Position numbers and translations under genes: made by a program
Notes under the pieces: model-generated
Database searches by the model: none
Told to the model about the DNA's origin: nothing
The model's input: the letters and a program-made list of their open reading frames with translations, nothing else
Shown: positions 1 through 64,000 of the stretch, in pieces
Numbering within the stretch: position 1 is the first letter of the stretch
Layout: every line of letters starts with the position of its first letter
NCBI GenBank assembly: GCA_963768655.1
Contig: CAVYIM010000005.1
Location: 32,001 to 96,000 of the forward strand
Source: an uncultured Chloroflexia bacterium
Lineage (GTDB): Bacteria; Chloroflexota; Limnocylindria; Limnocylindrales; CSP1-4
DNA length: 64,000 nucleotides
Reading direction: 5' to 3'

Positions 1-1
1 C

Positions 2-166
2 TGGCTCGTGCAGGTGCCTGCCGGCGAGCGCCACAACTTCATCAACACCGGGCCCCAGGACCTTCGCCTCTACACGGTCTACTCGCCGCCCGAGCACGCG
101 CCCGGTACCGTCCACCGCACGAAAGCCGACGCCGACGCCGCGGAGGCCGCCGAGCACGCCCACTGA
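2..166 (+). CDS. Cupin-domain protein, 3' part (runs in from window edge)
   Basis: Manual translation WLVQVPAGERHNFINTGPQDLRLYTVYSPPEH...* matches cupin motif 2 (PAGxxHxxxN); TGA at 164-166. Confidence 0.75.
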   Translation, partial: WLVQVPAGERHNFINTGPQDLRLYTVYSPPEHAPGTVHRTKADADAAEAAEHAH

Positions 167-299
167 CGGAGGCGCGAGGTCGCCAGACCTTCAGCGGCCG
201 GGAGCAGAGCAAGAGACGCAGGTCACCTATCGAGATTCCTGGCTGCTAGCTCTGATCCAGGGCGGGCACCCACCGAAGGGTTCAAAGGGAGGCGGGACC

Positions 300-764
300 A
301 TGGGCTGGATACGAGAGCGCCCGTGGTTGGCTGTCGCTCTGTTTGCGGGGATGATGACGGGCTGCACGGGAGCTGGTGGTTCGGGTCCATCGAGCCCTCT
401 GCCATCAGCGAGCAGCACTCCGATGACCCTGAGCATCGAGAACGACACGACGATCGCTGTCACGCTGGCCGTGAATGGCAAGGTCGTCGAGACCGTCCCG
501 CCGGGCGGCTACCAGGACCCGATCAAGGCCGAGTCGCCAGCTCCTCCGTGGAACGTCGAGACTCGTTCACCCAGCGGTCGAGTGCTGTCCTCGATGACCG
601 TCGGCGCAGGCGATGCCTGGCAGACAACCTACCCGAACGGCGCCGGAGGGGCCCACGGAGATGCCGTTCGGGTGGATCTCTCATGCGGCCGCCTGGATGT
701 GTGGTCGGGGGCGCCGCTGCTCGGTCCGCCACCTGGTCCGGGCCAGTCGGGAGACTGCGCCTGA
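300..764 (+). CDS. Hypothetical lipoprotein
   Basis: RBS GGAGG upstream; hydrophobic signal with MTGC lipobox-like motif, S/P-rich linker. Confidence 0.65.
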   Translation: MGWIRERPWLAVALFAGMMTGCTGAGGSGPSSPLPSASSTPMTLSIENDTTIAVTLAVNGKVVETVPPGGYQDPIKAESPAPPWNVETRSPSGRVLSSMTVGAGDAWQTTYPNGAGGAHGDAVRVDLSCGRLDVWSGAPLLGPPPGPGQSGDCA

Positions 765-824
765 CCATGGGCGAGCGTCCCGTCATCAGAGCCGCCCCAC
801 GATCGGGACCGCGCCCGCCCTCAT

Positions 825-2129
<1,305 letters not shown>

Positions 2130-2159
2130 GCGCCTGGACCTGTCCTTTGCGACGGGGCT

Positions 2160-2840
2160 CTATCCCCGGTCGAGTTCGGCCTCGGGAGGCTTCTGGTCTC
2201 CCTCGGCCTTGTCGACTCCGTCGGCGTCGCTCGCCAATGGGGTCAATGCAGTCAGCGGCGATCCTGTCGCGGAGTAGACAGCGTCGATGATGCCATACTC
2301 CTTCGCCTCCGTTGGGGACATGAAGTAGTCCCTTGAGGTATCGGCAACGATCTTCTCGATCGGTTGTCCACAATGGCGGCTGAGAATCTGGTGATTCGTG
2401 TTGACCAGAGTCTCCATCTCCTTGACCTGGATCATCACGTCCGGGGTGTTACCCCGGAATCCCCCCGACCCCTGGTGGATCATGATCCGGCTGTGGGGCA
2501 GCGCGAAGCGCTTGCCGGACGCGCCCGAGGCCAGGAGCACGGCCGCCATGCTGGCCGCCATGCCGATGCAGATCGTGCTCACCGGGGCCCGGACGTACTG
2601 CATCGTGTCGTAGATGGCCAGGCCGCTGGTGATCACCCCGCCTGGGGAGTTGATGTAGAGGCTGATGTCCCGCTCCGGATCCTCGGCGTCGAGGAAGAGC
2701 AGCTGGGCGATGACCAGATTCGCGACGTTGTCCTCGATGGCGTCGCCCAGGAAGATGATCCGCTCGCGCAGGAGCCGCGAGTAGATGTCGTAGGCACGCT
2801 CGCCACGGCTCGAGGACTCGATCACCATCGGCACGAGCAT
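2160..2840 (-). CDS. clpP: ATP-dependent Clp protease proteolytic subunit ClpP
   Basis: [30 protein letters not shown] catalytic Ser, IMIHQ; adjacent to clpX. Confidence 0.98.
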
Positions 2841-2868
2841 CGGATCGTCTCCTCTTCGCTAGGTCGAG

Positions 2869-4299
2869 CTAGGCGCCGGGGGCACCCGCGGCCGGCGGGG
2901 TAACACTGACAGGTTCAGTCATTCCGGCCGACGCGGCAGCCTCGGCTGGCGGAGTCCCGACAGTTGAGCCTGGCCCGGCATCTTCGATGTGCTTCAGGCG
3001 CGGCGCTTCGGGGTGGGCCGCGAGCCACTCGTCCACCAGCTGTTCGACGGTCCGCGTCTGCCGGATGGTGCTTCTGATGGAATTCCGGCCGCGCTCGCTT
3101 TCGAAGTACTGGACCAGGCTGCGATTGCTCGCGTAGCGGGACCTCGCCTGGTCGACCTCGGCCTCGACCTCGGCCTCCGAGACCTCAATGCCCTTGACCT
3201 TCGAGATCTCCGCGAGAACGAGCAGGCTCCGTGCGCGCTGGTGGGCCTGCGGGCGGAACTGCTCGCGCATCTCAGTCTCGGACTTGCCGGTTGCCTTGAG
3301 ATACGCCTCTTCGCTGATCCCCTGGCGGGCCATGGCGGAGAGCACTTCGTCGCGCATGACCTCGACCTCCTGGTCCACCAGGACGTCCGGCAGGTCGATG
3401 GTGGCGTTGAGGGCGGCGTACTCGACGATCCGGTCGGCGAACTGATGACGAGCTCGGTCGAGGGCATTCTCCTCGAGGCGCTTGCGCAGCTCGAGCTTGA
3501 GGTGGGCCAGGTCCTCGAACCGGCCGATGGATCGGGCGAACTCGTCGTTGGCCTCGGGCAGGACCTTGCCGCGCAGTTCCTTCAGCGTCAGGTTGAAGTG
3601 CATGTGCGCGCCGCGCATCGACTCGACCTGGAAGTCCTCGGGAATGTCGATGTCGAATTCGCGGTCCTCGCCCTTCGCCATTCCGACGATGTGGTCCTCG
3701 AAGCCCGGGTACAGCCGGTGCTCGCCCAGGACGAGCGGCATGTTCTGTGAGGATCCACCAATGAACTTGGCGCCGTCGCGCGTGCCGTCGAACGCGACGA
3801 TCACGTAGTCGCCGATCCGGGCGGCGCGGTCCTCCACGGGTTCGAGGTGGCCCTCGCTGTCGCGCAGCTCGTCGACGACCTTCTCGACCATCGTCTCGTC
3901 GACGGGCTCGACCTCGGGCTTGAACGGGAAATGCTCGAAGTCGCCGAGAATGACCTCCGGCCGGACCTGCATCGTCGCCTTGAAGATTACCGGCTTGCCC
4001 TCCTCGGCCTGGGTGACTTCGACCTCGGGAGAACTCAGCGGCAAGAGCTTCTGGTCGCGCACTACCTCGCGCACCGAACCCTCGACCAGGAGATCGACGG
4101 CTTCCTCCATGACCGTGGAGGCGCCGACGACTCGCTCGACGACGGCTCGGGGAGCCTTGCCCGGCCGGAATCCGGAGATACGGTGCTGCTGCGAAAGGCG
4201 ACGAGCGGCGTCGTCCAGCGAGCGGGTCAGGCGCTCGGCCGGAAGCTCGAACTCGATCTGGAGGCGGGACCTGGGAAGGGGCGTGGTGGTCGTTTGCAT
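2869..4299 (-). CDS. tig: Trigger factor
   Basis: GFRPGKAP ribosome-binding motif, FKBP-like central domain; canonical tig-clpP-clpX order. Confidence 0.96.
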   Translation of the reverse strand: MQTTTTPLPRSRLQIEFELPAERLTRSLDDAARRLSQQHRISGFRPGKAPRAVVERVVGASTVMEEAVDLLVEGSVREVVRDQKLLPLSSPEVEVTQAEEGKPVIFKATMQVRPEVILGDFEHFPFKPEVEPVDETMVEKVVDELRDSEGHLEPVEDRAARIGDYVIVAFDGTRDGAKFIGGSSQNMPLVLGEHRLYPGFEDHIVGMAKGEDREFDIDIPEDFQVESMRGAHMHFNLTLKELRGKVLPEANDEFARSIGRFEDLAHLKLELRKRLEENALDRARHQFADRIVEYAALNATIDLPDVLVDQEVEVMRDEVLSAMARQGISEEAYLKATGKSETEMREQFRPQAHQRARSLLVLAEISKVKGIEVSEAEVEAEVDQARSRYASNRSLVQYFESERGRNSIRSTIRQTRTVEQLVDEWLAAHPEAPRLKHIEDAGPGSTVGTPPAEAAASAGMTEPVSVTPPAAGAPGA

Positions 4300-4397
4300 C
4301 GCGGGCGATTATAGGGGCCGCGGCCGGGCGCGGCCGGGAGCGGAGGTCGAGTCCGAGGCGGCGGCAGAGATAGCGCTATGGTGCGACGCCCGCCGGG

Positions 4398-4760
4398 TCA
4401 GCGGTCCTTCTCTTTGATCCAGCCGACGTGCTTGCGGAAATGCCCGACCATGCCCAGCTCGAACTGGCGCTCGTCGGTGTGCTCCGGCAGAGCGCCAAGC
4501 TCGCCGGCGCTGAGTGACACGTCGACGTGGGTAGCCGTCAGCGCGACGATGTCATCGGCCGCCACGAAGACGCGCCGCCCCTTCCGCTCGAGCTGGACGA
4601 CGATGCCGTGGAAGATGTCTTCTTCGTGGGAGCCCAGGAGGTCGTAGACCGTGCCGACCTGCTGGCCGTCCGACCGGACAGGGGTGTTTTCCGGCACCGC
4701 ACGCCAGGCGATCGGCTCGTCCGGGTCGCCGCCGGTTGCGGGGTTCGGGATCGGGTCCAT
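4398..4760 (-). CDS. Hypothetical protein, PRC-barrel/DUF2171-like
   Basis: RBS GGAG; V.SDGQQVGTV.D PRC-barrel-like pattern. Confidence 0.6.
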   Translation of the reverse strand: MDPIPNPATGGDPDEPIAWRAVPENTPVRSDGQQVGTVYDLLGSHEEDIFHGIVVQLERKGRRVFVAADDIVALTATHVDVSLSAGELGALPEHTDERQFELGMVGHFRKHVGWIKEKDR

Positions 4761-4790
4761 CGTTGCTACTCCTGACTCAGTTACTCGCCT

Positions 4791-6020
4791 TCACGTGGAG
4801 GGCGAGCTGGCGGGCAAGCTCGGCGACGGGCTCGGAGATGAGCCCGGAGATGAGCCCGCCGCCGGCCCGACCATGCGAGCGCCGATGATCCCGCAGATGT
4901 GCCGGACGATCTTGAAGCCCTCTCCGAACGACCTGTCGTCCATGGTGTACGCAGCGACGATGTACGTCTCGGGGCCGAGAGTGACGATCCCCGACGAGTT
5001 CATCACGTACAGGCCATCAGGCCCCTGGACCCAGCCGTCCTTCAGCGCGATCGTCGCGCCAGCCGGACTGCTGTCGCCCACCCCGACCCGCTGGTCGGCC
5101 TGGATGTGCTCCATCAGCTTGAACGCCAGGGCGCGGTCTGTCGCGTTCAGGACCTTACCCTCGTGCAGCAGGTCCAACAGCGAGACCATCGCCGCCGGCG
5201 TGATCGTGCTCCAGCCCCAAAAGCCCACGGGATTGACATGCGGTGTCAGACCGGAGATGCCGACCTTCTTCATGAAGGCGTTGAGCCCGGTCCGGTAGCC
5301 GATCTCCGCGTAGAGCGCCGTGGCCGATGCGTTTCTCGAGTTCTCGATCATCGTGGTCAGCAGCGACAGCTCGGTGGCGTTCGGCCCCCTGCCCTTCGCC
5401 TCGAGCTGCGTCAGCAGAGTCAGCATGATCGGCACCTTGATCGAACTCGCGACGACATACGGGCGGTCGGCGTTGTACGTATACGTCACGCCGCGAGTGA
5501 CGTCGAAGAGCTCGACGCCCACCCGAGTGCCGTAGTCGCTGAGGTATTCGGCCAGGGCCGTGTCGAGCGCGTCGAAGCTCGCCATGGCGCCGCCGGAGGG
5601 CTGGGTCATCGTCACCGCCGACGCCGGCAGCCAGCCCGTCCCCTGCCGGCCCGGCGTCTGCCAGGTGACCTGGTCCCAGACGCTGCCATCGACCGTGGCG
5701 GACTTCAGGGTCAGCGTGAGCGGGAAGCTCGCCCCGAGATGGACCTGCACGGCGCCGTCGTCGCTCGCCGTCGCGTACAGAGCCACTGCCCCGCTCGTCC
5801 AGGCCTGCGTCGGGACGGGTGTGGGGCTCGGTGTGGGCGAGGGCGTGGGGGAAGCGGTGGGCGACGAAGCGGGCGACGGGCCCGCCGAGCCCGCGGCGTC
5901 GTCTGTGGGGCTCGACGGGCCGGCCGAACCCGAGGCGGACGATCGCGGCGCAGTCGATCCGCCCCCGCAACCGAGCACGGCGCAGGCCACGAGACACACG
6001 AGCAGGCGACGAATTGCCAC
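4791..6020 (-). CDS. Serine hydrolase, class A beta-lactamase/PBP-like lipoprotein
   Basis: Lipobox VLGC, P/S/T linker, SSIK (SxxK), SRN (SxN), KDG in KTG position. Confidence 0.85.
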   Translation of the reverse strand: MAIRRLLVCLVACAVLGCGGGSTAPRSSASGSAGPSSPTDDAAGSAGPSPASSPTASPTPSPTPSPTPVPTQAWTSGAVALYATASDDGAVQVHLGASFPLTLTLKSATVDGSVWDQVTWQTPGRQGTGWLPASAVTMTQPSGGAMASFDALDTALAEYLSDYGTRVGVELFDVTRGVTYTYNADRPYVVASSIKVPIMLTLLTQLEAKGRGPNATELSLLTTMIENSRNASATALYAEIGYRTGLNAFMKKVGISGLTPHVNPVGFWGWSTITPAAMVSLLDLLHEGKVLNATDRALAFKLMEHIQADQRVGVGDSSPAGATIALKDGWVQGPDGLYVMNSSGIVTLGPETYIVAAYTMDDRSFGEGFKIVRHICGIIGARMVGPAAGSSPGSSPSPSPSLPASSPST

Positions 6021-6136
6021 AGTTTCGACACCTCTGGACGAGCCAGACCCCGACTCGACTGACTGCCGCCGACCGGTACGCGCCCCAGATCATAGTCGAC
6101 ACCAACGTTCAGGACCGTTCCTGCGAGAATTGACGA

Positions 6137-7726
6137 ATGACACACCTGCGTCGATCCCCGCTTGCATTGCTCGCCATCGTCGCGATCGTTTCGGCCTGCG
6201 GCTCCAATCCGCCGAGCCCGACGCCGAGCCAGGCCCCCAGCCCGACGGCGTTCGCATCGCCCTCGAGCGCGCCGACCGCCTCGGCGACGCCGCAGCCTAC
6301 GCCGCAACCCACGGTTGCCCAGGAAGTCCCGATCGTTCCGGTCGCGGATTTCAGAACGATCGCGACCTCGATCGATCAGGCCGGCGTGGCGGCCATCCTG
6401 GCCGGCACGAACAAGCAGTTCACGACGCTCGAGCTGGTGAGCGCCGACGCGGACGGCATCCTCGCGGCGCTCGGTCTGACCCAGCCGTCGGTCGCCAGCC
6501 GCCTCGTGCTCGCTCCAACGGCAGCCGCCCTCGAGACCGACCTCGACACCCAGGCAGCGCGGCTGGGCATCGTTCGCGCCACCGACGTCGGGCCGAGCGT
6601 GCGAGCGCTGGGCTGGGGAAACGTGTCGCTCTTCGGTGTCGCCAGGGTCAAGAGCCTGGCCGACTGGCCGTTGCAGGCCAGCCTGCCGGAGACGGCTTCG
6701 GCGACGGCATTCGACCCGTCTTCGATCTGGACGATCGTCGCGGGCGGCGACATGATGTTCGACCGCGGCGTGTACAAGGTGGTCAAGCTGGAGGGCAAAG
6801 GCGTCGATTTCCCGTTCTCCGGCGGGACCGCGACGATCACCAGCCGCTACTGCTGCTCATCGTGGGACTGGGTGATGCCGCGCACCAAGACTGACGACAC
6901 GACCCAGGACGTCCGCGCCCTGACGTCCGGAGCCGACCTGGCGCTGGCGAATATGGAGGGTCCGGCCCCGAACAACGCCTCGTACCACGCCACGGGGATG
7001 AGCTTCACCTTCAATCAGGCGCTTCTGGCCGGGCTTACATACGCCGGCATCGATTGGGTCGCCTTGGGGAACAACCACATCCTCAACGCCGGCAGGCAGG
7101 GCGTCGTCCAGACGGTCCAGGCACTGGATAAGCTCGGGATCGCCCACAGCGGTGCCGGCGCGAACATCGCTGCGGCGCGGGCTCCGGCGATGTTCACGAT
7201 CGACGGCGTGAAGGTCGCGGTCCTTTCCTACGATGCGATCTCACCCGGCGAGGCCGCCGGTCCGAATCTGCCGGGAACCGCCGAGCTTTCGGCGGGCACC
7301 GCGCCTGCCGACATCCGCGCGGCCAAGGCGGCCGGCGCGCAGGTCGTCGTCGTCTACCCCCACTGGGGCATCGAATACACCACCGGACCGACCGCGGCCC
7401 AGACGAAGTGGGCGCACGCGATGATCGACGCCGGCGCGGACATCATCATCGGCAACCACCCCCACTGGGCCGGGGCGATGGAGGTCTACAAGGGCAAGCC
7501 GATCTGGTACGCGCTCGGGAACTTCGTGTTCGACCAGACATGGTCGGAGCAGACCGAGGAGGGCCTGGTGCTCGAGCTCACGTTCAGCGGCTCGACCCTC
7601 GTTCAGGCGTGGACGCACCCGACGGTGATCCTCGACGGCGCCCAGCCCAACCTGCTAGATCCCGTGAGCGGCGAGGCCGTCATGGACCGCGTCTACGCCG
7701 CCTCCACGAAGACGCTGCCCTGGTAG
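6137..7726 (+). CDS. CapA/PgsA-family metallophosphoesterase lipoprotein
   Basis: Lipobox VSAC; GDMMF, NMEG, GNNH, HWGIEY, GNHPH, YALGNFVFDQ motifs. Confidence 0.9.
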   Translation: MTHLRRSPLALLAIVAIVSACGSNPPSPTPSQAPSPTAFASPSSAPTASATPQPTPQPTVAQEVPIVPVADFRTIATSIDQAGVAAILAGTNKQFTTLELVSADADGILAALGLTQPSVASRLVLAPTAAALETDLDTQAARLGIVRATDVGPSVRALGWGNVSLFGVARVKSLADWPLQASLPETASATAFDPSSIWTIVAGGDMMFDRGVYKVVKLEGKGVDFPFSGGTATITSRYCCSSWDWVMPRTKTDDTTQDVRALTSGADLALANMEGPAPNNASYHATGMSFTFNQALLAGLTYAGIDWVALGNNHILNAGRQGVVQTVQALDKLGIAHSGAGANIAAARAPAMFTIDGVKVAVLSYDAISPGEAAGPNLPGTAELSAGTAPADIRAAKAAGAQVVVVYPHWGIEYTTGPTAAQTKWAHAMIDAGADIIIGNHPHWAGAMEVYKGKPIWYALGNFVFDQTWSEQTEEGLVLELTFSGSTLVQAWTHPTVILDGAQPNLLDPVSGEAVMDRVYAASTKTLPW

Positions 7727-7792
7727 CCGAGCTCGGCGCCTTGGCACGTGCACGTGTCGCAGACGGATGGCCGTGGGCGGCTATGGACAGTG

Positions 7793-7823
7793 TGGTGGAA
7801 GGAGACTGGTCAGTATGCGAACC
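7793..7823 (-). repeat. Site B, array-distal copy: tRNA-3'-end-like motif
   Basis: Minus strand GGTTCGCATACTGACCAGTCTCCTTCCACCA; recurs at 9284, 16054, 17444, 20792. Confidence 0.85.
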
Positions 7824-7914
7824 AGCCTGGGGGCTCAATCCGGCGAACGCTGACCGTTATGAGAGTCACTCCGGCGCCAGCTGTCGCCCGCTCGCCTGAG
7901 GTCAGAACTGGGAG

Positions 7915-9186
7915 CTAGGGCCAGTACAGCTCGGCAGATGTCAGCCCGTCACCGACAATCATGACGCGCCCATCCTCCAGTTCGGCCGCATACGTGTAGC
8001 CCGGATACTCTTCGAGCATTGGTGCGGTCTTCTTGAACGTGCCAGTCACTGGGTCGTAGAGCTCGGCGGAATTGAGCGGCGTCGGTGGATTGTCGTCACT
8101 AAAGCCCGCCGCGACCAGGACCGAGCCGTTCTTCAGCAGGCAGGCGACCTGATCGCTTCGGCCGGTAACCATCGATCCGGTCGGGCTGAACTTGCCGCTC
8201 GCCGGGTCGTAGATCTCGGCGCTGGCCAACCCTACGCTATCGGCGTTCTCGCCTCCCGCGATCAGGACCCGACCATCGGGTAGCAGGGTGGCCGTGTGAT
8301 AGGCCCGTGCGGTGGTCATCGATCCTGTCGCGCTGAATTTGCCGCTCGTCGGGTCGTAGATCTCGGCGCTGGCCAGGTACTTGAGGTTGCCGTTGTCCTC
8401 GTCTCCGCCGACGATCAGGACCCGTCCGTCGGGCAGCAGGGTCGCGCTCTGGTTCTCTCGGCCAGTGATGAGCGAGCCGGTCGAGCTGAACTTGCCGGTT
8501 GACGGGTCATACAGCTCCGCCGAGCGCAGGAACACCTCGTCATCCTCGTTGTTCGCTCCGTGCACGCCCCCAACGACTAGGACCCTGCCGTCTTTGAGGG
8601 TCGTGGCCGTGTAGGGCGCCAAGAACCACTGGCCCTCCTCGGCCGCCCTATCCCCGTCGACCATCCGCCCGGCCAGGCTGAACTTGCCGCTCGTTGGGTC
8701 GTAGATCTCGGGGGCCGAGTCGGGAGATGCCCCGGTCACGAGCACTCGGCCATCGTTGAGCGGAGTCAGGACCTCGCCGACTCCTCCGGGTAAAAGCGAT
8801 CCGGTCAGGCTGAACGTGTTGCTCTTGGGATCGTACAGCTCGACGGCGTTCGATACGGGCCCATACTGAGGATCGGTTGGCCCATCGAGGACGAGGACTC
8901 GACCATCGGGCAGCAGGGCCGCCCTGAGGCTCTGATGGGTCGCCAGAAAGGGAGCCGCGAGCGTGAACACGCCGCTCGGGGTCGTGGGCGACGGTGTGGG
9001 AGTTGGCGCCAACGTCGGGCGTAGGCTGGCCGTCGGGCTCACGGCGGGGCTGGTCCTCAAGCTCGGGCCCGGAGATGGTGTTGCTGGGCTGCCGCCGCAG
9101 CCAGCAACGGCCAGCGCGAGGGTTAGCCCGGCGAATGCCCGCGCTGTGGAGCTGCCACCCAGAACGATCCGCGGACTGGCTCTCAC
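7915..9186 (-). CDS. Kelch-repeat beta-propeller lipoprotein K9
   Basis: GTG start after GAGGGAG RBS; LAVAGC lipobox; P/S/T linker; repeats TGSM..AR..TATLL.DGRVLI.GG..SAE.YDP; ends SAELYWP. Confidence 0.88.
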   Translation of the reverse strand: MRASPRIVLGGSSTARAFAGLTLALAVAGCGGSPATPSPGPSLRTSPAVSPTASLRPTLAPTPTPSPTTPSGVFTLAAPFLATHQSLRAALLPDGRVLVLDGPTDPQYGPVSNAVELYDPKSNTFSLTGSLLPGGVGEVLTPLNDGRVLVTGASPDSAPEIYDPTSGKFSLAGRMVDGDRAAEEGQWFLAPYTATTLKDGRVLVVGGVHGANNEDDEVFLRSAELYDPSTGKFSSTGSLITGRENQSATLLPDGRVLIVGGDEDNGNLKYLASAEIYDPTSGKFSATGSMTTARAYHTATLLPDGRVLIAGGENADSVGLASAEIYDPASGKFSPTGSMVTGRSDQVACLLKNGSVLVAAGFSDDNPPTPLNSAELYDPVTGTFKKTAPMLEEYPGYTYAAELEDGRVMIVGDGLTSAELYWP

Positions 9187-9222
9187 GCTCTGTCTCCCTC
9201 TGCCATCGGTACGAACCAGGAT

Positions 9223-9246
9223 GACGGATCGAGGGAGCGCGCGTGA
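9223..9246 (-). promoter_or_regulatory. Putative ECF-sigma promoter (TCAC-N16-CGTC) of K9; equivalent copies precede all nine Kelch genes
   Basis: Same motif and 16-nt spacer at 10763-10786, 12417-12440, 14154-14177, 15891-15914, 17411-17434 (GCAC variant), 18876-18899, 20733-20756, 22267-22290. Confidence 0.65.
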
Positions 9247-9283
9247 TGTCACGGCGGGCGGCAGCGACCGAACGGGAAGGACG

Positions 9284-9313
9284 TGGTGGAGGAGACCGGG
9301 CAGTATGCGAACC
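9284..9313 (-). repeat. Site B copy between K8 and K9
   Basis: + strand tggtggaggagaccgggcagtatgcgaacc. Confidence 0.85.
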
Positions 9314-9492
9314 GCATCCTCGGGCTGGTCCGACTATCGCTGGACCTCTCGCGGCGCAGCGGCAAGAGTGGGCCTACGTGCTTGGCCGACTGTCGCAAGA
9401 GCGAGGCGGCCGCCATCTGACAACAGGCTGGCGACTATCCGAGTTCCCAGGGCCTCGGAGTCCGCGCCAGCGCAGAGGAAGGTCCGCGCAGT

Positions 9493-10725
9493 CTAGGGCC
9501 TGTAGAGCTCGCAAGAGGTGAAGTCACCGCCACCACCGGTAACAAGTACCTCGCCATCTGCGAGCAGGGTCGCGGTGAAAGCCTGCCGCGGTGAGTGCAT
9601 CGAGCCAGTGGCGCTAAACGTGCCCGTGGCTGGATCGAACAGCTCCGCCGTTGCCAGGCCGTCGACCGGGTTGTCGTCGTTGATGCCGCCCGCCACCAGC
9701 ACTTTCCCGTTTGGAAGCAGGGCGGCCACGTCATCGGCTCGGGCCGTCGCCATCGATCCGGTAGGCGCGAACGAGTTGGTACTGGGGTCGAAGATCTCGG
9801 CGGACAAGGAATACAGACCGGTCAGATAGCTGAAGCCACCGGCGATCAGCACGCGGCCATCCCGAAGCAAGGTTGCGGTGTCCTGCTCGCGCTCGACAGT
9901 CATGTTCCCCGTGGGGCTGAACCTGCCAGTTCGAGGATCGTAGATCTCGCCCGTCGCGACGGTGGTCGCGGTTCCGGACTGAGGATCTCCACACGGTCCC
10001 CCGCCCGTGATTAGGACTCGCCCGTCCTGCAGCACCGTGGCCGTGGCGCCAGCACGCGCGGCCTCCATAGAGCCGGTGAAAGTGAACTTGTTCGACCTAG
10101 GATCGAATAGCTCCGCGGATGCCGTCAGGCAGTGGCCCGGACGCATGTCTCCGCCCCCGGCTATCAGAACGCGCCCGTCCTGAAGCAGGGCCACGGCGGC
10201 CTCGGACCGGTCGATGAGCGGCCTCACCGCAGCGAATTTGCCCGTGGCTGGATCGTAGATCTCGGCGCCCGTGTCCGTGGCCACGTGGGGTTCGTCCGGA
10301 TCCGCGGCACCGATGACAAGGACTCTGCCATCGAGCAGCGTTACCGCTGCCGGTTGCGTCCGGTAGTGCGAAAGTGAGCCGGTCGTGGTGAACGTCCCAG
10401 TCGAGGGGTCGTAGATCTCCGCTACCACACCACTTCCCACGACAAGGACTCGACCGTCACGGAGCATCGCCGCCGCATGCTGGACGCGGGGCTCGTGCAT
10501 TGAGCCGGTGAGCGTGAAGATTCCGTGGGCAGGAGTCGGCGAGAACGTGGGCGTCGAGGGCGAAGTAGGTTCGGCGCTCATCCTAGACGTAGGGCTGGAC
10601 GCAGGGCTCGTCGTCGGGCTCGGGATCGACGAGGGCAAGGCCGGGCTGCCTCCGCAACCGGCGACCGCCAGGACGAGGACTGCGGCGCGAAGGGGCCGCC
10701 CTGGCGAGCCAAGACCCACTCTCAC
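9493..10725 (-). CDS. Kelch-repeat beta-propeller lipoprotein K8
   Basis: GTG start after GGGAG; LAVAGC lipobox; Kelch repeats; N-terminus identical to K1. Confidence 0.88.
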   Translation of the reverse strand: MRVGLGSPGRPLRAAVLVLAVAGCGGSPALPSSIPSPTTSPASSPTSRMSAEPTSPSTPTFSPTPAHGIFTLTGSMHEPRVQHAAAMLRDGRVLVVGSGVVAEIYDPSTGTFTTTGSLSHYRTQPAAVTLLDGRVLVIGAADPDEPHVATDTGAEIYDPATGKFAAVRPLIDRSEAAVALLQDGRVLIAGGGDMRPGHCLTASAELFDPRSNKFTFTGSMEAARAGATATVLQDGRVLITGGGPCGDPQSGTATTVATGEIYDPRTGRFSPTGNMTVEREQDTATLLRDGRVLIAGGFSYLTGLYSLSAEIFDPSTNSFAPTGSMATARADDVAALLPNGKVLVAGGINDDNPVDGLATAELFDPATGTFSATGSMHSPRQAFTATLLADGEVLVTGGGGDFTSCELYRP

Positions 10726-10827
10726 CCTCTGTCTCCCACTGCCTTCGGACTGAATGCAGGATGACGCATCCAGGAAGGGCACGTGACGTCACTGGGTAGT
10801 GTCGACCGACGGGCCGAGGAGACGGTG

Positions 10828-10868
10828 TGGGCGAGGTCGGGGTCGAACCGACACGCCGCTTACGCGGC
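10828..10868 (-). repeat. Site A: exact 41-bp copy of tRNA-Leu 3' half (att-like)
   Basis: Identical to 22332-22372 (variable arm, T-arm, acceptor 3' strand). Confidence 0.92.
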
Positions 10869-10963
10869 CAGCCCGGGGATGCTCTATCCAGTCCCTCGTG
10901 GCGGGCGATGCAAAATCGGCACTGTTAGCGTGTGAGTCGAACCCCGAGGAAGCCCAACGCAGC

Positions 10964-11100
10964 CTAGGCCGGTACAGCTCCGCCGAGGTGAGAACGATGC
11001 CGTCGAGGGCCTCGCGTCCAGGGATGAGAACCCGGCCGTCGGCGATCAGCGTGGCGGTCTGGTAGGCGCGCATGTCCTCATCGAGCCTGTCGGGTTCAAG
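10964..11100 (-). pseudogene. Orphan terminal Kelch blade fragment
   Basis: PTGSM/(shift)/RAYQTATLIADGRVLIPGREALDGIVLTSAELYRP; no signal peptide or promoter motif. Confidence 0.75.
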
Positions 11101-11109
11101 CACCGCCCG

Positions 11110-12379
11110 TCAAGGTTTGAACAGCTCGGCGGAAGAGAAGGCTTCCTGACCGTCGCCTATGCCTCCCGCGATCAAAACGGTGCCGTCGGGCAGCAGGGTA
11201 GCCGTCTGATCGCTCCGGGCCTCGATCATCGAGCCGATCATGTGAAAGCCGGTTGCTGGGTCATATAGACCGGCCGAGTTCGCAGCACCGAGCCCGGTGC
11301 TTTCTGGAGAATTGAGGTTGCCACCCTCGAAGAGTACGCGGCCATCGGCGAGAAGAGTGGCGGTGGGACCGGACCATTGGTATGGTGTGGAGATCGATCC
11401 GGACATCGTGACCGAATTCTGTCGCGGGATCGTACGTGACCAGGTAGTCGTCGACACACAAGAGAACGCGACCGTCCTTGAGCACGGTGGCCGTGTCGGG
11501 CACTCCGTCGGCGGTCGGGATCACGGGCGGGAGCGAGAGTGAGATCGAGGTGGACTTGGCGCTGGCGGTGTCGTACAACTCCGCGTCAGGACCGCCGATC
11601 GTTCCGCCGATCACCAGGACTTTGCCATTGGGCAGGAGAGTCGCAGTGGCGCTGTCGTAGAAGTTCAGTAGCGAGCCATCGAGCGTGAACTTGCCGGTCG
11701 CCGGGTCGTACATCTCAGCTCGGGTTTCACCGCCATTGAGCATCAGGACGCGCCCGTCGGGCAGGAGAATCGCGCTGGCATCGGCGCGACCAACGGACAT
11801 CGATCCCGTGGGGGAGAACTTGCCCGTCGCCGGGTCGTACAGCTCGGCCGACGCAAGCGGGTCTGTTCCCGCCGTCACAGGACCGGGGGTGCACCCGCTC
11901 TTCCCAAGGCAGCCATAGCCACCGGCGATCAGGACGCGACCATCCGCCAGCAGCGTGGCAGTGGCATGGGAGCGAGCTGTCCTCATAGAGCCCGTGGGGG
12001 TGAACTGGCCGGTGCTCGGGTCGTACAGCTCTGCGGACGAGACGACCTCGTCAAACGACGCGGTCTGCACGTCGCCTCCTCCGGCGATGAGGACCTTGCC
12101 GTCCCGGAGCAGTGTGGCGGTGGCATCCATACGTGCGTCGTGCATTCTGCCGGTGGCGACGAACGTCGGAGTCGGTGTGGGAGTGGGGTTCGGGGTCGGC
12201 ATGGGCTTCCGGATCGGCGTGGCCGTGGGCGTCGAAGTGGAGCTGGTAGTCGGACTCAGGCTCGGCGAGGGCGAGGCCGGGCTTCCGCCGCACCCGGCGA
12301 CGGCCAGCACGAGAGCCACCGCGGCGAATGCCCGCCCTGTCGAGCCGCGGACCCTGTCGAGCCCCGGACTGGCCCTCAC
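11110..12379 (-). pseudogene. Kelch-repeat lipoprotein K7, frameshifted
   Basis: 5' part identical to K5/K6; one extra base near 11416-11419 splits it into ORFs 11261-12379 and 11110-11457; second frame ends SAELFKP. Confidence 0.8.
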
Positions 12380-12505
12380 GCTCTGCCTCCCTCTGTCATC
12401 GAAACCACTGCAGGATGACGCATCGGGGAAGCGCGCGTGATGCCACAGGATGGTGGCGTTGGCGGAGAGCGAAACGAGAATCGGCGGAGCTACCCCAGGC
12501 GATAT

Positions 12506-12580
12506 GGTCTATGCGCGACGGCCTGGCGCTCCCTCAGGACTGGCACCATCTCGGTTCACGCTCAGTTCGGAGAGACGGTG
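12506..12580 (-). repeat. Element C, ~75-bp conserved spacer next to site A (or the hybrid site)
   Basis: ggtctatgcgcgacggcctggcgc..ctggcaccatctcggttcacgctcagttcggagag; also at 14243, 15980, 19046. Confidence 0.85.
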
Positions 12581-12621
12581 TGGGCGAGGTCGGGGTCGAA
12601 CCGACACGCCGCTTACGCGGC
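12581..12621 (-). repeat. Site A: exact copy of tRNA-Leu 3' half
   Basis: Identical to 22332-22372. Confidence 0.92.
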
Positions 12622-12716
12622 CAGCCCGGGGATGCTCTATCCGGCCCCTCGTGGCGGGCGATGCAGAATCGGCCCTGTTAGCGTGTGAGTCGAACCCCGA
12701 GTAAGCCCAACGCAGC

Positions 12717-12854
12717 CTAAGGCCAGTACAGCTCCGCCGAGGCGAGAACGATACCGTCGAGGGCCTCGCCTCCAGAGATGAGAACCGGCCCATCGGCCAG
12801 CAGCGTGGCGGTCCGGTAGGCGCGCGGCCGGTCATCGAACCTGTCGGTTTCAGG
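12717..12854 (-). pseudogene. Orphan terminal Kelch blade fragment
   Basis: LKPTGSMT/(shift)/RAYRTATLLADGPVLISGGEALDGIVLASAELYWP*. Confidence 0.75.
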
Positions 12855-12865
12855 CGCCCCGCCCA

Positions 12866-14116
12866 TCAGGGTTTGAACAGTTCGGCAGACGAGAAGGCTT
12901 CCTGACCGTCGCCTATGCCTCCCGCGATCAAGACGGTGCCGTCAGGCAGCAGGGTTGCCGTCTGATCGCTCCGGGCCTCGATCATCGAGCCGATCATGTG
13001 AAAGCCATTGGCCGGGTCGTACACTCCGGCCAACCGGACGGCGGCTCCAGAGAGGTCGCGACCTCCCTCGAAGAGGACGCGCCCATCGGGGAGAGGTGTG
13101 GCGGTGGAAGCGGACCACGCGAGCGGGGGGGAGATCGACCCGGACATTGTGACCGAGCCTGTCGCCGGATCGAACGTGACCAGGTAGTCGTAGGCACTCA
13201 AGAGTACGCGGCCATCCTTGAGCAGCGTAGCCGTGTCGGGTGCTCCCCAGGTGGTCGGGATCACGGACGGGAGCGCGAATGAGATCGAGGTGGACTTGGC
13301 GCTGGCCGGATCGAACAGATCCGCTCTTGGGACGCTGTCATCGGCGATGACCAGGACCTGGCCATTGGGCAGGAGAGTCGCCGTGGCGCTGTCGTAGAAG
13401 TTCAGTAGCGAGCCATCGAGCGTGAACTTGCCGGTCGCCGGGTCGTACATCTCAGTTCGTCTGTCACCGCCATTGAGCATCAGGACGCGCCCGTCGGGCA
13501 GGAGAATCGCGCTGGCATCGGCGCGACCAACGGACATCGATCCCGTGGGGGAGAACTTGCCCGTCGCCGGGTCGTACAGCTCGGCCGACGCAAGCGGGTC
13601 TGTTCCCGCCGTCACAGGACCGGGGGTGCACCCGCTCTTCCCAAGGCAGCCATAGCCACCGGCGATCAGGACGCGACCATCCGCCAGCAGCGTGGCAGTG
13701 GCATGGGAGCGAGCTGTCCTCATAGAGCCCGTGGGGGTGAACTGGCCGGTGCTCGGGTCGTACAGCTCTGCGGACGAGACGACCTCGTCAAACGACGCGG
13801 TCTGCACGTCGCCTCCTCCGGCGATGAGGACCTTGCCGTCCCGGAGCAGTGTGGCGGTGGCATCCATACGTGCGTCGTGCATTCTGCCGGTGGCGACGAA
13901 CGTCGGAGTCGGTGTGGGAGTGGGGTTCGGGGTCGGCATGGGCTTCCGGATCGGCGTGGCCGTGGGCGTCGAAGTGGAGCTGGTAGTCGGACTCAGGCTC
14001 GGCGAGGGCGAGGCCGGGCTTCCGCCGCACCCGGCGACGGCCAGCACGAGAGCCACCGCGGCGAATGCCCGCCCTGTCGAGCCGCGGACCCTGTCGAGCC
14101 CCGGACTGGCCCTCAC
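12866..14116 (-). CDS. Kelch-repeat beta-propeller lipoprotein K6
   Basis: 416 aa, LAVAGC lipobox, Kelch repeats, ends SAELFKP; identical to K5. Confidence 0.9.
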   Translation of the reverse strand: MRASPGLDRVRGSTGRAFAAVALVLAVAGCGGSPASPSPSLSPTTSSTSTPTATPIRKPMPTPNPTPTPTPTFVATGRMHDARMDATATLLRDGKVLIAGGGDVQTASFDEVVSSAELYDPSTGQFTPTGSMRTARSHATATLLADGRVLIAGGYGCLGKSGCTPGPVTAGTDPLASAELYDPATGKFSPTGSMSVGRADASAILLPDGRVLMLNGGDRRTEMYDPATGKFTLDGSLLNFYDSATATLLPNGQVLVIADDSVPRADLFDPASAKSTSISFALPSVIPTTWGAPDTATLLKDGRVLLSAYDYLVTFDPATGSVTMSGSISPPLAWSASTATPLPDGRVLFEGGRDLSGAAVRLAGVYDPANGFHMIGSMIEARSDQTATLLPDGTVLIAGGIGDGQEAFSSAELFKP

Positions 14117-14317
14117 GCTCTGCCTCCCTCTGTCATCGAAACCACTGCAGGATGACGCATCGGGGAAGCGCGCGTGATGCCACAGGATGGTGGCGTTGGC
14201 GGAGAGCGAAACGAGAATCGGCGGAGCTACCCCAGGCGATATGGTCTATGCGCGACGGCCTGGCGCTCCCTCAGGACTGGCACCATCTCGGTTCACGCTC
14301 AGTTCGGAGAGACGGTG

Positions 14318-14358
14318 TGGGCGAGGTCGGGGTCGAACCGACACGCCGCTTACGCGGC
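14318..14358 (-). repeat. Site A: exact copy of tRNA-Leu 3' half
   Basis: Identical to 22332-22372. Confidence 0.92.
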
Positions 14359-14453
14359 CAGCCCGGGGATGCTCTATCCGGCCCCTCGTGGCGGGCGATG
14401 CAAAATCGGCCCTGTTAGCGTGTGAGTCGAACCCCGAGTAAGCCCAACGCAGC

Positions 14454-14591
14454 CTAAGGCCAGTACAGCTCCGCCGAGGCGAGAACGATACCGTCGAGGG
14501 CCTCGCCTCCAGAGATGAGAACCGGCCCATCGGCCAGCAGCGTGGCGGTCCGGTAGGCGCGCGGCCGGTCATCGAACCTGTCGGTTTCAGG
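14454..14591 (-). pseudogene. Orphan terminal Kelch blade fragment
   Basis: Copy of 12717-12854. Confidence 0.75.
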
Positions 14592-14602
14592 CGCCCCGCC
14601 CA

Positions 14603-15853
14603 TCAGGGTTTGAACAGTTCGGCAGACGAGAAGGCTTCCTGACCGTCGCCTATGCCTCCCGCGATCAAGACGGTGCCGTCAGGCAGCAGGGTTGCCGTCT
14701 GATCGCTCCGGGCCTCGATCATCGAGCCGATCATGTGAAAGCCATTGGCCGGGTCGTACACTCCGGCCAACCGGACGGCGGCTCCAGAGAGGTCGCGACC
14801 TCCCTCGAAGAGGACGCGCCCATCGGGGAGAGGTGTGGCGGTGGAAGCGGACCACGCGAGCGGGGGGGAGATCGACCCGGACATTGTGACCGAGCCTGTC
14901 GCCGGATCGAACGTGACCAGGTAGTCGTAGGCACTCAAGAGTACGCGGCCATCCTTGAGCAGCGTAGCCGTGTCGGGTGCTCCCCAGGTGGTCGGGATCA
15001 CGGACGGGAGCGCGAATGAGATCGAGGTGGACTTGGCGCTGGCCGGATCGAACAGATCCGCTCTTGGGACGCTGTCATCGGCGATGACCAGGACCTGGCC
15101 ATTGGGCAGGAGAGTCGCCGTGGCGCTGTCGTAGAAGTTCAGTAGCGAGCCATCGAGCGTGAACTTGCCGGTCGCCGGGTCGTACATCTCAGTTCGTCTG
15201 TCACCGCCATTGAGCATCAGGACGCGCCCGTCGGGCAGGAGAATCGCGCTGGCATCGGCGCGACCAACGGACATCGATCCCGTGGGGGAGAACTTGCCCG
15301 TCGCCGGGTCGTACAGCTCGGCCGACGCAAGCGGGTCTGTTCCCGCCGTCACAGGACCGGGGGTGCACCCGCTCTTCCCAAGGCAGCCATAGCCACCGGC
15401 GATCAGGACGCGACCATCCGCCAGCAGCGTGGCAGTGGCATGGGAGCGAGCTGTCCTCATAGAGCCCGTGGGGGTGAACTGGCCGGTGCTCGGGTCGTAC
15501 AGCTCTGCGGACGAGACGACCTCGTCAAACGACGCGGTCTGCACGTCGCCTCCTCCGGCGATGAGGACCTTGCCGTCCCGGAGCAGTGTGGCGGTGGCAT
15601 CCATACGTGCGTCGTGCATTCTGCCGGTGGCGACGAACGTCGGAGTCGGTGTGGGAGTGGGGTTCGGGGTCGGCATGGGCTTCCGGATCGGCGTGGCCGT
15701 GGGCGTCGAAGTGGAGCTGGTAGTCGGACTCAGGCTCGGCGAGGGCGAGGCCGGGCTTCCGCCGCACCCGGCGACGGCCAGCACGAGAGCCACCGCGGCG
15801 AATGCCCGCCCTGTCGAGCCGCGGACCCTGTCGAGCCCCGGACTGGCCCTCAC
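14603..15853 (-). CDS. Kelch-repeat beta-propeller lipoprotein K5
   Basis: 416 aa, identical to K6. Confidence 0.9.
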   Translation of the reverse strand: MRASPGLDRVRGSTGRAFAAVALVLAVAGCGGSPASPSPSLSPTTSSTSTPTATPIRKPMPTPNPTPTPTPTFVATGRMHDARMDATATLLRDGKVLIAGGGDVQTASFDEVVSSAELYDPSTGQFTPTGSMRTARSHATATLLADGRVLIAGGYGCLGKSGCTPGPVTAGTDPLASAELYDPATGKFSPTGSMSVGRADASAILLPDGRVLMLNGGDRRTEMYDPATGKFTLDGSLLNFYDSATATLLPNGQVLVIADDSVPRADLFDPASAKSTSISFALPSVIPTTWGAPDTATLLKDGRVLLSAYDYLVTFDPATGSVTMSGSISPPLAWSASTATPLPDGRVLFEGGRDLSGAAVRLAGVYDPANGFHMIGSMIEARSDQTATLLPDGTVLIAGGIGDGQEAFSSAELFKP

Positions 15854-16053
15854 GCTCTGCCTCCCTCTGTCATCGAAACCACTGCAGGATGACGCATCGG
15901 GGAAGCGCGCGTGATGCCACAGGATGGTGGCGTTGGCGGAGAGCGAAACGAGAATCGGCGGAGCTACCCCAGGCGATATGGTCTATGCGCGACGGCCTGG
16001 CGCTCCCTCAGGACTGGCACCATCTCGGTTCACGCTCAGTTCGGAGAGACGGT

Positions 16054-16081
16054 GTGGAGGAGACTGGTCAGTATGCGAACC
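16054..16081 (-). repeat. Site B copy fused to element C (hybrid site)
   Basis: + strand gagacggtgtgg|aggagactggtcagtatgcgaacc. Confidence 0.85.
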
Positions 16082-16203
16082 GGACGGCCGGAATAGTCCG
16101 GCGTCCGTTAGCGGTCAGCCGATCCCGCCGCTCGGCATCATCGACGGCATGAGCACGAAGAACAGTGAGCCACCCCGCAACCCGAGCTTCGACCCAAAGC
16201 CAG

Positions 16204-17373
16204 CTACGGCCAGTACAACTCTGCCGAAGGGCCGCCGTCCAGTGCTCCACCGGCGATCAGGACTCGCCCATCGGTGAGCAGGGTGGCGGTCTGGTTGAAC
16301 CGGGCAATGGTCATCGATCCTGTCGGCGTGAACGTGCCCGTGACAGGATCGTACAGCTCGGCCGACGTAAGGGCCACCGAGTCGTCGTTCGCTCCTCCAA
16401 CCACGAGAACCATGCCATCGGCGAGCAGGGTGGCGGTGAAGTACTGGCGCGCATCGTGCATCGATCCGGTCGGGCTGAACTTGCCGGCGGCAGGATCGTA
16501 CAGCTCGGCCGAGGCGAGGGTCCCGGAGTCGTCGCTGCCTCCGGCGACCAGAACCTGGCCATCGGTGAGCAAGGTGGCGGTGAAGTCTGTCCGTGGCGAG
16601 TGCATCGATCCCGTCGGGCTGAACTTGCCCGTCGCCGGGTTGTAGATCTCGGCCGACGCCCAGTACTGTCCATCCACGGCTCCCTCGCCGCCGACAACCA
16701 GGACCCGACCGTCCGCCAATCGTGTGGCCGTGAAGTCCAGGCGCCCCGTCATCATCGACCCAGTCGGGGTGAACTTGCCAGTGGCCGGGTCGTATAGGTC
16801 GGCCGTGTTGACTAGATCACCTCCTCCTACGATCAGGACGTGACCGTTCTGCAGCAAGATGGCTCTTTGTCCGCCGTGCACCATCGATCCCGCTGGGCTG
16901 AACGTGCCTGTCGCGGGATCGTATAGCTCGGCCGTGTTGTCGATGCCGCCCGCGATCAGCACTCGGCCGTCCGAGAGCAGTGTGGCCGTGTGGTAGGCCC
17001 GAGCGGTCGTCATCGATCCCGTCGCACTGAACTTGCCGGTGGCCGGGTCATACAGCTCCGCGGTGGCCACCGCACTGTTGACCATGCCCCCGGCGACGAG
17101 GACCCGGCCATTGCCCAACAGAGTCGCGGTTTCGAAGGTCCGGTTGGTGCTCATCGATCCAGTGACAATGAACGTGCCGTGGGCGGGCGTGGGTGAAGGT
17201 GCGGGAGTTGGCGCGAACGTCCGGCTCGGGCCGGCCGTCGGGCCCACGGCGGGGCTCGTCGTCGGGCTCTGGCTCGGCGAGGGCGAGGCCGGGCTGCCCA
17301 CACAGCCTGCGACGGCCCAGGCGAGGACCGCTACGGCAAGCGGCCGTCTCACCGAACGACGCCTGACTCCCAT
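16204..17373 (-). CDS. Kelch-repeat beta-propeller lipoprotein K4
   Basis: ATG after GAGGGAG; AVAGC lipobox; very regular Kelch repeats; ends SAELYWP. Confidence 0.9.
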   Translation of the reverse strand: MGVRRRSVRRPLAVAVLAWAVAGCVGSPASPSPSQSPTTSPAVGPTAGPSRTFAPTPAPSPTPAHGTFIVTGSMSTNRTFETATLLGNGRVLVAGGMVNSAVATAELYDPATGKFSATGSMTTARAYHTATLLSDGRVLIAGGIDNTAELYDPATGTFSPAGSMVHGGQRAILLQNGHVLIVGGGDLVNTADLYDPATGKFTPTGSMMTGRLDFTATRLADGRVLVVGGEGAVDGQYWASAEIYNPATGKFSPTGSMHSPRTDFTATLLTDGQVLVAGGSDDSGTLASAELYDPAAGKFSPTGSMHDARQYFTATLLADGMVLVVGGANDDSVALTSAELYDPVTGTFTPTGSMTIARFNQTATLLTDGRVLIAGGALDGGPSAELYWP

Positions 17374-17443
17374 GCGCCGTCTCCCTCTGCCATTGGAACG
17401 AACTGAGGATGACGCATCGTAGCAAAGCAGGTGCCGCTCAAAG

Positions 17444-17607
17444 TGGTGGAGGAGACTGGTCAGTATGCGAACCAGCCTGGGGGCTCAATCCGGCGAACGC
17501 TGGCCGTCGTGCGAGCCACTCCGGCGCCAGCTCTCGCCCGCTCGCCTGAGGTGAGAACTGGAAGATGGGGCCAATAGAGCTCGGCAGATGTCAGCCCGTC
17601 ACTGACA
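17444..17607 (-). repeat. Site B plus flank and last codons of a K9-like gene (scar)
   Basis: Close copy of 7793-7957 including DGLTSAELYWP coding end. Confidence 0.85.
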
Positions 17608-17733
17608 GCCCGACGAGCATGCGCCACCTGGGACTCCGCATCTTCCCGACTCGTGCCAGCCTCATCCATCTCGTCGACACGGTCCTACCGACTCGGATGA
17701 CAAGTCGCGCTAGCCAGGCGTCGACGCTCGGAG

Positions 17734-18882
17734 CTAGCCAGTCAGCTTGTACACCATCGCCTGCCTCGTGCCCGGTGCGTCCTGATAGTCGGTCGATCCA
17801 CCAATCACGAGGACGCGGCCGTCGGCCAGCAGGGTCTGTATCTTGGTATCGCCGCCTGCTCCTCCACCTCCGATGACGCTGAAGGACTCCGAGCTCGGGT
17901 CATACAGGAAGGCGTCAATACTGCCAATGATCAGTACTCGGCCGTCTGACACAGCCGTCGCGCTTTCGGTCCCGTCTCCTGCGGGCTGCGAAATCGATCG
18001 AAATCGACGAGTCGACGGGTCGAAGAGCTCGGCCGAACGTGGCACAAAGACGCCCAGCTGGTTCGCGGTATCAGCCCAACCGCCGACCACGAGAACCTGC
18101 CGGTTGGGCAACAAGATAGCCGTGTGATCTGATCGCGCCTCTACCAGACTCCCGGTCGCGCTAAATGTTCCCGTCGCCGTGTCGTAGATCTCAGCGGAGG
18201 CGATCCTAGCTCCGTCGGTGGACACGCCTCCAGCGATCAACACTCCGACGCCCGGGATCAGAGTGGCGGTTTGGAGCTCTCGGGCCTGGTTCATCGACCC
18301 GGTCAGAGCGAACGCGCCAGTCGCCGGATCGTACAGTTCGGCCGTCGGCGAGCCGTGCGTACCGGTCTGCCCGGAACCACCTGCGATGAGCACTCGGCCG
18401 TCTGGCAAGAGCGTGGCGGTCCCGTTCCAGTGCGGCTCATGCATCGACCCGGTGGCGGCAAATGTGCTAGACCTGGGATCGAACAGCTCGGCGGTCCCAA
18501 GCTCGTCGCCCCCGGCAATCAGCACGCGGCCGTCCGAGAGGCGAACGGCCATCGCCTCTGAACGCGCCTGAACCATCGTTCCAGTCAGGGTGAAGGTGCC
18601 CGTCTTGGGGTCGAACAACTCTGCGGTGCCCTTGCCATCGCCACCCGCCACCAGCACTCGACCGTCCTGGAGCAGAGTCGCGGTCGGCCACCATCGAGCG
18701 ACGTTCATCTGCGTATGCGTGACCGCGAGCGATGGCCCGGTCGCGCCGCAGCCTGCAAGGACCAGGATCACCGCAAGCGCCATTCCGGCAGTAAGGACGT
18801 GGCGGCTCAGAGTGACGTGGGTCCTACGATCCGTGTTTGTGCCTCCTCCCTCTGACATCGGCGCGAACACAGGATGACGCAT
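17734..18882 (-). CDS. Kelch-repeat beta-propeller lipoprotein K3 (divergent; start uncertain)
   Basis: LVLAGC lipobox, Kelch repeats, short linker, atypical C-terminus QAMVYKLTG. Confidence 0.82.
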   Translation of the reverse strand: MRHPVFAPMSEGGGTNTDRRTHVTLSRHVLTAGMALAVILVLAGCGATGPSLAVTHTQMNVARWWPTATLLQDGRVLVAGGDGKGTAELFDPKTGTFTLTGTMVQARSEAMAVRLSDGRVLIAGGDELGTAELFDPRSSTFAATGSMHEPHWNGTATLLPDGRVLIAGGSGQTGTHGSPTAELYDPATGAFALTGSMNQARELQTATLIPGVGVLIAGGVSTDGARIASAEIYDTATGTFSATGSLVEARSDHTAILLPNRQVLVVGGWADTANQLGVFVPRSAELFDPSTRRFRSISQPAGDGTESATAVSDGRVLIIGSIDAFLYDPSSESFSVIGGGGAGGDTKIQTLLADGRVLVIGGSTDYQDAPGTRQAMVYKLTG

Positions 18883-19122
18883 CGAAGCTAGGAGCGTGAG
18901 GCTTCAGGGGGTTGGTTGGTCCTCGCCCGATAGGCGGGCGAACCGCCCGGCTGGAACGGCGGGAAACTGCCGCGCAGGATCACGGCCTACCGTACTGCGC
19001 AGTCAGGTCGCTTCCCCCCATCTATGGATATCATCAGCTCGATAAGGTCTATGCGCGACGGCCTGGCGCCCCCCCCCAGGACTGGCACCATCTCGGTTCA
19101 CGCTCAGTTCGGAGAGGCGGTG

Positions 19123-19162
19123 TGGCGAGGTCGGGGTCGAACCGACACGCCGCTTACGCGGC
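19123..19162 (-). repeat. Site A: tRNA-Leu 3' half copy with 1-nt deletion
   Basis: tggcgaggtcggggtcgaaccgacacgccgcttacgcggc. Confidence 0.9.
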
Positions 19163-19261
19163 CAGCCCGGGGATGCTCTATCCGGCCCCTCGTGCCAGGC
19201 GATGCAGAATCGGCACTGTTAGCGTGTGAGTCAAAGCCCGGTCTCCGAGGCCCAACGCAGG

Positions 19262-19399
19262 CTACGGCCAGTACAGCTCCGCCGAGGTGAGAACGATACC
19301 GTCGAGGGCCTCGCGTCCAGGGATGAGAACCCGGCCGTCGGCGATCAGCGTGGCGGTCTGGTAGGCGCGCATGTCCTCATCGAGCCTGTCGGGTTCAAG
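19262..19399 (-). pseudogene. Orphan terminal Kelch blade fragment
   Basis: RAYQTATLIADGRVLIPGREALDGIVLTSAELYWP*; nearly identical to 10964-11100. Confidence 0.75.
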
Positions 19400-19408
19400 C
19401 ACCGCCCG

Positions 19409-20695
19409 TCAAGGTTTGAACAGCTCGGCGGACGAGAGAATGCTTACCTGGTCCGAGGTGCCTCCCGCGATCAAGACTGTGCCGTTGGCCAGCAGTGTTG
19501 CCGTGTGATCAGCTCGCGGCTGTGGCATGGAGACTGTGTCCTGGTAGCCAGAGGCTGGGTCGTACAGGCCTGCCGCATCGGTAGTGTCTTGGGAAACAGC
19601 GGTTACGGCATAGCCCCCTGCAAAGAACACACGCCCATCCGAGAGGAGCGTTGGCGTAGTCAACCAGTCGCCAGGAGCGGCGATCGATCCCGACTGCCTG
19701 AGCGAGCCAGTCACTAGATCGTAGGTCACAAGGTTGTCGTTTATACACAGCAGAACGTGGCCATCCCTGAGCGGAATGAGCGTGTATGGAGTGGGTGGAT
19801 AGACACCGGCGTCGGGATCGAGCGAGATAGAACTCGACTTGCCAGTGGCTGGATCGAACAGTTCAGCGGCCGGGCCATCAGCAACGGTGGGGCCAACTAT
19901 CAGGACCTTCCCGTCGGGCAGCACGGCCGCCGAGGTGGCGGCTCCGATACCCACGCCACTGACGTTGGGGAATACGTCCACATAGTCGTTCTGTAGCGAA
20001 CCGTCGCGCGTGAACTTGCCAGTAGTCGGGTCATACAGCTCAACCAGTTTCGACCCGCCCAGCAGTATCAGGACCTGCCCATCGGGCAGGAGCAGGGAAT
20101 TGGCACCGGAGCGAGCGACGGCCATCAAACCGGTGCGAGTGAACTCGCCAGTCGTGGAGTCATACAGCTCGGCAGACGCGAGAGGGCCTTCGCCGTCGGC
20201 TGTGTCGAGCGCACAGCTCCTGGTGACGCAGCCATAGCCGCCGGCCATCAGGACCCGCCCGTCGGGCAGGAGGATGGCAGCGGCGTCGGAGCGACCAGTC
20301 GCCATGGAGCCTGTGGGCGTGAACTTGCCAGTGGTCGGGTCGTACAGCTCGGCCGATGCGAGGACTGGTGCGTGCAGGAAGGGAACAGAAGGCATCGCCC
20401 GGGCTCCTCCGGCGATGAGGACCTCGCCGTCCCGCAGCAGTGTGGCGGTGGCGTAGATCCGGGGGGCGCTCATGCTGCCGGTGACGACGAACGTCGGGGC
20501 TGGCGTGGGCGACGGTGTCGGCGTGGGCGTGGGACTCGGCGACAATGTGGCGCTCGGGCGGGCAGTCGGGCTGGGGCTCGGCCAGGGCGAGGCCGGGCTT
20601 CCCCCGCATCCGGCGATGGCCAGCACGAGGACCAATGCGGCGCATGCCCGGCCCGTCGAGCCGCGGACCCTATCAATCCCCGGACTGGCTCTCAC
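19409..20695 (-). CDS. Kelch-repeat beta-propeller lipoprotein K2
   Basis: GTG start after GAGGGAGG; LAIAGC lipobox; Kelch repeats; ends SAELFKP. Confidence 0.88.
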   Translation of the reverse strand: MRASPGIDRVRGSTGRACAALVLVLAIAGCGGSPASPWPSPSPTARPSATLSPSPTPTPTPSPTPAPTFVVTGSMSAPRIYATATLLRDGEVLIAGGARAMPSVPFLHAPVLASAELYDPTTGKFTPTGSMATGRSDAAAILLPDGRVLMAGGYGCVTRSCALDTADGEGPLASAELYDSTTGEFTRTGLMAVARSGANSLLLPDGQVLILLGGSKLVELYDPTTGKFTRDGSLQNDYVDVFPNVSGVGIGAATSAAVLPDGKVLIVGPTVADGPAAELFDPATGKSSSISLDPDAGVYPPTPYTLIPLRDGHVLLCINDNLVTYDLVTGSLRQSGSIAAPGDWLTTPTLLSDGRVFFAGGYAVTAVSQDTTDAAGLYDPASGYQDTVSMPQPRADHTATLLANGTVLIAGGTSDQVSILSSAELFKP

Positions 20696-20791
20696 GCTCT
20701 GCCTCCCTCTGTCATCGAAACCACTGCAGGATGACGCATCGGGGAAGCGTGCGTGATGCCACAGGGCGTCGGTCGAAAGTGAAACCAGAAG

Positions 20792-20821
20792 TGGTGGAGG
20801 AGACCGGGCAGTATGCGAACC
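20792..20821 (-). repeat. Site B copy between K1 and K2
   Basis: tggtggaggagaccgggcagtatgcgaacc, followed by the agcctgggggctcaatccggcgaacgc arm shared with the 7793 and 17444 copies. Confidence 0.85.
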
Positions 20822-21002
20822 AGCCTGGGGGCTCAATCCGGCGAACGCAGGCCGTTGTGCGAGCGCCATCTGACAACCGTCTTCGTTCCGACTGCTGCAT
20901 CTGATCTACGTCGACTACATCGCCGGTAGGTTCCGAGCGCAGTGGCGTGTGGCGAACGGCTGGTCAATTCGCCGACTGTTCGCCAACGCAGAAGCCGGTA
21001 GC

Positions 21003-22229
21003 CTACGGCCGGTAGAGCTCGCAGACGGCACTGTCGATTGCTCCGCCGGCCACGAGTACGTCGCCATCTGAAAGCAAGGTTGCTGTGAAGAACGACCGGG
21101 GCCAGTGCATAGATCCGGTGGCGGAGAACGTGCCAGTGGTCGGATCGAACAGCTCAGCGCTTGCTACGCCGTCTTCCTGGTTGTCGGCATTGTTGCCTCC
21201 AGCCACCAGCACCTTCCCGTCCGGAAGCAGGACGGCCACGTCGTCGGATCGGGCCGTTCCCATCGATCCAGTCGGTACGAATCGGTTGGTGCTGGGGTCG
21301 AAGAGCTCGGCGGACGAGTAATACTGGCCACTCAGGTAACTGAAGCCGCCGGCGATCAGCACGCGGCCGTCCGGAAGGAGCGTTGCTGTGTCTTCCTCGC
21401 GTTCGACACTCATGTTGCCTGCGGGACTGAACGTGCCGGTTCGAGGGTCGTAGATCTCCGCCGTGGCATAAGTAGTGGCCGTCCCGGATTGCGGATCTCC
21501 GCACGATCCTCCACCGGCGACAAGAACTCGGCCGTCGCTGAGTGCAGTGGCGGTGGCCCCCGCGCGCGCAGCCCTCATCGAGCCTGTCATCGTGAACTTG
21601 CCAGACGTAGGGTCGTACAGCTCTGCAGACGCCACGCAATCCTCTGAGCGAGAGCGGACATCCGCGCCACCAGCTACGAGGACGCGTCCGTCCTGCAGCA
21701 GGGCCACCGCCGGACCAGAGCGGTCCACCAGCGGTCTAGCCGGGATGAACTTGCCCGTGGCCGGATCGTAGAGCTCGGCGCCAGTGTCCTTGGCGTCGAC
21801 GTTGTCCGCAGCGCCCACGACTAGGACTCGGCCATCGAGCAGGGTTACTGCCGAGGGCTCCGTGCGGTCGTGCGAAAGTGAGCCGGTCGTGGTGAACGTC
21901 CCGGTCGAGGGGTCGTAGATCTCGGCGACCACGCCGCTCGCCACGAGAAGTACCCGCCCGTCACGGAGCATCGCCGCTGCGTGCTGCGCGCGGAGATCAC
22001 GCATCGAGCCGGTGAGCGTGAAGGTTCCGCGGGCAGGAGTCGGCGAGAACGTGGGCGTCGAGGGCGAAGTAGGTTCGGCGCTCATCCTAGACGTAGGGCT
22101 GGACGCAGGGCTCGTCGTCGGGCTCGGGATCGACGAGGGCAAGGCCGGGCTGCCTCCGCAACCGGCGACCGCCAGGACGAGGACTGCGGCGCGAAGGGGC
22201 CGCCCTGGCGAGCCAAGACCCACTCTCAC
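21003..22229 (-). CDS. Kelch-repeat beta-propeller lipoprotein K1 (tRNA-proximal)
   Basis: GTG start; LAVAGC lipobox; Kelch repeats; paralog of K8. Confidence 0.88.
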   Translation of the reverse strand: MRVGLGSPGRPLRAAVLVLAVAGCGGSPALPSSIPSPTTSPASSPTSRMSAEPTSPSTPTFSPTPARGTFTLTGSMRDLRAQHAAAMLRDGRVLLVASGVVAEIYDPSTGTFTTTGSLSHDRTEPSAVTLLDGRVLVVGAADNVDAKDTGAELYDPATGKFIPARPLVDRSGPAVALLQDGRVLVAGGADVRSRSEDCVASAELYDPTSGKFTMTGSMRAARAGATATALSDGRVLVAGGGSCGDPQSGTATTYATAEIYDPRTGTFSPAGNMSVEREEDTATLLPDGRVLIAGGFSYLSGQYYSSAELFDPSTNRFVPTGSMGTARSDDVAVLLPDGKVLVAGGNNADNQEDGVASAELFDPTTGTFSATGSMHWPRSFFTATLLSDGDVLVAGGAIDSAVCELYRP

Positions 22230-22331
22230 CCTCTGTCTCCCACTGCCTTCGGACTGAATGCAGGATGACGCATCCAGGAAGGGCACGTGACGTCACTGGG
22301 TAGTGTCGACCGACGGGCCGAGGAGACGGTG

Positions 22332-22416
22332 TGGGCGAGGTCGGGGTCGAACCGACACGCCGCTTACGCGGCACCAGCTCCTAAGGCTGGCGCGTCTGCC
22401 ATTCCGCCACTCGCCC
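22332..22416 (-). tRNA. tRNA-Leu (anticodon TAG)
   Basis: GGGCGAG acceptor stem, D-loop GGAATGGCAGAC, anticodon stem CCAGC/GCTGG with loop CTTAGGA, long variable arm, GGTTCGA T-loop; CCA not encoded. Confidence 0.96.
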
Positions 22417-22485
22417 GTGGCCCAAGAGTCTAGCGGGCGCGGCAATGCCGCAATGCGCGACCGCCGCCCGCGGCGCGGAGCCGGC

Positions 22486-23118
22486 TCAGAGGTGGCGGAG
22501 CCGGTTGCGGCGCATGCCGGGTCGCCGCGACCCGGGAGCCGGTGAGGCCTTTCCGGGCCCGGCGGCTGTCTCGGCCAAATGCTCGGCCGTGTGCTTCTCG
22601 CGTCGAGCCCGAATCCGCTCCGTGGCGGCCGCGAAGCTGCTCGCGTCTGGGCTGAACAGCTCATTGGCCAGCCGCTTACCCGCCTCGGCGGTCACCGGCC
22701 GGAGGATGTTGCCGCCCAGCTCGGAGATCGTGCCTCTCAGGTCGCGCGCCTCGCGCTCGGGGCGGCTCTTCTCGAGGTAGGCGCCAAACTCGCGCTCGAG
22801 CAGACCGCGGACCTGCTCGCCGTCCTCGCCCAGCGAGCGCAGCGCCTTGTCGATCTGCTTTGGCAGCATCGACTTGGGCAGATCCGCCCTCGGGCCGAGA
22901 ATCGCCCGCCGAACGGCGCGATAGGTCCGCTTCGGCCCACCCAGGACGATGAAGGCCGTGCCGGCGGCGAGCGCGGCTGTCTTGCCAGGCGAGCGCCGGA
23001 TCTTGGCCGGGAAGTCGACCGCCGCGCGGCCGGCCGCCTCGAGCCCTGTGACCTCCTCGCGCAGGAGTTCGCGGCGGGCTACGACTTCCGCCCGAGCGGC
23101 ATCTGTTCGCGCACCCAC
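22486..23118 (-). CDS. Hypothetical protein (DUF3618-like N-terminus), overlapping upstream membrane gene
   Basis: GTG start overlapping the end of 23079-24008; coiled N-terminus then one hydrophobic segment. Confidence 0.6.
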   Translation of the reverse strand: MGARTDAARAEVVARRELLREEVTGLEAAGRAAVDFPAKIRRSPGKTAALAAGTAFIVLGGPKRTYRAVRRAILGPRADLPKSMLPKQIDKALRSLGEDGEQVRGLLEREFGAYLEKSRPEREARDLRGTISELGGNILRPVTAEAGKRLANELFSPDASSFAAATERIRARREKHTAEHLAETAAGPGKASPAPGSRRPGMRRNRLRHL

Positions 23119-24008
23119 TCGATGGTCTCCTTGGTGGTCTCGATGGACTGATTGGGCAGCAGGCGGTTCTTGAGCTCGCCGAAGTCGGCCTTCCGCAACA
23201 CGAAGATCGCGGCCAGGATCGGGTACAGGACGAGGAAGACGGCCAGGGCGACGGCGATCGAGATCCCCCAGCTCATCGGAACTCCCAGCAACGCGCCGAG
23301 CAGGCCGCCGATGACGGCGCCGACGATGGCGATGCCGACCGCGGCACCGACGCGCTTGAGGATCTCGCTCGCCACGACCAGCCCGACGATCGCGCCCACG
23401 ATCGCGAACAGGACCGCCAGGACGATCACGCCGGCGGCGATCGGTCGGTCGGCGGCCGAAACGGCATGGCCGTCGAACCAGGTCAGCCCGCCGAAGAAGG
23501 TGCCGCCGACCCAGCCCAGGGCGCGGCTGGTCAGCTGCAGCCAGAGAATCACGCCGACGACGACGGCCACGACGAGCGCGACGAAGAACGCGATCCCGAG
23601 GCGAGGCGCAGCATTGGGGATGATCAGCAGGACGAGTGTGACGGCAATCGCGATCAGCAGCGTGGACCCGTGCAATGCGCCCCAGCCGATCGAGCCGAAG
23701 ACCCACTCGTCGAGCCACAGGATCGACCCGACGAACGCCACCATGCCGGCCAGGAAGAGGCACGCCAGGGCGGCGCCGCCGAGGGCGACCACACGCTTGA
23801 TCTCGCCCATGATCTCGGACAGTTCGGCCGAGAGGAGCTTGACATGGGCCGAGATCAGGCCGAGCAGGGCCTTGCGCGTTCGACTGAACTGCTCGCCAAC
23901 GCTCCGCGGCGACGGGCCGGCGCTCTTGCCAGGTCCCGCGCTCTTGCCGGAGTCCGCGCTCTTGCCGGTTGACGGTGACTGATCGGATGAGGAGGACTGG
24001 TCGGCCAA
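23079..24008 (-). CDS. Membrane protein, phage-holin superfamily III (DUF1469)-like
   Basis: HVKLLSAELSE then multiple TM helices; C-terminal P.QSIETTKE..EW. Confidence 0.7.
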   Translation of the reverse strand: MADQSSSSDQSPSTGKSADSGKSAGPGKSAGPSPRSVGEQFSRTRKALLGLISAHVKLLSAELSEIMGEIKRVVALGGAALACLFLAGMVAFVGSILWLDEWVFGSIGWGALHGSTLLIAIAVTLVLLIIPNAAPRLGIAFFVALVVAVVVGVILWLQLTSRALGWVGGTFFGGLTWFDGHAVSAADRPIAAGVIVLAVLFAIVGAIVGLVVASEILKRVGAAVGIAIVGAVIGGLLGALLGVPMSWGISIAVALAVFLVLYPILAAIFVLRKADFGELKNRLLPNQSIETTKETIEWVREQMPLGRKS

Positions 24009-24198
24009 GGGACCTCCCAGGGATAGGGGTCAGACAGCACAGCGATCATAGCAGCGGGATGGCCGGCTTCGGCAAGTCCAGTGTGTAGAATGCGCCGGCG
24101 GAAGGCCGGGCGGGCGAGCCGGCGGACGCGAGAGCGGCGGGGAAGCCGCGATAGGCTCGCGCGAGACGGACGAGCGACGAACCGACTACGCTCCCACC

Positions 24199-25452
24199 AT
24201 GCCCGAACCGAAGCCATCCAAGCCCGAACCGAAGCCATCCAAGCCCGAAGCCGCGCCGGCGGGCCGCCCGCTACGGACTGCCGTGCTCCTGGCAGTGGGC
24301 AGCGAGCTGACCGCCGGCGAGACGCGCGACACCAACAGCGGCGACCTGGCGCGGTCGCTGGCCGACCATGGAGTCGAGGCCGAATGGATCGTGGCGCTGC
24401 CCGATCGCCTGGCCACCGTCGTCGAAGCGCTGCGGAACGCGCTGGCTGTGGCCGACTTCGCCGTCACGACCGGCGGCCTCGGACCCACGCCCGACGATCT
24501 GACCCGTGAAGCGATCGCCGCCGTCGTCGGGGAGCGGCCCGCGGTCGACCCCGAGCTGGAGCGCTGGCTGCGCCACCTTTTCGAGCGGCGCGGCATCGCC
24601 TACCACGGAGGCAACTCCAAGCAGGCGTGGCTCATCCCCTCGGCGACGGCGATCCCCAACGAGCGCGGCACCGCGCCGGGGTGGTGGGTCGATCGGCCGG
24701 ACGGGCGCGTCATCGTGGCGCTGCCGGGGCCCCCGGCCGAGATGCGACCGATGTGGGAGGGCTGGGTGCTCCCCCATCTCACCGCCCGCGGACTGGGACA
24801 GGAGCGCGTCACGCGGACGTACCGCCTGACCGGCATCGGCGAATTGGCGGTGGCCGCGCTGCTGGGAGAGCGGCTGCTCCGGGCCGAGAACCCGGTCGTG
24901 GCCACGTACGCGCGCTCGGACGCGGTGGACGTGCGCATCTCCGCCCGAGCCGATGGCGGCCGCTCGCCGGGGCAGCTCGTAGAGGAGGCCGAGACCGAGG
25001 TCCTGGCCGCCGTCGGCACGTACGTGTGGGGCCGCGAGGGCGACACGTGGCCCGGCGTGCTGGGCGGCGAGCTGTCGGCGCGCGGCTGGACTGCCGCGCT
25101 CGTCGAGGCGGGCACGGGCGGCGCCACGATGCGTCTCCTCGGCGACGCCCCGTGGCTGGTCTCGTCGCGCCTCCTCGCGCCGGCGGAGGCGGACGCCCCG
25201 ATCGCCGCGCTGGCCAATCAGGCTCGCGAGGCTGCCGCGGCGACCGTCGGTCTGGCGGTTCGCGCGGTCGAAGCAGGCGAGGATACGCAGGTGGAGATCG
25301 CCTTCGCCGGTCCCTGGGGCGCCCGTGAGACGCGCCAGACAGCGTTTCTGGGCGGCGGCGAAGGCCGGCGACGAGCCGGCGTCGCGGCCGCCGCGTTCCT
25401 CCATGCGGCGCTCCGGGAAGCGCCGCCCGCCCGCCAGGGTCAGAACGGCTGA
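24199..25452 (+). CDS. cinA: CinA-family competence/damage-inducible protein
   Basis: AVGSEL..G...DTN, TTGGLGPTPDDLTREA, GTAPG, LPGPP.EM; degenerate C-terminal PncC-like part. Confidence 0.88.
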   Translation: MPEPKPSKPEPKPSKPEAAPAGRPLRTAVLLAVGSELTAGETRDTNSGDLARSLADHGVEAEWIVALPDRLATVVEALRNALAVADFAVTTGGLGPTPDDLTREAIAAVVGERPAVDPELERWLRHLFERRGIAYHGGNSKQAWLIPSATAIPNERGTAPGWWVDRPDGRVIVALPGPPAEMRPMWEGWVLPHLTARGLGQERVTRTYRLTGIGELAVAALLGERLLRAENPVVATYARSDAVDVRISARADGGRSPGQLVEEAETEVLAAVGTYVWGREGDTWPGVLGGELSARGWTAALVEAGTGGATMRLLGDAPWLVSSRLLAPAEADAPIAALANQAREAAAATVGLAVRAVEAGEDTQVEIAFAGPWGARETRQTAFLGGGEGRRRAGVAAAAFLHAALREAPPARQGQNG

Positions 25453-25524
25453 TCGCGCGCAGGAACGCCCCTTCTGGCGGACAATACGTGGCGGTTGACG
25501 TGGGGCGCGAAGCTGGAGCGGAGC

Positions 25525-26007
25525 ATGACCACCAAGGAGAGGATCGAGGCGGCCGACCTCGCCCGACTGCCGCTGTTCGAGGGCTTGGAGCAGGCTGACC
25601 TTGCCTCTCTCGCCGCGGCGTCGTGCCGGCGTCAGCTGAACGACGGCGAAACCCTTGTCGAGATGGGCGACTCGATCTCCGAGGTCCACTGGCTCGAGAG
25701 CGGCCAGCTCGCCTTGCGCGTCCGCCACGACGGGCGCTGGGTCCTGGTTTCGACCCTGCACGAGGGCGACCTGCTCGGCTGGTCTGCCCTGCGCGAGGAC
25801 CCGACGGCCCTGTCCACCGCCAGGGCGATCGGACCGGCGGTGATGCTCTCTATGCCGGCCTCCGGCCTGCTTGGCCTGCTCGTCGGCAGCTCGTCCCAGT
25901 CGGAGCTGCTGCTGCGCCGGCTGTTCGGGATCGCGACCCAGCATCTGGACGAGAGCCGCGCCCAGCTGCTCCAGCTCGGACGCGAAGGGGTCATCTCGGC
26001 GGGCTGA
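25525..26007 (+). CDS. Cyclic nucleotide-binding domain protein
   Basis: LPLFEGL, GETLVEMGD, GDLLGWSAL cNMP-binding pattern; no HTH. Confidence 0.8.
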   Translation: MTTKERIEAADLARLPLFEGLEQADLASLAAASCRRQLNDGETLVEMGDSISEVHWLESGQLALRVRHDGRWVLVSTLHEGDLLGWSALREDPTALSTARAIGPAVMLSMPASGLLGLLVGSSSQSELLLRRLFGIATQHLDESRAQLLQLGREGVISAG

Positions 26008-26129
26008 CGGGAGGCTGCTGCCGCGGGGCCGCGGGCTGACGGCGGGGAGCTCGCGGGGCCGCGGGCCTACGAGCCGCCGAGCAGGAGCGGGCCGACGGAT
26101 GGGCCGGCGGGCGCCATCCCGGGCGCACC

Positions 26130-26825
26130 CTAGCGGCGCGAAGCGCGGAGCAGGGCGTCCAGATCCGGGATCACGATCGTCTCGCGATCCATGCGCAGCA
26201 ACCCGTCGTCGACGAACTCGCCCAGCAGCTTGTTCACGCTCTGGCGCGTGGCCCCGATCATCGACGCCACGTCGCTCTGTGTCAGCGGGGCGTCGAGCCG
26301 GATCGAGCCGTCGGCGTCGCGAGTGCCGTGCTCCTCCGCAAGGCGTGCCAGCCGCGCCGCTAGTCGGCCGGTCAGATCGAGGAAGTGGAGCTCGGCCACG
26401 TGGGCCGTGAGACGCCGCAGCTCGGCCGCCAGCGCAGTCAGGAGCGCGTCCCGAATTGCCGGCTCGGCCGCCACCAGGGCATGGAACCGGTCGCGCGGCA
26501 GGGCCAGCGTCTCGGTCGGCTCGAGCGCAATCGCGCTGGCCGAACGCGGCGCGCCGTCGAGGAGCGCCAGCTCGCCCAGGAAGTCACCGCGGCGGAGGGT
26601 TGCCAGGATCGCCTCGTCGCCATCCTCCGAGGGCACCACCACCTTTACCGCACCCGAGGCCACGATGAACAGCGAGTCGCCGGGGTCACCCTCGTGGAAC
26701 AGCACCTCTCCCCTGCGAAAGCGCCGTGTCCGCAGGGTCTGCGCGAGGGCCCCGAGCGGCTCCGGGCCGAGCCCGCAGAAGAGGGCACAGCGGCCCAGTG
26801 CCTCGACGGCGAAATCGGTCGACAT
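26130..26825 (-). CDS. Crp/Fnr family transcriptional regulator
   Basis: GELALLDGAPRSASA cAMP pocket; LTQSDVASMIGATRQSVNK HTH. Confidence 0.92.
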   Translation of the reverse strand: MSTDFAVEALGRCALFCGLGPEPLGALAQTLRTRRFRRGEVLFHEGDPGDSLFIVASGAVKVVVPSEDGDEAILATLRRGDFLGELALLDGAPRSASAIALEPTETLALPRDRFHALVAAEPAIRDALLTALAAELRRLTAHVAELHFLDLTGRLAARLARLAEEHGTRDADGSIRLDAPLTQSDVASMIGATRQSVNKLLGEFVDDGLLRMDRETIVIPDLDALLRASRR

Positions 26826-26926
26826 GACCGAATGGTAGCGTCGAAGCGGGGCCGCGGCGGCACGTTTCGAGGGGCCGCCACGCAGGGCGCGAGACGCCGA
26901 TGGTGAGCGCCGCATACGATTGACCG

Positions 26927-28159
26927 ATGCAACGTCTCTCAGCGGAACGTGTCGTCGGAATCGGGCTCGCCGCCGGGGCAGTCGCGCTCGTGGTGGTGCT
27001 GGCGCTCGGTTTCGGATCGGACATGCTCGCCGGCCCGTCCTCCAGTCCGGCGGCCGGCTCCATCACGCAGGCCTCCGCGACCGCCACGGAGGCCACCTCG
27101 ACCGCGACGCAAGGTGCCTCGCCAATCCCCACCGCAACGCCGGCCACTTCGGCGGCACCGTCGGCGACGCCGGCTGCCTCTCCCGCCCCGAGCTCGTCAC
27201 CCGCTTCGCCCGCGCTGCCGGCGATGCTGGCGACGATCGGCGATTCGTACACCCAGGCCTGGAGCGTTTCGCCGGCCTACAGGAAGGATCACCCCGGCTA
27301 CTCGTGGGCAGTCGGCGACGTCAAGGGCGACGGCGTCTTCAGCCTGCGGGAGCGGTTCGAGGCCCTCGGCGACAACGTGGCTGTCGTCGACGCGGCGACC
27401 TCGGGCAAGAAGATGAGCGACGCCGCGCGCCAGGCCACGGAGATCGTGACCGCGGCCGCGTCCCTCGTCCCTGGCGCGACCGTCCTCGTCACGTTCGAGC
27501 TCGGCACGAACGATCTGTGCGACACCCCGACGACCGACCCGGCGACGTTCGAGACCCAGCTCCGCGCCGCGGTCGCCATCCTCCGCACCGGGCTGCCGAG
27601 CGGGAGCGAGATCCTGATGCTCTCGGTTCCGGACTTCTCGCATTTCTACGCCATCACACGGGCGAACGCCGAGGCCAGGACGATCCTCAACGAGGCATCC
27701 CACGCGGGGACCTGCGCGCCCTTCCTAGGTTGGGATAGCCCGCTCACGATCCCGGCGGCCCGCCAGTTGCTGGCCACATACAACGCGACCCTTGACCAGG
27801 TCTGCGACGAGATCGAAGCGACCGACGGTCAAGCCGGCAGGCTCCACTGCCGCAGCAACGAAGCGCTCCTGTCCGAGAAGGACTTCGGGATCAAGGACCT
27901 GAGCACGGTCGACTACTTCCATCCATCGCTCTCGGGACAGGCCAAGATGGCGGCGTCGGCCTGGGCGGCCGGCTACTGGGCCAACGTACAACTGCCTCCG
28001 GGAGCCGCCGCGCTGGCGCTCGGCGATGCGGGCGGGCCCGGCGGCGGAGACTTCGGCGGAGACTTCGGCGGAGTTGCGCCAGCGGGCATCGCTCCGATCG
28101 TGCCGTTCCTGGTGGCAAGGCGGCGGCGCCGCCGGCCGACCGGACACGGTGCGGGCTGA
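26927..28159 (+). CDS. SGNH/GDSL hydrolase, secreted or anchored
   Basis: IGDSYT, GTNDLC, DYFHPS blocks; N-terminal TM and S/T/P/A linker. Confidence 0.88.
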   Translation: MQRLSAERVVGIGLAAGAVALVVVLALGFGSDMLAGPSSSPAAGSITQASATATEATSTATQGASPIPTATPATSAAPSATPAASPAPSSSPASPALPAMLATIGDSYTQAWSVSPAYRKDHPGYSWAVGDVKGDGVFSLRERFEALGDNVAVVDAATSGKKMSDAARQATEIVTAAASLVPGATVLVTFELGTNDLCDTPTTDPATFETQLRAAVAILRTGLPSGSEILMLSVPDFSHFYAITRANAEARTILNEASHAGTCAPFLGWDSPLTIPAARQLLATYNATLDQVCDEIEATDGQAGRLHCRSNEALLSEKDFGIKDLSTVDYFHPSLSGQAKMAASAWAAGYWANVQLPPGAAALALGDAGGPGGGDFGGDFGGVAPAGIAPIVPFLVARRRRRRPTGHGAG

Positions 28160-28170
28160 CGGCCGCGGAT

Positions 28171-30246
28171 TCAGGAAACCGGGCTTGCCAGCGTCCTGCC
28201 GTCTCTCAACGCCGCCGCCGCCTGCCTGAAGGCCTCGGCCTCGACAGGGGCGCCCATGGCCTCCGCCTCGGTCGCCGCCCGCTCCAGTAGCGGCAGAGCG
28301 CGAGGCACGTCGCCGGCCGCGATCCGATGCCGTGCCAGTTCGGCGGCATCCGTGGCCGGTTCCACCGCCTCGAGCCGGTCGGCCAGGAAGGCGTGCAGAT
28401 GCTGCTTTCTGTCGGTGAGCAGGCGTCCGTACGCGGCGTCGTGGAAGAGCTGGTGCCGGAAACGCCAGCAACCCGTCGGCTGGCCCTCTCCATCGCGTTG
28501 CTCCGACTCGCCCTCGCAACGTACGAGTACCCCCGCGTCTGCGAGCTGGCACAGGTCGTCGCCCAGGTCCGACCGGCCCTCGAGCTCGCACAGCAGCCAC
28601 TCCGGGAACGTGACGCCGATGACGGCCGCGACTTCCAGAGCCGACCGCTGGCCCGGCGGCAGGGCGTCGATCCGGGCCCCCAGCAGCGCCCGCAGGCTGA
28701 GAGGCACGCTTCGCCGCGCGGCCTCACGATCGATCCGCAGCCGCTCGCCGACATGCTCCATCCGCCCGCTGGCCCGAAGCATCCGAATGACCTCGCCGAT
28801 GAACAGGGCATTGCCGGCGGTTCGCTCGAAGAGCCAGTGAGCCGAATCCGGCTCCAGCTCGGCGCCGCACACCGCCGTTCCCAGCTCTTCGGTCGCCGCC
28901 TCGTCCAGGCCGCTGAGCTCGATCACCTCGACGTGGGGCAGGTTCGTCCATTCGGGCTCGAGCGGCGGCCGGATGCTCGTGAAGACAACGATCGGCAGCT
29001 CGGCAGCCAGCCGGACCATCTCCGCCAGCATCAACTGGCTCGACGGGTCCATCCAGTGGTAGTCGTCGAGAACGAAGCAGCGGGGCTGAGTCGCGACGAG
29101 CCCCGAGAGGAACGACTTCGCCGCGAGCCGGAGCCCGGTGGCCAGCTCGGCTGGGTCCGAGAGCCCGGCGAACCGCTGATCCCAACCTTCCTCCGGCAGC
29201 AGCATCATCTCGGAGTCACGGGCAATGACCGCCGCCGCGCCGAACAGCAGGCGCGCCGTCTCTTCGTCCATCTGCGAGCCGACGGCCTGGCGAGCGAGGA
29301 TCCCGGCCTTGACGCCGAACTCGTCGGCCAGGGCATCGATCATGGCCCGGACCGTGTGGTACGGAGCGCCCATGCGGTGGGGCGGATTGTCGATCCAGAC
29401 CCAGCCGAATCCGGCCGCCCGCGCCTCCGACTCCATCTCCGAAAGGAGTCGCGACTTGCCGATCCCGGCCTCGCCACAGACGACGACCGCCCCTCCGCGG
29501 CCGGTTCGCGCGGTACGGCGGATCGCCTCGGCCAGGCGGCGCCGCTCCGCCTCCCTGCCGACCAGCCGAACGCCCCGGCCGAAGCTCCCCCGGCGGCGCC
29601 GCTCGTCGCGCAGGCGGTGGATCAGGATCGGCCGGCTCTGGCCGCGCAGCAGGCGCTCGCCGACGCGCTCCACGCCGATCCTGGGTTCCGCGGCCTGGAC
29701 GGTGGCCTCGTCGAGCAGCGCCTCCGCAGGCTCGGCGAGCTGCTGCAGCCGGGCCGCCGTCGTCATACAGTCGCCGGTCAGAGCCACGGAGCGGATTCCG
29801 GCCAGATCGCGCACCGCCGCGACGACCTCGCCGGTGGCGATGCCGACTCGCAGCCGCAGCGGCCTGTCGCTCCCCTCGCCGAGCCGTGCCAGCGCCGCCT
29901 GCATCTCCAGGGCGCACAGGCATGCCCGCAGGGCGTCGTCGTCGTGAGCCGTGGGGGCGCCGAAGACGGCCAGCACGGCATCCCCGACGAACTTCTCGAG
30001 CGAGCCGTCGAATTGGACGACAGCGTCGCCAAGGACCGTCAGGGCACCGTCTACGCGGGACCGGACTTCCTCGGGATCGAGCTCGTCGACGAGCTGCGTG
30101 TAGCCCACCAGATCCGCGAACAGGGCGGTCACCACGCGACGATCGCCGGCTTTCAAGCCGGTCGAGGTGGATTCCAGCTTCCTGCCGCACTGGTAGCAGA
30201 AGCGTGCTGCCGGCGCCTTCGGCGCCGCACAATCGGGACACAGCAT
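28171..30246 (-). CDS. Class III adenylate/guanylate cyclase with zinc ribbon and AAA ATPase domain
   Basis: CPDC..CYQC; LFADLVG, EKFVGDAV, RVGIATG; Walker A GEAGIGKS. Confidence 0.9.
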   Translation of the reverse strand: MLCPDCAAPKAPAARFCYQCGRKLESTSTGLKAGDRRVVTALFADLVGYTQLVDELDPEEVRSRVDGALTVLGDAVVQFDGSLEKFVGDAVLAVFGAPTAHDDDALRACLCALEMQAALARLGEGSDRPLRLRVGIATGEVVAAVRDLAGIRSVALTGDCMTTAARLQQLAEPAEALLDEATVQAAEPRIGVERVGERLLRGQSRPILIHRLRDERRRRGSFGRGVRLVGREAERRRLAEAIRRTARTGRGGAVVVCGEAGIGKSRLLSEMESEARAAGFGWVWIDNPPHRMGAPYHTVRAMIDALADEFGVKAGILARQAVGSQMDEETARLLFGAAAVIARDSEMMLLPEEGWDQRFAGLSDPAELATGLRLAAKSFLSGLVATQPRCFVLDDYHWMDPSSQLMLAEMVRLAAELPIVVFTSIRPPLEPEWTNLPHVEVIELSGLDEAATEELGTAVCGAELEPDSAHWLFERTAGNALFIGEVIRMLRASGRMEHVGERLRIDREAARRSVPLSLRALLGARIDALPPGQRSALEVAAVIGVTFPEWLLCELEGRSDLGDDLCQLADAGVLVRCEGESEQRDGEGQPTGCWRFRHQLFHDAAYGRLLTDRKQHLHAFLADRLEAVEPATDAAELARHRIAAGDVPRALPLLERAATEAEAMGAPVEAEAFRQAAAALRDGRTLASPVS

Positions 30247-30410
30247 CGGGCAACCACAGAATGGACGGGTGCCCCGATGGTACCCCGTCGCAACACTGCC
30301 TGAAAGGTCAGATCGCGCTTGACCGGACGGTCACACTTCGCGCTGCGGACCAGAGAGCCCGCCCGATAGCGGCGGCATCCGGACCCGTCCGCATCGGCGA
30401 GTTCGCCAGG

Positions 30411-31481
30411 TCAGGAGATGGTCAGGACCGGCTGCTCGTTCGCGGCCTGGACGCTCACCTTGCCGGCGATCGCGCGGGCGACGTGGGTGAGGGCCTTCGC
30501 CGCCGGTCCCGGCTCGCGCTGGGCCACCGCCGGCACGCCCACGTCGGCGCCCTGGCGAACCGTTATGTCGAGCGGGACGGCGCCCAGGAAGTCGATGCCA
30601 TTCTCCGCCGCGAAGCGCTCGCCGCCGCCCCGGCCGAAGATGTCGGTCGTCTCGCCGCAATGGGCGCAGACGAAGCCAGACATGTTCTCCACGATGCCGA
30701 GGACGGGAACGCTGACCCGGCGGAACATCGCCAGGGCCTTGGTCACGTCCGACAACGAAACCTGCTGGGGCGTGGTGACGAGAACGGCGCCGGTGATGGG
30801 CACCGATTGGGCCAGGGTCAGCTGCGCGTCCGAGGTTCCGGGCGGCAGGTCAACGACCAGGTAGTCGAGGTCGCCCCATTCGACGTCGCGCAGAAACTGC
30901 TGTATCGCGCCCCCGACCAGCGGGCCCCGCCAGACGACCGGCTGGCCTTCCGGCAAGAAGAACTGAATCGAGATCACCTTGACGCCGTGGGCCTCGATAG
31001 GCGTGATCTTCCCCGCGGGGCTGGCCACCGGCTGGCCCTCGGCCCCGATCATCATCGGGATGTTGGGGCCGGTGATATCGGCGTCTAGCAGGCCCACCGA
31101 TGCTCCTGCCTGGGCCAGCGCCACGGCCAGGTTCACGCTTATCGTGCTCTTGCCCACGCCGCCCTTGCCGGAGGCGACAGCCACGATGTTCTTGACACCG
31201 GGCAGGAGCTGCGGTGTCGCGGGCGTGGCACGGCGAACCGTGGCGCCCCAGGCAACCTCGATCGTCTCCGCCCCAATCGGCCGCAGTGCCCGTTCGACGA
31301 GGACCTGGATCTCGTCCTTGAGAGGGCAGGCGGGCGTCGTCAGCTCGATCGTGAAGGCGACCCTTGTCCCGTCGATCGTGAGGTCCCTGATCATGTTGCG
31401 CGAGACGAGGTCCCCGCCGAGCTCGGGCTCCTGGACGGTGGCCAATGCCTTGAGGACGGCTGCTTCGGTCAGTGTGGGCAT
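30411..31481 (-). CDS. mrp: Mrp/NBP35 (ApbC) Fe-S cluster carrier ATPase
   Basis: LTTPACP, ASGKGGVGKST, DLPPGTSD, ENMS..C..C. Confidence 0.93.
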   Translation of the reverse strand: MPTLTEAAVLKALATVQEPELGGDLVSRNMIRDLTIDGTRVAFTIELTTPACPLKDEIQVLVERALRPIGAETIEVAWGATVRRATPATPQLLPGVKNIVAVASGKGGVGKSTISVNLAVALAQAGASVGLLDADITGPNIPMMIGAEGQPVASPAGKITPIEAHGVKVISIQFFLPEGQPVVWRGPLVGGAIQQFLRDVEWGDLDYLVVDLPPGTSDAQLTLAQSVPITGAVLVTTPQQVSLSDVTKALAMFRRVSVPVLGIVENMSGFVCAHCGETTDIFGRGGGERFAAENGIDFLGAVPLDITVRQGADVGVPAVAQREPGPAAKALTHVARAIAGKVSVQAANEQPVLTIS

Positions 31482-31598
31482 TCGGTGGGCTACCTCGGGT
31501 TTTGCGGGTTTCGCAGGTCGTCGGGCGCGGACGGTGCGCGCCTCGTCGCGGATATCCTACGGCTTTGGTAGGGAATACGCCCGCGGGGCGGGCATGGC

Positions 31599-32036
31599 CT
31601 ATTGGACGCAGAACTCGTTGTCCTCCGGGTCGTTCATCCGGACCCAGAACTCGCCTTCCTGCTCGATGGCGCCGCGGCGATCGCTGGCGCCCAGCGCCTT
31701 CAGGCGGGCAACCTCCGCCGCGATCCGGGCCTTGCGTTCCTCCGACGGCGCCTGGCTTCCGCCGCCGACGTCGAGGTCGAGGTGCATCCGGTTCTTTGCG
31801 ACCTTGCCCTCGGGCACGCGCTGGAAGTAGAGGCGCGGGCCGGCTTTCCCGGGATCCTCGGCCGCGGCCCAGTCATTCCAGCGCTCCTCGGGGATCCCCT
31901 CCGCCCGGGCCCAGTCCCGCCAGCTCGAGAAACCCTCGGGAGGCTCCTGCAGGCGGTAGTGCAGCGCCTCTGCCCAGAACTGCGCCTGTCTGCCTGGATC
32001 CGCGCAGTCGAAGACGACCTGAATCTTCGTGGCCAC
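31599..32036 (-). CDS. VOC/glyoxalase family protein
   Basis: FDCADP, FQRVPEGK..KNRMHLD, DPEDNEFC. Confidence 0.9.
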   Translation of the reverse strand: MATKIQVVFDCADPGRQAQFWAEALHYRLQEPPEGFSSWRDWARAEGIPEERWNDWAAAEDPGKAGPRLYFQRVPEGKVAKNRMHLDLDVGGGSQAPSEERKARIAAEVARLKALGASDRRGAIEQEGEFWVRMNDPEDNEFCVQ

Positions 32037-32087
32037 CGTTCACTCCTTTCGTCCGCCCAGTCTCAGCGGCGGCGCGGGCAAGATCGG

Positions 32088-32561
32088 TCAGGATTGCCGG
32101 CCTGTCGCATTCGGCGGTTCAGCCTCGCGCCGTCGGGCGGACTCTTCGAACCGATTGGCCAGATACGGATCGCGGCCTCGCAGCAGCGCCAGGCCGGACG
32201 AGGCCACATAGGCCGGCAGGAACAGCGGCCCGAGGCACTCCCACTGGCGGACGTGCTCCATCTCGTGGGCGATCGTTCGATCGGACAGTCGCTCGCGCGC
32301 GAAGACGTACCGGCCGAGCGTCTGGGCATGGACGGGGATCCACTGATGGTCGAGATAGTGGGCGGCCGCCGGATGCTCGATGACGACGGCCGAGGTGCCG
32401 CCCAGATGCACCTCCCGGGCGGCGGCCACGCGCGGTATGCCACAGGCACGCATCACCAGGAGCGCCATCGCATCGCCCGGCAGGGCCCGCCAGGCCGAGC
32501 GTGCCCCACCGATCAGGCCGAGCCAGGCGTCGATGAACCGGGCCGCCCAGTGGAAGGTCAC
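32088..32561 (-). CDS. Hypothetical protein with HExxH zinc-peptidase-like motif
   Basis: AQTLG, HEMEHVRQW, Y.ANRFE.SA. Confidence 0.65.
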   Translation of the reverse strand: MTFHWAARFIDAWLGLIGGARSAWRALPGDAMALLVMRACGIPRVAAAREVHLGGTSAVVIEHPAAAHYLDHQWIPVHAQTLGRYVFARERLSDRTIAHEMEHVRQWECLGPLFLPAYVASSGLALLRGRDPYLANRFEESARRREAEPPNATGRQS

Positions 32562-32565
32562 GCCA

Positions 32566-33816
32566 TCACGCCCCGCGGCGATCGGCCACGACCCGGCCGC
32601 TCTGCATCACGAAGACGATCCGGGCCGGGTCGCGCCACAGCTCCGGCTCGGCAATAGGGTCGCCCGAGACGGCGATCAGGTCCGCCCGCTTGCCCGCCTC
32701 CAGCGTGCCGACCCGGTCGCCCAGGCCGAGGAGCTTCGCCGCCTCGCTCGTGGCCGCCTGGATCGCCCGGAATGGCCCGAGTCCGAATTGCGACATGTAC
32801 GCCAGCTCCGCCGGCGGGTACATGCTCGCGAAGCTGTCCGTGCCCATGACGACCCGCACGCCTCTCTCGACGGCATGGCGGAAGTTGCGCTGCTGGTGTT
32901 CGAATAGGTAGCGCATCTTCTCGACCGCCCAGGGTGGAACCTCGCCGCGAGCGATGCGGTCCTCGTCCATCAGCGCGAAGTTGATGTTGAAGGTGGGGAT
33001 GAGCGGCACGTCGCGCTCGAGCATCAGGTCGATCCCCTCGTCGTCGATGAGGTCGCCGTGCTCGATGCTGGTGATGCCGGCGTGCAGAGCGTTCTTGATG
33101 CCGGCCGTCCCTTCGGCGTGCGCAAATGTGCCGTGGATTCCCGCCGCGCGCGCCTCCTCGACTATGACCCGGATTTCGTCGACCGTGAACTGAGACGCGT
33201 CGGGTGTGTCGGCGGCTGACAGGACGCCGCCACTGGCCATGACCTTGATCCAATCGGCGCCGGCGCGGATCTGGAGCCGGGCGGCTCGCCGTACGGCATC
33301 GACACCGTCGGCCACTCCGGCCGGAAGGTCGCTCATCTCCGTGTCGACGATCGAGCCCGAAGGCGTCCAGGCGTCGCCATGCCCGCCGGTCTGGGAGAGT
33401 GGCCGACAGCTGACCTGCGTCCGCGGCCCGGGGAACGCGCCCGAGGCGAAGGCCCGCTTGATTCCGGCGGGGGCGTAGCCGGCATCGCGGACCGTCGTGA
33501 CGCCACCCTCAAGGAACTCGCGCCCGACCTGGAGGCAGCGCACGACTATGTCCGTCGCGGAACGCTGGACCTGGTCGTGGACCGGCTCGAGGCGCAGCGC
33601 CAGGTGGACGTGGCAGTCGATGATGCCGGGCAGCACGGTCAAGCCGGTGAGGTCGATGCGCTGCGCGTCCTGCGGCGCGGTCGCGGCGGCGGGACCGGCG
33701 GCCGCGATGCGGCCCTCATCGTCGGTGACGAGAACGCCCTGACGCACGGCCTCCGGCGATCGCCCATCCAACAGTCGCGCCCCGAGGAGGACGACGGGGC
33801 GAATCGGCACGGGCAT
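32566..33816 (-). CDS. Amidohydrolase family protein (prolidase-like)
   Basis: PGIIDCHVH, GVTTVRDAG, GADWIK, AHA, SIEHG, GTD, GKRADL. Confidence 0.92.
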   Translation of the reverse strand: MPVPIRPVVLLGARLLDGRSPEAVRQGVLVTDDEGRIAAAGPAAATAPQDAQRIDLTGLTVLPGIIDCHVHLALRLEPVHDQVQRSATDIVVRCLQVGREFLEGGVTTVRDAGYAPAGIKRAFASGAFPGPRTQVSCRPLSQTGGHGDAWTPSGSIVDTEMSDLPAGVADGVDAVRRAARLQIRAGADWIKVMASGGVLSAADTPDASQFTVDEIRVIVEEARAAGIHGTFAHAEGTAGIKNALHAGITSIEHGDLIDDEGIDLMLERDVPLIPTFNINFALMDEDRIARGEVPPWAVEKMRYLFEHQQRNFRHAVERGVRVVMGTDSFASMYPPAELAYMSQFGLGPFRAIQAATSEAAKLLGLGDRVGTLEAGKRADLIAVSGDPIAEPELWRDPARIVFVMQSGRVVADRRGA

Positions 33817-33888
33817 CGGTGAAAACCTCCGGGGCAGCGGGTGGACGAACGCTATAGATCCTACTCAGCCCGGGTCGCGGGAGGTTCG

Positions 33889-34158
33889 CTACCCGCCGAG
33901 CGTCTTGGCTCCCTTGACCCGGGCATCCGGCGGCACCGTGGTGCTGGGCTGCGGCAACAGCCCGAACCGGATCGCGTGACGCGGCCAATCAGGGTCGCCC
34001 ATGGCCCATGCCTGCACGGCCTCGCCCTGGCTATCGAGCTGGCCGATCGAACCGTCAGTATGAAGGACGAGCTTGCCGCCCTCAGCAAGCTCGACCTCAC
34101 GCCTCTTGAACCGGCGACCCTGCGACCTCGGTCGCGCGCGCTGGCTCCCAGCGGCCAC
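33889..34158 (-). CDS. Small hypothetical protein
   Basis: 89-aa ORF starting immediately after the stop of the 26-aa upstream ORF. Confidence 0.55.
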   Translation of the reverse strand: MAAGSQRARPRSQGRRFKRREVELAEGGKLVLHTDGSIGQLDSQGEAVQAWAMGDPDWPRHAIRFGLLPQPSTTVPPDARVKGAKTLGG

Positions 34159-34239
34159 TTACGCGCCCTTGTTCGGCGGCTGCGGAGTCGGCTTCGGCTT
34201 CTTGGTCTTCGGCGGTCGCTTCGGTGTCTTGTCGCCCAT
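34159..34239 (-). CDS. 26-aa Lys/Pro-rich mini-protein MGDKTPKRPPKTKKPKPTPQPPNKGA
   Basis: Strong RBS GGAGG 7 nt before ATG; TAA abuts GTG of next gene; below ORF-track cutoff. Confidence 0.55.
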   Translation of the reverse strand: MGDKTPKRPPKTKKPKPTPQPPNKGA

Positions 34240-34332
34240 GATCGTGCCTCCGTATGGGTGTTCTGGATGCTTGATCGCCCTTCGATGGGACCGATGGCAC
34301 GCGGGCATCGTATCTCAGCCGCGGCCTCTCGA

Positions 34333-34767
34333 CTATCGCCCCGCGTCAAGGCGCGACGGTACCAGCACTGCGAGCGTCGCGGAGTGGCGACCGACGGACT
34401 GATCGTAGTTGTTGCCCCAGTCAACTTTGAGCCGCAGGACCGACGGCTTCTCATCAGGCACGGGTCCGGCGACCACCGTCCATTCGAGCGTGGCGTCGCG
34501 GCCGAGCAGCGGCGTCCGGGCCAGCGCTTCGCCGGTCGGCCTGTCGAGCCATCGAACGGAGACGTCGAACGCGGGCCCCAGGCCGAGGTTGGAGATTGCG
34601 AACTCCACGCCATTGGGGGTGACGTGCGTGTCGGCGACCAGGCGCGGCTCGACGCGGTCCAATGCATGTCCGACTGCCGTGCGAACGGCCGTGTAGATGA
34701 TCAGCCAGCAAACGATCAGCGCAATCAGCAGCCAGATGACCCATGTCGAGTCATTGCCTACGTACAT
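34333..34767 (-). CDS. Hypothetical membrane-anchored protein
   Basis: N-terminal TM helix, beta-rich C-terminal domain. Confidence 0.6.
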   Translation of the reverse strand: MYVGNDSTWVIWLLIALIVCWLIIYTAVRTAVGHALDRVEPRLVADTHVTPNGVEFAISNLGLGPAFDVSVRWLDRPTGEALARTPLLGRDATLEWTVVAGPVPDEKPSVLRLKVDWGNNYDQSVGRHSATLAVLVPSRLDAGR

Positions 34768-34800
34768 CTCGAACCCCCTGTCACTATTGGCGCCGGCGGC

Positions 34801-35622
34801 CTAAGGCGGAGAAGTTCCCCTCAAACGCGCCAGCAGATCGTCGTGGATCAGGCCGTTCGTCGCAACCGCGGACGGCCCGTCGATGCGCCGCTCGCCCACC
34901 GCGGTCGTGAAACGGCCGCCGGCCTCCTCGACGATCACCGACGGCGCGGCCCAATCCCATGTGTGCGCCCCCACCTCGATCATCGCCTCCGCGGCTCCCT
35001 CGGCCACAAGCATGTAACCCCAGAAATCGCCGAAGCCGCGGTCCCGCCAGGCTGCGGCGAGCGTCGCCCCGAGCCCGGGCAGCTGCCCGTCGCGGAGTCG
35101 CTCGCTGCCGTAGATGAGATGCGCGTCCTCGATCCGCGAGACGGCGCTGACGACCAACCGCTCGTCGCCGCGCCACGCTCCCCCACCCCGCCAGGCCAGC
35201 CACCGCTCGCGCATCGCCGGGGCGCTGACCACGCCCAGCTTCAGCTCGCCATCGAGCGCGACCGCCAGCAACGTGGCGAATATGGGAATGCCACGCACGA
35301 AGTTGGCCGTGGCGTCGATCGGGTCGATGTACCAGCACACGGATGCCCCGGCCGCGTCCGGTCCTTCTTCCTCGCCGACGAGCCCGCAGCCCGGGCAGGC
35401 GGCGCGAAGTCGCTCGCGGGCCAGCCGTTCGATCGAGCGGTCGGCCTCGGTCACGAAGCTGCGGTCGGCCTTGGTGTCGACCTTGATGCCGCGCCGGAAC
35501 CCGGCCATGGCGATCCGGTCGGCCTCGTCGCAGATCTCGAGGGCGATCTCGCGCCAGCGGGTCAGCTCAAGCTCCGAATTGCGTGGGGCCGGCGGGGAGT
35601 TGTCGGTGGTGGAGCTCGTCAC
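34801..35622 (-). CDS. hisN: Histidinol-phosphatase, inositol monophosphatase family
   Basis: VTEADR, GEE, IDPIDATANF, RGFGDFWGYMLVAEG, WDWAA. Confidence 0.85.
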   Translation of the reverse strand: MTSSTTDNSPPAPRNSELELTRWREIALEICDEADRIAMAGFRRGIKVDTKADRSFVTEADRSIERLARERLRAACPGCGLVGEEEGPDAAGASVCWYIDPIDATANFVRGIPIFATLLAVALDGELKLGVVSAPAMRERWLAWRGGGAWRGDERLVVSAVSRIEDAHLIYGSERLRDGQLPGLGATLAAAWRDRGFGDFWGYMLVAEGAAEAMIEVGAHTWDWAAPSVIVEEAGGRFTTAVGERRIDGPSAVATNGLIHDDLLARLRGTSPP

Positions 35623-35729
35623 GAGCTAAATCGTAGCCGCCACGCTGGGAGTGCGTACTCTCCGCGTCGACGGGGCGATCCGCCGTCCTAGCCGTGCGGC
35701 GGGGCGGAATAGCGACTCGGGCCTTGTCT

Positions 35730-35943
35730 TCTAGCCTGACTTGCCTGGGGTGAGAGTCAGCCATCCTGCTGCGACCCTTCGGCGGGCCGTACGGCGGCGT
35801 GGATCCGTCAGAGCTCAGGAGCCACGCTCGGGCGCAGGGCTGGAAAGGCGACCGACGGCCGGTCCCGGGCCGCCGGCGCGATCGCCACACACCAGTCGCG
35901 CTCTTGTCTGCTGTAACTCCCACCCGGGGCAAGTTTGACCAGA
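35730..35943 (-). ncRNA. Candidate structured non-coding RNA (6S/Ms1-like architecture)
   Basis: Three nested closing helices with G-U pairs that work only on the minus strand, central bubble with two hairpins, long apical stem. Confidence 0.55.
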
Positions 35944-35944
35944 T

Positions 35945-35989
35945 GCCGGGCGTCACGGCGCGGGCCGGGCGTCACGGCGCGGGCCGGGC
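35945..35989. repeat. 19-bp tandem repeat x2.4
   Basis: gccgggcgtcacggcgcgg repeated. Confidence 0.8.
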
Positions 35990-36136
35990 TGCGACATCGG
36001 GCGCCGCCGCCATGTTGGCCCGAGGCGGCCATCCGCCCCCAGACGCACTGGCACAGAGAACTAGTTGCGCAACGGACGACTTCGATTCTCCGGCGGCCAC
36101 ACGCACCCACCCGTTCTCGGGCCGTGCCGCCTCTGT

Positions 36137-36709
36137 ATGGTTGTGAGCGATGCAATCCGTGGTGCGGTCCTGGGCGTGACGAAGGCCGGGCCGCGGCCGG
36201 GTGGCGCCGTCGCGGCCGGGGCCTCGTCGAGACTCGACGCGGCGGCCGAGCTGTGGGCGGCGCTGGAACGCCACACGCCGATCCTTCTGGCCGCCGCCCG
36301 GGCGCTCCTCCGCGACGAGGCCGATGCCCGAGACCTCGTCCAGACCACGCTCGAGATCGCCATGCGCAGGTCCTCCGATCTCCGCGACCCCATGGCCCTT
36401 CGGTCGTGGCTCCTTACCATCCAGATCCGAGAGGCGTTCCGCATCCGCCGGCGGCTGGCGCGGCTCGTCCACTTCGATCCGGCGATCGTCGACCTTGGCG
36501 CGGTTCCCGGGCCCGAACCGGACGTCATCGCGCTTCGAACGGCACTTCGGAGACTGCCCCCGCGAGCACGTGCCGCGGTGGCGCTCCACTACCTCGCCGG
36601 CCTGCCCGTTACCGAAGTGGCCCGAGTGATGGCGATCAGCGAGAACACGGCGAAAGGACACCTGAAGGCGGGCCTGACCCGCCTCCGGGAGGAGCTTCGA
36701 GATGAATAG
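36137..36709 (+). CDS. ECF RNA polymerase sigma factor
   Basis: ARDLVQTT, RSWLLTI region 2; LRRLPPRARAAVALHY..EVARVM..TAKGHL region 4; start approximate. Confidence 0.9.
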   Translation: MVVSDAIRGAVLGVTKAGPRPGGAVAAGASSRLDAAAELWAALERHTPILLAAARALLRDEADARDLVQTTLEIAMRRSSDLRDPMALRSWLLTIQIREAFRIRRRLARLVHFDPAIVDLGAVPGPEPDVIALRTALRRLPPRARAAVALHYLAGLPVTEVARVMAISENTAKGHLKAGLTRLREELRDE

Positions 36710-37913
36710 CAACGACGATCGGATCGAGGCGCGCGTTCGAGCCGCCTTCGCCGCCGAGCTCCGCCGGGCCGAGTCGGATCTCGAGCTGAGCCCGATCGGG
36801 CTCGGCCAGCGGTCGAAGGACCGGCCGCCCGCCGGCGGCCGGGGGCGTAAACGGCGCGGGAGCGTGTTGCGCGCCGGGGCGCTGACCGCCACGGCCGCGC
36901 TGATCGCCTGCGTGCTGGTGGGTGCGGGCCTCTATGTCGCCGGGCCGCGGAACGAGGCCATCTCGCAGAAGCAATCGCCCAGCGCGGGCCCATCCGAGAT
37001 CGCATCACCGACCGCTGCCACTCCTTCTGCCACGTCCTCGATCCCTCGCTACGGCGACGGCATCCCGAAGGTCTGGCAGGGTCAGCCGGTCTTGCGTTGG
37101 GCAGACGCCCTGGCCATGCGCACCACGGCGCGGGACGACACGCCCTTCCTTGTCGGCGTCTGGCTGAACATCCCGACCGGGGCGTTCTCCTGCCCCATGG
37201 ACCCGGGCCCGGATCCGAGCGCGCCGAACTCATGGATCTCGAGGGGAGGCTGCCAGTTCAGCTACGTCAGCGCCGACGCGGGCGGCCAGCCCTCAACTCA
37301 GAACGGCGTGGCCACCTTCCGCTTCTACAAAGGGATGCTGGCGACGGGACCGGCGATCATGCGCGTCCACCTCCACGACCCCCGGGCGACCCAGTGCGGC
37401 TACCAGGAACCTATCTGCGACGACATGATCGTCGTGGATGACATCCTCTGGACGGGCGACGCCGCCACTGCGCCCCATCCATTGAGCGTCGCTGACGTCA
37501 TCGCGGGCACCCGGGCGGCCAGCCCGACCAGTGGCCTTCTCGGCCCGTCTCCGGCCGTGTGGGGCTGCGGTGCCGACGTCGTGGATGGCCTCCTTCTGTG
37601 CCCGCCGCTCGAGACTGGGGTGCCTTACAGCTCCCCGATCGTCGGCGCCGCGGTCTTGCCGTCGTCCGACGCAGTAGCCCGGGCCTTGCCGGGCGCCCAA
37701 GCTGGTGTCCAGGGAGCGCTCGATCCATCGGCAGTCGAACGCTCCGAGGGAGGATCATTCGGAAGCTGGGATTACAGGCGGCTGGTCGTCGACAACGTCG
37801 TCCTGGTCGTGCGAACTCAGCCCGGCACGCCCTCCGCTTCGGACCAAGAGTTCCTGACGAGGCTCATGGAGGCGCTCAAGGCTCAGGAAACGGGTGCCGC
37901 CCCCACGAATTGA
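36702..37913 (+). CDS. Membrane protein, probable anti-sigma factor
   Basis: Overlaps sigma stop; short cytoplasmic N-terminus, single TM, S/P/T linker, Cys-containing extracellular domain. Confidence 0.65.
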   Translation: MNSNDDRIEARVRAAFAAELRRAESDLELSPIGLGQRSKDRPPAGGRGRKRRGSVLRAGALTATAALIACVLVGAGLYVAGPRNEAISQKQSPSAGPSEIASPTAATPSATSSIPRYGDGIPKVWQGQPVLRWADALAMRTTARDDTPFLVGVWLNIPTGAFSCPMDPGPDPSAPNSWISRGGCQFSYVSADAGGQPSTQNGVATFRFYKGMLATGPAIMRVHLHDPRATQCGYQEPICDDMIVVDDILWTGDAATAPHPLSVADVIAGTRAASPTSGLLGPSPAVWGCGADVVDGLLLCPPLETGVPYSSPIVGAAVLPSSDAVARALPGAQAGVQGALDPSAVERSEGGSFGSWDYRRLVVDNVVLVVRTQPGTPSASDQEFLTRLMEALKAQETGAAPTN

Positions 37914-37932
37914 TCGGCGCCGGGCGAGTCAA

Positions 37933-37958
37933 GAAGGGCGCCCGCGCGGGCGCCCTTC
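37933..37958. terminator. Palindromic hairpin between convergent genes
   Basis: GAAGGGCGCCCGC/GCGGGCGCCCTTC perfect inverted repeat. Confidence 0.65.
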
Positions 37959-37982
37959 GAGCGATTCGGGAAGCGAGCGAGG

Positions 37983-39380
37983 CTACCGGGCGGCCTTCAG
38001 GCCTTCCGGCACCGGCTTGTGGAACTCGACCGGCTTGACGTACTTCTCGACCAGGGCCCGGCTCCCGGGGGTGCCGAGCTGCTTGAAGAGGAAGTCGACC
38101 TTGGCAGCCTGCGAGGCGAGGATGGCGTCCTTCGTGGGCAGGTCCCAGAGCTGGCGCTTGAACGGGCCGATCGCCTTCTTGCGAGCCGTGTAGACGAACT
38201 GAGTGTCCGTCTGATCGGGCTTGCGCTCGTCCTGGCAATTGGCGAAGACCCACGCCTCGATTGCCTTGTGCATCTCGGCCGGGAAGGCCGGGTGCTCGAA
38301 CAGGGCGTTCTGGAAGCCGGTGGCGAGGTGGATCTCGGCACAGCCGGTGGCCGGGAACTTGTGGAACATGTCGTCCGGCAGAGTGCTCGCGCCGTGCTGG
38401 ACTGCCCCCGACAGCCCGTACGAGCGGGCAACGGCCGAAAGCTCGGTCAGGACGCCAAAGTCGAGCGCGACTTCGGCCACGCCGCCGTCTGCCAGCGGAG
38501 TACCGCCGTGGCTGGTGCCGGTCTGGACGGAAACCTTCGAGAGGCCGATGGCGCCCTTCGCCCGTTTGTCCAGCTCGCGCCGGTAGCCGTCGAGGTACGC
38601 CTTCAGCTCGTCCGTTGTGGAGTTCTTCTTGCCGACCTCGCCGATCTCGCCGCCGGTGCTTACGGTCACGCCGTCGGTCTCGAGCGAGCGGATGAGGGCG
38701 GTCAACTCGGCCGCGCGCACGTAGTTCTCATGCTGCTGCTCGTCCAAAGTGGCGAACGACAAATCCACGAGAGTCGAGCTGTCGATGTCGATGTTCCGGT
38801 AGCCGGCGGCGATGGCGTCGCGGCAGGCCTTGCGGATCTCGTCGGTCACCTTCTCGGCGTCGGCCGCGTACTTCTTGGCGTTGAACTGGTAGTGGTCGCC
38901 CTGGACGAAGACGGGGCCCTTCCAGCCCGCGGCGATGGCGCCGGCGAGAACGCTCGTGGCGTACTCGAAGACGCGCTGGAAGGTGTAGGTCTGCTCCGAG
39001 CGGGCCAGCTCGAAGATGACGGCGGCGGAGTCGTTCTTCTGGGCCGTCTCCAGGATGACGCGGGCCATGTCGAAGGTCTGAGCCCGCAGATTGATGGCCG
39101 GAACGGTCATCCCCTGGTATTCGTTTCGCGAGCGCGCCTTGTACAGCTCCTGGATGCTGGCCGAGCGGGCTCCGGTGGCCTGGCTGGCTTCCCAGACGAT
39201 CCAGCGGGCGGCCTCGACTGTCGCCTCATCCTCGCTGAAAGTGGCAGTCCAGGCCAGATCGTAGATGCCGCGCGTCCGGAGGGCGGCGTCGTCGGCGATG
39301 ACGAGCCTCTCCCCATCGATCCGGACGATGCCGTCGAGGGCGGCAAGGAGCTCCTTGACGGAGCCGGCAACCTTGGGCAT
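37983..39380 (-). CDS. Class II fructose-bisphosphate aldolase family protein
   Basis: VPAINLR, QGDHYQ, GEIGEVG, GTSHGG, VQHGAS zinc-binding motifs. Confidence 0.85.
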   Translation of the reverse strand: MPKVAGSVKELLAALDGIVRIDGERLVIADDAALRTRGIYDLAWTATFSEDEATVEAARWIVWEASQATGARSASIQELYKARSRNEYQGMTVPAINLRAQTFDMARVILETAQKNDSAAVIFELARSEQTYTFQRVFEYATSVLAGAIAAGWKGPVFVQGDHYQFNAKKYAADAEKVTDEIRKACRDAIAAGYRNIDIDSSTLVDLSFATLDEQQHENYVRAAELTALIRSLETDGVTVSTGGEIGEVGKKNSTTDELKAYLDGYRRELDKRAKGAIGLSKVSVQTGTSHGGTPLADGGVAEVALDFGVLTELSAVARSYGLSGAVQHGASTLPDDMFHKFPATGCAEIHLATGFQNALFEHPAFPAEMHKAIEAWVFANCQDERKPDQTDTQFVYTARKKAIGPFKRQLWDLPTKDAILASQAAKVDFLFKQLGTPGSRALVEKYVKPVEFHKPVPEGLKAAR

Positions 39381-39528
39381 TGCGTTCGTTCTCCTGACGA
39401 TGCCCGGGTTCAGGCGCGTCAGGCGCCCCAAAGCCGGGAACGGGTCCATTGATGGCCCGTGAATGGTACAGCGAGCGTCCGGTGCGTCGCCGTGCCGCAT
39501 GGACCTTCTCCGCCGCCGAGCGGACGGC

Positions 39529-42030
39529 TCAGGCCGGGTCGGTCGGACCGCCGGCGATGGCCTCCACGACGGCTTCGGCGTTCGTCGCGTCCGAGGCGGC
39601 CAGCGACCGATCGATCGCCGACCGAACCCTCGCCAGCAGCTGTTCGGGCACGAACGGCTTCTCGATCAGATCGACGTCACCGGGCATCTCGCCGACTCTG
39701 CCGATCGCGGCCGCTGAGTAGCCCGACGCGAAGAGAACCGCGGATTCCGGGTGCAGCACGCGCGCCACTTCGGCCACCTGCGGCCCCCGCATGTCCGGCA
39801 GGATGACGTCCACCATCAGCAGCGCGATCGGTCCCGGATGCCCGCGCAAGAGGCCGATCGCGCTCTCGCCCCGGTCGGCCAGCAGGACGCGATACCCGCG
39901 CCGGCTCAGCACCTGGAAGCTGACCGCCGCCACCGCGGGATCGTCCTCGACGACGAGGACGGTCTCCCCCAGACCATGCGCCTCCGGCCCGACCGGCTCC
40001 GGCGCCTGGGGCTGTGCGTCGACCACCTCGGGCAGCAGGATCTCGATCGTGGTGCCCTGCCCCGGCCTGGAAACGAGGCTCACCTGGCCACCCGACTGGA
40101 CGACGAAGCCCTTGACCATGGCCAGCCCGAGGCCGGTGCCCGAGCCGACCGGCTTGGTCGTGAAGAAAGGATCGAAGACCTGCGAATGCAACTCCGCCGG
40201 AATGCCGGCCCCGGTGTCGGCGACCGAGATGGCCACCCAGCGGCCGCCCTTGCCACTCGTGGGATCGTCCGAATCGCGCACATCCGTGGAGATCGTCAGC
40301 CGGCCGCCGGCCGGCATGGCGTCGCGGGCGTTCGCCGCCAGGTTCAGGATAACGCGCTCCAGGCCGCCCGGATCGACTCGGACCATGGCGGCGGAGACCC
40401 TCGACTCGATGACGACCGCAACGTCCTCGCCGAGCAGGCGCAGCAGCATGGGCCGCACGGCGGAAACCAGGCCGTTCACGTCGATCGTCTGCGGCTGCAG
40501 CATCGAGCGCCGCGAGTACGCCAGCAGCTCACGCGTGAGGTCCGCCGCCCGCTTGGCGGCGCCCAGGATGGTTTCCGCCGCCTCACGGGAGTCCGGCTCC
40601 TTGGAGGAGCTCAGGATCAGCGACGCGAAGCCCCCGATCGCCGTCAGGCTGTTGTTGAAGTCGTGGGCCACGCCGCCCGCCAGACGGCCGACCGCCTCCA
40701 TCTTCTGGGCTTCACGAAGCTGGTCCTCCATCGCGAGCGCCGCCGTGACGTCCACCGCCTGCATGGCGACGGCCATCGGCCGCCCTTCGCGATCGCGGAG
40801 GGCGCCGCCGTACAGCCTGACGCGGACCGTCCCTCCGTCCCGCTTCGATACCTGCACGAGCTCGCCGTCGAACGAAGCGCCTCTGACCGCCCGCATGAAG
40901 CGCCGTCCGATGGCCCAGCGGTCCTGGCCGTAGAGGACCGCCGGAACGGGCCGGCCGAGCACCTCCGCCTCGCTCCAGCCGAGAAGCTCGACCAGGGCGG
41001 GATTCCACAGCTGGACGGTCCGGTCCAGACCCATGACTGCCGTCGGCAGCGGCGAGCTGACGACGAGAGTGGATAGCAGTTCCGCGCCTCGCCGCAGCTC
41101 GTCCTCCGCGGCGCGACTGGCCGTTATGTCCTCGCCGAGGCTGGCCACGCCGGCCACTTGCCCGTCGGGGTCGTGGCGGGTGACGTGGCTCCACCGGATG
41201 AGCCGCCGCCCACCCGATCTGGTCAGGATGGTGCTCTCGCGGCTCCGGTCCATCGACGCGCGCCCGGCGATCACCTCACGCCAGTGTTCCCGAGCGGCCC
41301 CGCGCCGGTCGGGCGTCGAGAACGTGTCCCACCAGTCCTTGCCCAGGACTTCCTCGCGGGTCCAGCCCGTCAGGCGCAGCCCGAATTTGTTGATCATCGC
41401 CAGCCGGGAATGGGCATCGACATCGACGGCCATCAGATCCACGTCTTCGAGAAGCTCGCGAACGCGCGACTCGGCGGACACGGCAGCCTGCACTGCCCGT
41501 AGCCGACCGGAATCGAGACGCCACAACAGCGCCAGGGCAATCGCGTCGACGATCGCGAAGGCGGGAAGGACGGCGATCCCCGCCGGCGCGCTGAGATCGA
41601 GAGTTCGCAGCGCCGCAATCGAGATTCCGGTCGTGCTCCCGGCCCAGGCCGCGACGTATGGGATCCTCAGTCTGGAGGGCGGAACGAGGCGGGCCGCAAC
41701 CGCGACGCCGATGAGCGGCACGGCGACGACAAACGGCAGGACCAGTAGCTCGCCGGCGCCCAGCAGGGCCGCTTCGACGTCCAGCAGTGCCACTGCCAGG
41801 AGAATGGCCGTCGGCCGCCGACGCAGGCCGACCACGACGGCAACGAACACCAGAACCGGCAGCCAGAAGTACGTGACGGCCTCCAGAGCGGTCTGGTATG
41901 CGGGATCTTCCGAGTAGTAACCCCACAGGCCGGCAGCCAGACTCAAGAAACCGAGCATCACGGTAGCGAGCCACGCCCACCGGCCCAGCCAAGTCTCGAG
42001 CTTTGCTGTCCGCCCCTGTTCTTCGGCCAT
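39529..42030 (-). CDS. Hybrid sensor histidine kinase (TM, 2 PAS, HisKA, HATPase, receiver)
   Basis: AGGVAHDFNN H-box, NARDAM, DTGAG, FFTTK, GTGLGL, C-terminal LVVEDD receiver. Confidence 0.93.
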   Translation of the reverse strand: MAEEQGRTAKLETWLGRWAWLATVMLGFLSLAAGLWGYYSEDPAYQTALEAVTYFWLPVLVFVAVVVGLRRRPTAILLAVALLDVEAALLGAGELLVLPFVVAVPLIGVAVAARLVPPSRLRIPYVAAWAGSTTGISIAALRTLDLSAPAGIAVLPAFAIVDAIALALLWRLDSGRLRAVQAAVSAESRVRELLEDVDLMAVDVDAHSRLAMINKFGLRLTGWTREEVLGKDWWDTFSTPDRRGAAREHWREVIAGRASMDRSRESTILTRSGGRRLIRWSHVTRHDPDGQVAGVASLGEDITASRAAEDELRRGAELLSTLVVSSPLPTAVMGLDRTVQLWNPALVELLGWSEAEVLGRPVPAVLYGQDRWAIGRRFMRAVRGASFDGELVQVSKRDGGTVRVRLYGGALRDREGRPMAVAMQAVDVTAALAMEDQLREAQKMEAVGRLAGGVAHDFNNSLTAIGGFASLILSSSKEPDSREAAETILGAAKRAADLTRELLAYSRRSMLQPQTIDVNGLVSAVRPMLLRLLGEDVAVVIESRVSAAMVRVDPGGLERVILNLAANARDAMPAGGRLTISTDVRDSDDPTSGKGGRWVAISVADTGAGIPAELHSQVFDPFFTTKPVGSGTGLGLAMVKGFVVQSGGQVSLVSRPGQGTTIEILLPEVVDAQPQAPEPVGPEAHGLGETVLVVEDDPAVAAVSFQVLSRRGYRVLLADRGESAIGLLRGHPGPIALLMVDVILPDMRGPQVAEVARVLHPESAVLFASGYSAAAIGRVGEMPGDVDLIEKPFVPEQLLARVRSAIDRSLAASDATNAEAVVEAIAGGPTDPA

Positions 42031-42209
42031 CGTCTCCGTCGCGAGATCTACCCCCAGGCGCCGGTTATGCCGCGACAATCCTACCAAGGACCGCGCCGCG
42101 ACCCCTCACCAAAGGAGCCTATTTCGTGGCCGCCCGGAGGTCCCGCGTCGATCTCGACCCGGCGGGCAGCTGCCGGCGGTGCGCCGCGCCACAGGCAATG
42201 TGCCCCGAA

Positions 42210-43922
42210 CTAGCTGCGCGTCCCGGCCGACCCTCCGGCCCGGGTCATGGCGGCGACGCGAAGGCGCTTGAGCGTCTTCATGGCCGGGTCCCCGCGGCGG
42301 CCGAAGAGATCGTGCAGACGTCCGTACTCGGCGTACAGAAGGTCGTAGACGCGCCGGTTCTCCTCGATGGGCTCGTAGCCTCCCTCGCGCAGGTGAGCCA
42401 TCTTCTTGGCCGCCGCCTCGATGCTGGGGTAGCCGCCGGCTGCAGGTCCTGCAGCCACTGCCGCAAACATCGCCGAGCCAAGGGCCGGTGTCTGCGCCGA
42501 CGCCGCAACTCGGAACGAGCGCCCTGTCACGTCCGCGTAGATCTGCATGAGGGTCCGGTTGCGCTCGGGAAGCCCACCGCAGGCCACGACCCGATCGATC
42601 TGGACCCCTCCCTTCTCGAAGGCGTCGATGATCACGCGCGTTCCGAAGGCGGTGGCCTCGATCAGGGCGCGGTACATCTCCGCCGGCGTGGTCGCGAGCG
42701 TCATCCCCACCATCAGTCCCGACAGGTCCGCGTCCACGAGCACCGAACGGTTGCCGTTCCACCAGTCGAGAGCCAGCAGGCCCGACTCGCCCGGCCGAAG
42801 CTCGGCCGCCTCTTCCTCCAGGATCTCGTGCACGCTCACGCCTCGCTCGCGGGCCCTGTCGTGATAAGCCGGCGGCACGCACCGTTCCACGAACCAACCG
42901 AAGATGTCGCCCACGGCCGACTGGCCGGCCTCGTAGCCGAAGAAGCCCGGGATCACACCGTCCCGAACCACGCCGCAAGCCCCGGGGATCACCGGCGCGG
43001 TGTCGGACAGGATGATGTGGCACGTGCTAGTGCCCATGATCGCCACGAGCGTCCCGGGCGTCGTCACCGAAGCCGCCGGCGCGGAGACGTGGGCGTCGAC
43101 GTTGGCCACGGCCACGGCAATTCCGGGGCGCAGGCCCGTCCACCGCGCGGCCGTCTCGTTCAATCGTCCGGCGACTTCGCCCAGACGGGCGATCGAGCGC
43201 GACATCTTCTCGTCCACGACCCCGGCGAATGCGGGATCGAGGGCTGCGAAGAAGTCCCTGCCGGGAAAACCCTCCTCCGCCGACCAGATCGCCTTGTAGC
43301 CCGCGGTGCAGTTGTTCCTCGTCTCGACGCCGGTCAGCTGCCAGACCACCCAGTCCGCGGCCTCGATGAGGCGGTCGGCGGCACGGTATATTCCCGGCGC
43401 CTCGCGGAGGATCTGGAGGGCCTTCGGAAAGAACCATTCCGATGAGATCTTGCCGCCGTAGCGGCGCGGCCAGGTCTCGCCCATCTCAGCCGCCACGCGG
43501 TTGACGTCGTCCGCCTCAGGCTGGGCGGCATGATGCTTCCACAGCTTCACCCACGCGTGCGGCTCGCGCCGGTACTCGTCGAGGAAGCACAGTGGCGTGC
43601 CGTCGGCCAGCGTCGGAAGCATCGTGCAGGCCGTGAAGTCGATGCCGATGCCCATGACGGAGCTCGGATCGATGCCGGCTCCCGCCACCACATCGGGCAC
43701 CGCCCGCCGAAACGTCTCGAGATAGTCGTTGGGGTCCTGGAGAGCCCAGTCGGGGCCCAGGATCACGTCGCCGTCCGGCGCCGGGAGGCGCTCGTCGATG
43801 ACGCCGTTGCGATACCTGTAGACCTCGACCCCCAGTTCGCGACCGTCCGCCACGTCCACCAGAACGGCGCGCGCGGACTCCGTGCCGAAATCCACTCCTA
43901 TGGTGTAGCGAGGCTCAGACAC
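42210..43922 (-). CDS. araB: L-ribulokinase
   Basis: GVDFGTES, IDFTACT, LWKHHAAQ, DWWNGNRS; clustered with araD and araA. Confidence 0.93.
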   Translation of the reverse strand: MSEPRYTIGVDFGTESARAVLVDVADGRELGVEVYRYRNGVIDERLPAPDGDVILGPDWALQDPNDYLETFRRAVPDVVAGAGIDPSSVMGIGIDFTACTMLPTLADGTPLCFLDEYRREPHAWVKLWKHHAAQPEADDVNRVAAEMGETWPRRYGGKISSEWFFPKALQILREAPGIYRAADRLIEAADWVVWQLTGVETRNNCTAGYKAIWSAEEGFPGRDFFAALDPAFAGVVDEKMSRSIARLGEVAGRLNETAARWTGLRPGIAVAVANVDAHVSAPAASVTTPGTLVAIMGTSTCHIILSDTAPVIPGACGVVRDGVIPGFFGYEAGQSAVGDIFGWFVERCVPPAYHDRARERGVSVHEILEEEAAELRPGESGLLALDWWNGNRSVLVDADLSGLMVGMTLATTPAEMYRALIEATAFGTRVIIDAFEKGGVQIDRVVACGGLPERNRTLMQIYADVTGRSFRVAASAQTPALGSAMFAAVAAGPAAGGYPSIEAAAKKMAHLREGGYEPIEENRRVYDLLYAEYGRLHDLFGRRGDPAMKTLKRLRVAAMTRAGGSAGTRS

Positions 43923-43946
43923 CGCGTCTCCTCCGTTTCGAGACCG

Positions 43947-44651
43947 TCATCGGCGCCGTTGCCCGTAGTAGGCATCCTGGCCATGCTTGCGCCGGAAATG
44001 GCGCTCCAGCAGGTACGGGGCAAGCGGCTCCGCGTCGGGGTTGAGGGCGAACGTCTGGGTCGCCATGGCCGCCACTGCCTCCAGCGCCGTGGCGTTGTCG
44101 GCGGCATCCCGCGCGTCCCGCCCCCACGTGAAGGGGCCGTGCGACGCCACCAGGACGGCCGGCATCTCGGCGGCGCTGAGCCCAAGCCTCTCGAGAGCCT
44201 CGATGATCACGGCTCCGGTCTCGGCCTCGTATTCGCCGGCGACCTCGACTTCGCGCATCTGGCGAGTGACCGGCACCGGGCCGTGGAAATGATCCGCGTG
44301 CGTGGTGCCCAATGGCGGTATGGACCGTGCGGCCTGGGCCCAGGCCGTCGCTGCCGTCGAGTGAGTGTGCACGACGCCACCGATCTCGGGATAGCGCCGG
44401 TACAGCGCCAGGTGGGTCGGCGTGTCGGACGAGGGGTTCAACTCGCCCTCGGCCACCCGGCCGTCCTCCAGCGAGACCACGACCAGATGCTCCACGAGCA
44501 GCTGGTCGTAAGGCACGCCGCTCGGCTTGATGATCAGGACGCCCGCCTTGCGGTCGACGCCACTGGCGTTGCCGAACGACAGGGTCACCAGCCCTGCGCG
44601 AACCAGCGCCTGGTTCGCAAGCCAAACCTGTTCGCGCAGTTCAGGCAGCAT
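43947..44651 (-). CDS. araD: L-ribulose-5-phosphate 4-epimerase
   Basis: GNAS, IKPSGV, PSSDTPTH, HTHS, GTTHADHF, RKHG..AYYGQ. Confidence 0.95.
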   Translation of the reverse strand: MLPELREQVWLANQALVRAGLVTLSFGNASGVDRKAGVLIIKPSGVPYDQLLVEHLVVVSLEDGRVAEGELNPSSDTPTHLALYRRYPEIGGVVHTHSTAATAWAQAARSIPPLGTTHADHFHGPVPVTRQMREVEVAGEYEAETGAVIIEALERLGLSAAEMPAVLVASHGPFTWGRDARDAADNATALEAVAAMATQTFALNPDAEPLAPYLLERHFRRKHGQDAYYGQRRR

Positions 44652-44701
44652 GAGCGGCGACAAACCAGGTCCTCCGTGGATGCCAGCCCGGTGTCCGGAT
44701 G

Positions 44702-46210
44702 TCAGCGAAGGCCGCGGGCCAGCAGGTAATAGGCCTCGTTCCAGCGAAGCTCCTTCTTGAAGTTTGCGACGGTCGTGTCGCCGTCGATCAGCAGAAACTC
44801 GCAACCGGCCATCTCGGCGAAATCGGCGATCACCTCGGCGCCAATCGCGCGGGTCAGCACGGTGTGGTGCGACCCGCCGGCGGTGAGCCAGGACTCTGTC
44901 GCCGTGGCGAGATCCGGCCGCGGCTTCCAGACGGCGCGCCCGACCGGCAGCTTGCCCATGGGCTTGTCCGGCGGCACCAGATCGATCTCGTTCGCCAGGA
45001 TCCGAAACCGATCGCCCATGTCCATGAGGGCGACGACGATGGCCGGGCCGGAGCCCGCGTCGAAGACCAGCCGGACAGGGTCGCTCCTGCCGCCGATAGA
45101 CAGCGGGTGGATCTCGCACGAGACCCTCTTGTCCGAGATGCTCGGGCAGACCTCGAGCATGTGGGCGCCCAGCACCCTGGGCCCGGCCGGGTCGAGGTGG
45201 TATGTGTAGTCCTCCATGAAGGAGGTCCCACCGGGCAGGCCCCTGGCCATCGTCTTGACGAGGCGAACCATGACCGCCGTCTTCCAGTCGCCCTCGGCGC
45301 CGAACCCGTAGCCGTCGGCCATCAGGCGCTGCGCCGCGATGCCGGGCAGCTGCTTGAGCCCATCGAGATTCTCGAACGTGTCGGTGATGGCCCCGAAACC
45401 TCCCGCGGTCATGAACTCCCGAAGCGCGACCTCGATACGGGCCGCTTCACGCAAGGCCTCCCGGTCGGCGCCGCCGGCTCGCAGGGACGGGCCGATGTCG
45501 TAGCTAGCCTCGTAGACCTCGATGAGCTCATCGACCTTCTCGGCCGCCACAGCCCGCACGGCATCGCCGAGATCGCTCACGCTGAACCCGTTCACGGAAA
45601 TCCCAAATTTCATCTGGGCCGAGACCTTGTCGCCCTCGGTGACCGCCACGCCGCGCATGTTGTCGCCGAACCGTGCGACCCGCAGATGCTTGGCCTCGTG
45701 GAGGCCGCACGCGGCCCTGGCCCAGGCGCCGATCCTGTCCTGGACGCGGGCGTCCTGCCAGTGCCCGGCGACGGTCTTGCGGGCCAGCCCGAGCCTGGCC
45801 TCGATATGCGCGAACTCGCGGTCACCGTGGGCGGCCTGGTTCAGGTTCATGAAGTCCATGTCGATCTCGCCCCAGGGGAGATCGCGGTTGAACTGGGTGT
45901 GCAGGTGGAGGAGTGGCTTCGTCAGCGCCTGGAGCCCGCCGATCCACATCTTCGCCGGCGAGAAGGTGTGCATCCAGGCGATGACGCCGACGCATTTGTC
46001 GGTGGCGCTGGCCTCGATGCAAGAGGCGAGGATCGCCTCGGGGTTCTTGACGACCGGCTTCCAGATGACGCGGACGGGGACGGCCTCCGCCCGGTCGAGC
46101 CCGGCGGCGATCGCCCCGGAGTTCTCGGCAACCTGCCGCAGCGTCTCCTCGCCGTAGAGGTCCTGGCTGCCGGTCAGGAACCAGACTTCGAACTCGCCGA
46201 GCGCCTTCAA
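44702..46210 (-). CDS. araA: L-arabinose isomerase
   Basis: [42 protein letters not shown]; TTG start after GGGGAG. Confidence 0.96.
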
Positions 46211-46438
46211 CTTGCCAACTCCCCAACTACCTGACGAGACACGACCGAGGATAGCGCAGACAACGCGCTCCGCGGCCATGAGTGATCCGGGTGCTCCCCC
46301 ACCACTTGAAGGCCTTCCGGCTCGCCGGCGGACCCGCCGGCCTATACGGCACCGCGCAGCGATCAGATTTCCATGAGCGTTGCTGCCTCCGGCTCTCAAT
46401 CGTGGCCTCGCTGCCCGGGCCCGAGGCTTGAGCTCCGC

Positions 46439-47540
46439 TCAGTAACTGCGGGCCGCCAGTATCGCGGCCAGGGCCGCCGGGCCCTGCGACGCCAGGAAGA
46501 CTCCCTCCTTGGACTTGACCCAGGCCGGGCCGCCGATCTGGCCGTTGAGGCCTTCGAGGGCGGCGCTGTAGACCTGCGGGGCCAGGAGCGGGTTGTACTC
46601 GATGTCCGCGCCGAGGTCGCCGGCGATGAGGGCATTGAAGCCGTCGGCCGTGGCGTCTATGCCGACGACCATGATGTCCTTACCGGGCTTGAGGCCGGCT
46701 GCCTTGATCGCCTGGATAGCGCCGATTGCCTCCTCGTCGTCCTGGGCGAAGACGCCCTGGATGTTCTTGGTCTTCTTGAGCATGGCCGCCATGTCGGCCT
46801 TGGATTGGGCCACGCTCCAGTCGCCGTTCTGGCTGAAGCCGGTCGGGATCGTGATGCCGCAGTTGCCCATGCTGTCGCGGAAACCCGTGGCTCGGTCCAC
46901 GGCGATCGAAATCGCCCACGGGGCCGGTGATCTCGACGACGTTGTGCTTATCCGCAGAGAACCCTGCCAGGAGCGTGCACATCGCGGTCGCGGCGTTCTG
47001 CCCCTCGGAGACGAAGTCCGGGCCGACGTAGGTGTAATACAGGCTCGGGTCGGAATCGATCCGCAGGTTCTCGATGACGACGACCTTGCCGGCCGCTCTG
47101 GCTTCCTTGAGAGCGTCGTCGTAGCCGGTGGTATCGATCGGGTCGAGGACGATGACGTTGACGGCCGGATCCCCGTCGAACTGGTGGAACGCGGCGATCT
47201 GGTTCTGGAAGCTGTCCTGGGAATCGAAGAACTTCAGCGTGATGCCATCCTGGGTCGCGGTGTCCGTGAAGTTCTGAGTGTTCGCGGCCCGCCAGGGACT
47301 CTCCGATCCGGTCTGGATGAATCCGACGACCATGTCCCTGTACGTGTAGACCTTCGGCGTCGGCGTCGGGATCGGGGTGGGCGTCGGAGTCGGCGGTGGA
47401 GTGAGCGTAGCCGCCGGAGTGGTGGCCGGGGCCGTCGTCCGGGTCGGGCTGCCGAACCAGCATGCGGAAACCGCCGCCGCCAGGGCAACCATCATGGCGA
47501 CGCGAAGCGATCGAGACTTCGCCATGTGAGACTTCGTCAT
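46439..47540 (-). pseudogene. Sugar ABC transporter substrate-binding lipoprotein (YtfQ-like), frameshifted
   Basis: GFIQTGSES.WR.ANT and C-terminal EYNPLLAP lie in different frames; one extra base in the run at 46909-46911. Confidence 0.8.
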
Positions 47541-47853
47541 CGTCGACCACCGAATCCAAGTGGGCAGCTGTCGAGGCGATCCTGCGCACGTCCGGAGGGG
47601 ATCGTGCCAGCCCTTCGAACCCTCTCTGTCCGGGGAGGATCTTACAGTGGCCCGACGCCGGTGTCCGTCCGCTCGCGGAAGAGCATCTGCGACCGGCACA
47701 GGCAAGGCTCAGCCGCTCGGGCGCTGCGGTCTCGCGGGGGCCGCCACATCGCCAGGTCGCTCAAACGAGCCCCGGCATTGACATCTCTCGGCCGCCTCCC
47801 GTAGACTCCCGCAGGTCCGCCAGCAAGGCGGCAGCATCACGAGGTGTGTTTTC

Positions 47854-47946
47854 GTGCGCATCCCCGCTAACTACGCAACGGCAGGAGCCGCTCTCGCGAG
47901 CGGAAGCCCTGTCGCGTGCGGGAGATCTGCGCCCACCGGGAGCTAG
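47854..47946 (+). CDS. Putative 30-aa leader peptide
   Basis: GAGGTG RBS, GTG start, MRIPANYATAGAALASGSPVACGRSAPTGS*; overlaps the antiterminator 5' strand. Confidence 0.35.
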   Translation: MRIPANYATAGAALASGSPVACGRSAPTGS

Positions 47947-47980
47947 TTCGAGGCGGTAGTGCCGCCAGGACGAACCTCTG

Positions 47981-48013
47981 AGCCGTGGGCCAGATCGGGC
48001 CCCCGGCTTTTTT
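47981..48013 (+). terminator. Intrinsic terminator in the leader of the ABC operon (attenuator)
   Basis: AGCCG.GGGCC / GGCCC.CGGCT stem followed by a T run; competes with stem 47924-47936/47985-47996. Confidence 0.7.
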
Positions 48014-48124
48014 AGTGCCCTCTGGAGGCGGACGCCGCCTCGGGGGCGAGCCGCGAGCCCCATCCCGCTTTCGCCCAGCTCGCGGCCTCTCCACGGCCGC
48101 GAGCTCCACCCGAGGGAGGAGCCA

Positions 48125-49006
48125 ATGAGCATCGCGGTCCTGGAAGCAACTCAATCGCCGGCCTTGAGCCGGCCCATCGCCAAAGCATTCCCTGCCGGCC
48201 CGGCGGCCCTGCTGGTCGAGCATGCCACCAAGCGGTTCAAGGTCGATCGGCGCAAGCCACCGGTCCTGGCTGTGGACGACGTCTCGATCCGCATCGAGCG
48301 GGGCGAGATCTACGGCCTGCTCGGCGCCAACGGAAGCGGTAAGTCCACGTTCATTCGCCTGGTCAGCGGCCTGCTGACTCTCGACGCGGGTCGGGTCGAG
48401 GTCTTCGGCCACGACCTGGTCCGCGAGGAGATGGCGGTCAAGCGGCTGATCAATCGGGTCAGCGTCGACGCCGCCTTCTTCAAGAAACTCTCGCCGGCCG
48501 AGAACCTCTCGTTCGCGGCCCGCCTTTACGGCCTCGACTCGGGCGAAGCCCGCCGAAAGGCAGCCGAGATCATGGCCCGCCTGGGCGTTGGCGAGAAACG
48601 GATGGGCCGGCCGGTCGAGCAGATGAGCCGGGGCATGCAGCAGAAGGTCGCGATCGCCAGGGCCATCCTGACGAGCCCGACGCTGCTGCTGCTGGACGAG
48701 CCCACGACCGGGCTCGACCCCCGCTCCAAGCTCGACGTTCAAGCCTTCATCGAAGAACTTCGGGCCGATCACGACGCGACGATCGTGCTGACCACGCACG
48801 ACCTCGTGGAAGCCGATCGGCTGTGCGGGCGAATCGGGATCCTGGCCGGCGGGCGACTGACCGCCGAGGAGACACCCGAAGGGCTCAAGACTCGCGTCGC
48901 CTTCGAGTACGGGCTCTCGCCCACGCTCGAAAGCGCCTTCATGCAATACACCGGCCGCTCCCTCGATGACGACGTCGAGGAAGGCGAAGCCGAGCCGGCC
49001 GAATAG
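48125..49006 (+). CDS. ABC transporter ATP-binding protein (DrrA-like exporter)
   Basis: GANGSGKS, MSRGMQQ signature, LLLDEPT, TTH. Confidence 0.93.
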   Translation: MSIAVLEATQSPALSRPIAKAFPAGPAALLVEHATKRFKVDRRKPPVLAVDDVSIRIERGEIYGLLGANGSGKSTFIRLVSGLLTLDAGRVEVFGHDLVREEMAVKRLINRVSVDAAFFKKLSPAENLSFAARLYGLDSGEARRKAAEIMARLGVGEKRMGRPVEQMSRGMQQKVAIARAILTSPTLLLLDEPTTGLDPRSKLDVQAFIEELRADHDATIVLTTHDLVEADRLCGRIGILAGGRLTAEETPEGLKTRVAFEYGLSPTLESAFMQYTGRSLDDDVEEGEAEPAE

Positions 49007-49157
49007 CCGGTCGGCCGGCGCATTCCGTCGTTGGCTCCTGCGCTTCCTCGCTCACGCACCTTCAAGTGCGCTCGCTGCGGTGCTCGGAGCCGCCTAGGAC
49101 TGCATCCGGCGGTCCGTCTATCAGGTCGGAGCCACAGAACCTGAAAGGGACACTTCG

Positions 49158-49352
49158 TTGTTTTCACCCTACCTCGCTCGTGAGATGCACATGGAACGTC
49201 AACGGGAGATCGAGAGCCAGCTTCGGTTCCGGTCGGTAGACCGGAGCCAGATCCGGCACCGCTCTCTCCGCCACCGGATCGGCCGCGGGTTGATCCAGTT
49301 CGGATCGATGCTCGCCGCCGATGGAACGCTACAGGTGGCCGCCCGACGCTGA
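49158..49352 (+). CDS. Small hypothetical protein
   Basis: AAAGGGA RBS; helical, RIGRGLIQFG motif resembling 62754-62978. Confidence 0.55.
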   Translation: MFSPYLAREMHMERQREIESQLRFRSVDRSQIRHRSLRHRIGRGLIQFGSMLAADGTLQVAARR

Positions 49353-49387
49353 GGCGCCGGGCGGCCACGCCCCTCCAGGAGACCAAC

Positions 49388-50188
49388 TTGACCGCAATCA
49401 GGCGCGAGGCGTTGGCCAGCTACGCCTTCGTCGAGCGCAACTTCAACCTCACCAAGCGCTACTTCGGCTGGGAAGTGGCGTTCCTCGCCTACGCCGTGGC
49501 GGGCGCGCTGTCGGTCTCGCTGATCGGCCAGTCCGTCGGCAACCGCCGCCTGCTCATGTCGCTCGTAGTCGGCGCTGTCTTCTGGAACTACCTATCGGTG
49601 GTCTTCCAGTCGATCGGCGACACGATCACCTGGGAACGATGGGAAGGCACGCTCGAGTACACGATGATGGCGCCGGTCCGGCGCTCGGTTCAGCTGCTTG
49701 GGTCCGCGCTCTACGCCGTGGTGTACGGCCTGATCCACACCGCGATCCTGCTCGTCATCCTCGTGCTCTTCTTCTCGCTCGACCTCGGGCACGCCAACCT
49801 GGGCGCGGCCGCCATCTTCATGATGGTCGGCTCGGCCAGCTTCATCGGCATCGGCATGCTCGCCGCGATCATGCCGATGATGTCCGTTGAGCGTGGCTCG
49901 CAGATGGTCTTCGTCATGCAGTCGTGCCTGCTGCTCATCAGTGGCGTCTACTACTCGACCGACATCCTGCCAGGCTGGATGCAGTTGCTGTCTCGCATGT
50001 CGCCGGCCACCTACGTCCTCGACGCGGTCCGTCGGTCGCTGATCGACGGCGCCTCGCTCGACCAGCTTCTGCCCGATCTGTGGCCGCTGCTGGCGATGGC
50101 CTTCGTCTTCATCCCGCTCGGGCTGTGGGGCTTCGGCCGGGCCGAGCGCTACGCCAAGCGGACCGGAAAACTCAAGAGGGTGGGCTGA
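49388..50188 (+). CDS. ABC-2 type transporter permease
   Basis: Six TM segments, ERWEGTLE, SGVYY...LPGWMQ..S...PATY. Confidence 0.92.
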   Translation: MTAIRREALASYAFVERNFNLTKRYFGWEVAFLAYAVAGALSVSLIGQSVGNRRLLMSLVVGAVFWNYLSVVFQSIGDTITWERWEGTLEYTMMAPVRRSVQLLGSALYAVVYGLIHTAILLVILVLFFSLDLGHANLGAAAIFMMVGSASFIGIGMLAAIMPMMSVERGSQMVFVMQSCLLLISGVYYSTDILPGWMQLLSRMSPATYVLDAVRRSLIDGASLDQLLPDLWPLLAMAFVFIPLGLWGFGRAERYAKRTGKLKRVG

Positions 50189-50189
50189 C

Positions 50190-50495
50190 ATGATCGTGCG
50201 CCCAGATACCGCCGGCACGGTGCCGGCGACGCTCTCCTGCCCCCGCCGGGGTTCCGACCTCGACATCGTCGACCTGTTGCCGGTACATCTCCTGTCCGGG
50301 ATCGGCACGGCCCTTCTTTCGGGCGTCGTCGACTGGGCTCGGGCCGGCGGTTTCGAGCGCGTCCCGGTCGATTTCGAGACGGCCAATCTGCTCGCCCGGC
50401 GCTTCTGGTCGAGTTCCTTCACCGCGGTCTGCCTGTCATTCGAGCGTCACCTCGACGATCGACTCGTTGGCCGGGCACCGGAGCCGGACCGATGA
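50190..50495 (+). CDS. GNAT acetyltransferase C-terminal fragment (possibly truncated)
   Basis: GIGTALL motif A and N..ARRFW; N-terminal half absent. Confidence 0.55.
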   Translation: MIVRPDTAGTVPATLSCPRRGSDLDIVDLLPVHLLSGIGTALLSGVVDWARAGGFERVPVDFETANLLARRFWSSSFTAVCLSFERHLDDRLVGRAPEPDR

Positions 50496-51592
50496 CCGGC
50501 CCCGACATGGTCGAGACCGGCGGTCTGAAAGCCTGGGGCTGGGACCCCGGCTGGGCCGCCGCGTTCGATGCCTCTGCGGGATCGAATGGCGACCGCCGCT
50601 GGGCCGCACGCGTCGTTGCCCAGCATCGGGGCGCATGGCTGCTCGCCGCCGAGCTGGGCGAGCGGTCTGCGTCGCTCACCGGTCGGTTCCGCCATGAGGC
50701 CCGAGACGGTGAGCTGCCCGCCGTCGGGGACTGGGTCGCCTGCGTGCCGTCGCCGCACGACGGCGAGGCCCGTATCGACGGCGTGCTGCCCCGCCGCTCC
50801 GCGTTCATGCGGCGCGCGGCCGGGTCGCGCGTGGGAGCCCAGATCGTGGCCGCCAACGTCGACACGCTGTTCGTGGCTACCTCTCTCAACGGCGATCTCA
50901 ACCCGCGCCGCCTCGAGCGGTACGTGGCGATGGGCTATGAGTCGGGCGCCGAGCCGGTCGTGCTGCTCACCAAGGCGGACCTTGCGGAGGCCGCCGGCGC
51001 CACGGCGGCCCGCCTCCATGCCGAATTGCGGGTGCCCGTGGTCGCCCTCAGCGCGCGTACCGGCGAGGGCATCGGGTCGGTGGGCCGATGGTTCGCCCCG
51101 GCCAGGACGCTGGCTCTTGTCGGGTCGTCGGGCGTCGGCAAGTCGACCCTGCTCAACCGCCTCGCAGGCGAGGAATTGATGGTCACGCGCGAGATCCGCG
51201 ACGACGACGCCCGTGGCCGCCATACGACGACCCACCGCGAGCTGTTCCGGCTTCCGGGCGGGGCACTGATGCTCGACACGCCCGGCATGCGCGAGTTCGG
51301 ACTGTGGGATGCGGACGAAGGGGTGGACGAGACCTTCACCGAGATCGTCGAGCTCGCGGCCGGCTGCCGTTTCGCCGACTGCTCGCACAAGTTCGAGCCC
51401 GGTTGCGCGGTGCGGACGGCGGTTGCCGACGGCCGGCTCGATTCTGGACGGCTCAAGAGCTATCGGCGTCTCGCCCACGAGCTGGCGGAACAGCCTTCCG
51501 CCTCGCAACAGCGCGAGAGGGACAGGCGGTTCTACAAAGCGGTCCGCAACGCGGCAGCCGAAAGCATGGTCCGCAAGACGTATCGCGGGTAG
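50492..51592 (+). CDS. rsgA: Ribosome small subunit-dependent GTPase A
   Basis: Circularly permuted TKAD, GSSGVGKST, GRHTTT, DTPG; CRFADCSH..EPGC zinc finger. Confidence 0.95.
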   Translation: MTGPDMVETGGLKAWGWDPGWAAAFDASAGSNGDRRWAARVVAQHRGAWLLAAELGERSASLTGRFRHEARDGELPAVGDWVACVPSPHDGEARIDGVLPRRSAFMRRAAGSRVGAQIVAANVDTLFVATSLNGDLNPRRLERYVAMGYESGAEPVVLLTKADLAEAAGATAARLHAELRVPVVALSARTGEGIGSVGRWFAPARTLALVGSSGVGKSTLLNRLAGEELMVTREIRDDDARGRHTTTHRELFRLPGGALMLDTPGMREFGLWDADEGVDETFTEIVELAAGCRFADCSHKFEPGCAVRTAVADGRLDSGRLKSYRRLAHELAEQPSASQQRERDRRFYKAVRNAAAESMVRKTYRG

Positions 51593-51655
51593 GGCGTGCC
51601 GCTCGGCGACATTTGCGTCTTGACCGCGCGGGCGGCGGCGGGGATGCTCAGGGGG

Positions 51656-52234
51656 ATGCGCGACTTGCTGCCACCTCGCCGCGCCCGCCTGGTCCTGGTG
51701 CCTCTTGTCCTGGCGTGCGCGGCCTGCTCCGGCGGGGCCGTGACGCCCGCCCCTTCATCGCAGACCGCGGAGGAGACCGACATGGCCGGCTTCGAACTAA
51801 AGAGCCCGAGCTTCGTCGAGGGCGGCCCGATCCCGATCAAGCACAGCTGCGACGGCCAGGACGTCTCCCCGGCCTTGATCTGGGAAGGCGCTCCGGCCTC
51901 GACCGCAGCCCTGGCCCTGATCGTGGACGATCCCGACGCGCGCGGCTTCATCCACTGGGTCGCCTACAACATCGCCGGCGGTCCGGCCGGTGGACTGCCC
52001 GAGGGCGCCGGCGCGGCGAGCGCGCCACCGCAGGGGCGCAACGACTTCGGCCGCACCGGCTGGGGCGGTCCGTGCCCGCCCGGCGGAACGCATCGCTACC
52101 GGTTCACGCTGTATGCGTTGTCGGCGCCGCTCACGCTGAGCGGCACTCCGTCGGCGAGCGAGGTGCGCGGGGCGCTGGCCCGCGTCCTGCTGGGCCACAC
52201 CATCCTGACGGGGACGTACACGCGCAGGAAGTAG
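51656..52234 (+). CDS. YbhB/YbcL (PEBP/Raf kinase inhibitor-like) protein
   Basis: SPALIW, DPDA, FIHW, GPCPP, HRYRF; start may instead be 51782. Confidence 0.9.
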   Translation: MRDLLPPRRARLVLVPLVLACAACSGGAVTPAPSSQTAEETDMAGFELKSPSFVEGGPIPIKHSCDGQDVSPALIWEGAPASTAALALIVDDPDARGFIHWVAYNIAGGPAGGLPEGAGAASAPPQGRNDFGRTGWGGPCPPGGTHRYRFTLYALSAPLTLSGTPSASEVRGALARVLLGHTILTGTYTRRK

Positions 52235-52299
52235 GCGCCGCTGCGGCGCTCCACCGAGCCGTCGCGCCGCCACTCTGGCCGACGGGCGCGAGACCCGGA

Positions 52300-52758
52300 C
52301 TATGCGCCGGCCGCCTCTTCGGCCTCGATCCTGCCCTTGAAGGAGGCGAAGCCCTGGTCCGCGGCCTGCTGCATCGGGCCCTGGATCATCGGCTCGAACC
52401 CGCCCAGCAAGCCGCCCAGCGTGGCATCGGCCACCCAGGTCACGCGAGTCAGCTTCGGCCCGAGCTCGGCCAGATCGATGGAGCCGGTCCCGTTGATAGG
52501 CCCGCCCATGACGGCGCCCTCGATCGTCGCCGCGATCCGCGACGGGGCTTCGAGGTCGGTCACCTGGAGGTCCAGGACGACGCTCATCGGCATGGCTCCC
52601 GCCGGCGCCGAAACCGTGACCCTGTAGTGACGGTCGTCGATCTTCTCGATCTGAGCCTGGCCCGAGGTGCTCGAGGCGGCAGCGCGGTTCGGGTTGCTGA
52701 CGGAGTCCCAGACGCGCTGGCGGCTGGCCGCGATCTCCGTTTCTCCTGACAGATGCAT
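52300..52758 (-). CDS. CoxG/SRPBCC family protein
   Basis: IAASRQRVWD, TRVTWVADA..GG SRPBCC pattern; GGAGG RBS. Confidence 0.8.
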   Translation of the reverse strand: MHLSGETEIAASRQRVWDSVSNPNRAAASSTSGQAQIEKIDDRHYRVTVSAPAGAMPMSVVLDLQVTDLEAPSRIAATIEGAVMGGPINGTGSIDLAELGPKLTRVTWVADATLGGLLGGFEPMIQGPMQQAADQGFASFKGRIEAEEAAGA

Positions 52759-52944
52759 CGTTCCTCCCGGGCGCGGACTGCGTGGTGGTTGGTCGGGTCT
52801 CGACATGTTAGCGGCTCGGCAGGTCGGCCGGCCGGTCCAGTCGAGGTGACGATCGTGGCCGTTCGAGCTTCGGGCGCCCGCCCGCCTTACCTGCCGCTTA
52901 CATCCGCCCCACGGACCTGGCATCGGGCGACGTATCCTGCGCCA

Positions 52945-53658
52945 ATGAAGACCATCCTCGTCGTCGACGACGAGCGCAACATCGTCGAGCTCGTGCGGCT
53001 GTACCTCGAGAAGGAGGGCTTTGCCGTCGTGGCGGCCGGCGACGGCGAGCAGGCGCTCGTCCAGTACGAGCGCACCGACCCCGCCCTGGTGGTGCTCGAC
53101 TTGATGCTACCCAAGATGGACGGCTTCGAGGTCTGCCGGGAGCTGCGCCGCCGGAGCGACGTGCCGATCCTGATGCTGACCGCCCGCTCCGAGGACGTGG
53201 ACGCGATCGTCGGCCTGGAGCTCGGCGCCGACGACTACGTGACCAAGCCGTTCAACCCACGGGCGCTGGTGGCACGGGTCAAGGCGATCCTGCGGCGCAC
53301 CGACGCGACCGCCAAGGGCGGACGGCCGATCGAGGTCGGCAATCTGCGCATCGATCCACGACGGCGCGAGGCGCTGGTCGGCGTCCGGCGCCTGGAGCTG
53401 AGGGCGCGCGAGTTCGACCTGCTGGCCGCACTGGCGCGCGATCCCGGCGTCGTGCTCACCCGCGACGCACTGCTCGAGGACGTGTGGGGCACTGACTTCC
53501 CGGGCGAGACCCGGACCGTGGACGTCCACGTCGCCGAGGTGCGCAAGAAGCTCGGCGATGACGGGCCGCAAGTGGAGACGATCCGAGGCCTGGGATACCG
53601 GCTGGTGCCTCCTCCCCGGGGCGCGGTCGAACCCGGCCCGTCGACCGTCGCCGACTAG
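52945..53658 (+). CDS. OmpR/PhoB family response regulator
   Basis: ILVVDDE, LDLMLP, GADDYVTKPF, RTVDVH, TIRGLGY. Confidence 0.95.
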   Translation: MKTILVVDDERNIVELVRLYLEKEGFAVVAAGDGEQALVQYERTDPALVVLDLMLPKMDGFEVCRELRRRSDVPILMLTARSEDVDAIVGLELGADDYVTKPFNPRALVARVKAILRRTDATAKGGRPIEVGNLRIDPRRREALVGVRRLELRAREFDLLAALARDPGVVLTRDALLEDVWGTDFPGETRTVDVHVAEVRKKLGDDGPQVETIRGLGYRLVPPPRGAVEPGPSTVAD

Positions 53659-53670
53659 AGGCGCCCACCG

Positions 53671-55101
53671 ATGCTGCCGCGCGGGCTGACCGGCCGAATC
53701 GTCCTGGCCTTCGCCGGCCTGGCCGCGGCGATGCTGCTCGCCGTCGCGGCAACCCTCTTCGTGGTGCTGCACCAGCTCCATGAAGACGAGATCAAGGATT
53801 CGCTGTCACGCCAGATCGTCCAGGTGGTGGTCAACCTCGCCAGCGAGACGCCCGACCAGTGGGACTCCACGCTGACCGCCTACGGCGCCTCGGTCGCCGC
53901 CGACGGCGGCTACGTCCTGGTCCAGACCCCCGACGGCGCCATCCGGGTCATGGCCGGCAATCCCTCGTCTTTGAATGTGCCGACCACCGGCCCCATCGGG
54001 AGGACGCAGACCTCCAACGGCAACTGGTACGTTTACGCCGAGGCGAGCAAGAATGCCGCCGGCGGCCGCACCATCCTGTTCGCCCTGCCCGATACCTCGG
54101 CGCGGCAGGCGCTGGGCGATCTCGGCGGCGCGATGCTCATCGTCGCCCTCGTCCTGCTCGTCGTCGGCATACCCGTGGCGTGGCTTCTGTCGGGGTCGCT
54201 GACCGGGCCGATGCGCCGCCTCGCCAACGCCGCCGCCGAGCTGCCGGCCGCCTCGGGTGAGACCAAGCCGCTCCCGCTGGAGGGTCCGACGGAAGTGAGG
54301 GCCCTGACCGAACGGTTCAACGCCATGGCTCACGAGCTGGCGTCGACGCGGCAGGAGGAGACGCAACTCCTCGCCAACCTGCGCCACGATCTGCGCACGC
54401 CCCTGACGAGCATCGGCGGGTTCGCCGAGGCTATCGCCGACGGGACGGCCTCCGGCGATCGGGCCGCGTCGGCCGCCCGGACCATCGCCGAGGAAGCGCA
54501 GCGGCTCGAGCGGCTGGTCGGCGAGCTGGGCGTCGTGGAGAGGCTGCGCCAGGGTCCCGCTTCGCTCCGCCCGGAGGCACTCGACGCGACCGCGCTGCTG
54601 ACCGACGCCGCAGCCCGGTTCGAGGCGCGCGCCACCGGCCTGGGCCTGGCAATCGACGTCGCCGGGGCGATCCCCGGAGAGCCGGCCCTGGCGTTTACCG
54701 GCGACCGGCTGGCCGTGGAGCGGATCCTCCAGAACCTCATCGAAAACGCCCTATCGGTGGTTCCTTGGGGTGGCCACGTCTGGCTGCGCGCGGTGTCGCT
54801 GCGCATGCCGGGACGCCCGACCGGGATCTCTCTGAGCGTCACCGACGACGGGCCGGGCTTCCCGCCCGGGACGGCGGAGCGGGTCTTCGAGCGCTTCTAT
54901 AGAGCCGACCCGTCCCGAACCGGCGGCGGTTCGGGCCTGGGATTGGCGATCGTCCGAGAGCTGGCGCGGGCCCACGGCGGCGAAGCCTGGGCCGAGAACG
55001 TCGCCCCCCACGGAGCGCGGGTGACGGTGCTGCTGCCGTTGAGCCCGGTCGTTCCCGACGCAACGAAGCCGCCCGAAAAGGACGCCGGAACCGAATCCTG
55101 A
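53671..55101 (+). CDS. HAMP-domain sensor histidine kinase
   Basis: 2 TM, HAMP, HDLRTPLT, NLIENA, DDGPG, GSGLGL. Confidence 0.94.
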   Translation: MLPRGLTGRIVLAFAGLAAAMLLAVAATLFVVLHQLHEDEIKDSLSRQIVQVVVNLASETPDQWDSTLTAYGASVAADGGYVLVQTPDGAIRVMAGNPSSLNVPTTGPIGRTQTSNGNWYVYAEASKNAAGGRTILFALPDTSARQALGDLGGAMLIVALVLLVVGIPVAWLLSGSLTGPMRRLANAAAELPAASGETKPLPLEGPTEVRALTERFNAMAHELASTRQEETQLLANLRHDLRTPLTSIGGFAEAIADGTASGDRAASAARTIAEEAQRLERLVGELGVVERLRQGPASLRPEALDATALLTDAAARFEARATGLGLAIDVAGAIPGEPALAFTGDRLAVERILQNLIENALSVVPWGGHVWLRAVSLRMPGRPTGISLSVTDDGPGFPPGTAERVFERFYRADPSRTGGGSGLGLAIVRELARAHGGEAWAENVAPHGARVTVLLPLSPVVPDATKPPEKDAGTES

Positions 55102-55181
55102 CGGCCCGCGCCGGCGGCCTCAGCTCCGGCGGCCTCAGCTCCGGCGGGCTACTCGACTCCGCCTGCCGCTATCCTTCGCGG

Positions 55182-56309
55182 GTGAGCGACGCAACAAATC
55201 AGGCCGGCCCGCCGGCCGAGATCACCCATCTTGTCCGCCAGCGGACCGAAGCCCGGGCCCGCCGCGACTGGACGACGGCCGACGCCCTGAAGGCCCAGAT
55301 CGAGGCCGCCGGCTGGAAGGTCACCGATCACGGCGGCCGAACCTCCGTCAGCCGGGCCGCTCCACCGAGCGTCGAGCTGGACGGAGCGGTTCGATACGGA
55401 TCTGCCGCTGCCGTGCCGTCACGTCTGGATCAGCCGCCCGAAGTGCCCTGGACGGCGATAGTGCTCGCATCCGAATCGCCCGAACGAGTTTCGCGGTTGC
55501 TCGCCGGCTTGCGGGCCCACGCCCCGGGCGCGACTCAGGTCGTGGTCGTCGCCAACGACCCGAGCGAGCTCCAGGCGGCGGCGCTCGCGGACGGCGCTCC
55601 GGATCGTACCGCCATCGACGGGCGCGACGTCGAGGTCCTTCGAACCGCCACTCGCCTGGGCCACGCCGCCGCGCTGAACATCGCCCTGAGACGGGCCGCC
55701 GGTGAGCTGGTGCTCATCGCCGACGGCACCGCCTGGCCGGCCGGTGACGCGCTCACTCCGCTGGCCGCGGCGCTGGCCGACCCGGCGGTTGCCGTAGCGG
55801 GAGCCTTCGGCGTCGCGTCGGCCGAACCCGGACGCTTTCGGCCGTCGGCCCTCGAGCCCTCCGAGGCGCGCCGAGTCGGAGCCATACTGGCCGGCTGGAT
55901 GGCATTCCGACGCTCCGACTACGTCGCGCTGGGGCCGCTCGACGAGCGCTTCGTGACGCCGGCCTGGCTGGACGTCTGGTGGAGCCTGCGCCTCCGGGCG
56001 GGCGCGGACCCCGACTGGACGGACGCGGCACCGGCCGATGCCACCGCGGCTGCCGACGGCGAGGCCGAGGCTGCCGACAGCGGAGCCGAGGCGGCCGGCG
56101 CCCGGACGGCCGAGACCGAGGCAGTCGGACCGGCGGACGCCGGTGCCGGGACCGTCGAGGTCGAGGTCCCGGCGCCACGGCGAGCCATCCGCCTCGACCT
56201 GGCCCTCGAGCACGACGAGGTAGTCTGGCCGCCCGACAGATCGCGGCTGGGCCGCCGCAACATGTACCGCGTGCTCGACCGCTGGGGCTGGCGAGACGAC
56301 CTCGTCTGA
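55182..56309 (+). CDS. GT2-like glycosyltransferase with N-terminal CysRS C-terminal-like domain
   Basis: R.EAR..RDW..AD.LK..I...GW.V.D then VVVVAND, LGHAAALNIALRRAAGELV, LGPLDERF. Confidence 0.7.
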   Translation: MSDATNQAGPPAEITHLVRQRTEARARRDWTTADALKAQIEAAGWKVTDHGGRTSVSRAAPPSVELDGAVRYGSAAAVPSRLDQPPEVPWTAIVLASESPERVSRLLAGLRAHAPGATQVVVVANDPSELQAAALADGAPDRTAIDGRDVEVLRTATRLGHAAALNIALRRAAGELVLIADGTAWPAGDALTPLAAALADPAVAVAGAFGVASAEPGRFRPSALEPSEARRVGAILAGWMAFRRSDYVALGPLDERFVTPAWLDVWWSLRLRAGADPDWTDAAPADATAAADGEAEAADSGAEAAGARTAETEAVGPADAGAGTVEVEVPAPRRAIRLDLALEHDEVVWPPDRSRLGRRNMYRVLDRWGWRDDLV

Positions 56310-56354
56310 GCCGGCGAGCCCGGCGCAGGGCAGGCCGGCCCAGGGTGCGCGTCC

Positions 56355-57704
56355 CTACTGCAGGATCGCGGAAACCACGACCACCGGCCCGATGGCGGGT
56401 GCGGCGCCGAGCTGCACGGCCGGCGAAACCTGGCTCGTGTAGTAATGGTAGGCGGGATCCGCCTGCCACCTGGCGGTGCCTACGAAGTAGCCGGCGACCA
56501 TGACCGCGACCAGCGCGACCACGCCGACGATCGGCAGCGCCAGCCGCTGGAGCCCCGACCTGCCTCCGCCGGGCATCTGCCAGAGCGAGCCGAGCGTCGG
56601 CACCCGGCCCGGCGGCATGACCAGCGCAAGCCACACGCCGGCGACGAGCCCGCCTACGTGGGCGAAGTTGTCGACGTTGCCGAAGACGCCGGAGAAGCCC
56701 AGCACGAGGTTCAGGACGATCAGGAAGCCGATCTGCGAAGCGATGGCCCGCGACTGTGAGTCCAGGACGGCATGGTGGTACTCCGTCGCCACCAACACGA
56801 TTCCGAAGAGCGCGAAGATCGCGCCCGAAGCGCCGACCGAAGCGCCGGCGTCCCCGAAGACGTAGCTGGATAGCGAGGCGGCGATCCCGCCCAGGATGTA
56901 GAAGAACAGCATCAGCCTGGCGCCGTACATCTTCTCCACCACCTGCCCGGCAAACCACAGGGCGTACATGTTGAAGAGAAGATGCAGGATGTCGTTCGGA
57001 TCGTGGACGAGAACGACTGAGAGCAGCCGATAGATCTCGCCGCTGGCGACCAGGTACTTGTTTAGCTCCAGCTGCAGCTCGAGCGGTCCACCGGGACTGA
57101 GCTGACCCGGCGGCGCCGTCCCGCCCTGCATCGCGACCAGGGACGTGACCACCGTCACGCCGATGATCAGGTAGGTCATGAAGGACGGCAGCACGTCGCC
57201 GCGGCTGCGAGCGAAGTAGCGACCAGCGGCCCGGGTGTTGCCGGTCTCCTTGGACAGCCAGCCGAGGCGCGAGGCGATCAGCGCCTTGTCGGCGGCGGGG
57301 GCGCGCCGCTCGCACTGGCGGTAGGCATCGAGCGCGCCCTGCAGATCCTTGGCGCGAACCCGCGCCGCGGCGACCTGACGCCAGGCTCGGTACGTCACCG
57401 GCGTCTCGGGCAGGCTGGTGACTCGCTCCCAGGTGGTCAGGGCGTCGGCCTCGCGGTCCAGGCGGTAGAGAGCGTTACCCATGCCGTACAGTGCGGCCGC
57501 GGAGACGTCCCGGTCCGACGTGCCGAGCGTCCGGCCGTACAAGGCCAGGGCGTGTTCCGGCTCACCGGCCTCCAGCAGCTCGTCGGCCCTGCGAATCAGG
57601 GCGATTGCCGTCGAGCGGTCCAGTGGGCCGGCAACAGACGGGTCGAAGCCGTCCGGAACGGCGGGCTGGCCCTCGAACCGAAGTCCCTCAGAAGCACGAT
57701 CCAT
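56355..57704 (-). CDS. Rhomboid intramembrane serine protease with N-terminal TPR domain
   Basis: HLLFNM, GASGA, AHVGG; helical TPR-like N-terminus. Confidence 0.92.
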   Translation of the reverse strand: MDRASEGLRFEGQPAVPDGFDPSVAGPLDRSTAIALIRRADELLEAGEPEHALALYGRTLGTSDRDVSAAALYGMGNALYRLDREADALTTWERVTSLPETPVTYRAWRQVAAARVRAKDLQGALDAYRQCERRAPAADKALIASRLGWLSKETGNTRAAGRYFARSRGDVLPSFMTYLIIGVTVVTSLVAMQGGTAPPGQLSPGGPLELQLELNKYLVASGEIYRLLSVVLVHDPNDILHLLFNMYALWFAGQVVEKMYGARLMLFFYILGGIAASLSSYVFGDAGASVGASGAIFALFGIVLVATEYHHAVLDSQSRAIASQIGFLIVLNLVLGFSGVFGNVDNFAHVGGLVAGVWLALVMPPGRVPTLGSLWQMPGGGRSGLQRLALPIVGVVALVAVMVAGYFVGTARWQADPAYHYYTSQVSPAVQLGAAPAIGPVVVVSAILQ

Positions 57705-57790
57705 GGCGGGCACTCTACATGAACGAAGGGCCAGGCGCGGCACCGGCAGCCGGCGCAGCGCCGGGTGCCCGCGCGGCGCCGGTTGGCACC

Positions 57791-58534
57791 TCAGCCGGCG
57801 ACAGGCTCCCAGCCCGAGGCCTTGACCGCCTCCGCGAACGCCGCCGCCGGTTCGGTCCCGGCATCGAGCCGGGCGGCAAAGGCGCCCACGACGCGACCGA
57901 ACGAACCGTCGTCCACGGCGGGCGCCTCCAGGAGCGTCGCCTCAGGAGGGAGGGGCGGGGGCGTGGCGCCGGGCGGCAGGAGCACGACGAGCCGGGCCCC
58001 GGCAAATGCCGCGCCCTCGACCACGGCCTCGACCGCGGCCTCGGGGAGTGGCTCCGCGAGCACCACCACCCGCATCTCGGCCAGGTAGCGCAGAGCCAGG
58101 GAGATATCGCCGCCCTCGAGCCCCGGCCGCGCGGCCGGATCGGCGGGCAGCAGTTCGACCTCGGCCCGCGGCCCGTCGTCGTCGCCGCCGTCACCCGCCA
58201 GTGCATCGCCCGCCAGCGCACCGGCCGCGGGAGCGTCGGCGCCACGGGCAGCTGCAGCCATGTCCACGGCTTCGGGCTCCGTGACGACGGCCACCGCGGA
58301 CAGCACCGGGGTGGATCGCGCGGGATCCCGGAGCAGCGCCGCGTGCCCGACACCGAGACGCCCGAGCGCCAGAACGACCGCGTCGCCCGCTCCGTCATCT
58401 CCGACCTTGCCGACCAGCTCCACCGAGCTGCCGAGGGCAGCCGCCGCGGCGGCCACGTCGACGGCAAGCCCGCCGGCACCCCCCTCCCCGTCCGCCGAGC
58501 CGGCGTACGCCGGCAGACCGATGACGACGATCAT
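57791..58534 (-). CDS. PfkB-family carbohydrate kinase-like protein (degenerate)
   Basis: AGG..VDVA.AAAALG..VELVGKVGDD..G N-terminal signature; C-terminal DTxGAGD motif absent. Confidence 0.65.
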   Translation of the reverse strand: MIVVIGLPAYAGSADGEGGAGGLAVDVAAAAAALGSSVELVGKVGDDGAGDAVVLALGRLGVGHAALLRDPARSTPVLSAVAVVTEPEAVDMAAAARGADAPAAGALAGDALAGDGGDDDGPRAEVELLPADPAARPGLEGGDISLALRYLAEMRVVVLAEPLPEAAVEAVVEGAAFAGARLVVLLPPGATPPPLPPEATLLEAPAVDDGSFGRVVGAFAARLDAGTEPAAAFAEAVKASGWEPVAG

Positions 58535-60003
58535 TCGCCGGCCTCGTCCTCTCCGAGAGCGCCGCCTTCATCGACCGCGCCCGGCGACTCATCGTGGATC
58601 ACCTCGAGCTCGCCGAGGCCGGCCGCCTCGAGATCCTTGCCCACCGCCTCCGCGTCACCGACCAGTACGATGGCCAGCCGGTCGGGATGGATGTGGTCCG
58701 CCGCCGCCTTCCGAACGTTCTCCGCCGTGACCGCCTCGACGAGTCCGCGATAGCGCGCCAGTTCGTCGTCGGGGAGGCCGTGCACGAACAGCCCTCCGAT
58801 CGCCCCGACCACGGCCCCCGGCGTCTCGAAGCGGAGCGGGAACACACCGACCAGATAATCGCGCGCGACGTCCAGCTCCGCATCCGTGACCAGCGTCTCG
58901 CGCATCCGGTGCAGCTCCTTCACCGCCTCGGAGATGGCGGGCACCGTGACAGCCGTCTGGACGGCGGTCCGGACGGCGAATGGCCCGGCCCCCCGCCGCA
59001 TGTCGAAACCGGCGCCGACGCCGTACGTGTAGCCCTTCTCCTCTCGCAGGTTCAGCTGCAGCCGCGAGTTGAACAGCCCGCCCAGGATCGCCGCCATGAC
59101 CTGCACGGCGTAGAAGTCCGGGACGAGACGCGGCAGGCCGACGTGCCCGATTCGAACCTCCGACTGAACCGAGCCCGGGCGGTCGTAGAGTCGAATGATC
59201 GGTCGATCGACGGCCGCGACTGCGACGGGCGCTCGTCCGGCGAGGGACAGGCCGGGGCCCGAACCGCTCGACGCTCCGGACACGCCCGAACCGCCCGAAG
59301 GGCCGCTGGCCAGCGAGCCCAGTACTTCCTCGGCCAGGCGCGGCACGTCGATACCGGCCAAATCGCCGCCGACGACCAGAGCGCCATTCTCGGGCGACAG
59401 CACCGCGCGATGGATTCCGATCAGGTCGTCGCGCGTCAGCCGCCCGACCGTCGATTCGTCGCCTCCGGCAAGGCGCGAATACGGCGACTCGGCGGTGTAG
59501 ATCGTCGCGGAGAAAGCCTGCTCCACACGACGGCGCGGTTCGGCACGCATCTGCAGCAGGTCGTTGAGGCGCTCGTCGCGCAGCCGCGCGACCTCCTCCG
59601 CGGGAAACGTCGGGCGCTCGACGAGCTCATCGAGCAACTGCAGCGCGGCCCGCAGGCGCGAAGCCGCGACCTCGACGCTGGCGGCGAAGGCGTCCCAGCT
59701 GGCCTCGGCGTGGAGCGTCGCGCCGAGCCTCTCGGCGGCCTCGACGAGCTCCAGCCCCGGGTATCGCTCCGTGCCCTCGGTCAGAGCCCTCGCGGCGAGG
59801 ACGGTGGCGCCCGCCAGGTCGGCCGGCTCGTCGACGGAACCGATTCGGAAGACCAGGTTGGCCGACACGAGAGGCCGGCCCGGGACGTGAACCGCCAGTA
59901 CCTGCAGGCCGGACGGCAGGACCGTCCGCTCGAAGTCCGGGAAGCTGTAGGCGCGCGGCTGGCCCGGTGACGGTCGGGCGGCCAGAATCTCGTCGAGCGT
60001 CAT
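58531..60003 (-). CDS. M16 family peptidase, non-catalytic subunit
   Basis: No HxxEH; GGLFNSRL..NLREEKGYTYG. Confidence 0.9.
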   Translation of the reverse strand: MTLDEILAARPSPGQPRAYSFPDFERTVLPSGLQVLAVHVPGRPLVSANLVFRIGSVDEPADLAGATVLAARALTEGTERYPGLELVEAAERLGATLHAEASWDAFAASVEVAASRLRAALQLLDELVERPTFPAEEVARLRDERLNDLLQMRAEPRRRVEQAFSATIYTAESPYSRLAGGDESTVGRLTRDDLIGIHRAVLSPENGALVVGGDLAGIDVPRLAEEVLGSLASGPSGGSGVSGASSGSGPGLSLAGRAPVAVAAVDRPIIRLYDRPGSVQSEVRIGHVGLPRLVPDFYAVQVMAAILGGLFNSRLQLNLREEKGYTYGVGAGFDMRRGAGPFAVRTAVQTAVTVPAISEAVKELHRMRETLVTDAELDVARDYLVGVFPLRFETPGAVVGAIGGLFVHGLPDDELARYRGLVEAVTAENVRKAAADHIHPDRLAIVLVGDAEAVGKDLEAAGLGELEVIHDESPGAVDEGGALGEDEAGE

Positions 60004-61310
60004 GCCGCCGACTCCTGGTCTTCGCCCCTGGCCGCTCCGGCGGCGGGCATGTAGGTGAGCACGACGCGGTTCTCCGGCCGAAACACCTCCGCGGCTACGG
60101 CCTGGATCTCCTCCGCCGTAACCGACAGATACCTTTCGAGCTGGCGGTTGATTAGGTCGGGGTCGTCGAGCAGCGTCGCGAACATCGCCAGGCGATCGGC
60201 GCGTTCCTCCACGCGCTGGAGCGCCTCGAGCTCGTAGGTCTCGATCAAGGCTCGCGCGCGGGCGAGCTCGTCGGCCGTCACCGGCTCCCGGCCCAGGCGC
60301 TCGAGCTCCTCCTCAAAGGCGCGCTCGACGACTTCGGGATCGACTCCCGGCCGGACCGTCGCCTGACCTGCGGCGATCGATGCCCCGCCGACGAACCCCA
60401 GGGCGAAGAACGCGACGTCCTGAGCGATCCGTTCCTCACGCACTAGCCGGCGATACAGCCGGCTGCCCTTGCCGCCGGCCAGTATCTGCGAGGCGACCTC
60501 CAGGGCGTCCAGCCGCGGATCGCCAAAGCACGGCGCCCGAAAGCCGAGGTAGTGGCGCGGCAGCGGCACGCGATCCTCGACCACTTCCCGACTCTCGGCC
60601 CCCAGCGTGGGCGGCAGGCTCACGTCACCGAGCGGCGGGATGGTCGGATTCGCCGCGATCTCGCCAAAGTAGCGCTCCACCCAGGCTCGGACCTGCGCCG
60701 GATCTGCGTCGCCGGCGATCGCCAGGACCGCGTTGTTGGGCGCGTAGTAGGTCCGGAAGAAAGCGGCCACGTCCTCCAGAGAGGCCGCGTCCAGGTCCGC
60801 CATCGACCCGATCGTCGGATGATGGTACGGATGCTCCGGAGGGAAGAGGTGTTCCTGGAGCTTGTGGAACCACTGGCCGTATGGTCGGTTGTCGTAGCTC
60901 GATCGCTTCTCGTTCTTGACGACGTCGCGCTGGTTGTCGAGGTTCTCCTGGCTCAGGGCATCCAGCAGCGTCGCCATGCGGTCGGCCTCGAGCCAGAGGG
61001 CGAGCTCCAACTGGTGGCTCGGCATCGTCTCGAAGTAGTTGGTTCGGTCCAGCCAGGTCGTGCCGTTGAGTGTCCCGCCGGCCGCCTGGACCAGACCCAT
61101 GTGCTCGGTCTTGGCAACGTGGCGAGAGCCCTGAAACATGACATGTTCGAAGAGATGGGCGAAGCCGGTCTTGCCGGGAACCTCGTTCTTGGAGCCGACC
61201 GCATACCAGATGCAGACCGCAACGACCGGGGCCAGATGGTCCTCGGCGATGATCAGCCGCAGCCCGTTGGCCAATCGCTCGTCGGTGAACCTGACTGTCG
61301 GTGCGGACAT
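60000..61310 (-). CDS. M16 family zinc peptidase, catalytic subunit
   Basis: HLFEH (HxxEH), NGTT..DRTNY, VKNEKR, YAPNNA. Confidence 0.94.
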   Translation of the reverse strand: MSAPTVRFTDERLANGLRLIIAEDHLAPVVAVCIWYAVGSKNEVPGKTGFAHLFEHVMFQGSRHVAKTEHMGLVQAAGGTLNGTTWLDRTNYFETMPSHQLELALWLEADRMATLLDALSQENLDNQRDVVKNEKRSSYDNRPYGQWFHKLQEHLFPPEHPYHHPTIGSMADLDAASLEDVAAFFRTYYAPNNAVLAIAGDADPAQVRAWVERYFGEIAANPTIPPLGDVSLPPTLGAESREVVEDRVPLPRHYLGFRAPCFGDPRLDALEVASQILAGGKGSRLYRRLVREERIAQDVAFFALGFVGGASIAAGQATVRPGVDPEVVERAFEEELERLGREPVTADELARARALIETYELEALQRVEERADRLAMFATLLDDPDLINRQLERYLSVTAEEIQAVAAEVFRPENRVVLTYMPAAGAARGEDQESAA

Positions 61311-61525
61311 AAGGCGGGACTCCTCGAGGATTCGCGGTCGCCGATGCAGGACAGGGGTGCCGCGGTGCCAGCATTGTAGGGGCCGCCGCCGACTGCGGCG
61401 TCGGCGGCCGGCATCGGGACCCCCAGAGTGAACCTGCCGTCCGCCGGGCCCGCGCCAGGACGTCCGGGGGCACCGCCCGCTCGGCGCAACCTGCCCAACC
61501 GGACTTGATCTCCGGTACCGGTCTA

Positions 61526-61545
61526 TGTTAGATTGTTGTCTAACA
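61526..61545. promoter_or_regulatory. Palindromic operator upstream of the ArsR gene
   Basis: TGTTAGA-N6-TCTAACA overlapping putative TTGATC-N18-TAGATT promoter. Confidence 0.7.
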
Positions 61546-61568
61546 CGGTGTAAGAGGAACTACTAGAA

Positions 61569-62657
61569 GTGCCAGGGATCCAGAACCCACCGCGCGCTGC
61601 TCGGGAGCGATCCGGCGGTCTCGTCCGACCCGGTCTGACGATGACTCAGATGCCGGCGGTCGAGATCGACGTGCGCACGGGTTACGACTTCCTCATGAGC
61701 GGCTGCAACGACTGCGGCGAGCTCGAGGATCTCCTGCCCGAGGACCGCGTCTGGCTCGAAGAGGGCCGCGCGGCGATCGCCGGCGAGGTCGGAGAGACCG
61801 AATCCGCCAGGGCATGTGTCGGCTTCGTGTCCGAGATCGGCCGAATGCTACTCGGTCGGCCGGAGCTCAAGTCGGCCCGCCAGGTCGTCGGCGCCGTCGA
61901 CGAGCTCTCCGACCCGGAGTTGCTCGAATGCCTGTTCGGCGAGCTGATCGAGAGCCCGGACGTGGCCGATTCGGCCCGCAGGGCCCTCAACGGCGACGCC
62001 GAGGCATACGTGGAGCTGGGCGATCAACTCGAGCACTGGAAGGGTCACTCGGTCATGCCGGAGACCCTGGCCGAACTGGCTCCAGGCGCGCGCCGGACGC
62101 TTCACGCGTGGCTCCCCCGCTTCGAGCAGGTCGAGGCTCGCGTCGACCGCATGCTCGCCCGCGACGTCGCCGGCCGGCACCTCGACGACATGGTCGCCAA
62201 TCCCCTGGGCTTCGTCGAGAAGGCGACCAACGGCATCCGAATGGTCCCGGAGCAGAGGACGCGACGCATCGTTCTCGCACCGAGCTACTTCGGCCGGCCG
62301 TACAACTCGCTGACCAAGGTGGGCGACTCCACGCTCGTGTGCTATCCGATCGCCGACTCCGCTCTCGGGGCCGGCGGTAGGGCCGCTCCCCCGGTGGCGA
62401 CGGTGCGACTCTACCGCGCCCTTGGCGACGAGAGCAGGCTGCGCATCCTGCGCTTGCTTGCCGAGCGCGACCGCTACCTGACCGAGCTCGCCACCGATCT
62501 CGATCTCAGCAAGCCGACGGTCAGCCACCACCTGGCCCAGCTTCGGAGCGCGGGCCTCGTCACGATGACCGAGCAGGGCAACCTGACCTACTACACGCTT
62601 CGCCGGGATCGTGTCGAACAGGCCGGACCGGAGTTGAGCGCCTTCCTGGCGCGCTGA
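61569..62657 (+). CDS. ArsR/SmtB family regulator with large N-terminal domain
   Basis: C-terminal ALGDESRLRILRLL..ELA..LDLSKPTVSHHLAQLRSAGLV wHTH. Confidence 0.88.
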   Translation: MPGIQNPPRAARERSGGLVRPGLTMTQMPAVEIDVRTGYDFLMSGCNDCGELEDLLPEDRVWLEEGRAAIAGEVGETESARACVGFVSEIGRMLLGRPELKSARQVVGAVDELSDPELLECLFGELIESPDVADSARRALNGDAEAYVELGDQLEHWKGHSVMPETLAELAPGARRTLHAWLPRFEQVEARVDRMLARDVAGRHLDDMVANPLGFVEKATNGIRMVPEQRTRRIVLAPSYFGRPYNSLTKVGDSTLVCYPIADSALGAGGRAAPPVATVRLYRALGDESRLRILRLLAERDRYLTELATDLDLSKPTVSHHLAQLRSAGLVTMTEQGNLTYYTLRRDRVEQAGPELSAFLAR

Positions 62658-62697
62658 CCCACATGGAAACCGAAATTCAGATTTGATTGACCTCGAT

Positions 62698-62715
62698 GTT
62701 AGATAAGCAACTAAC
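62698..62715. promoter_or_regulatory. Second operator copy upstream of small ORF and MFS gene
   Basis: GTTAG-N8-CTAAC, same geometry as 61527-61544, in an AT-rich patch next to TTGACC. Confidence 0.65.
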
Positions 62716-62753
62716 TCTTGAGATCCAAAACCCTAACTAGGAGAGCAGGTCGA

Positions 62754-62978
62754 ATGTGGTACCAACCACCCGAACAGCGTCTTTCGATGGTGCAAGCACA
62801 GCAGGCAGAGATGCGCGCTTACGCCAGGGAAGCGCGCCGAGCCAATCGGTCCGAGGGCTCCCCGATGTCGCCTGAACGAGTCAGCGGACTCCAGCTGCGC
62901 ATCGGCCGACTTCTTATCGTAGTCGGGCGTACGCTCCGCGAAGACGAACCGCCTTGTCCGGACCTGATGCGCTCGTAG
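62754..62978 (+). CDS. Small hypothetical protein
   Basis: AGGAG upstream; RIGRLLIVVG motif resembling 49158-49352. Confidence 0.55.
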   Translation: MWYQPPEQRLSMVQAQQAEMRAYAREARRANRSEGSPMSPERVSGLQLRIGRLLIVVGRTLREDEPPCPDLMRS

Positions 62979-63055
62979 GACACGGCTCGTCGCCGCACAC
63001 TCGTAGGGAACGGCTCGTAGCCCACGCCCCGTAACGCACAATCGAGTGGGGACCC

Positions 63056-64000
63056 GTGACTCAGGCCTTCGTCCGGTACATGAGGAGCTTCACCGGATTC
63101 AGCCGCGACGCCCGGCTGTTCCTCGTCACGACCGTCGTCTACGGCGCCGTCATCAGCCTGTATTGGGCCGACTTCAATCTGTATGTGGGGGCGATCGGCC
63201 TCAGCCCTTCGACGATGGGCGAGCTGATGTCCGTGGCGATGCTGGCGGGTGTCCTGGTGGCCTTCCCCTGTGGCGCGCTCTCGGACCGCTTCGGCAGGCG
63301 CGCGGTGATGGCCGGCGGCATGGCCCTCGTCGCCGTTGCGCTGCTCGCGGCTCTGCCCGGCAACCTGGCCCTGTTGTTCGTTGGCGTCGTGGCCCTGGGC
63401 GCCGGCTCGCAGGCCGTCAGCGTGGTCCAGATCCCGTTCATCGCGGAGCACACTCAACCCGAGCAACGGAACGAGTACTTCGCCACGTGGTCCGCGATCG
63501 GCAACCTGACGGCCCTCGTGGCCACCCTGGCGGGTGGCGCAATAGCCACCGTGCTCGCCTCCAGTCTCGGGCTCGGCGGGGGTCCGGCGCCATACCGGGT
63601 CTTGCTCGTGGGCATTGCGGCGCTCGGTGCCCTGTCGCTGGCGACGTTGCTGCCGCTGACAAGCGATCGTCCCGGGCCCGATCGCCCGCGCCACGCACAG
63701 GGTGGCCGCTTCGGCATCGCCGTTTCCGATCGGGGCCTGATCGTGCGGCTGCTCTTGCCCGGATTCATCACTGCCCTCGGCGCCGGGCAGCTGATCCCAT
63801 TCCTCAACGTCTTCATCCAGACCAAGTTCAACCTCGGCCTGCCGGCGACAAACGCGGTTCTCGCGGTCGGGAGCCTGGGCACGACCATCGCCATCCTCGC
63901 CCAGCCGGCCCTGGCGCGGCGTTTCGGCCGGATCGAATCGATCGTCCTTGTCCAGGCGGCAAGCATCCCGTTCCTGCTGGTGCTCGGCTTCTCCCCGGTG
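63056..64000 (+). CDS. MFS transporter, 5' part (runs off window)
   Basis: Open frame from GTG 63056; GALSDRFGRR MFS motif A, multiple TM helices, LARRFGR repeat. Confidence 0.88.
   Translation, partial: MTQAFVRYMRSFTGFSRDARLFLVTTVVYGAVISLYWADFNLYVGAIGLSPSTMGELMSVAMLAGVLVAFPCGALSDRFGRRAVMAGGMALVAVALLAALPGNLALLFVGVVALGAGSQAVSVVQIPFIAEHTQPEQRNEYFATWSAIGNLTALVATLAGGAIATVLASSLGLGGGPAPYRVLLVGIAALGALSLATLLPLTSDRPGPDRPRHAQGGRFGIAVSDRGLIVRLLLPGFITALGAGQLIPFLNVFIQTKFNLGLPATNAVLAVGSLGTTIAILAQPALARRFGRIESIVLVQAASIPFLLVLGFSPV

Follow-up and report, generated by a model that had tools for sequence, protein, structure and literature searches.

A tRNA-Leu-anchored array of single-gene Kelch lipoprotein cassettes in an uncultured soil Chloroflexota bacterium and its likeness to tRNA-borne genomic islands

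Layout of the locus and its predicted products

The locus described here belongs to an uncultured soil Chloroflexota bacterium, the genome of which (G000) comprises 3.37 Mb in 9 contigs. All positions without a contig label refer to the window, that is, the whole stretch of 64,000 nucleotides that was analyzed; G012 and similar designations denote genomes of relatives, and L125 is a metagenome contig. Nine ORFs for Kelch beta-propeller lipoproteins (K1 to K9; 372-486 aa; within 7915-22286 of the ORF list) lie head to tail on the minus strand, with tRNA-Leu(TAG) at one end and a PGA_cap family gene at the other. They are separated by two kinds of sites, namely A, which consists of the last 42 nt of tRNA-Leu and occurs in four copies (three exact, one of 41 nt), and B, which occurs in five. 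The sequence-only reading had proposed just such a tRNA-anchored nine-gene array, which proved to be real in that the tRNA call, the ORFs, and Pfam agree, and its order of parts (tRNA-K1-B-K2-orphan-A-C-K3-scar-B-K4-B/C-K5-orphan-A-C-K6-orphan-A-C-K7-orphan-A-K8-B-K9-B) was reproduced. Its description of nine variable genes stands as to the number but overstates the variety, as K5 equals K6 and K7 is frameshifted.

Read along the minus strand, the array starts at tRNA-Leu(TAG), the putative attB/attL anchor (22331-22416; Rfam tRNA 55.6 bits; CCA not encoded), of which the last 42 nt form the att core (22331-22372). K1 (21003-22286; ORF list, Pfam) is followed by a B site (20794-20863) made up of a core (20794-20821) and a partial B arm, and then by K2 (19409-20869), a member of the K5 clade with an ORF that is over-extended at its 5' end. 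Next to K2 lies an orphan (19260-19408), the last blade of a different Kelch gene ending in AELYWP and a stop, and a segment (19122-19272) with the right arm (19163-19272) and an A core lacking one base (19122-19162, 41 nt). The adjoining left arm, termed C (19040-19121), is 93 % identical to the other C copies and leads to K3 (17734-18882). Behind K3, the stretch 17446-17607 holds the scar of a K9-type gene end, a B arm (17474-17573), and a B core (17446-17473), and is 91.6 % identical to 7792-7957. K4 (16204-17373) is followed by a B core (16054-16081) that is fused directly to C (15903-16053; joint segment 15903-16081). The next three units share one plan: K5 (14603-15853) is succeeded by an orphan blade (14455-14602), right arm (14359-14464), and A core (14317-14358; together 14317-14602), and by a C that runs into the family 5' region (14166-14316); K6 (12866-14116), identical to K5, by an orphan blade, right arm (12622-12727), and A core (12580-12621; together 12580-12865), and by C with the family 5' region (12429-12579); and the frameshifted K5-type gene K7 (11110-12379) by an orphan blade, right arm (10869-10973), and A core (10827-10868; together 10827-11109). 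This last A core continues into the same 44-nt flank that is found behind the real tRNA-Leu. The K1 paralogue K8 (9493-10782), a B core of the same sequence variant as that at 20794 (9286-9313), and K9 (7915-9252) complete the gene series, and a B arm with its core (7795-7823) marks the distal end (7795-7923). The PGA_cap gene (6137-7726, plus strand) represents the native flank and directly adjoins the tRNA in G007.

All eight proteins submitted to Pfam matched Kelch families (Kelch_1, Kelch_4, and Kelch_6, the latter with E values of 1e-14 to 1e-39); K6 was left out because it is identical to K5. Residues 88-359 of K4 align with the six-bladed Kelch domains of solved structures (best match KLHL17, E 4e-28). 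As read by eye from the ORF translations, each of the nine carries a signal peptide, in which a hydrophobic stretch leads up to the lipobox [VIL]AGC (e. g., VAGC), and lipid anchoring is thus predicted; a Pro/Ser/Thr-rich linker follows the lipobox in every protein except K3. Ahead of eight of the nine genes lies a conserved 5' block that includes the motif GATGCGTCATC and a ribosome-binding site, while the copy of K9 has diverged. The same block also precedes two Kelch paralogues outside the array (C3:689753 and C5:158296), and the genome carries about 20 further dispersed ones. The listed ORF of K1 is probably over-extended, with a likely start at the GTG after a GGGAGAC ribosome-binding motif. 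A promoter motif had been claimed for every unit; the conserved 5' block is there, but sites matching the sigma-70 consensus were not found in the array region (0 versus 1.4 expected). The cassette genes show dN/dS values of 0.25-0.26 as compared to 0.20-0.23 for PGA_cap, and hence no overall signal of diversifying selection.

Junctions, arms, and integrases

A, B, and the arms are absent from the rest of the 3.37-Mb genome when it is searched for further sites, and the pattern of the array is therefore not due to chance. Each cassette is built, in order, from the left arm (C), the family 5' region, one Kelch gene, the right arm, and a tRNA end. The tRNA-derived part begins at tRNA position 45 in 14 of 14 fragments from seven genomes, and each A has on its left approximately 100 nt that match the corresponding stretch in G012, G005, G004, and G006. 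Moreover, C aligns with the stretch between tRNA and integrase of G012 in two collinear blocks, with a local score of 27 (14.2 ± 2.2 for shuffled sequences) that none of 500 shuffles reached.

In this sister species, G012, a PF00589 integrase (E 3.8e-25) lies directly beside the same tRNA-Leu, and the element also holds a second integrase, a DnaB-like helicase, and a Dam methylase. A displaced 42-nt tRNA end is located beside PGA_cap, on another contig than the tRNA; because the element is split in this way, its continuity from attL to attR is presumed. In G012, tRNA and displaced fragment have different T-arms, which is the classical signature of an attL/attR pair. In G005, two fragments have the T-arm type of the tRNA, and a third is of a different type. 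These differences between tRNA and fragments require that foreign DNA entered at the core. Taken together, the comparisons support the view that the A sites are attachment junctions of a family of tyrosine-integrase elements targeting tRNA-Leu rather than passenger repeats, and that the units are integrase-less single-gene cassettes which carry both arms of such an element.

Within or beside the array itself, no PF00589 domain was detected (all 10 matches in G000 lie outside C5:39000-54500), and tblastn searches with both G012 integrases gave no match in it. Neither was a cognate integrase found in the other array-bearing genomes, where the homologues of the G012 integrase are only 47-54 % identical; as these genomes are 73-93 % complete, this does not prove its absence. 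The best G000 homologue (52 % identical) is situated beside tRNA-Gly(CCC). The earlier statement that the site lacks an integrase accordingly applies to G000 but not to G012, and for the recombinase that was thought to act in trans, no candidate specific for the tRNA-Leu site turned up in G000 or the other array-bearing genomes, in which the G012 integrase has best homologues of 49-54 % identity. Of the proposal that single-gene cassettes recombine in trans at tRNA-like sites, the integrase-less one-gene units have thus been borne out and the cognate integrase has not. At another tRNA gene of G000, tRNA-Thr(CGT), lies one more insert that has a single gene, no integrase, and a tRNA repeat; its arm contains two motifs resembling those of the tRNA-Leu arms.

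Both A and B had been regarded as similar to tRNA 3' ends. This is evident for A, with its 41-42 nt of tRNA-Leu, but B aligns only loosely with the T-arm and acceptor of tRNA-Leu, with a 6-nt insertion and no part of the variable arm, and it matches none of the 3' ends of the 51 tRNAs in G000. The idea that the B core is a displaced native tRNA-Leu end was ruled out, since its acceptor strand does not pair with the 5' end of the tRNA. B and C are joined at 16054 exactly where A and C are joined elsewhere in the array (..CCAC|ACCG..), and the distal B (7795-7923) occupies the position held by an A core beside PGA_cap in G012. Judged by these placements, B represents another kind of right end that has diverged in sequence but fills the same position as A. 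Elsewhere in the genus, B is present singly in 6 of 50 other genomes; six of seven such sites are intergenic without a nearby Kelch gene, and the seventh (G024) follows one.

Variation among relatives and remodeling by homologous recombination

The site is empty in G007, and the same cassette design occurs in three other species (G046, G004, and G005) as well as in 8 of 10 metagenome contigs with a 19-nt arm motif. As anticipated, cassette number and order vary among relatives, with counts of 0, 1-2, 2, at least 4, and 9. The metagenome contig L125 covers the whole span between tRNA and PGA_cap, with two cassettes in between and no break, and in L125 and G046 the K4-type precedes the K3-type cassette, the reverse of the order in G000. 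Counterparts of K4 (70-71 % identical) reside in the cassettes of G046 and G004, and one of K3 (64 % identical) in that of G046/L125. These independent assemblies also bear on whether the array, or its copy number, is an artefact of assembling a repeat-rich region. Three tandem units with long tracts of 100 % identity are hard to assemble, the sole public run that was found, with short contigs and a depth of about 4, is not sufficient to verify the layout, and a G046 cassette contains an NN gap. However, the genome is in only 9 contigs, the units differ from each other in defined tracts, and the same design was assembled independently in three other genomes and eight metagenome contigs, which makes an artefact extremely improbable.

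Between species, the arms are 91-95 % identical, as compared to 71-85 % for neighboring intergenic DNA and 71-75 % for the cargo genes. For G000 and G012, the right arm agrees at 82 of 90 positions (91-93 % identical) and the native spacer, which lies across the core from it, at 47 of 66. For G000 and G046, the values are 88/93 (right arm), 77/83 (C), and 115/135 (intergenic DNA upstream of the tRNA, with 30 gap columns), while dS amounts to 0.47 for PGA_cap, 0.73 for K4, and 1.07 for K3. The arms thus look constrained, being conserved beyond neutral expectation and well above the synonymous sites of the enclosed genes. The stretch that begins at the tRNA and takes in about 1.05 kb of cassette is 97-100 % identical in G046 and G004, although the flanks of the two are only about 83 % identical, and dS is 0.14 for K4 versus 0.45 for PGA_cap. 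This supports the conclusion that at least one cassette was recently moved or recombined between species.

Within G000, the patterns of identity show that the array has been remodeled by homologous recombination, as is apparent from a 1737-bp unit repeat, mosaic genes, and orphan gene ends. The 1737-nt units of K5 (14317-16053) and K6 (12580-14316) differ at a single base, and the second and third unit are identical for about 800 nt and then 81-93 %. The first approximately 200 codons of K7 equal those of K5 before the genes diverge, with a K5-like C-terminus out of frame at 11110-11260. Likewise, K1 and K8 are 100 % identical from the att core through codon 80, after which pS rises to 0.28-0.71 (81.7 % overall DNA identity). 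Several breakpoints (K5/K7 and K1/K8) therefore lie inside genes and not at A or B. With respect to the alternative of breakpoints scattered along a fixed gene order, the order is not fixed, but much of the recent change reflects ordinary homologous recombination that breaks inside genes. Plain tandem duplication fits the youngest layer (1 mismatch in 1737 nt, in-gene breakpoints) but does not account for the att cores, the arms, and the cross-species pattern.

A broader version of this explanation invokes one ancient integration around a single Kelch gene, followed by tandem duplication, unequal crossing-over, and gene conversion, with the arms kept as promoter, operator, or terminator signals instead of recombinase sites. 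The two nearly identical units, the mosaic tracts that break inside genes, the GATGCGTCATC block before two paralogues outside the array, the roughly 20 dispersed paralogues, and the failure to find a cognate integrase in array-bearing genomes all agree with it. In addition, unequal crossing-over between 42-nt cores would also yield junctions of right arm, core, and left arm, so that the structure alone is no proof of repeated integration. Nevertheless, we consider this scenario rather unlikely: in G012, the right arm is 91 % kept downstream of a gene that is not Kelch, tRNA and fragment T-arm types differ in G012 and G005, the order of K3-type and K4-type cassettes is reversed between G000 and G046/L125, the arms are far more conserved than the synonymous sites of the enclosed genes, and a near-identical cassette in two species has its left limit at the tRNA.

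Proposed origin and relation to known systems

Probably, tRNA-Leu(TAG) is an integration hotspot that bears a tandem stack of miniature, integrase-less element remnants, that is, CIME-like cassettes. A recombination event between element and tRNA, probably inside the palindromic variable arm and catalyzed by a tyrosine integrase of the G012 kind, would have displaced the native tRNA end and given rise to right arm-core-left arm junctions between stacked units. The junctions and their homology are observed directly, and from them we infer the act of integration. Subsequently, the integrase and other element genes may have been lost or may never have travelled along, leaving one-gene cassettes that could be moved only in trans. 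Finally, homologous recombination among cassettes and Kelch repeats amplified the 1737-bp unit, made the mosaics, and left the orphan ends, a step shown by the identity patterns. The outcome in this explanation would be a species-variable repertoire of putative binding proteins that are six-bladed, lipid-anchored, and tethered by a linker.

By contrast, a dedicated and still active counterpart of integrons, in which cassettes are cut out, put back, and rearranged at A and B by a recombinase encoded elsewhere or supplied by transient elements so that the surface repertoire varies, appears improbable. It would be consistent with arms that seem to be under purifying selection, with the variation in cassette number and order, the recent exchange between species, the interchangeability of A and B at one and the same boundary, as seen where B meets C at 16054 and in the B beside PGA_cap, and the one-gene insert at tRNA-Thr(CGT), the arm of which has two similar motifs. 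Against it stand the failure to identify a recombinase in G000 and other array-bearing genomes, dN/dS values close to those of PGA_cap without overall diversifying selection, the broken K7 and the redundant K5/K6 pair, and the fact that homologous recombination explains the most recent changes. A tRNA-anchored, integron-like cassette system without resident integrase in soil Limnocylindria-type Chloroflexota, in which integrases of transient elements insert, excise, and reorder one-gene cassettes in trans at a conserved two-armed attachment module and thus reshuffle the surface Kelch repertoire, with B as a second, non-tRNA core of the same machinery, is at best a tentative possibility.

Integrons and CALINs, the latter being attC clusters without an integrase, likewise contain one-gene cassettes in one orientation with repeated recombination sites, and their arrays vary among relatives, features which the present array shares. 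Integrons have intI, attI, and a common promoter at one end, and mostly promoterless cassettes that end in attC hairpins. Here, however, neither intI nor attI lies beside the array, which ends at the tRNA and PGA_cap; the sites are tRNA-derived with long arms and not attC hairpins; and the cassettes have their own conserved 5' region and ribosome-binding site. The earlier distinction from integrons is thereby upheld. Tandem arrays of surface paralogues similarly feature near-identical units, mosaic genes, a pseudogene, and orphan fragments, but the units of the Kelch array are bordered by att cores and arms common to an integrase element, and these border elements are conserved across species above neutral expectation.

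Among known systems, the array most closely resembles CIME accretion arrays and tycheposon-type tRNA islands. CIMEs, for example those related to ICESt1/ICESt3 in Streptococcus thermophilus, have lost their integration and transfer genes but kept attL and attR, and form tandem stacks at target-gene 3' ends, with chimeric att sites at the internal junctions (PMC5704250). Correspondingly, the units of the array are bounded by att sites with the 3' end of the target gene and are devoid of integrase and transfer genes, and an integrase-bearing relative with shared arms, albeit on two contigs, sits at the same att site in G012. Differences are the size and content of the G000 units (1.3-1.8 kb, a single gene, one paralogous family), the stacking of up to nine genes, the lack of a known conjugative partner, and the host, an uncultured Chloroflexota lineage. 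In the tycheposon islands of Prochlorococcus, degenerated elements accumulate next to a tRNA together with partial tRNA copies, older insertions come to lie farther from the tRNA as new ones arrive, and autonomous tycheposons carry a tyrosine recombinase and a small replication module, with tycheposons as such being defined by their own recombinase and mixed cargo (bioRxiv 10.1101/2020.12.28.424599). Partial tRNA copies also lie next to the tRNA in the array, and the G012 element, with its tyrosine integrase and DnaB-like helicase, is likened to tycheposons by gene content; the G000 units, in contrast, have neither recombinase nor replication module, two intact arms, and one gene family. The locus is a small-scale version of a known phenomenon, the piling up of genomic islands at tRNA genes; the claim of a new system is not supported, and the array fits known ways in which elements decay and accrete in tandem at a tRNA attB.

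Even if it is only a fossil, the locus presents a natural series (empty site, integrase element, remnant, and arrays with two, at least four, or nine genes) that shows how tRNA islands decay to minimal cassettes on which homologous recombination then acts. The arms, with a conservation that exceeds that of synonymous sites, are candidate integrase binding sites. If the cassettes are still mobilized, they would provide uncultured soil bacteria with a compact means of gathering and sharing individual accessory genes at tRNA genes, with no recombinase to be paid for in each unit, and with a concrete route by which the surface-protein repertoire may vary between close species.

Composition of the array and its conserved 5' block

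The array occupies a region of the 3.37 Mb genome (9 contigs; window GC content 0.64-0.73) bounded by tRNA-Leu(TAG) (22331-22416, minus strand, supported by a tRNA call and Rfam) and, as its far border, by a PGA_cap gene (6137-7726, assigned by Pfam) that is convergent with the array. Between the two lie nine minus-strand Kelch ORFs of 372-486 aa (7915-22286), here numbered K1 to K9 from the tRNA. Kelch-repeat matches were obtained for all eight array proteins searched against Pfam (K6, the sequence of which equals K5, was left out), and residues 88-359 of K4 align with the six-bladed Kelch domains of solved structures. Inspection of the translations by eye revealed a signal peptide with a lipobox cysteine at its end in 9/9 proteins and a Pro/Ser/Thr-rich linker in 8/9. 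The order of sites and genes given by the sequence-only reading was reproduced by repeat mapping, and what it had called orphans are real terminal Kelch blades, ending in AELYWP after K2, K5, and K6 and in AELYRP after K7, while K3 is trailed by a shorter gene-end scar. Its description of nine variable Kelch lipoproteins holds for the number of ORFs, but not for their diversity: the 1737-nt units of K5 and K6 differ by one base and K7 is a K5-type gene with a frameshift that leaves its C-terminus out of frame, so that, of the nine, seven are distinct and intact, one is a duplicate, and one is broken.

About 20 further Kelch paralogues are dispersed over the genome outside the array, 29 ORFs of the genome match array Kelch proteins at E 1e-25 or better, and relatives of the array genes were found in Candidatus Limnocylindrales/Chloroflexi MAGs from peat, fen, and soil. 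A quick tree of 35 rows, computed without K6 (the same sequence as K5) and without a fragment of 313 aa at C4:530841, is poorly resolved (20/32 inner branches unresolved); on it, the array genes form at least four groups, and one well-supported group contains K2, K5/6, and K7 together with an array gene of a relative, G005, and two of the dispersed paralogues. GC3 values amount to 0.72-0.80 for the array genes (7915-22286) as compared to 0.89 for the adjacent PGA_cap and 0.75-0.90 for nine dispersed paralogues.

The array genes are preceded by a conserved block, diverged in the case of K9, that consists of GATGCGTCATC, a stretch of about 20 nt, a ribosome-binding site of the GGGAGG type, and GTG. 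This block, which the sequence-only reading had labeled a promoter motif, does exist, but the same arrangement (GTGGCRTCACG, GATGCGTCATCCTG, ribosome-binding site) also stands ahead of the dispersed paralogues C3:689753 and C5:158296, which group with K2, K5, and K7 on the quick tree, and is thus a trait of the gene family rather than of the array. Since a sigma-70 scan of the region returned no promoter-like site and terminator-like sites were about as numerous as expected (4 observed versus 4.6), the promoter label gains no support. Two further readings of GATGCGTCATC were discarded, that is, a palindromic operator (its center is not palindromic) and a hairpin with the downstream GATGAC (the pairing partner is missing in K1 and K4). 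An Rfam search of 7000-23000 yielded, apart from the tRNA, a single miRNA match below the threshold, with none of the repeated elements described in the following (A, B, and C) matching a family.

Attachment-like sites at the tRNA-Leu end

The repeated site A is a copy of the last 42 nt of tRNA-Leu; exact copies start at 10827, 12580, and 14317, and the copy at 19122 lacks one base. The tRNA-Leu gene itself (end at 22331-22334) and all four A copies end in GCCCAC followed by ACCG, so CCA is not encoded here; it is encoded in 18/19 tRNA-Leu(TAG) genes of the relatives examined.

The tRNA-Leu locus was compared in 24 genomes of the genus, and further searches took in all 50 other genus genomes. 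In one relative (G007), tRNA-Leu directly adjoins PGA_cap, which represents the empty state. The closest relative, G012 (flank identity 86%), carries a tyrosine integrase of 316 aa (PF00589, E 3.8e-25) immediately next to tRNA-Leu; beyond it lie another integrase, a DnaB-like helicase, and a Dam methylase. Its displaced 42-nt fragment is of the native sequence type and adjoins PGA_cap on a separate contig, and the T-arm of its tRNA-Leu differs from that of the fragment, pointing to a classical element that replaced the native tRNA end with its own. In all 14 fragments from seven genomes, the tRNA-derived part starts at tRNA position 45, the first base of the palindromic variable arm, where a crossover region is plausible.

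Homology extends beyond the core. The roughly 100 nt to the left of each A in the window (the right arm) are homologous to the equivalent stretch in G012, G005, G004, and G006, and the segment to the right of A (C, the left arm) shares two collinear, equally spaced blocks with the tRNA-integrase stretch of G012 (local score 27; shuffled controls 14.2 +/- 2.2, with 0/500 reaching 27). By these homologies, the A-C junction reads right arm-core-left arm. Such an arrangement is that of an attP or of the joint between tandem-integrated elements.

The A and B cores and the adjoining stretches of about 100 nt do not occur elsewhere in the genome. An integrase for this tRNA was not found there, and the PF00589 profile search detected none in or beside the array. 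The nearest relative of the G012 integrase within the genus is only 63% identical, and the best homologues in array-bearing genomes (assemblies 73-93% complete) reach 47-54%; the one in the genome studied here adjoins tRNA-Gly(CCC).

Other tRNA loci of this genome also carry repeated ends. At tRNA-Thr(CGT) (C3:346054-347236, outside the window), an insert of 1.06 kb, in which the only ORF (219 aa) belongs to no Pfam family, contains a repeat of the tRNA 3' part that begins in the anticodon stem. Ahead of this repeat, the insert's arm holds CGCATAGACC, a motif shared with C, as well as two CACGCTCA motifs similar to the right-arm CACGCTAAC of the tRNA-Leu cassettes. Genome-wide, CGCATAGACC has nine sites, four in the array, one in the tRNA-Thr insert, and the remainder unconnected with any tRNA. 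At tRNA-Lys(TTT) (C3:510231/526565) and tRNA-Ser(TGA) (C5:506679/519386), a second 3'-end copy lies 16.3 and 12.7 kb off, respectively, each time with a PF00589 match beside the tRNA; both look like ordinary integrated islands.

The second repeated site, B, is more difficult to place. Its core is present in five copies in the array; on the right it breaks off sharply at CCACCA, and on the left about 60 nt form a conserved block. Where the array meets PGA_cap, B occupies the position of the A core in G012, and the native-flank alignment starts directly after B here and after A there, with small gaps only. A Kelch gene followed by B likewise closes the island at tRNA-Leu in another relative (G024), and at 16054 B is joined to C at the very boundary seen where A is joined to C. 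Taken together, B is thus in the positional role of an att core. Against a simple reading as such stand the missing variable-arm part of the tRNA, an acceptor strand unable to pair with tRNA-Leu, and the occurrence of B at seven sites in 6/50 other genus genomes, six of them intergenic with no Kelch gene nearby. Nor is B the 3' end of another tRNA (0/51 tRNAs of the genome match, those for Met and Ala(TGC) having vaguely similar ends) or the beginning of a gene on the opposite strand (the ORFs that its ATG opens span 7-196 aa and are conserved over the first three residues only). B could possibly be a promoter, as it contains conserved TTGAxC-like and CATACT blocks 15 nt apart and the next called gene lies downstream of it at four of the intergenic sites in the six other genomes; this reading does not account for the sharp 3' edge at CCACCA. 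B may represent the right end, of a second type, of a related element, or it may be a regulatory block that has been conserved.

Cassettes in relatives and conservation of their arms

Units composed of left arm, family 5' region, one Kelch gene, right arm, and tRNA end recur in other genomes. The right arm was found in 7/50 other genus genomes (one a weak match) and C in 3/50; a 19-nt right-arm motif was detected in ten metagenome contigs, with cassette modules in 8/10, and had no match in a scan of viral contigs. G004 shows the layout tRNA-C-5' block-K4-like gene-right arm-A, while G046 has two cassettes between tRNA and PGA_cap, K4-like first and K3-like second, a count that may be too low owing to an NN gap at the first cassette gene's 3' end (L039 about 11798, C217). 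The metagenome contig L125 spans the tRNA, two cassettes, and PGA_cap without interruption. G005 contains at least four Kelch genes and at least four tRNA fragments. Its array does not have PGA_cap as its end: after the last A fragment (L030 7584-8948, C85) comes a copy of the 5' block typical of the Kelch family; the gene called next encodes a DUF4380 protein, and beyond it lies a sugar-utilisation cluster. The comparison of number and order proposed in the sequence-only reading thus revealed that cassette number varies between genomes and that the K3-type/K4-type order of the array studied here is opposite to that in G046 and L125.

At the same tRNA-Leu, G024 (L016, C10:308900-328899) harbors genes for a serine recombinase, an RHS-repeat protein, a Mutator-family transposase, and an rve-type integrase, then the Kelch gene, after which come a B site and the native flank; the site is thus a general insertion hotspot. 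In G006 (L024), only 815 bp separate the tRNA from the A fragment, and they include an inverted 23-nt copy of the tRNA 5' end (19760-19782).

The arms are well preserved. Between the genome studied and G012, 82/90 right-arm positions are identical, as compared to 47/66 in the native spacer that lies across the core; with G046, the values are 88/93 for the right arm, 77/83 for C, and 115/135 (with 30 gap columns) for the intergenic DNA upstream of the tRNA. Set against dS values for the latter pair of 0.47 (PGA_cap), 0.73 (K4), and 1.07 (K3), the non-coding arms are far better preserved than synonymous sites of the enclosed genes. In G012, the right arm is preserved even though the gene upstream of it is non-Kelch, which argues for constraint on the arms themselves. 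The genes show no overall sign of diversifying selection (dN/dS of 0.25-0.26 for K3 and K4 and 0.20-0.23 for PGA_cap; pN/pS of 0.28-0.71 among array paralogues).

Remodelling of the array and comparison with known systems

Identity between G046 and G004 is 97-100% over a stretch that begins at the tRNA and covers about 1.05 kb of the K4-like cassette, with flanks at about 83% and dS values of 0.14 for K4 and 0.45 for PGA_cap, which marks a recent transfer or recombination across species. The near-identical tract is limited by the tRNA on the left and ends inside the gene on the right. Within the array, the second and third 1737-nt units are identical over about 800 nt and then 81-93% identical, K1 and K8 match completely from the core to codon 80 (pS of 0.28-0.71 beyond), and the first 200 codons of K5 and K7 are identical. 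The youngest changes in the array are thus not site-specific. The sole matching public run, X1 (21% of sampled words, short contigs, depth of about 4), is too thin to read the array layout; three joints reported from it, with sides of 21-26 nt and 90% likeness, were dismissed as most likely Kelch-repeat cross-matches.

The earlier interpretation of single-gene cassettes handled at tRNA-like sites by a recombinase survives in part: cassettes at the tRNA end and a putative integrase-mediated origin are retained, but the youngest changes are attributable to homologous rather than site-specific recombination. Its distinction from integrons was borne out, as the array is devoid of intI and attI, its sites are tRNA-derived, and every cassette brings its own 5' region. 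According to PMC5704250, CIMEs have lost integration and transfer genes and kept attL and attR, and in tandem accretion elements are stacked by site-specific integration beside the target gene's end. The array fits this definition, its mobilisation being putative. It also fits the island growth outlined for tycheposons in a preprint (bioRxiv 10.1101/2020.12.28.424599), where partial tRNAs occur, younger insertions displace older ones outward, and decayed elements pile up. Literature searches returned no paper on Limnocylindr* Kelch genes or on Chloroflex* partial-tRNA integrase cassettes, and the listed matches from the CIME and tRNA-island literature contained nothing on Chloroflexota.

That the array is still mobilised in trans, and hence an active system, seems doubtful. 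We consider it rather probable that an integrase built the array as a stack of CIME-like one-gene cassettes anchored at the tRNA, which homologous recombination then remodelled. It is unusual in that its units are miniaturised to one gene, that all cargo comes from a single family, that nine genes are stacked, and that the arms are conserved above synonymous sites.
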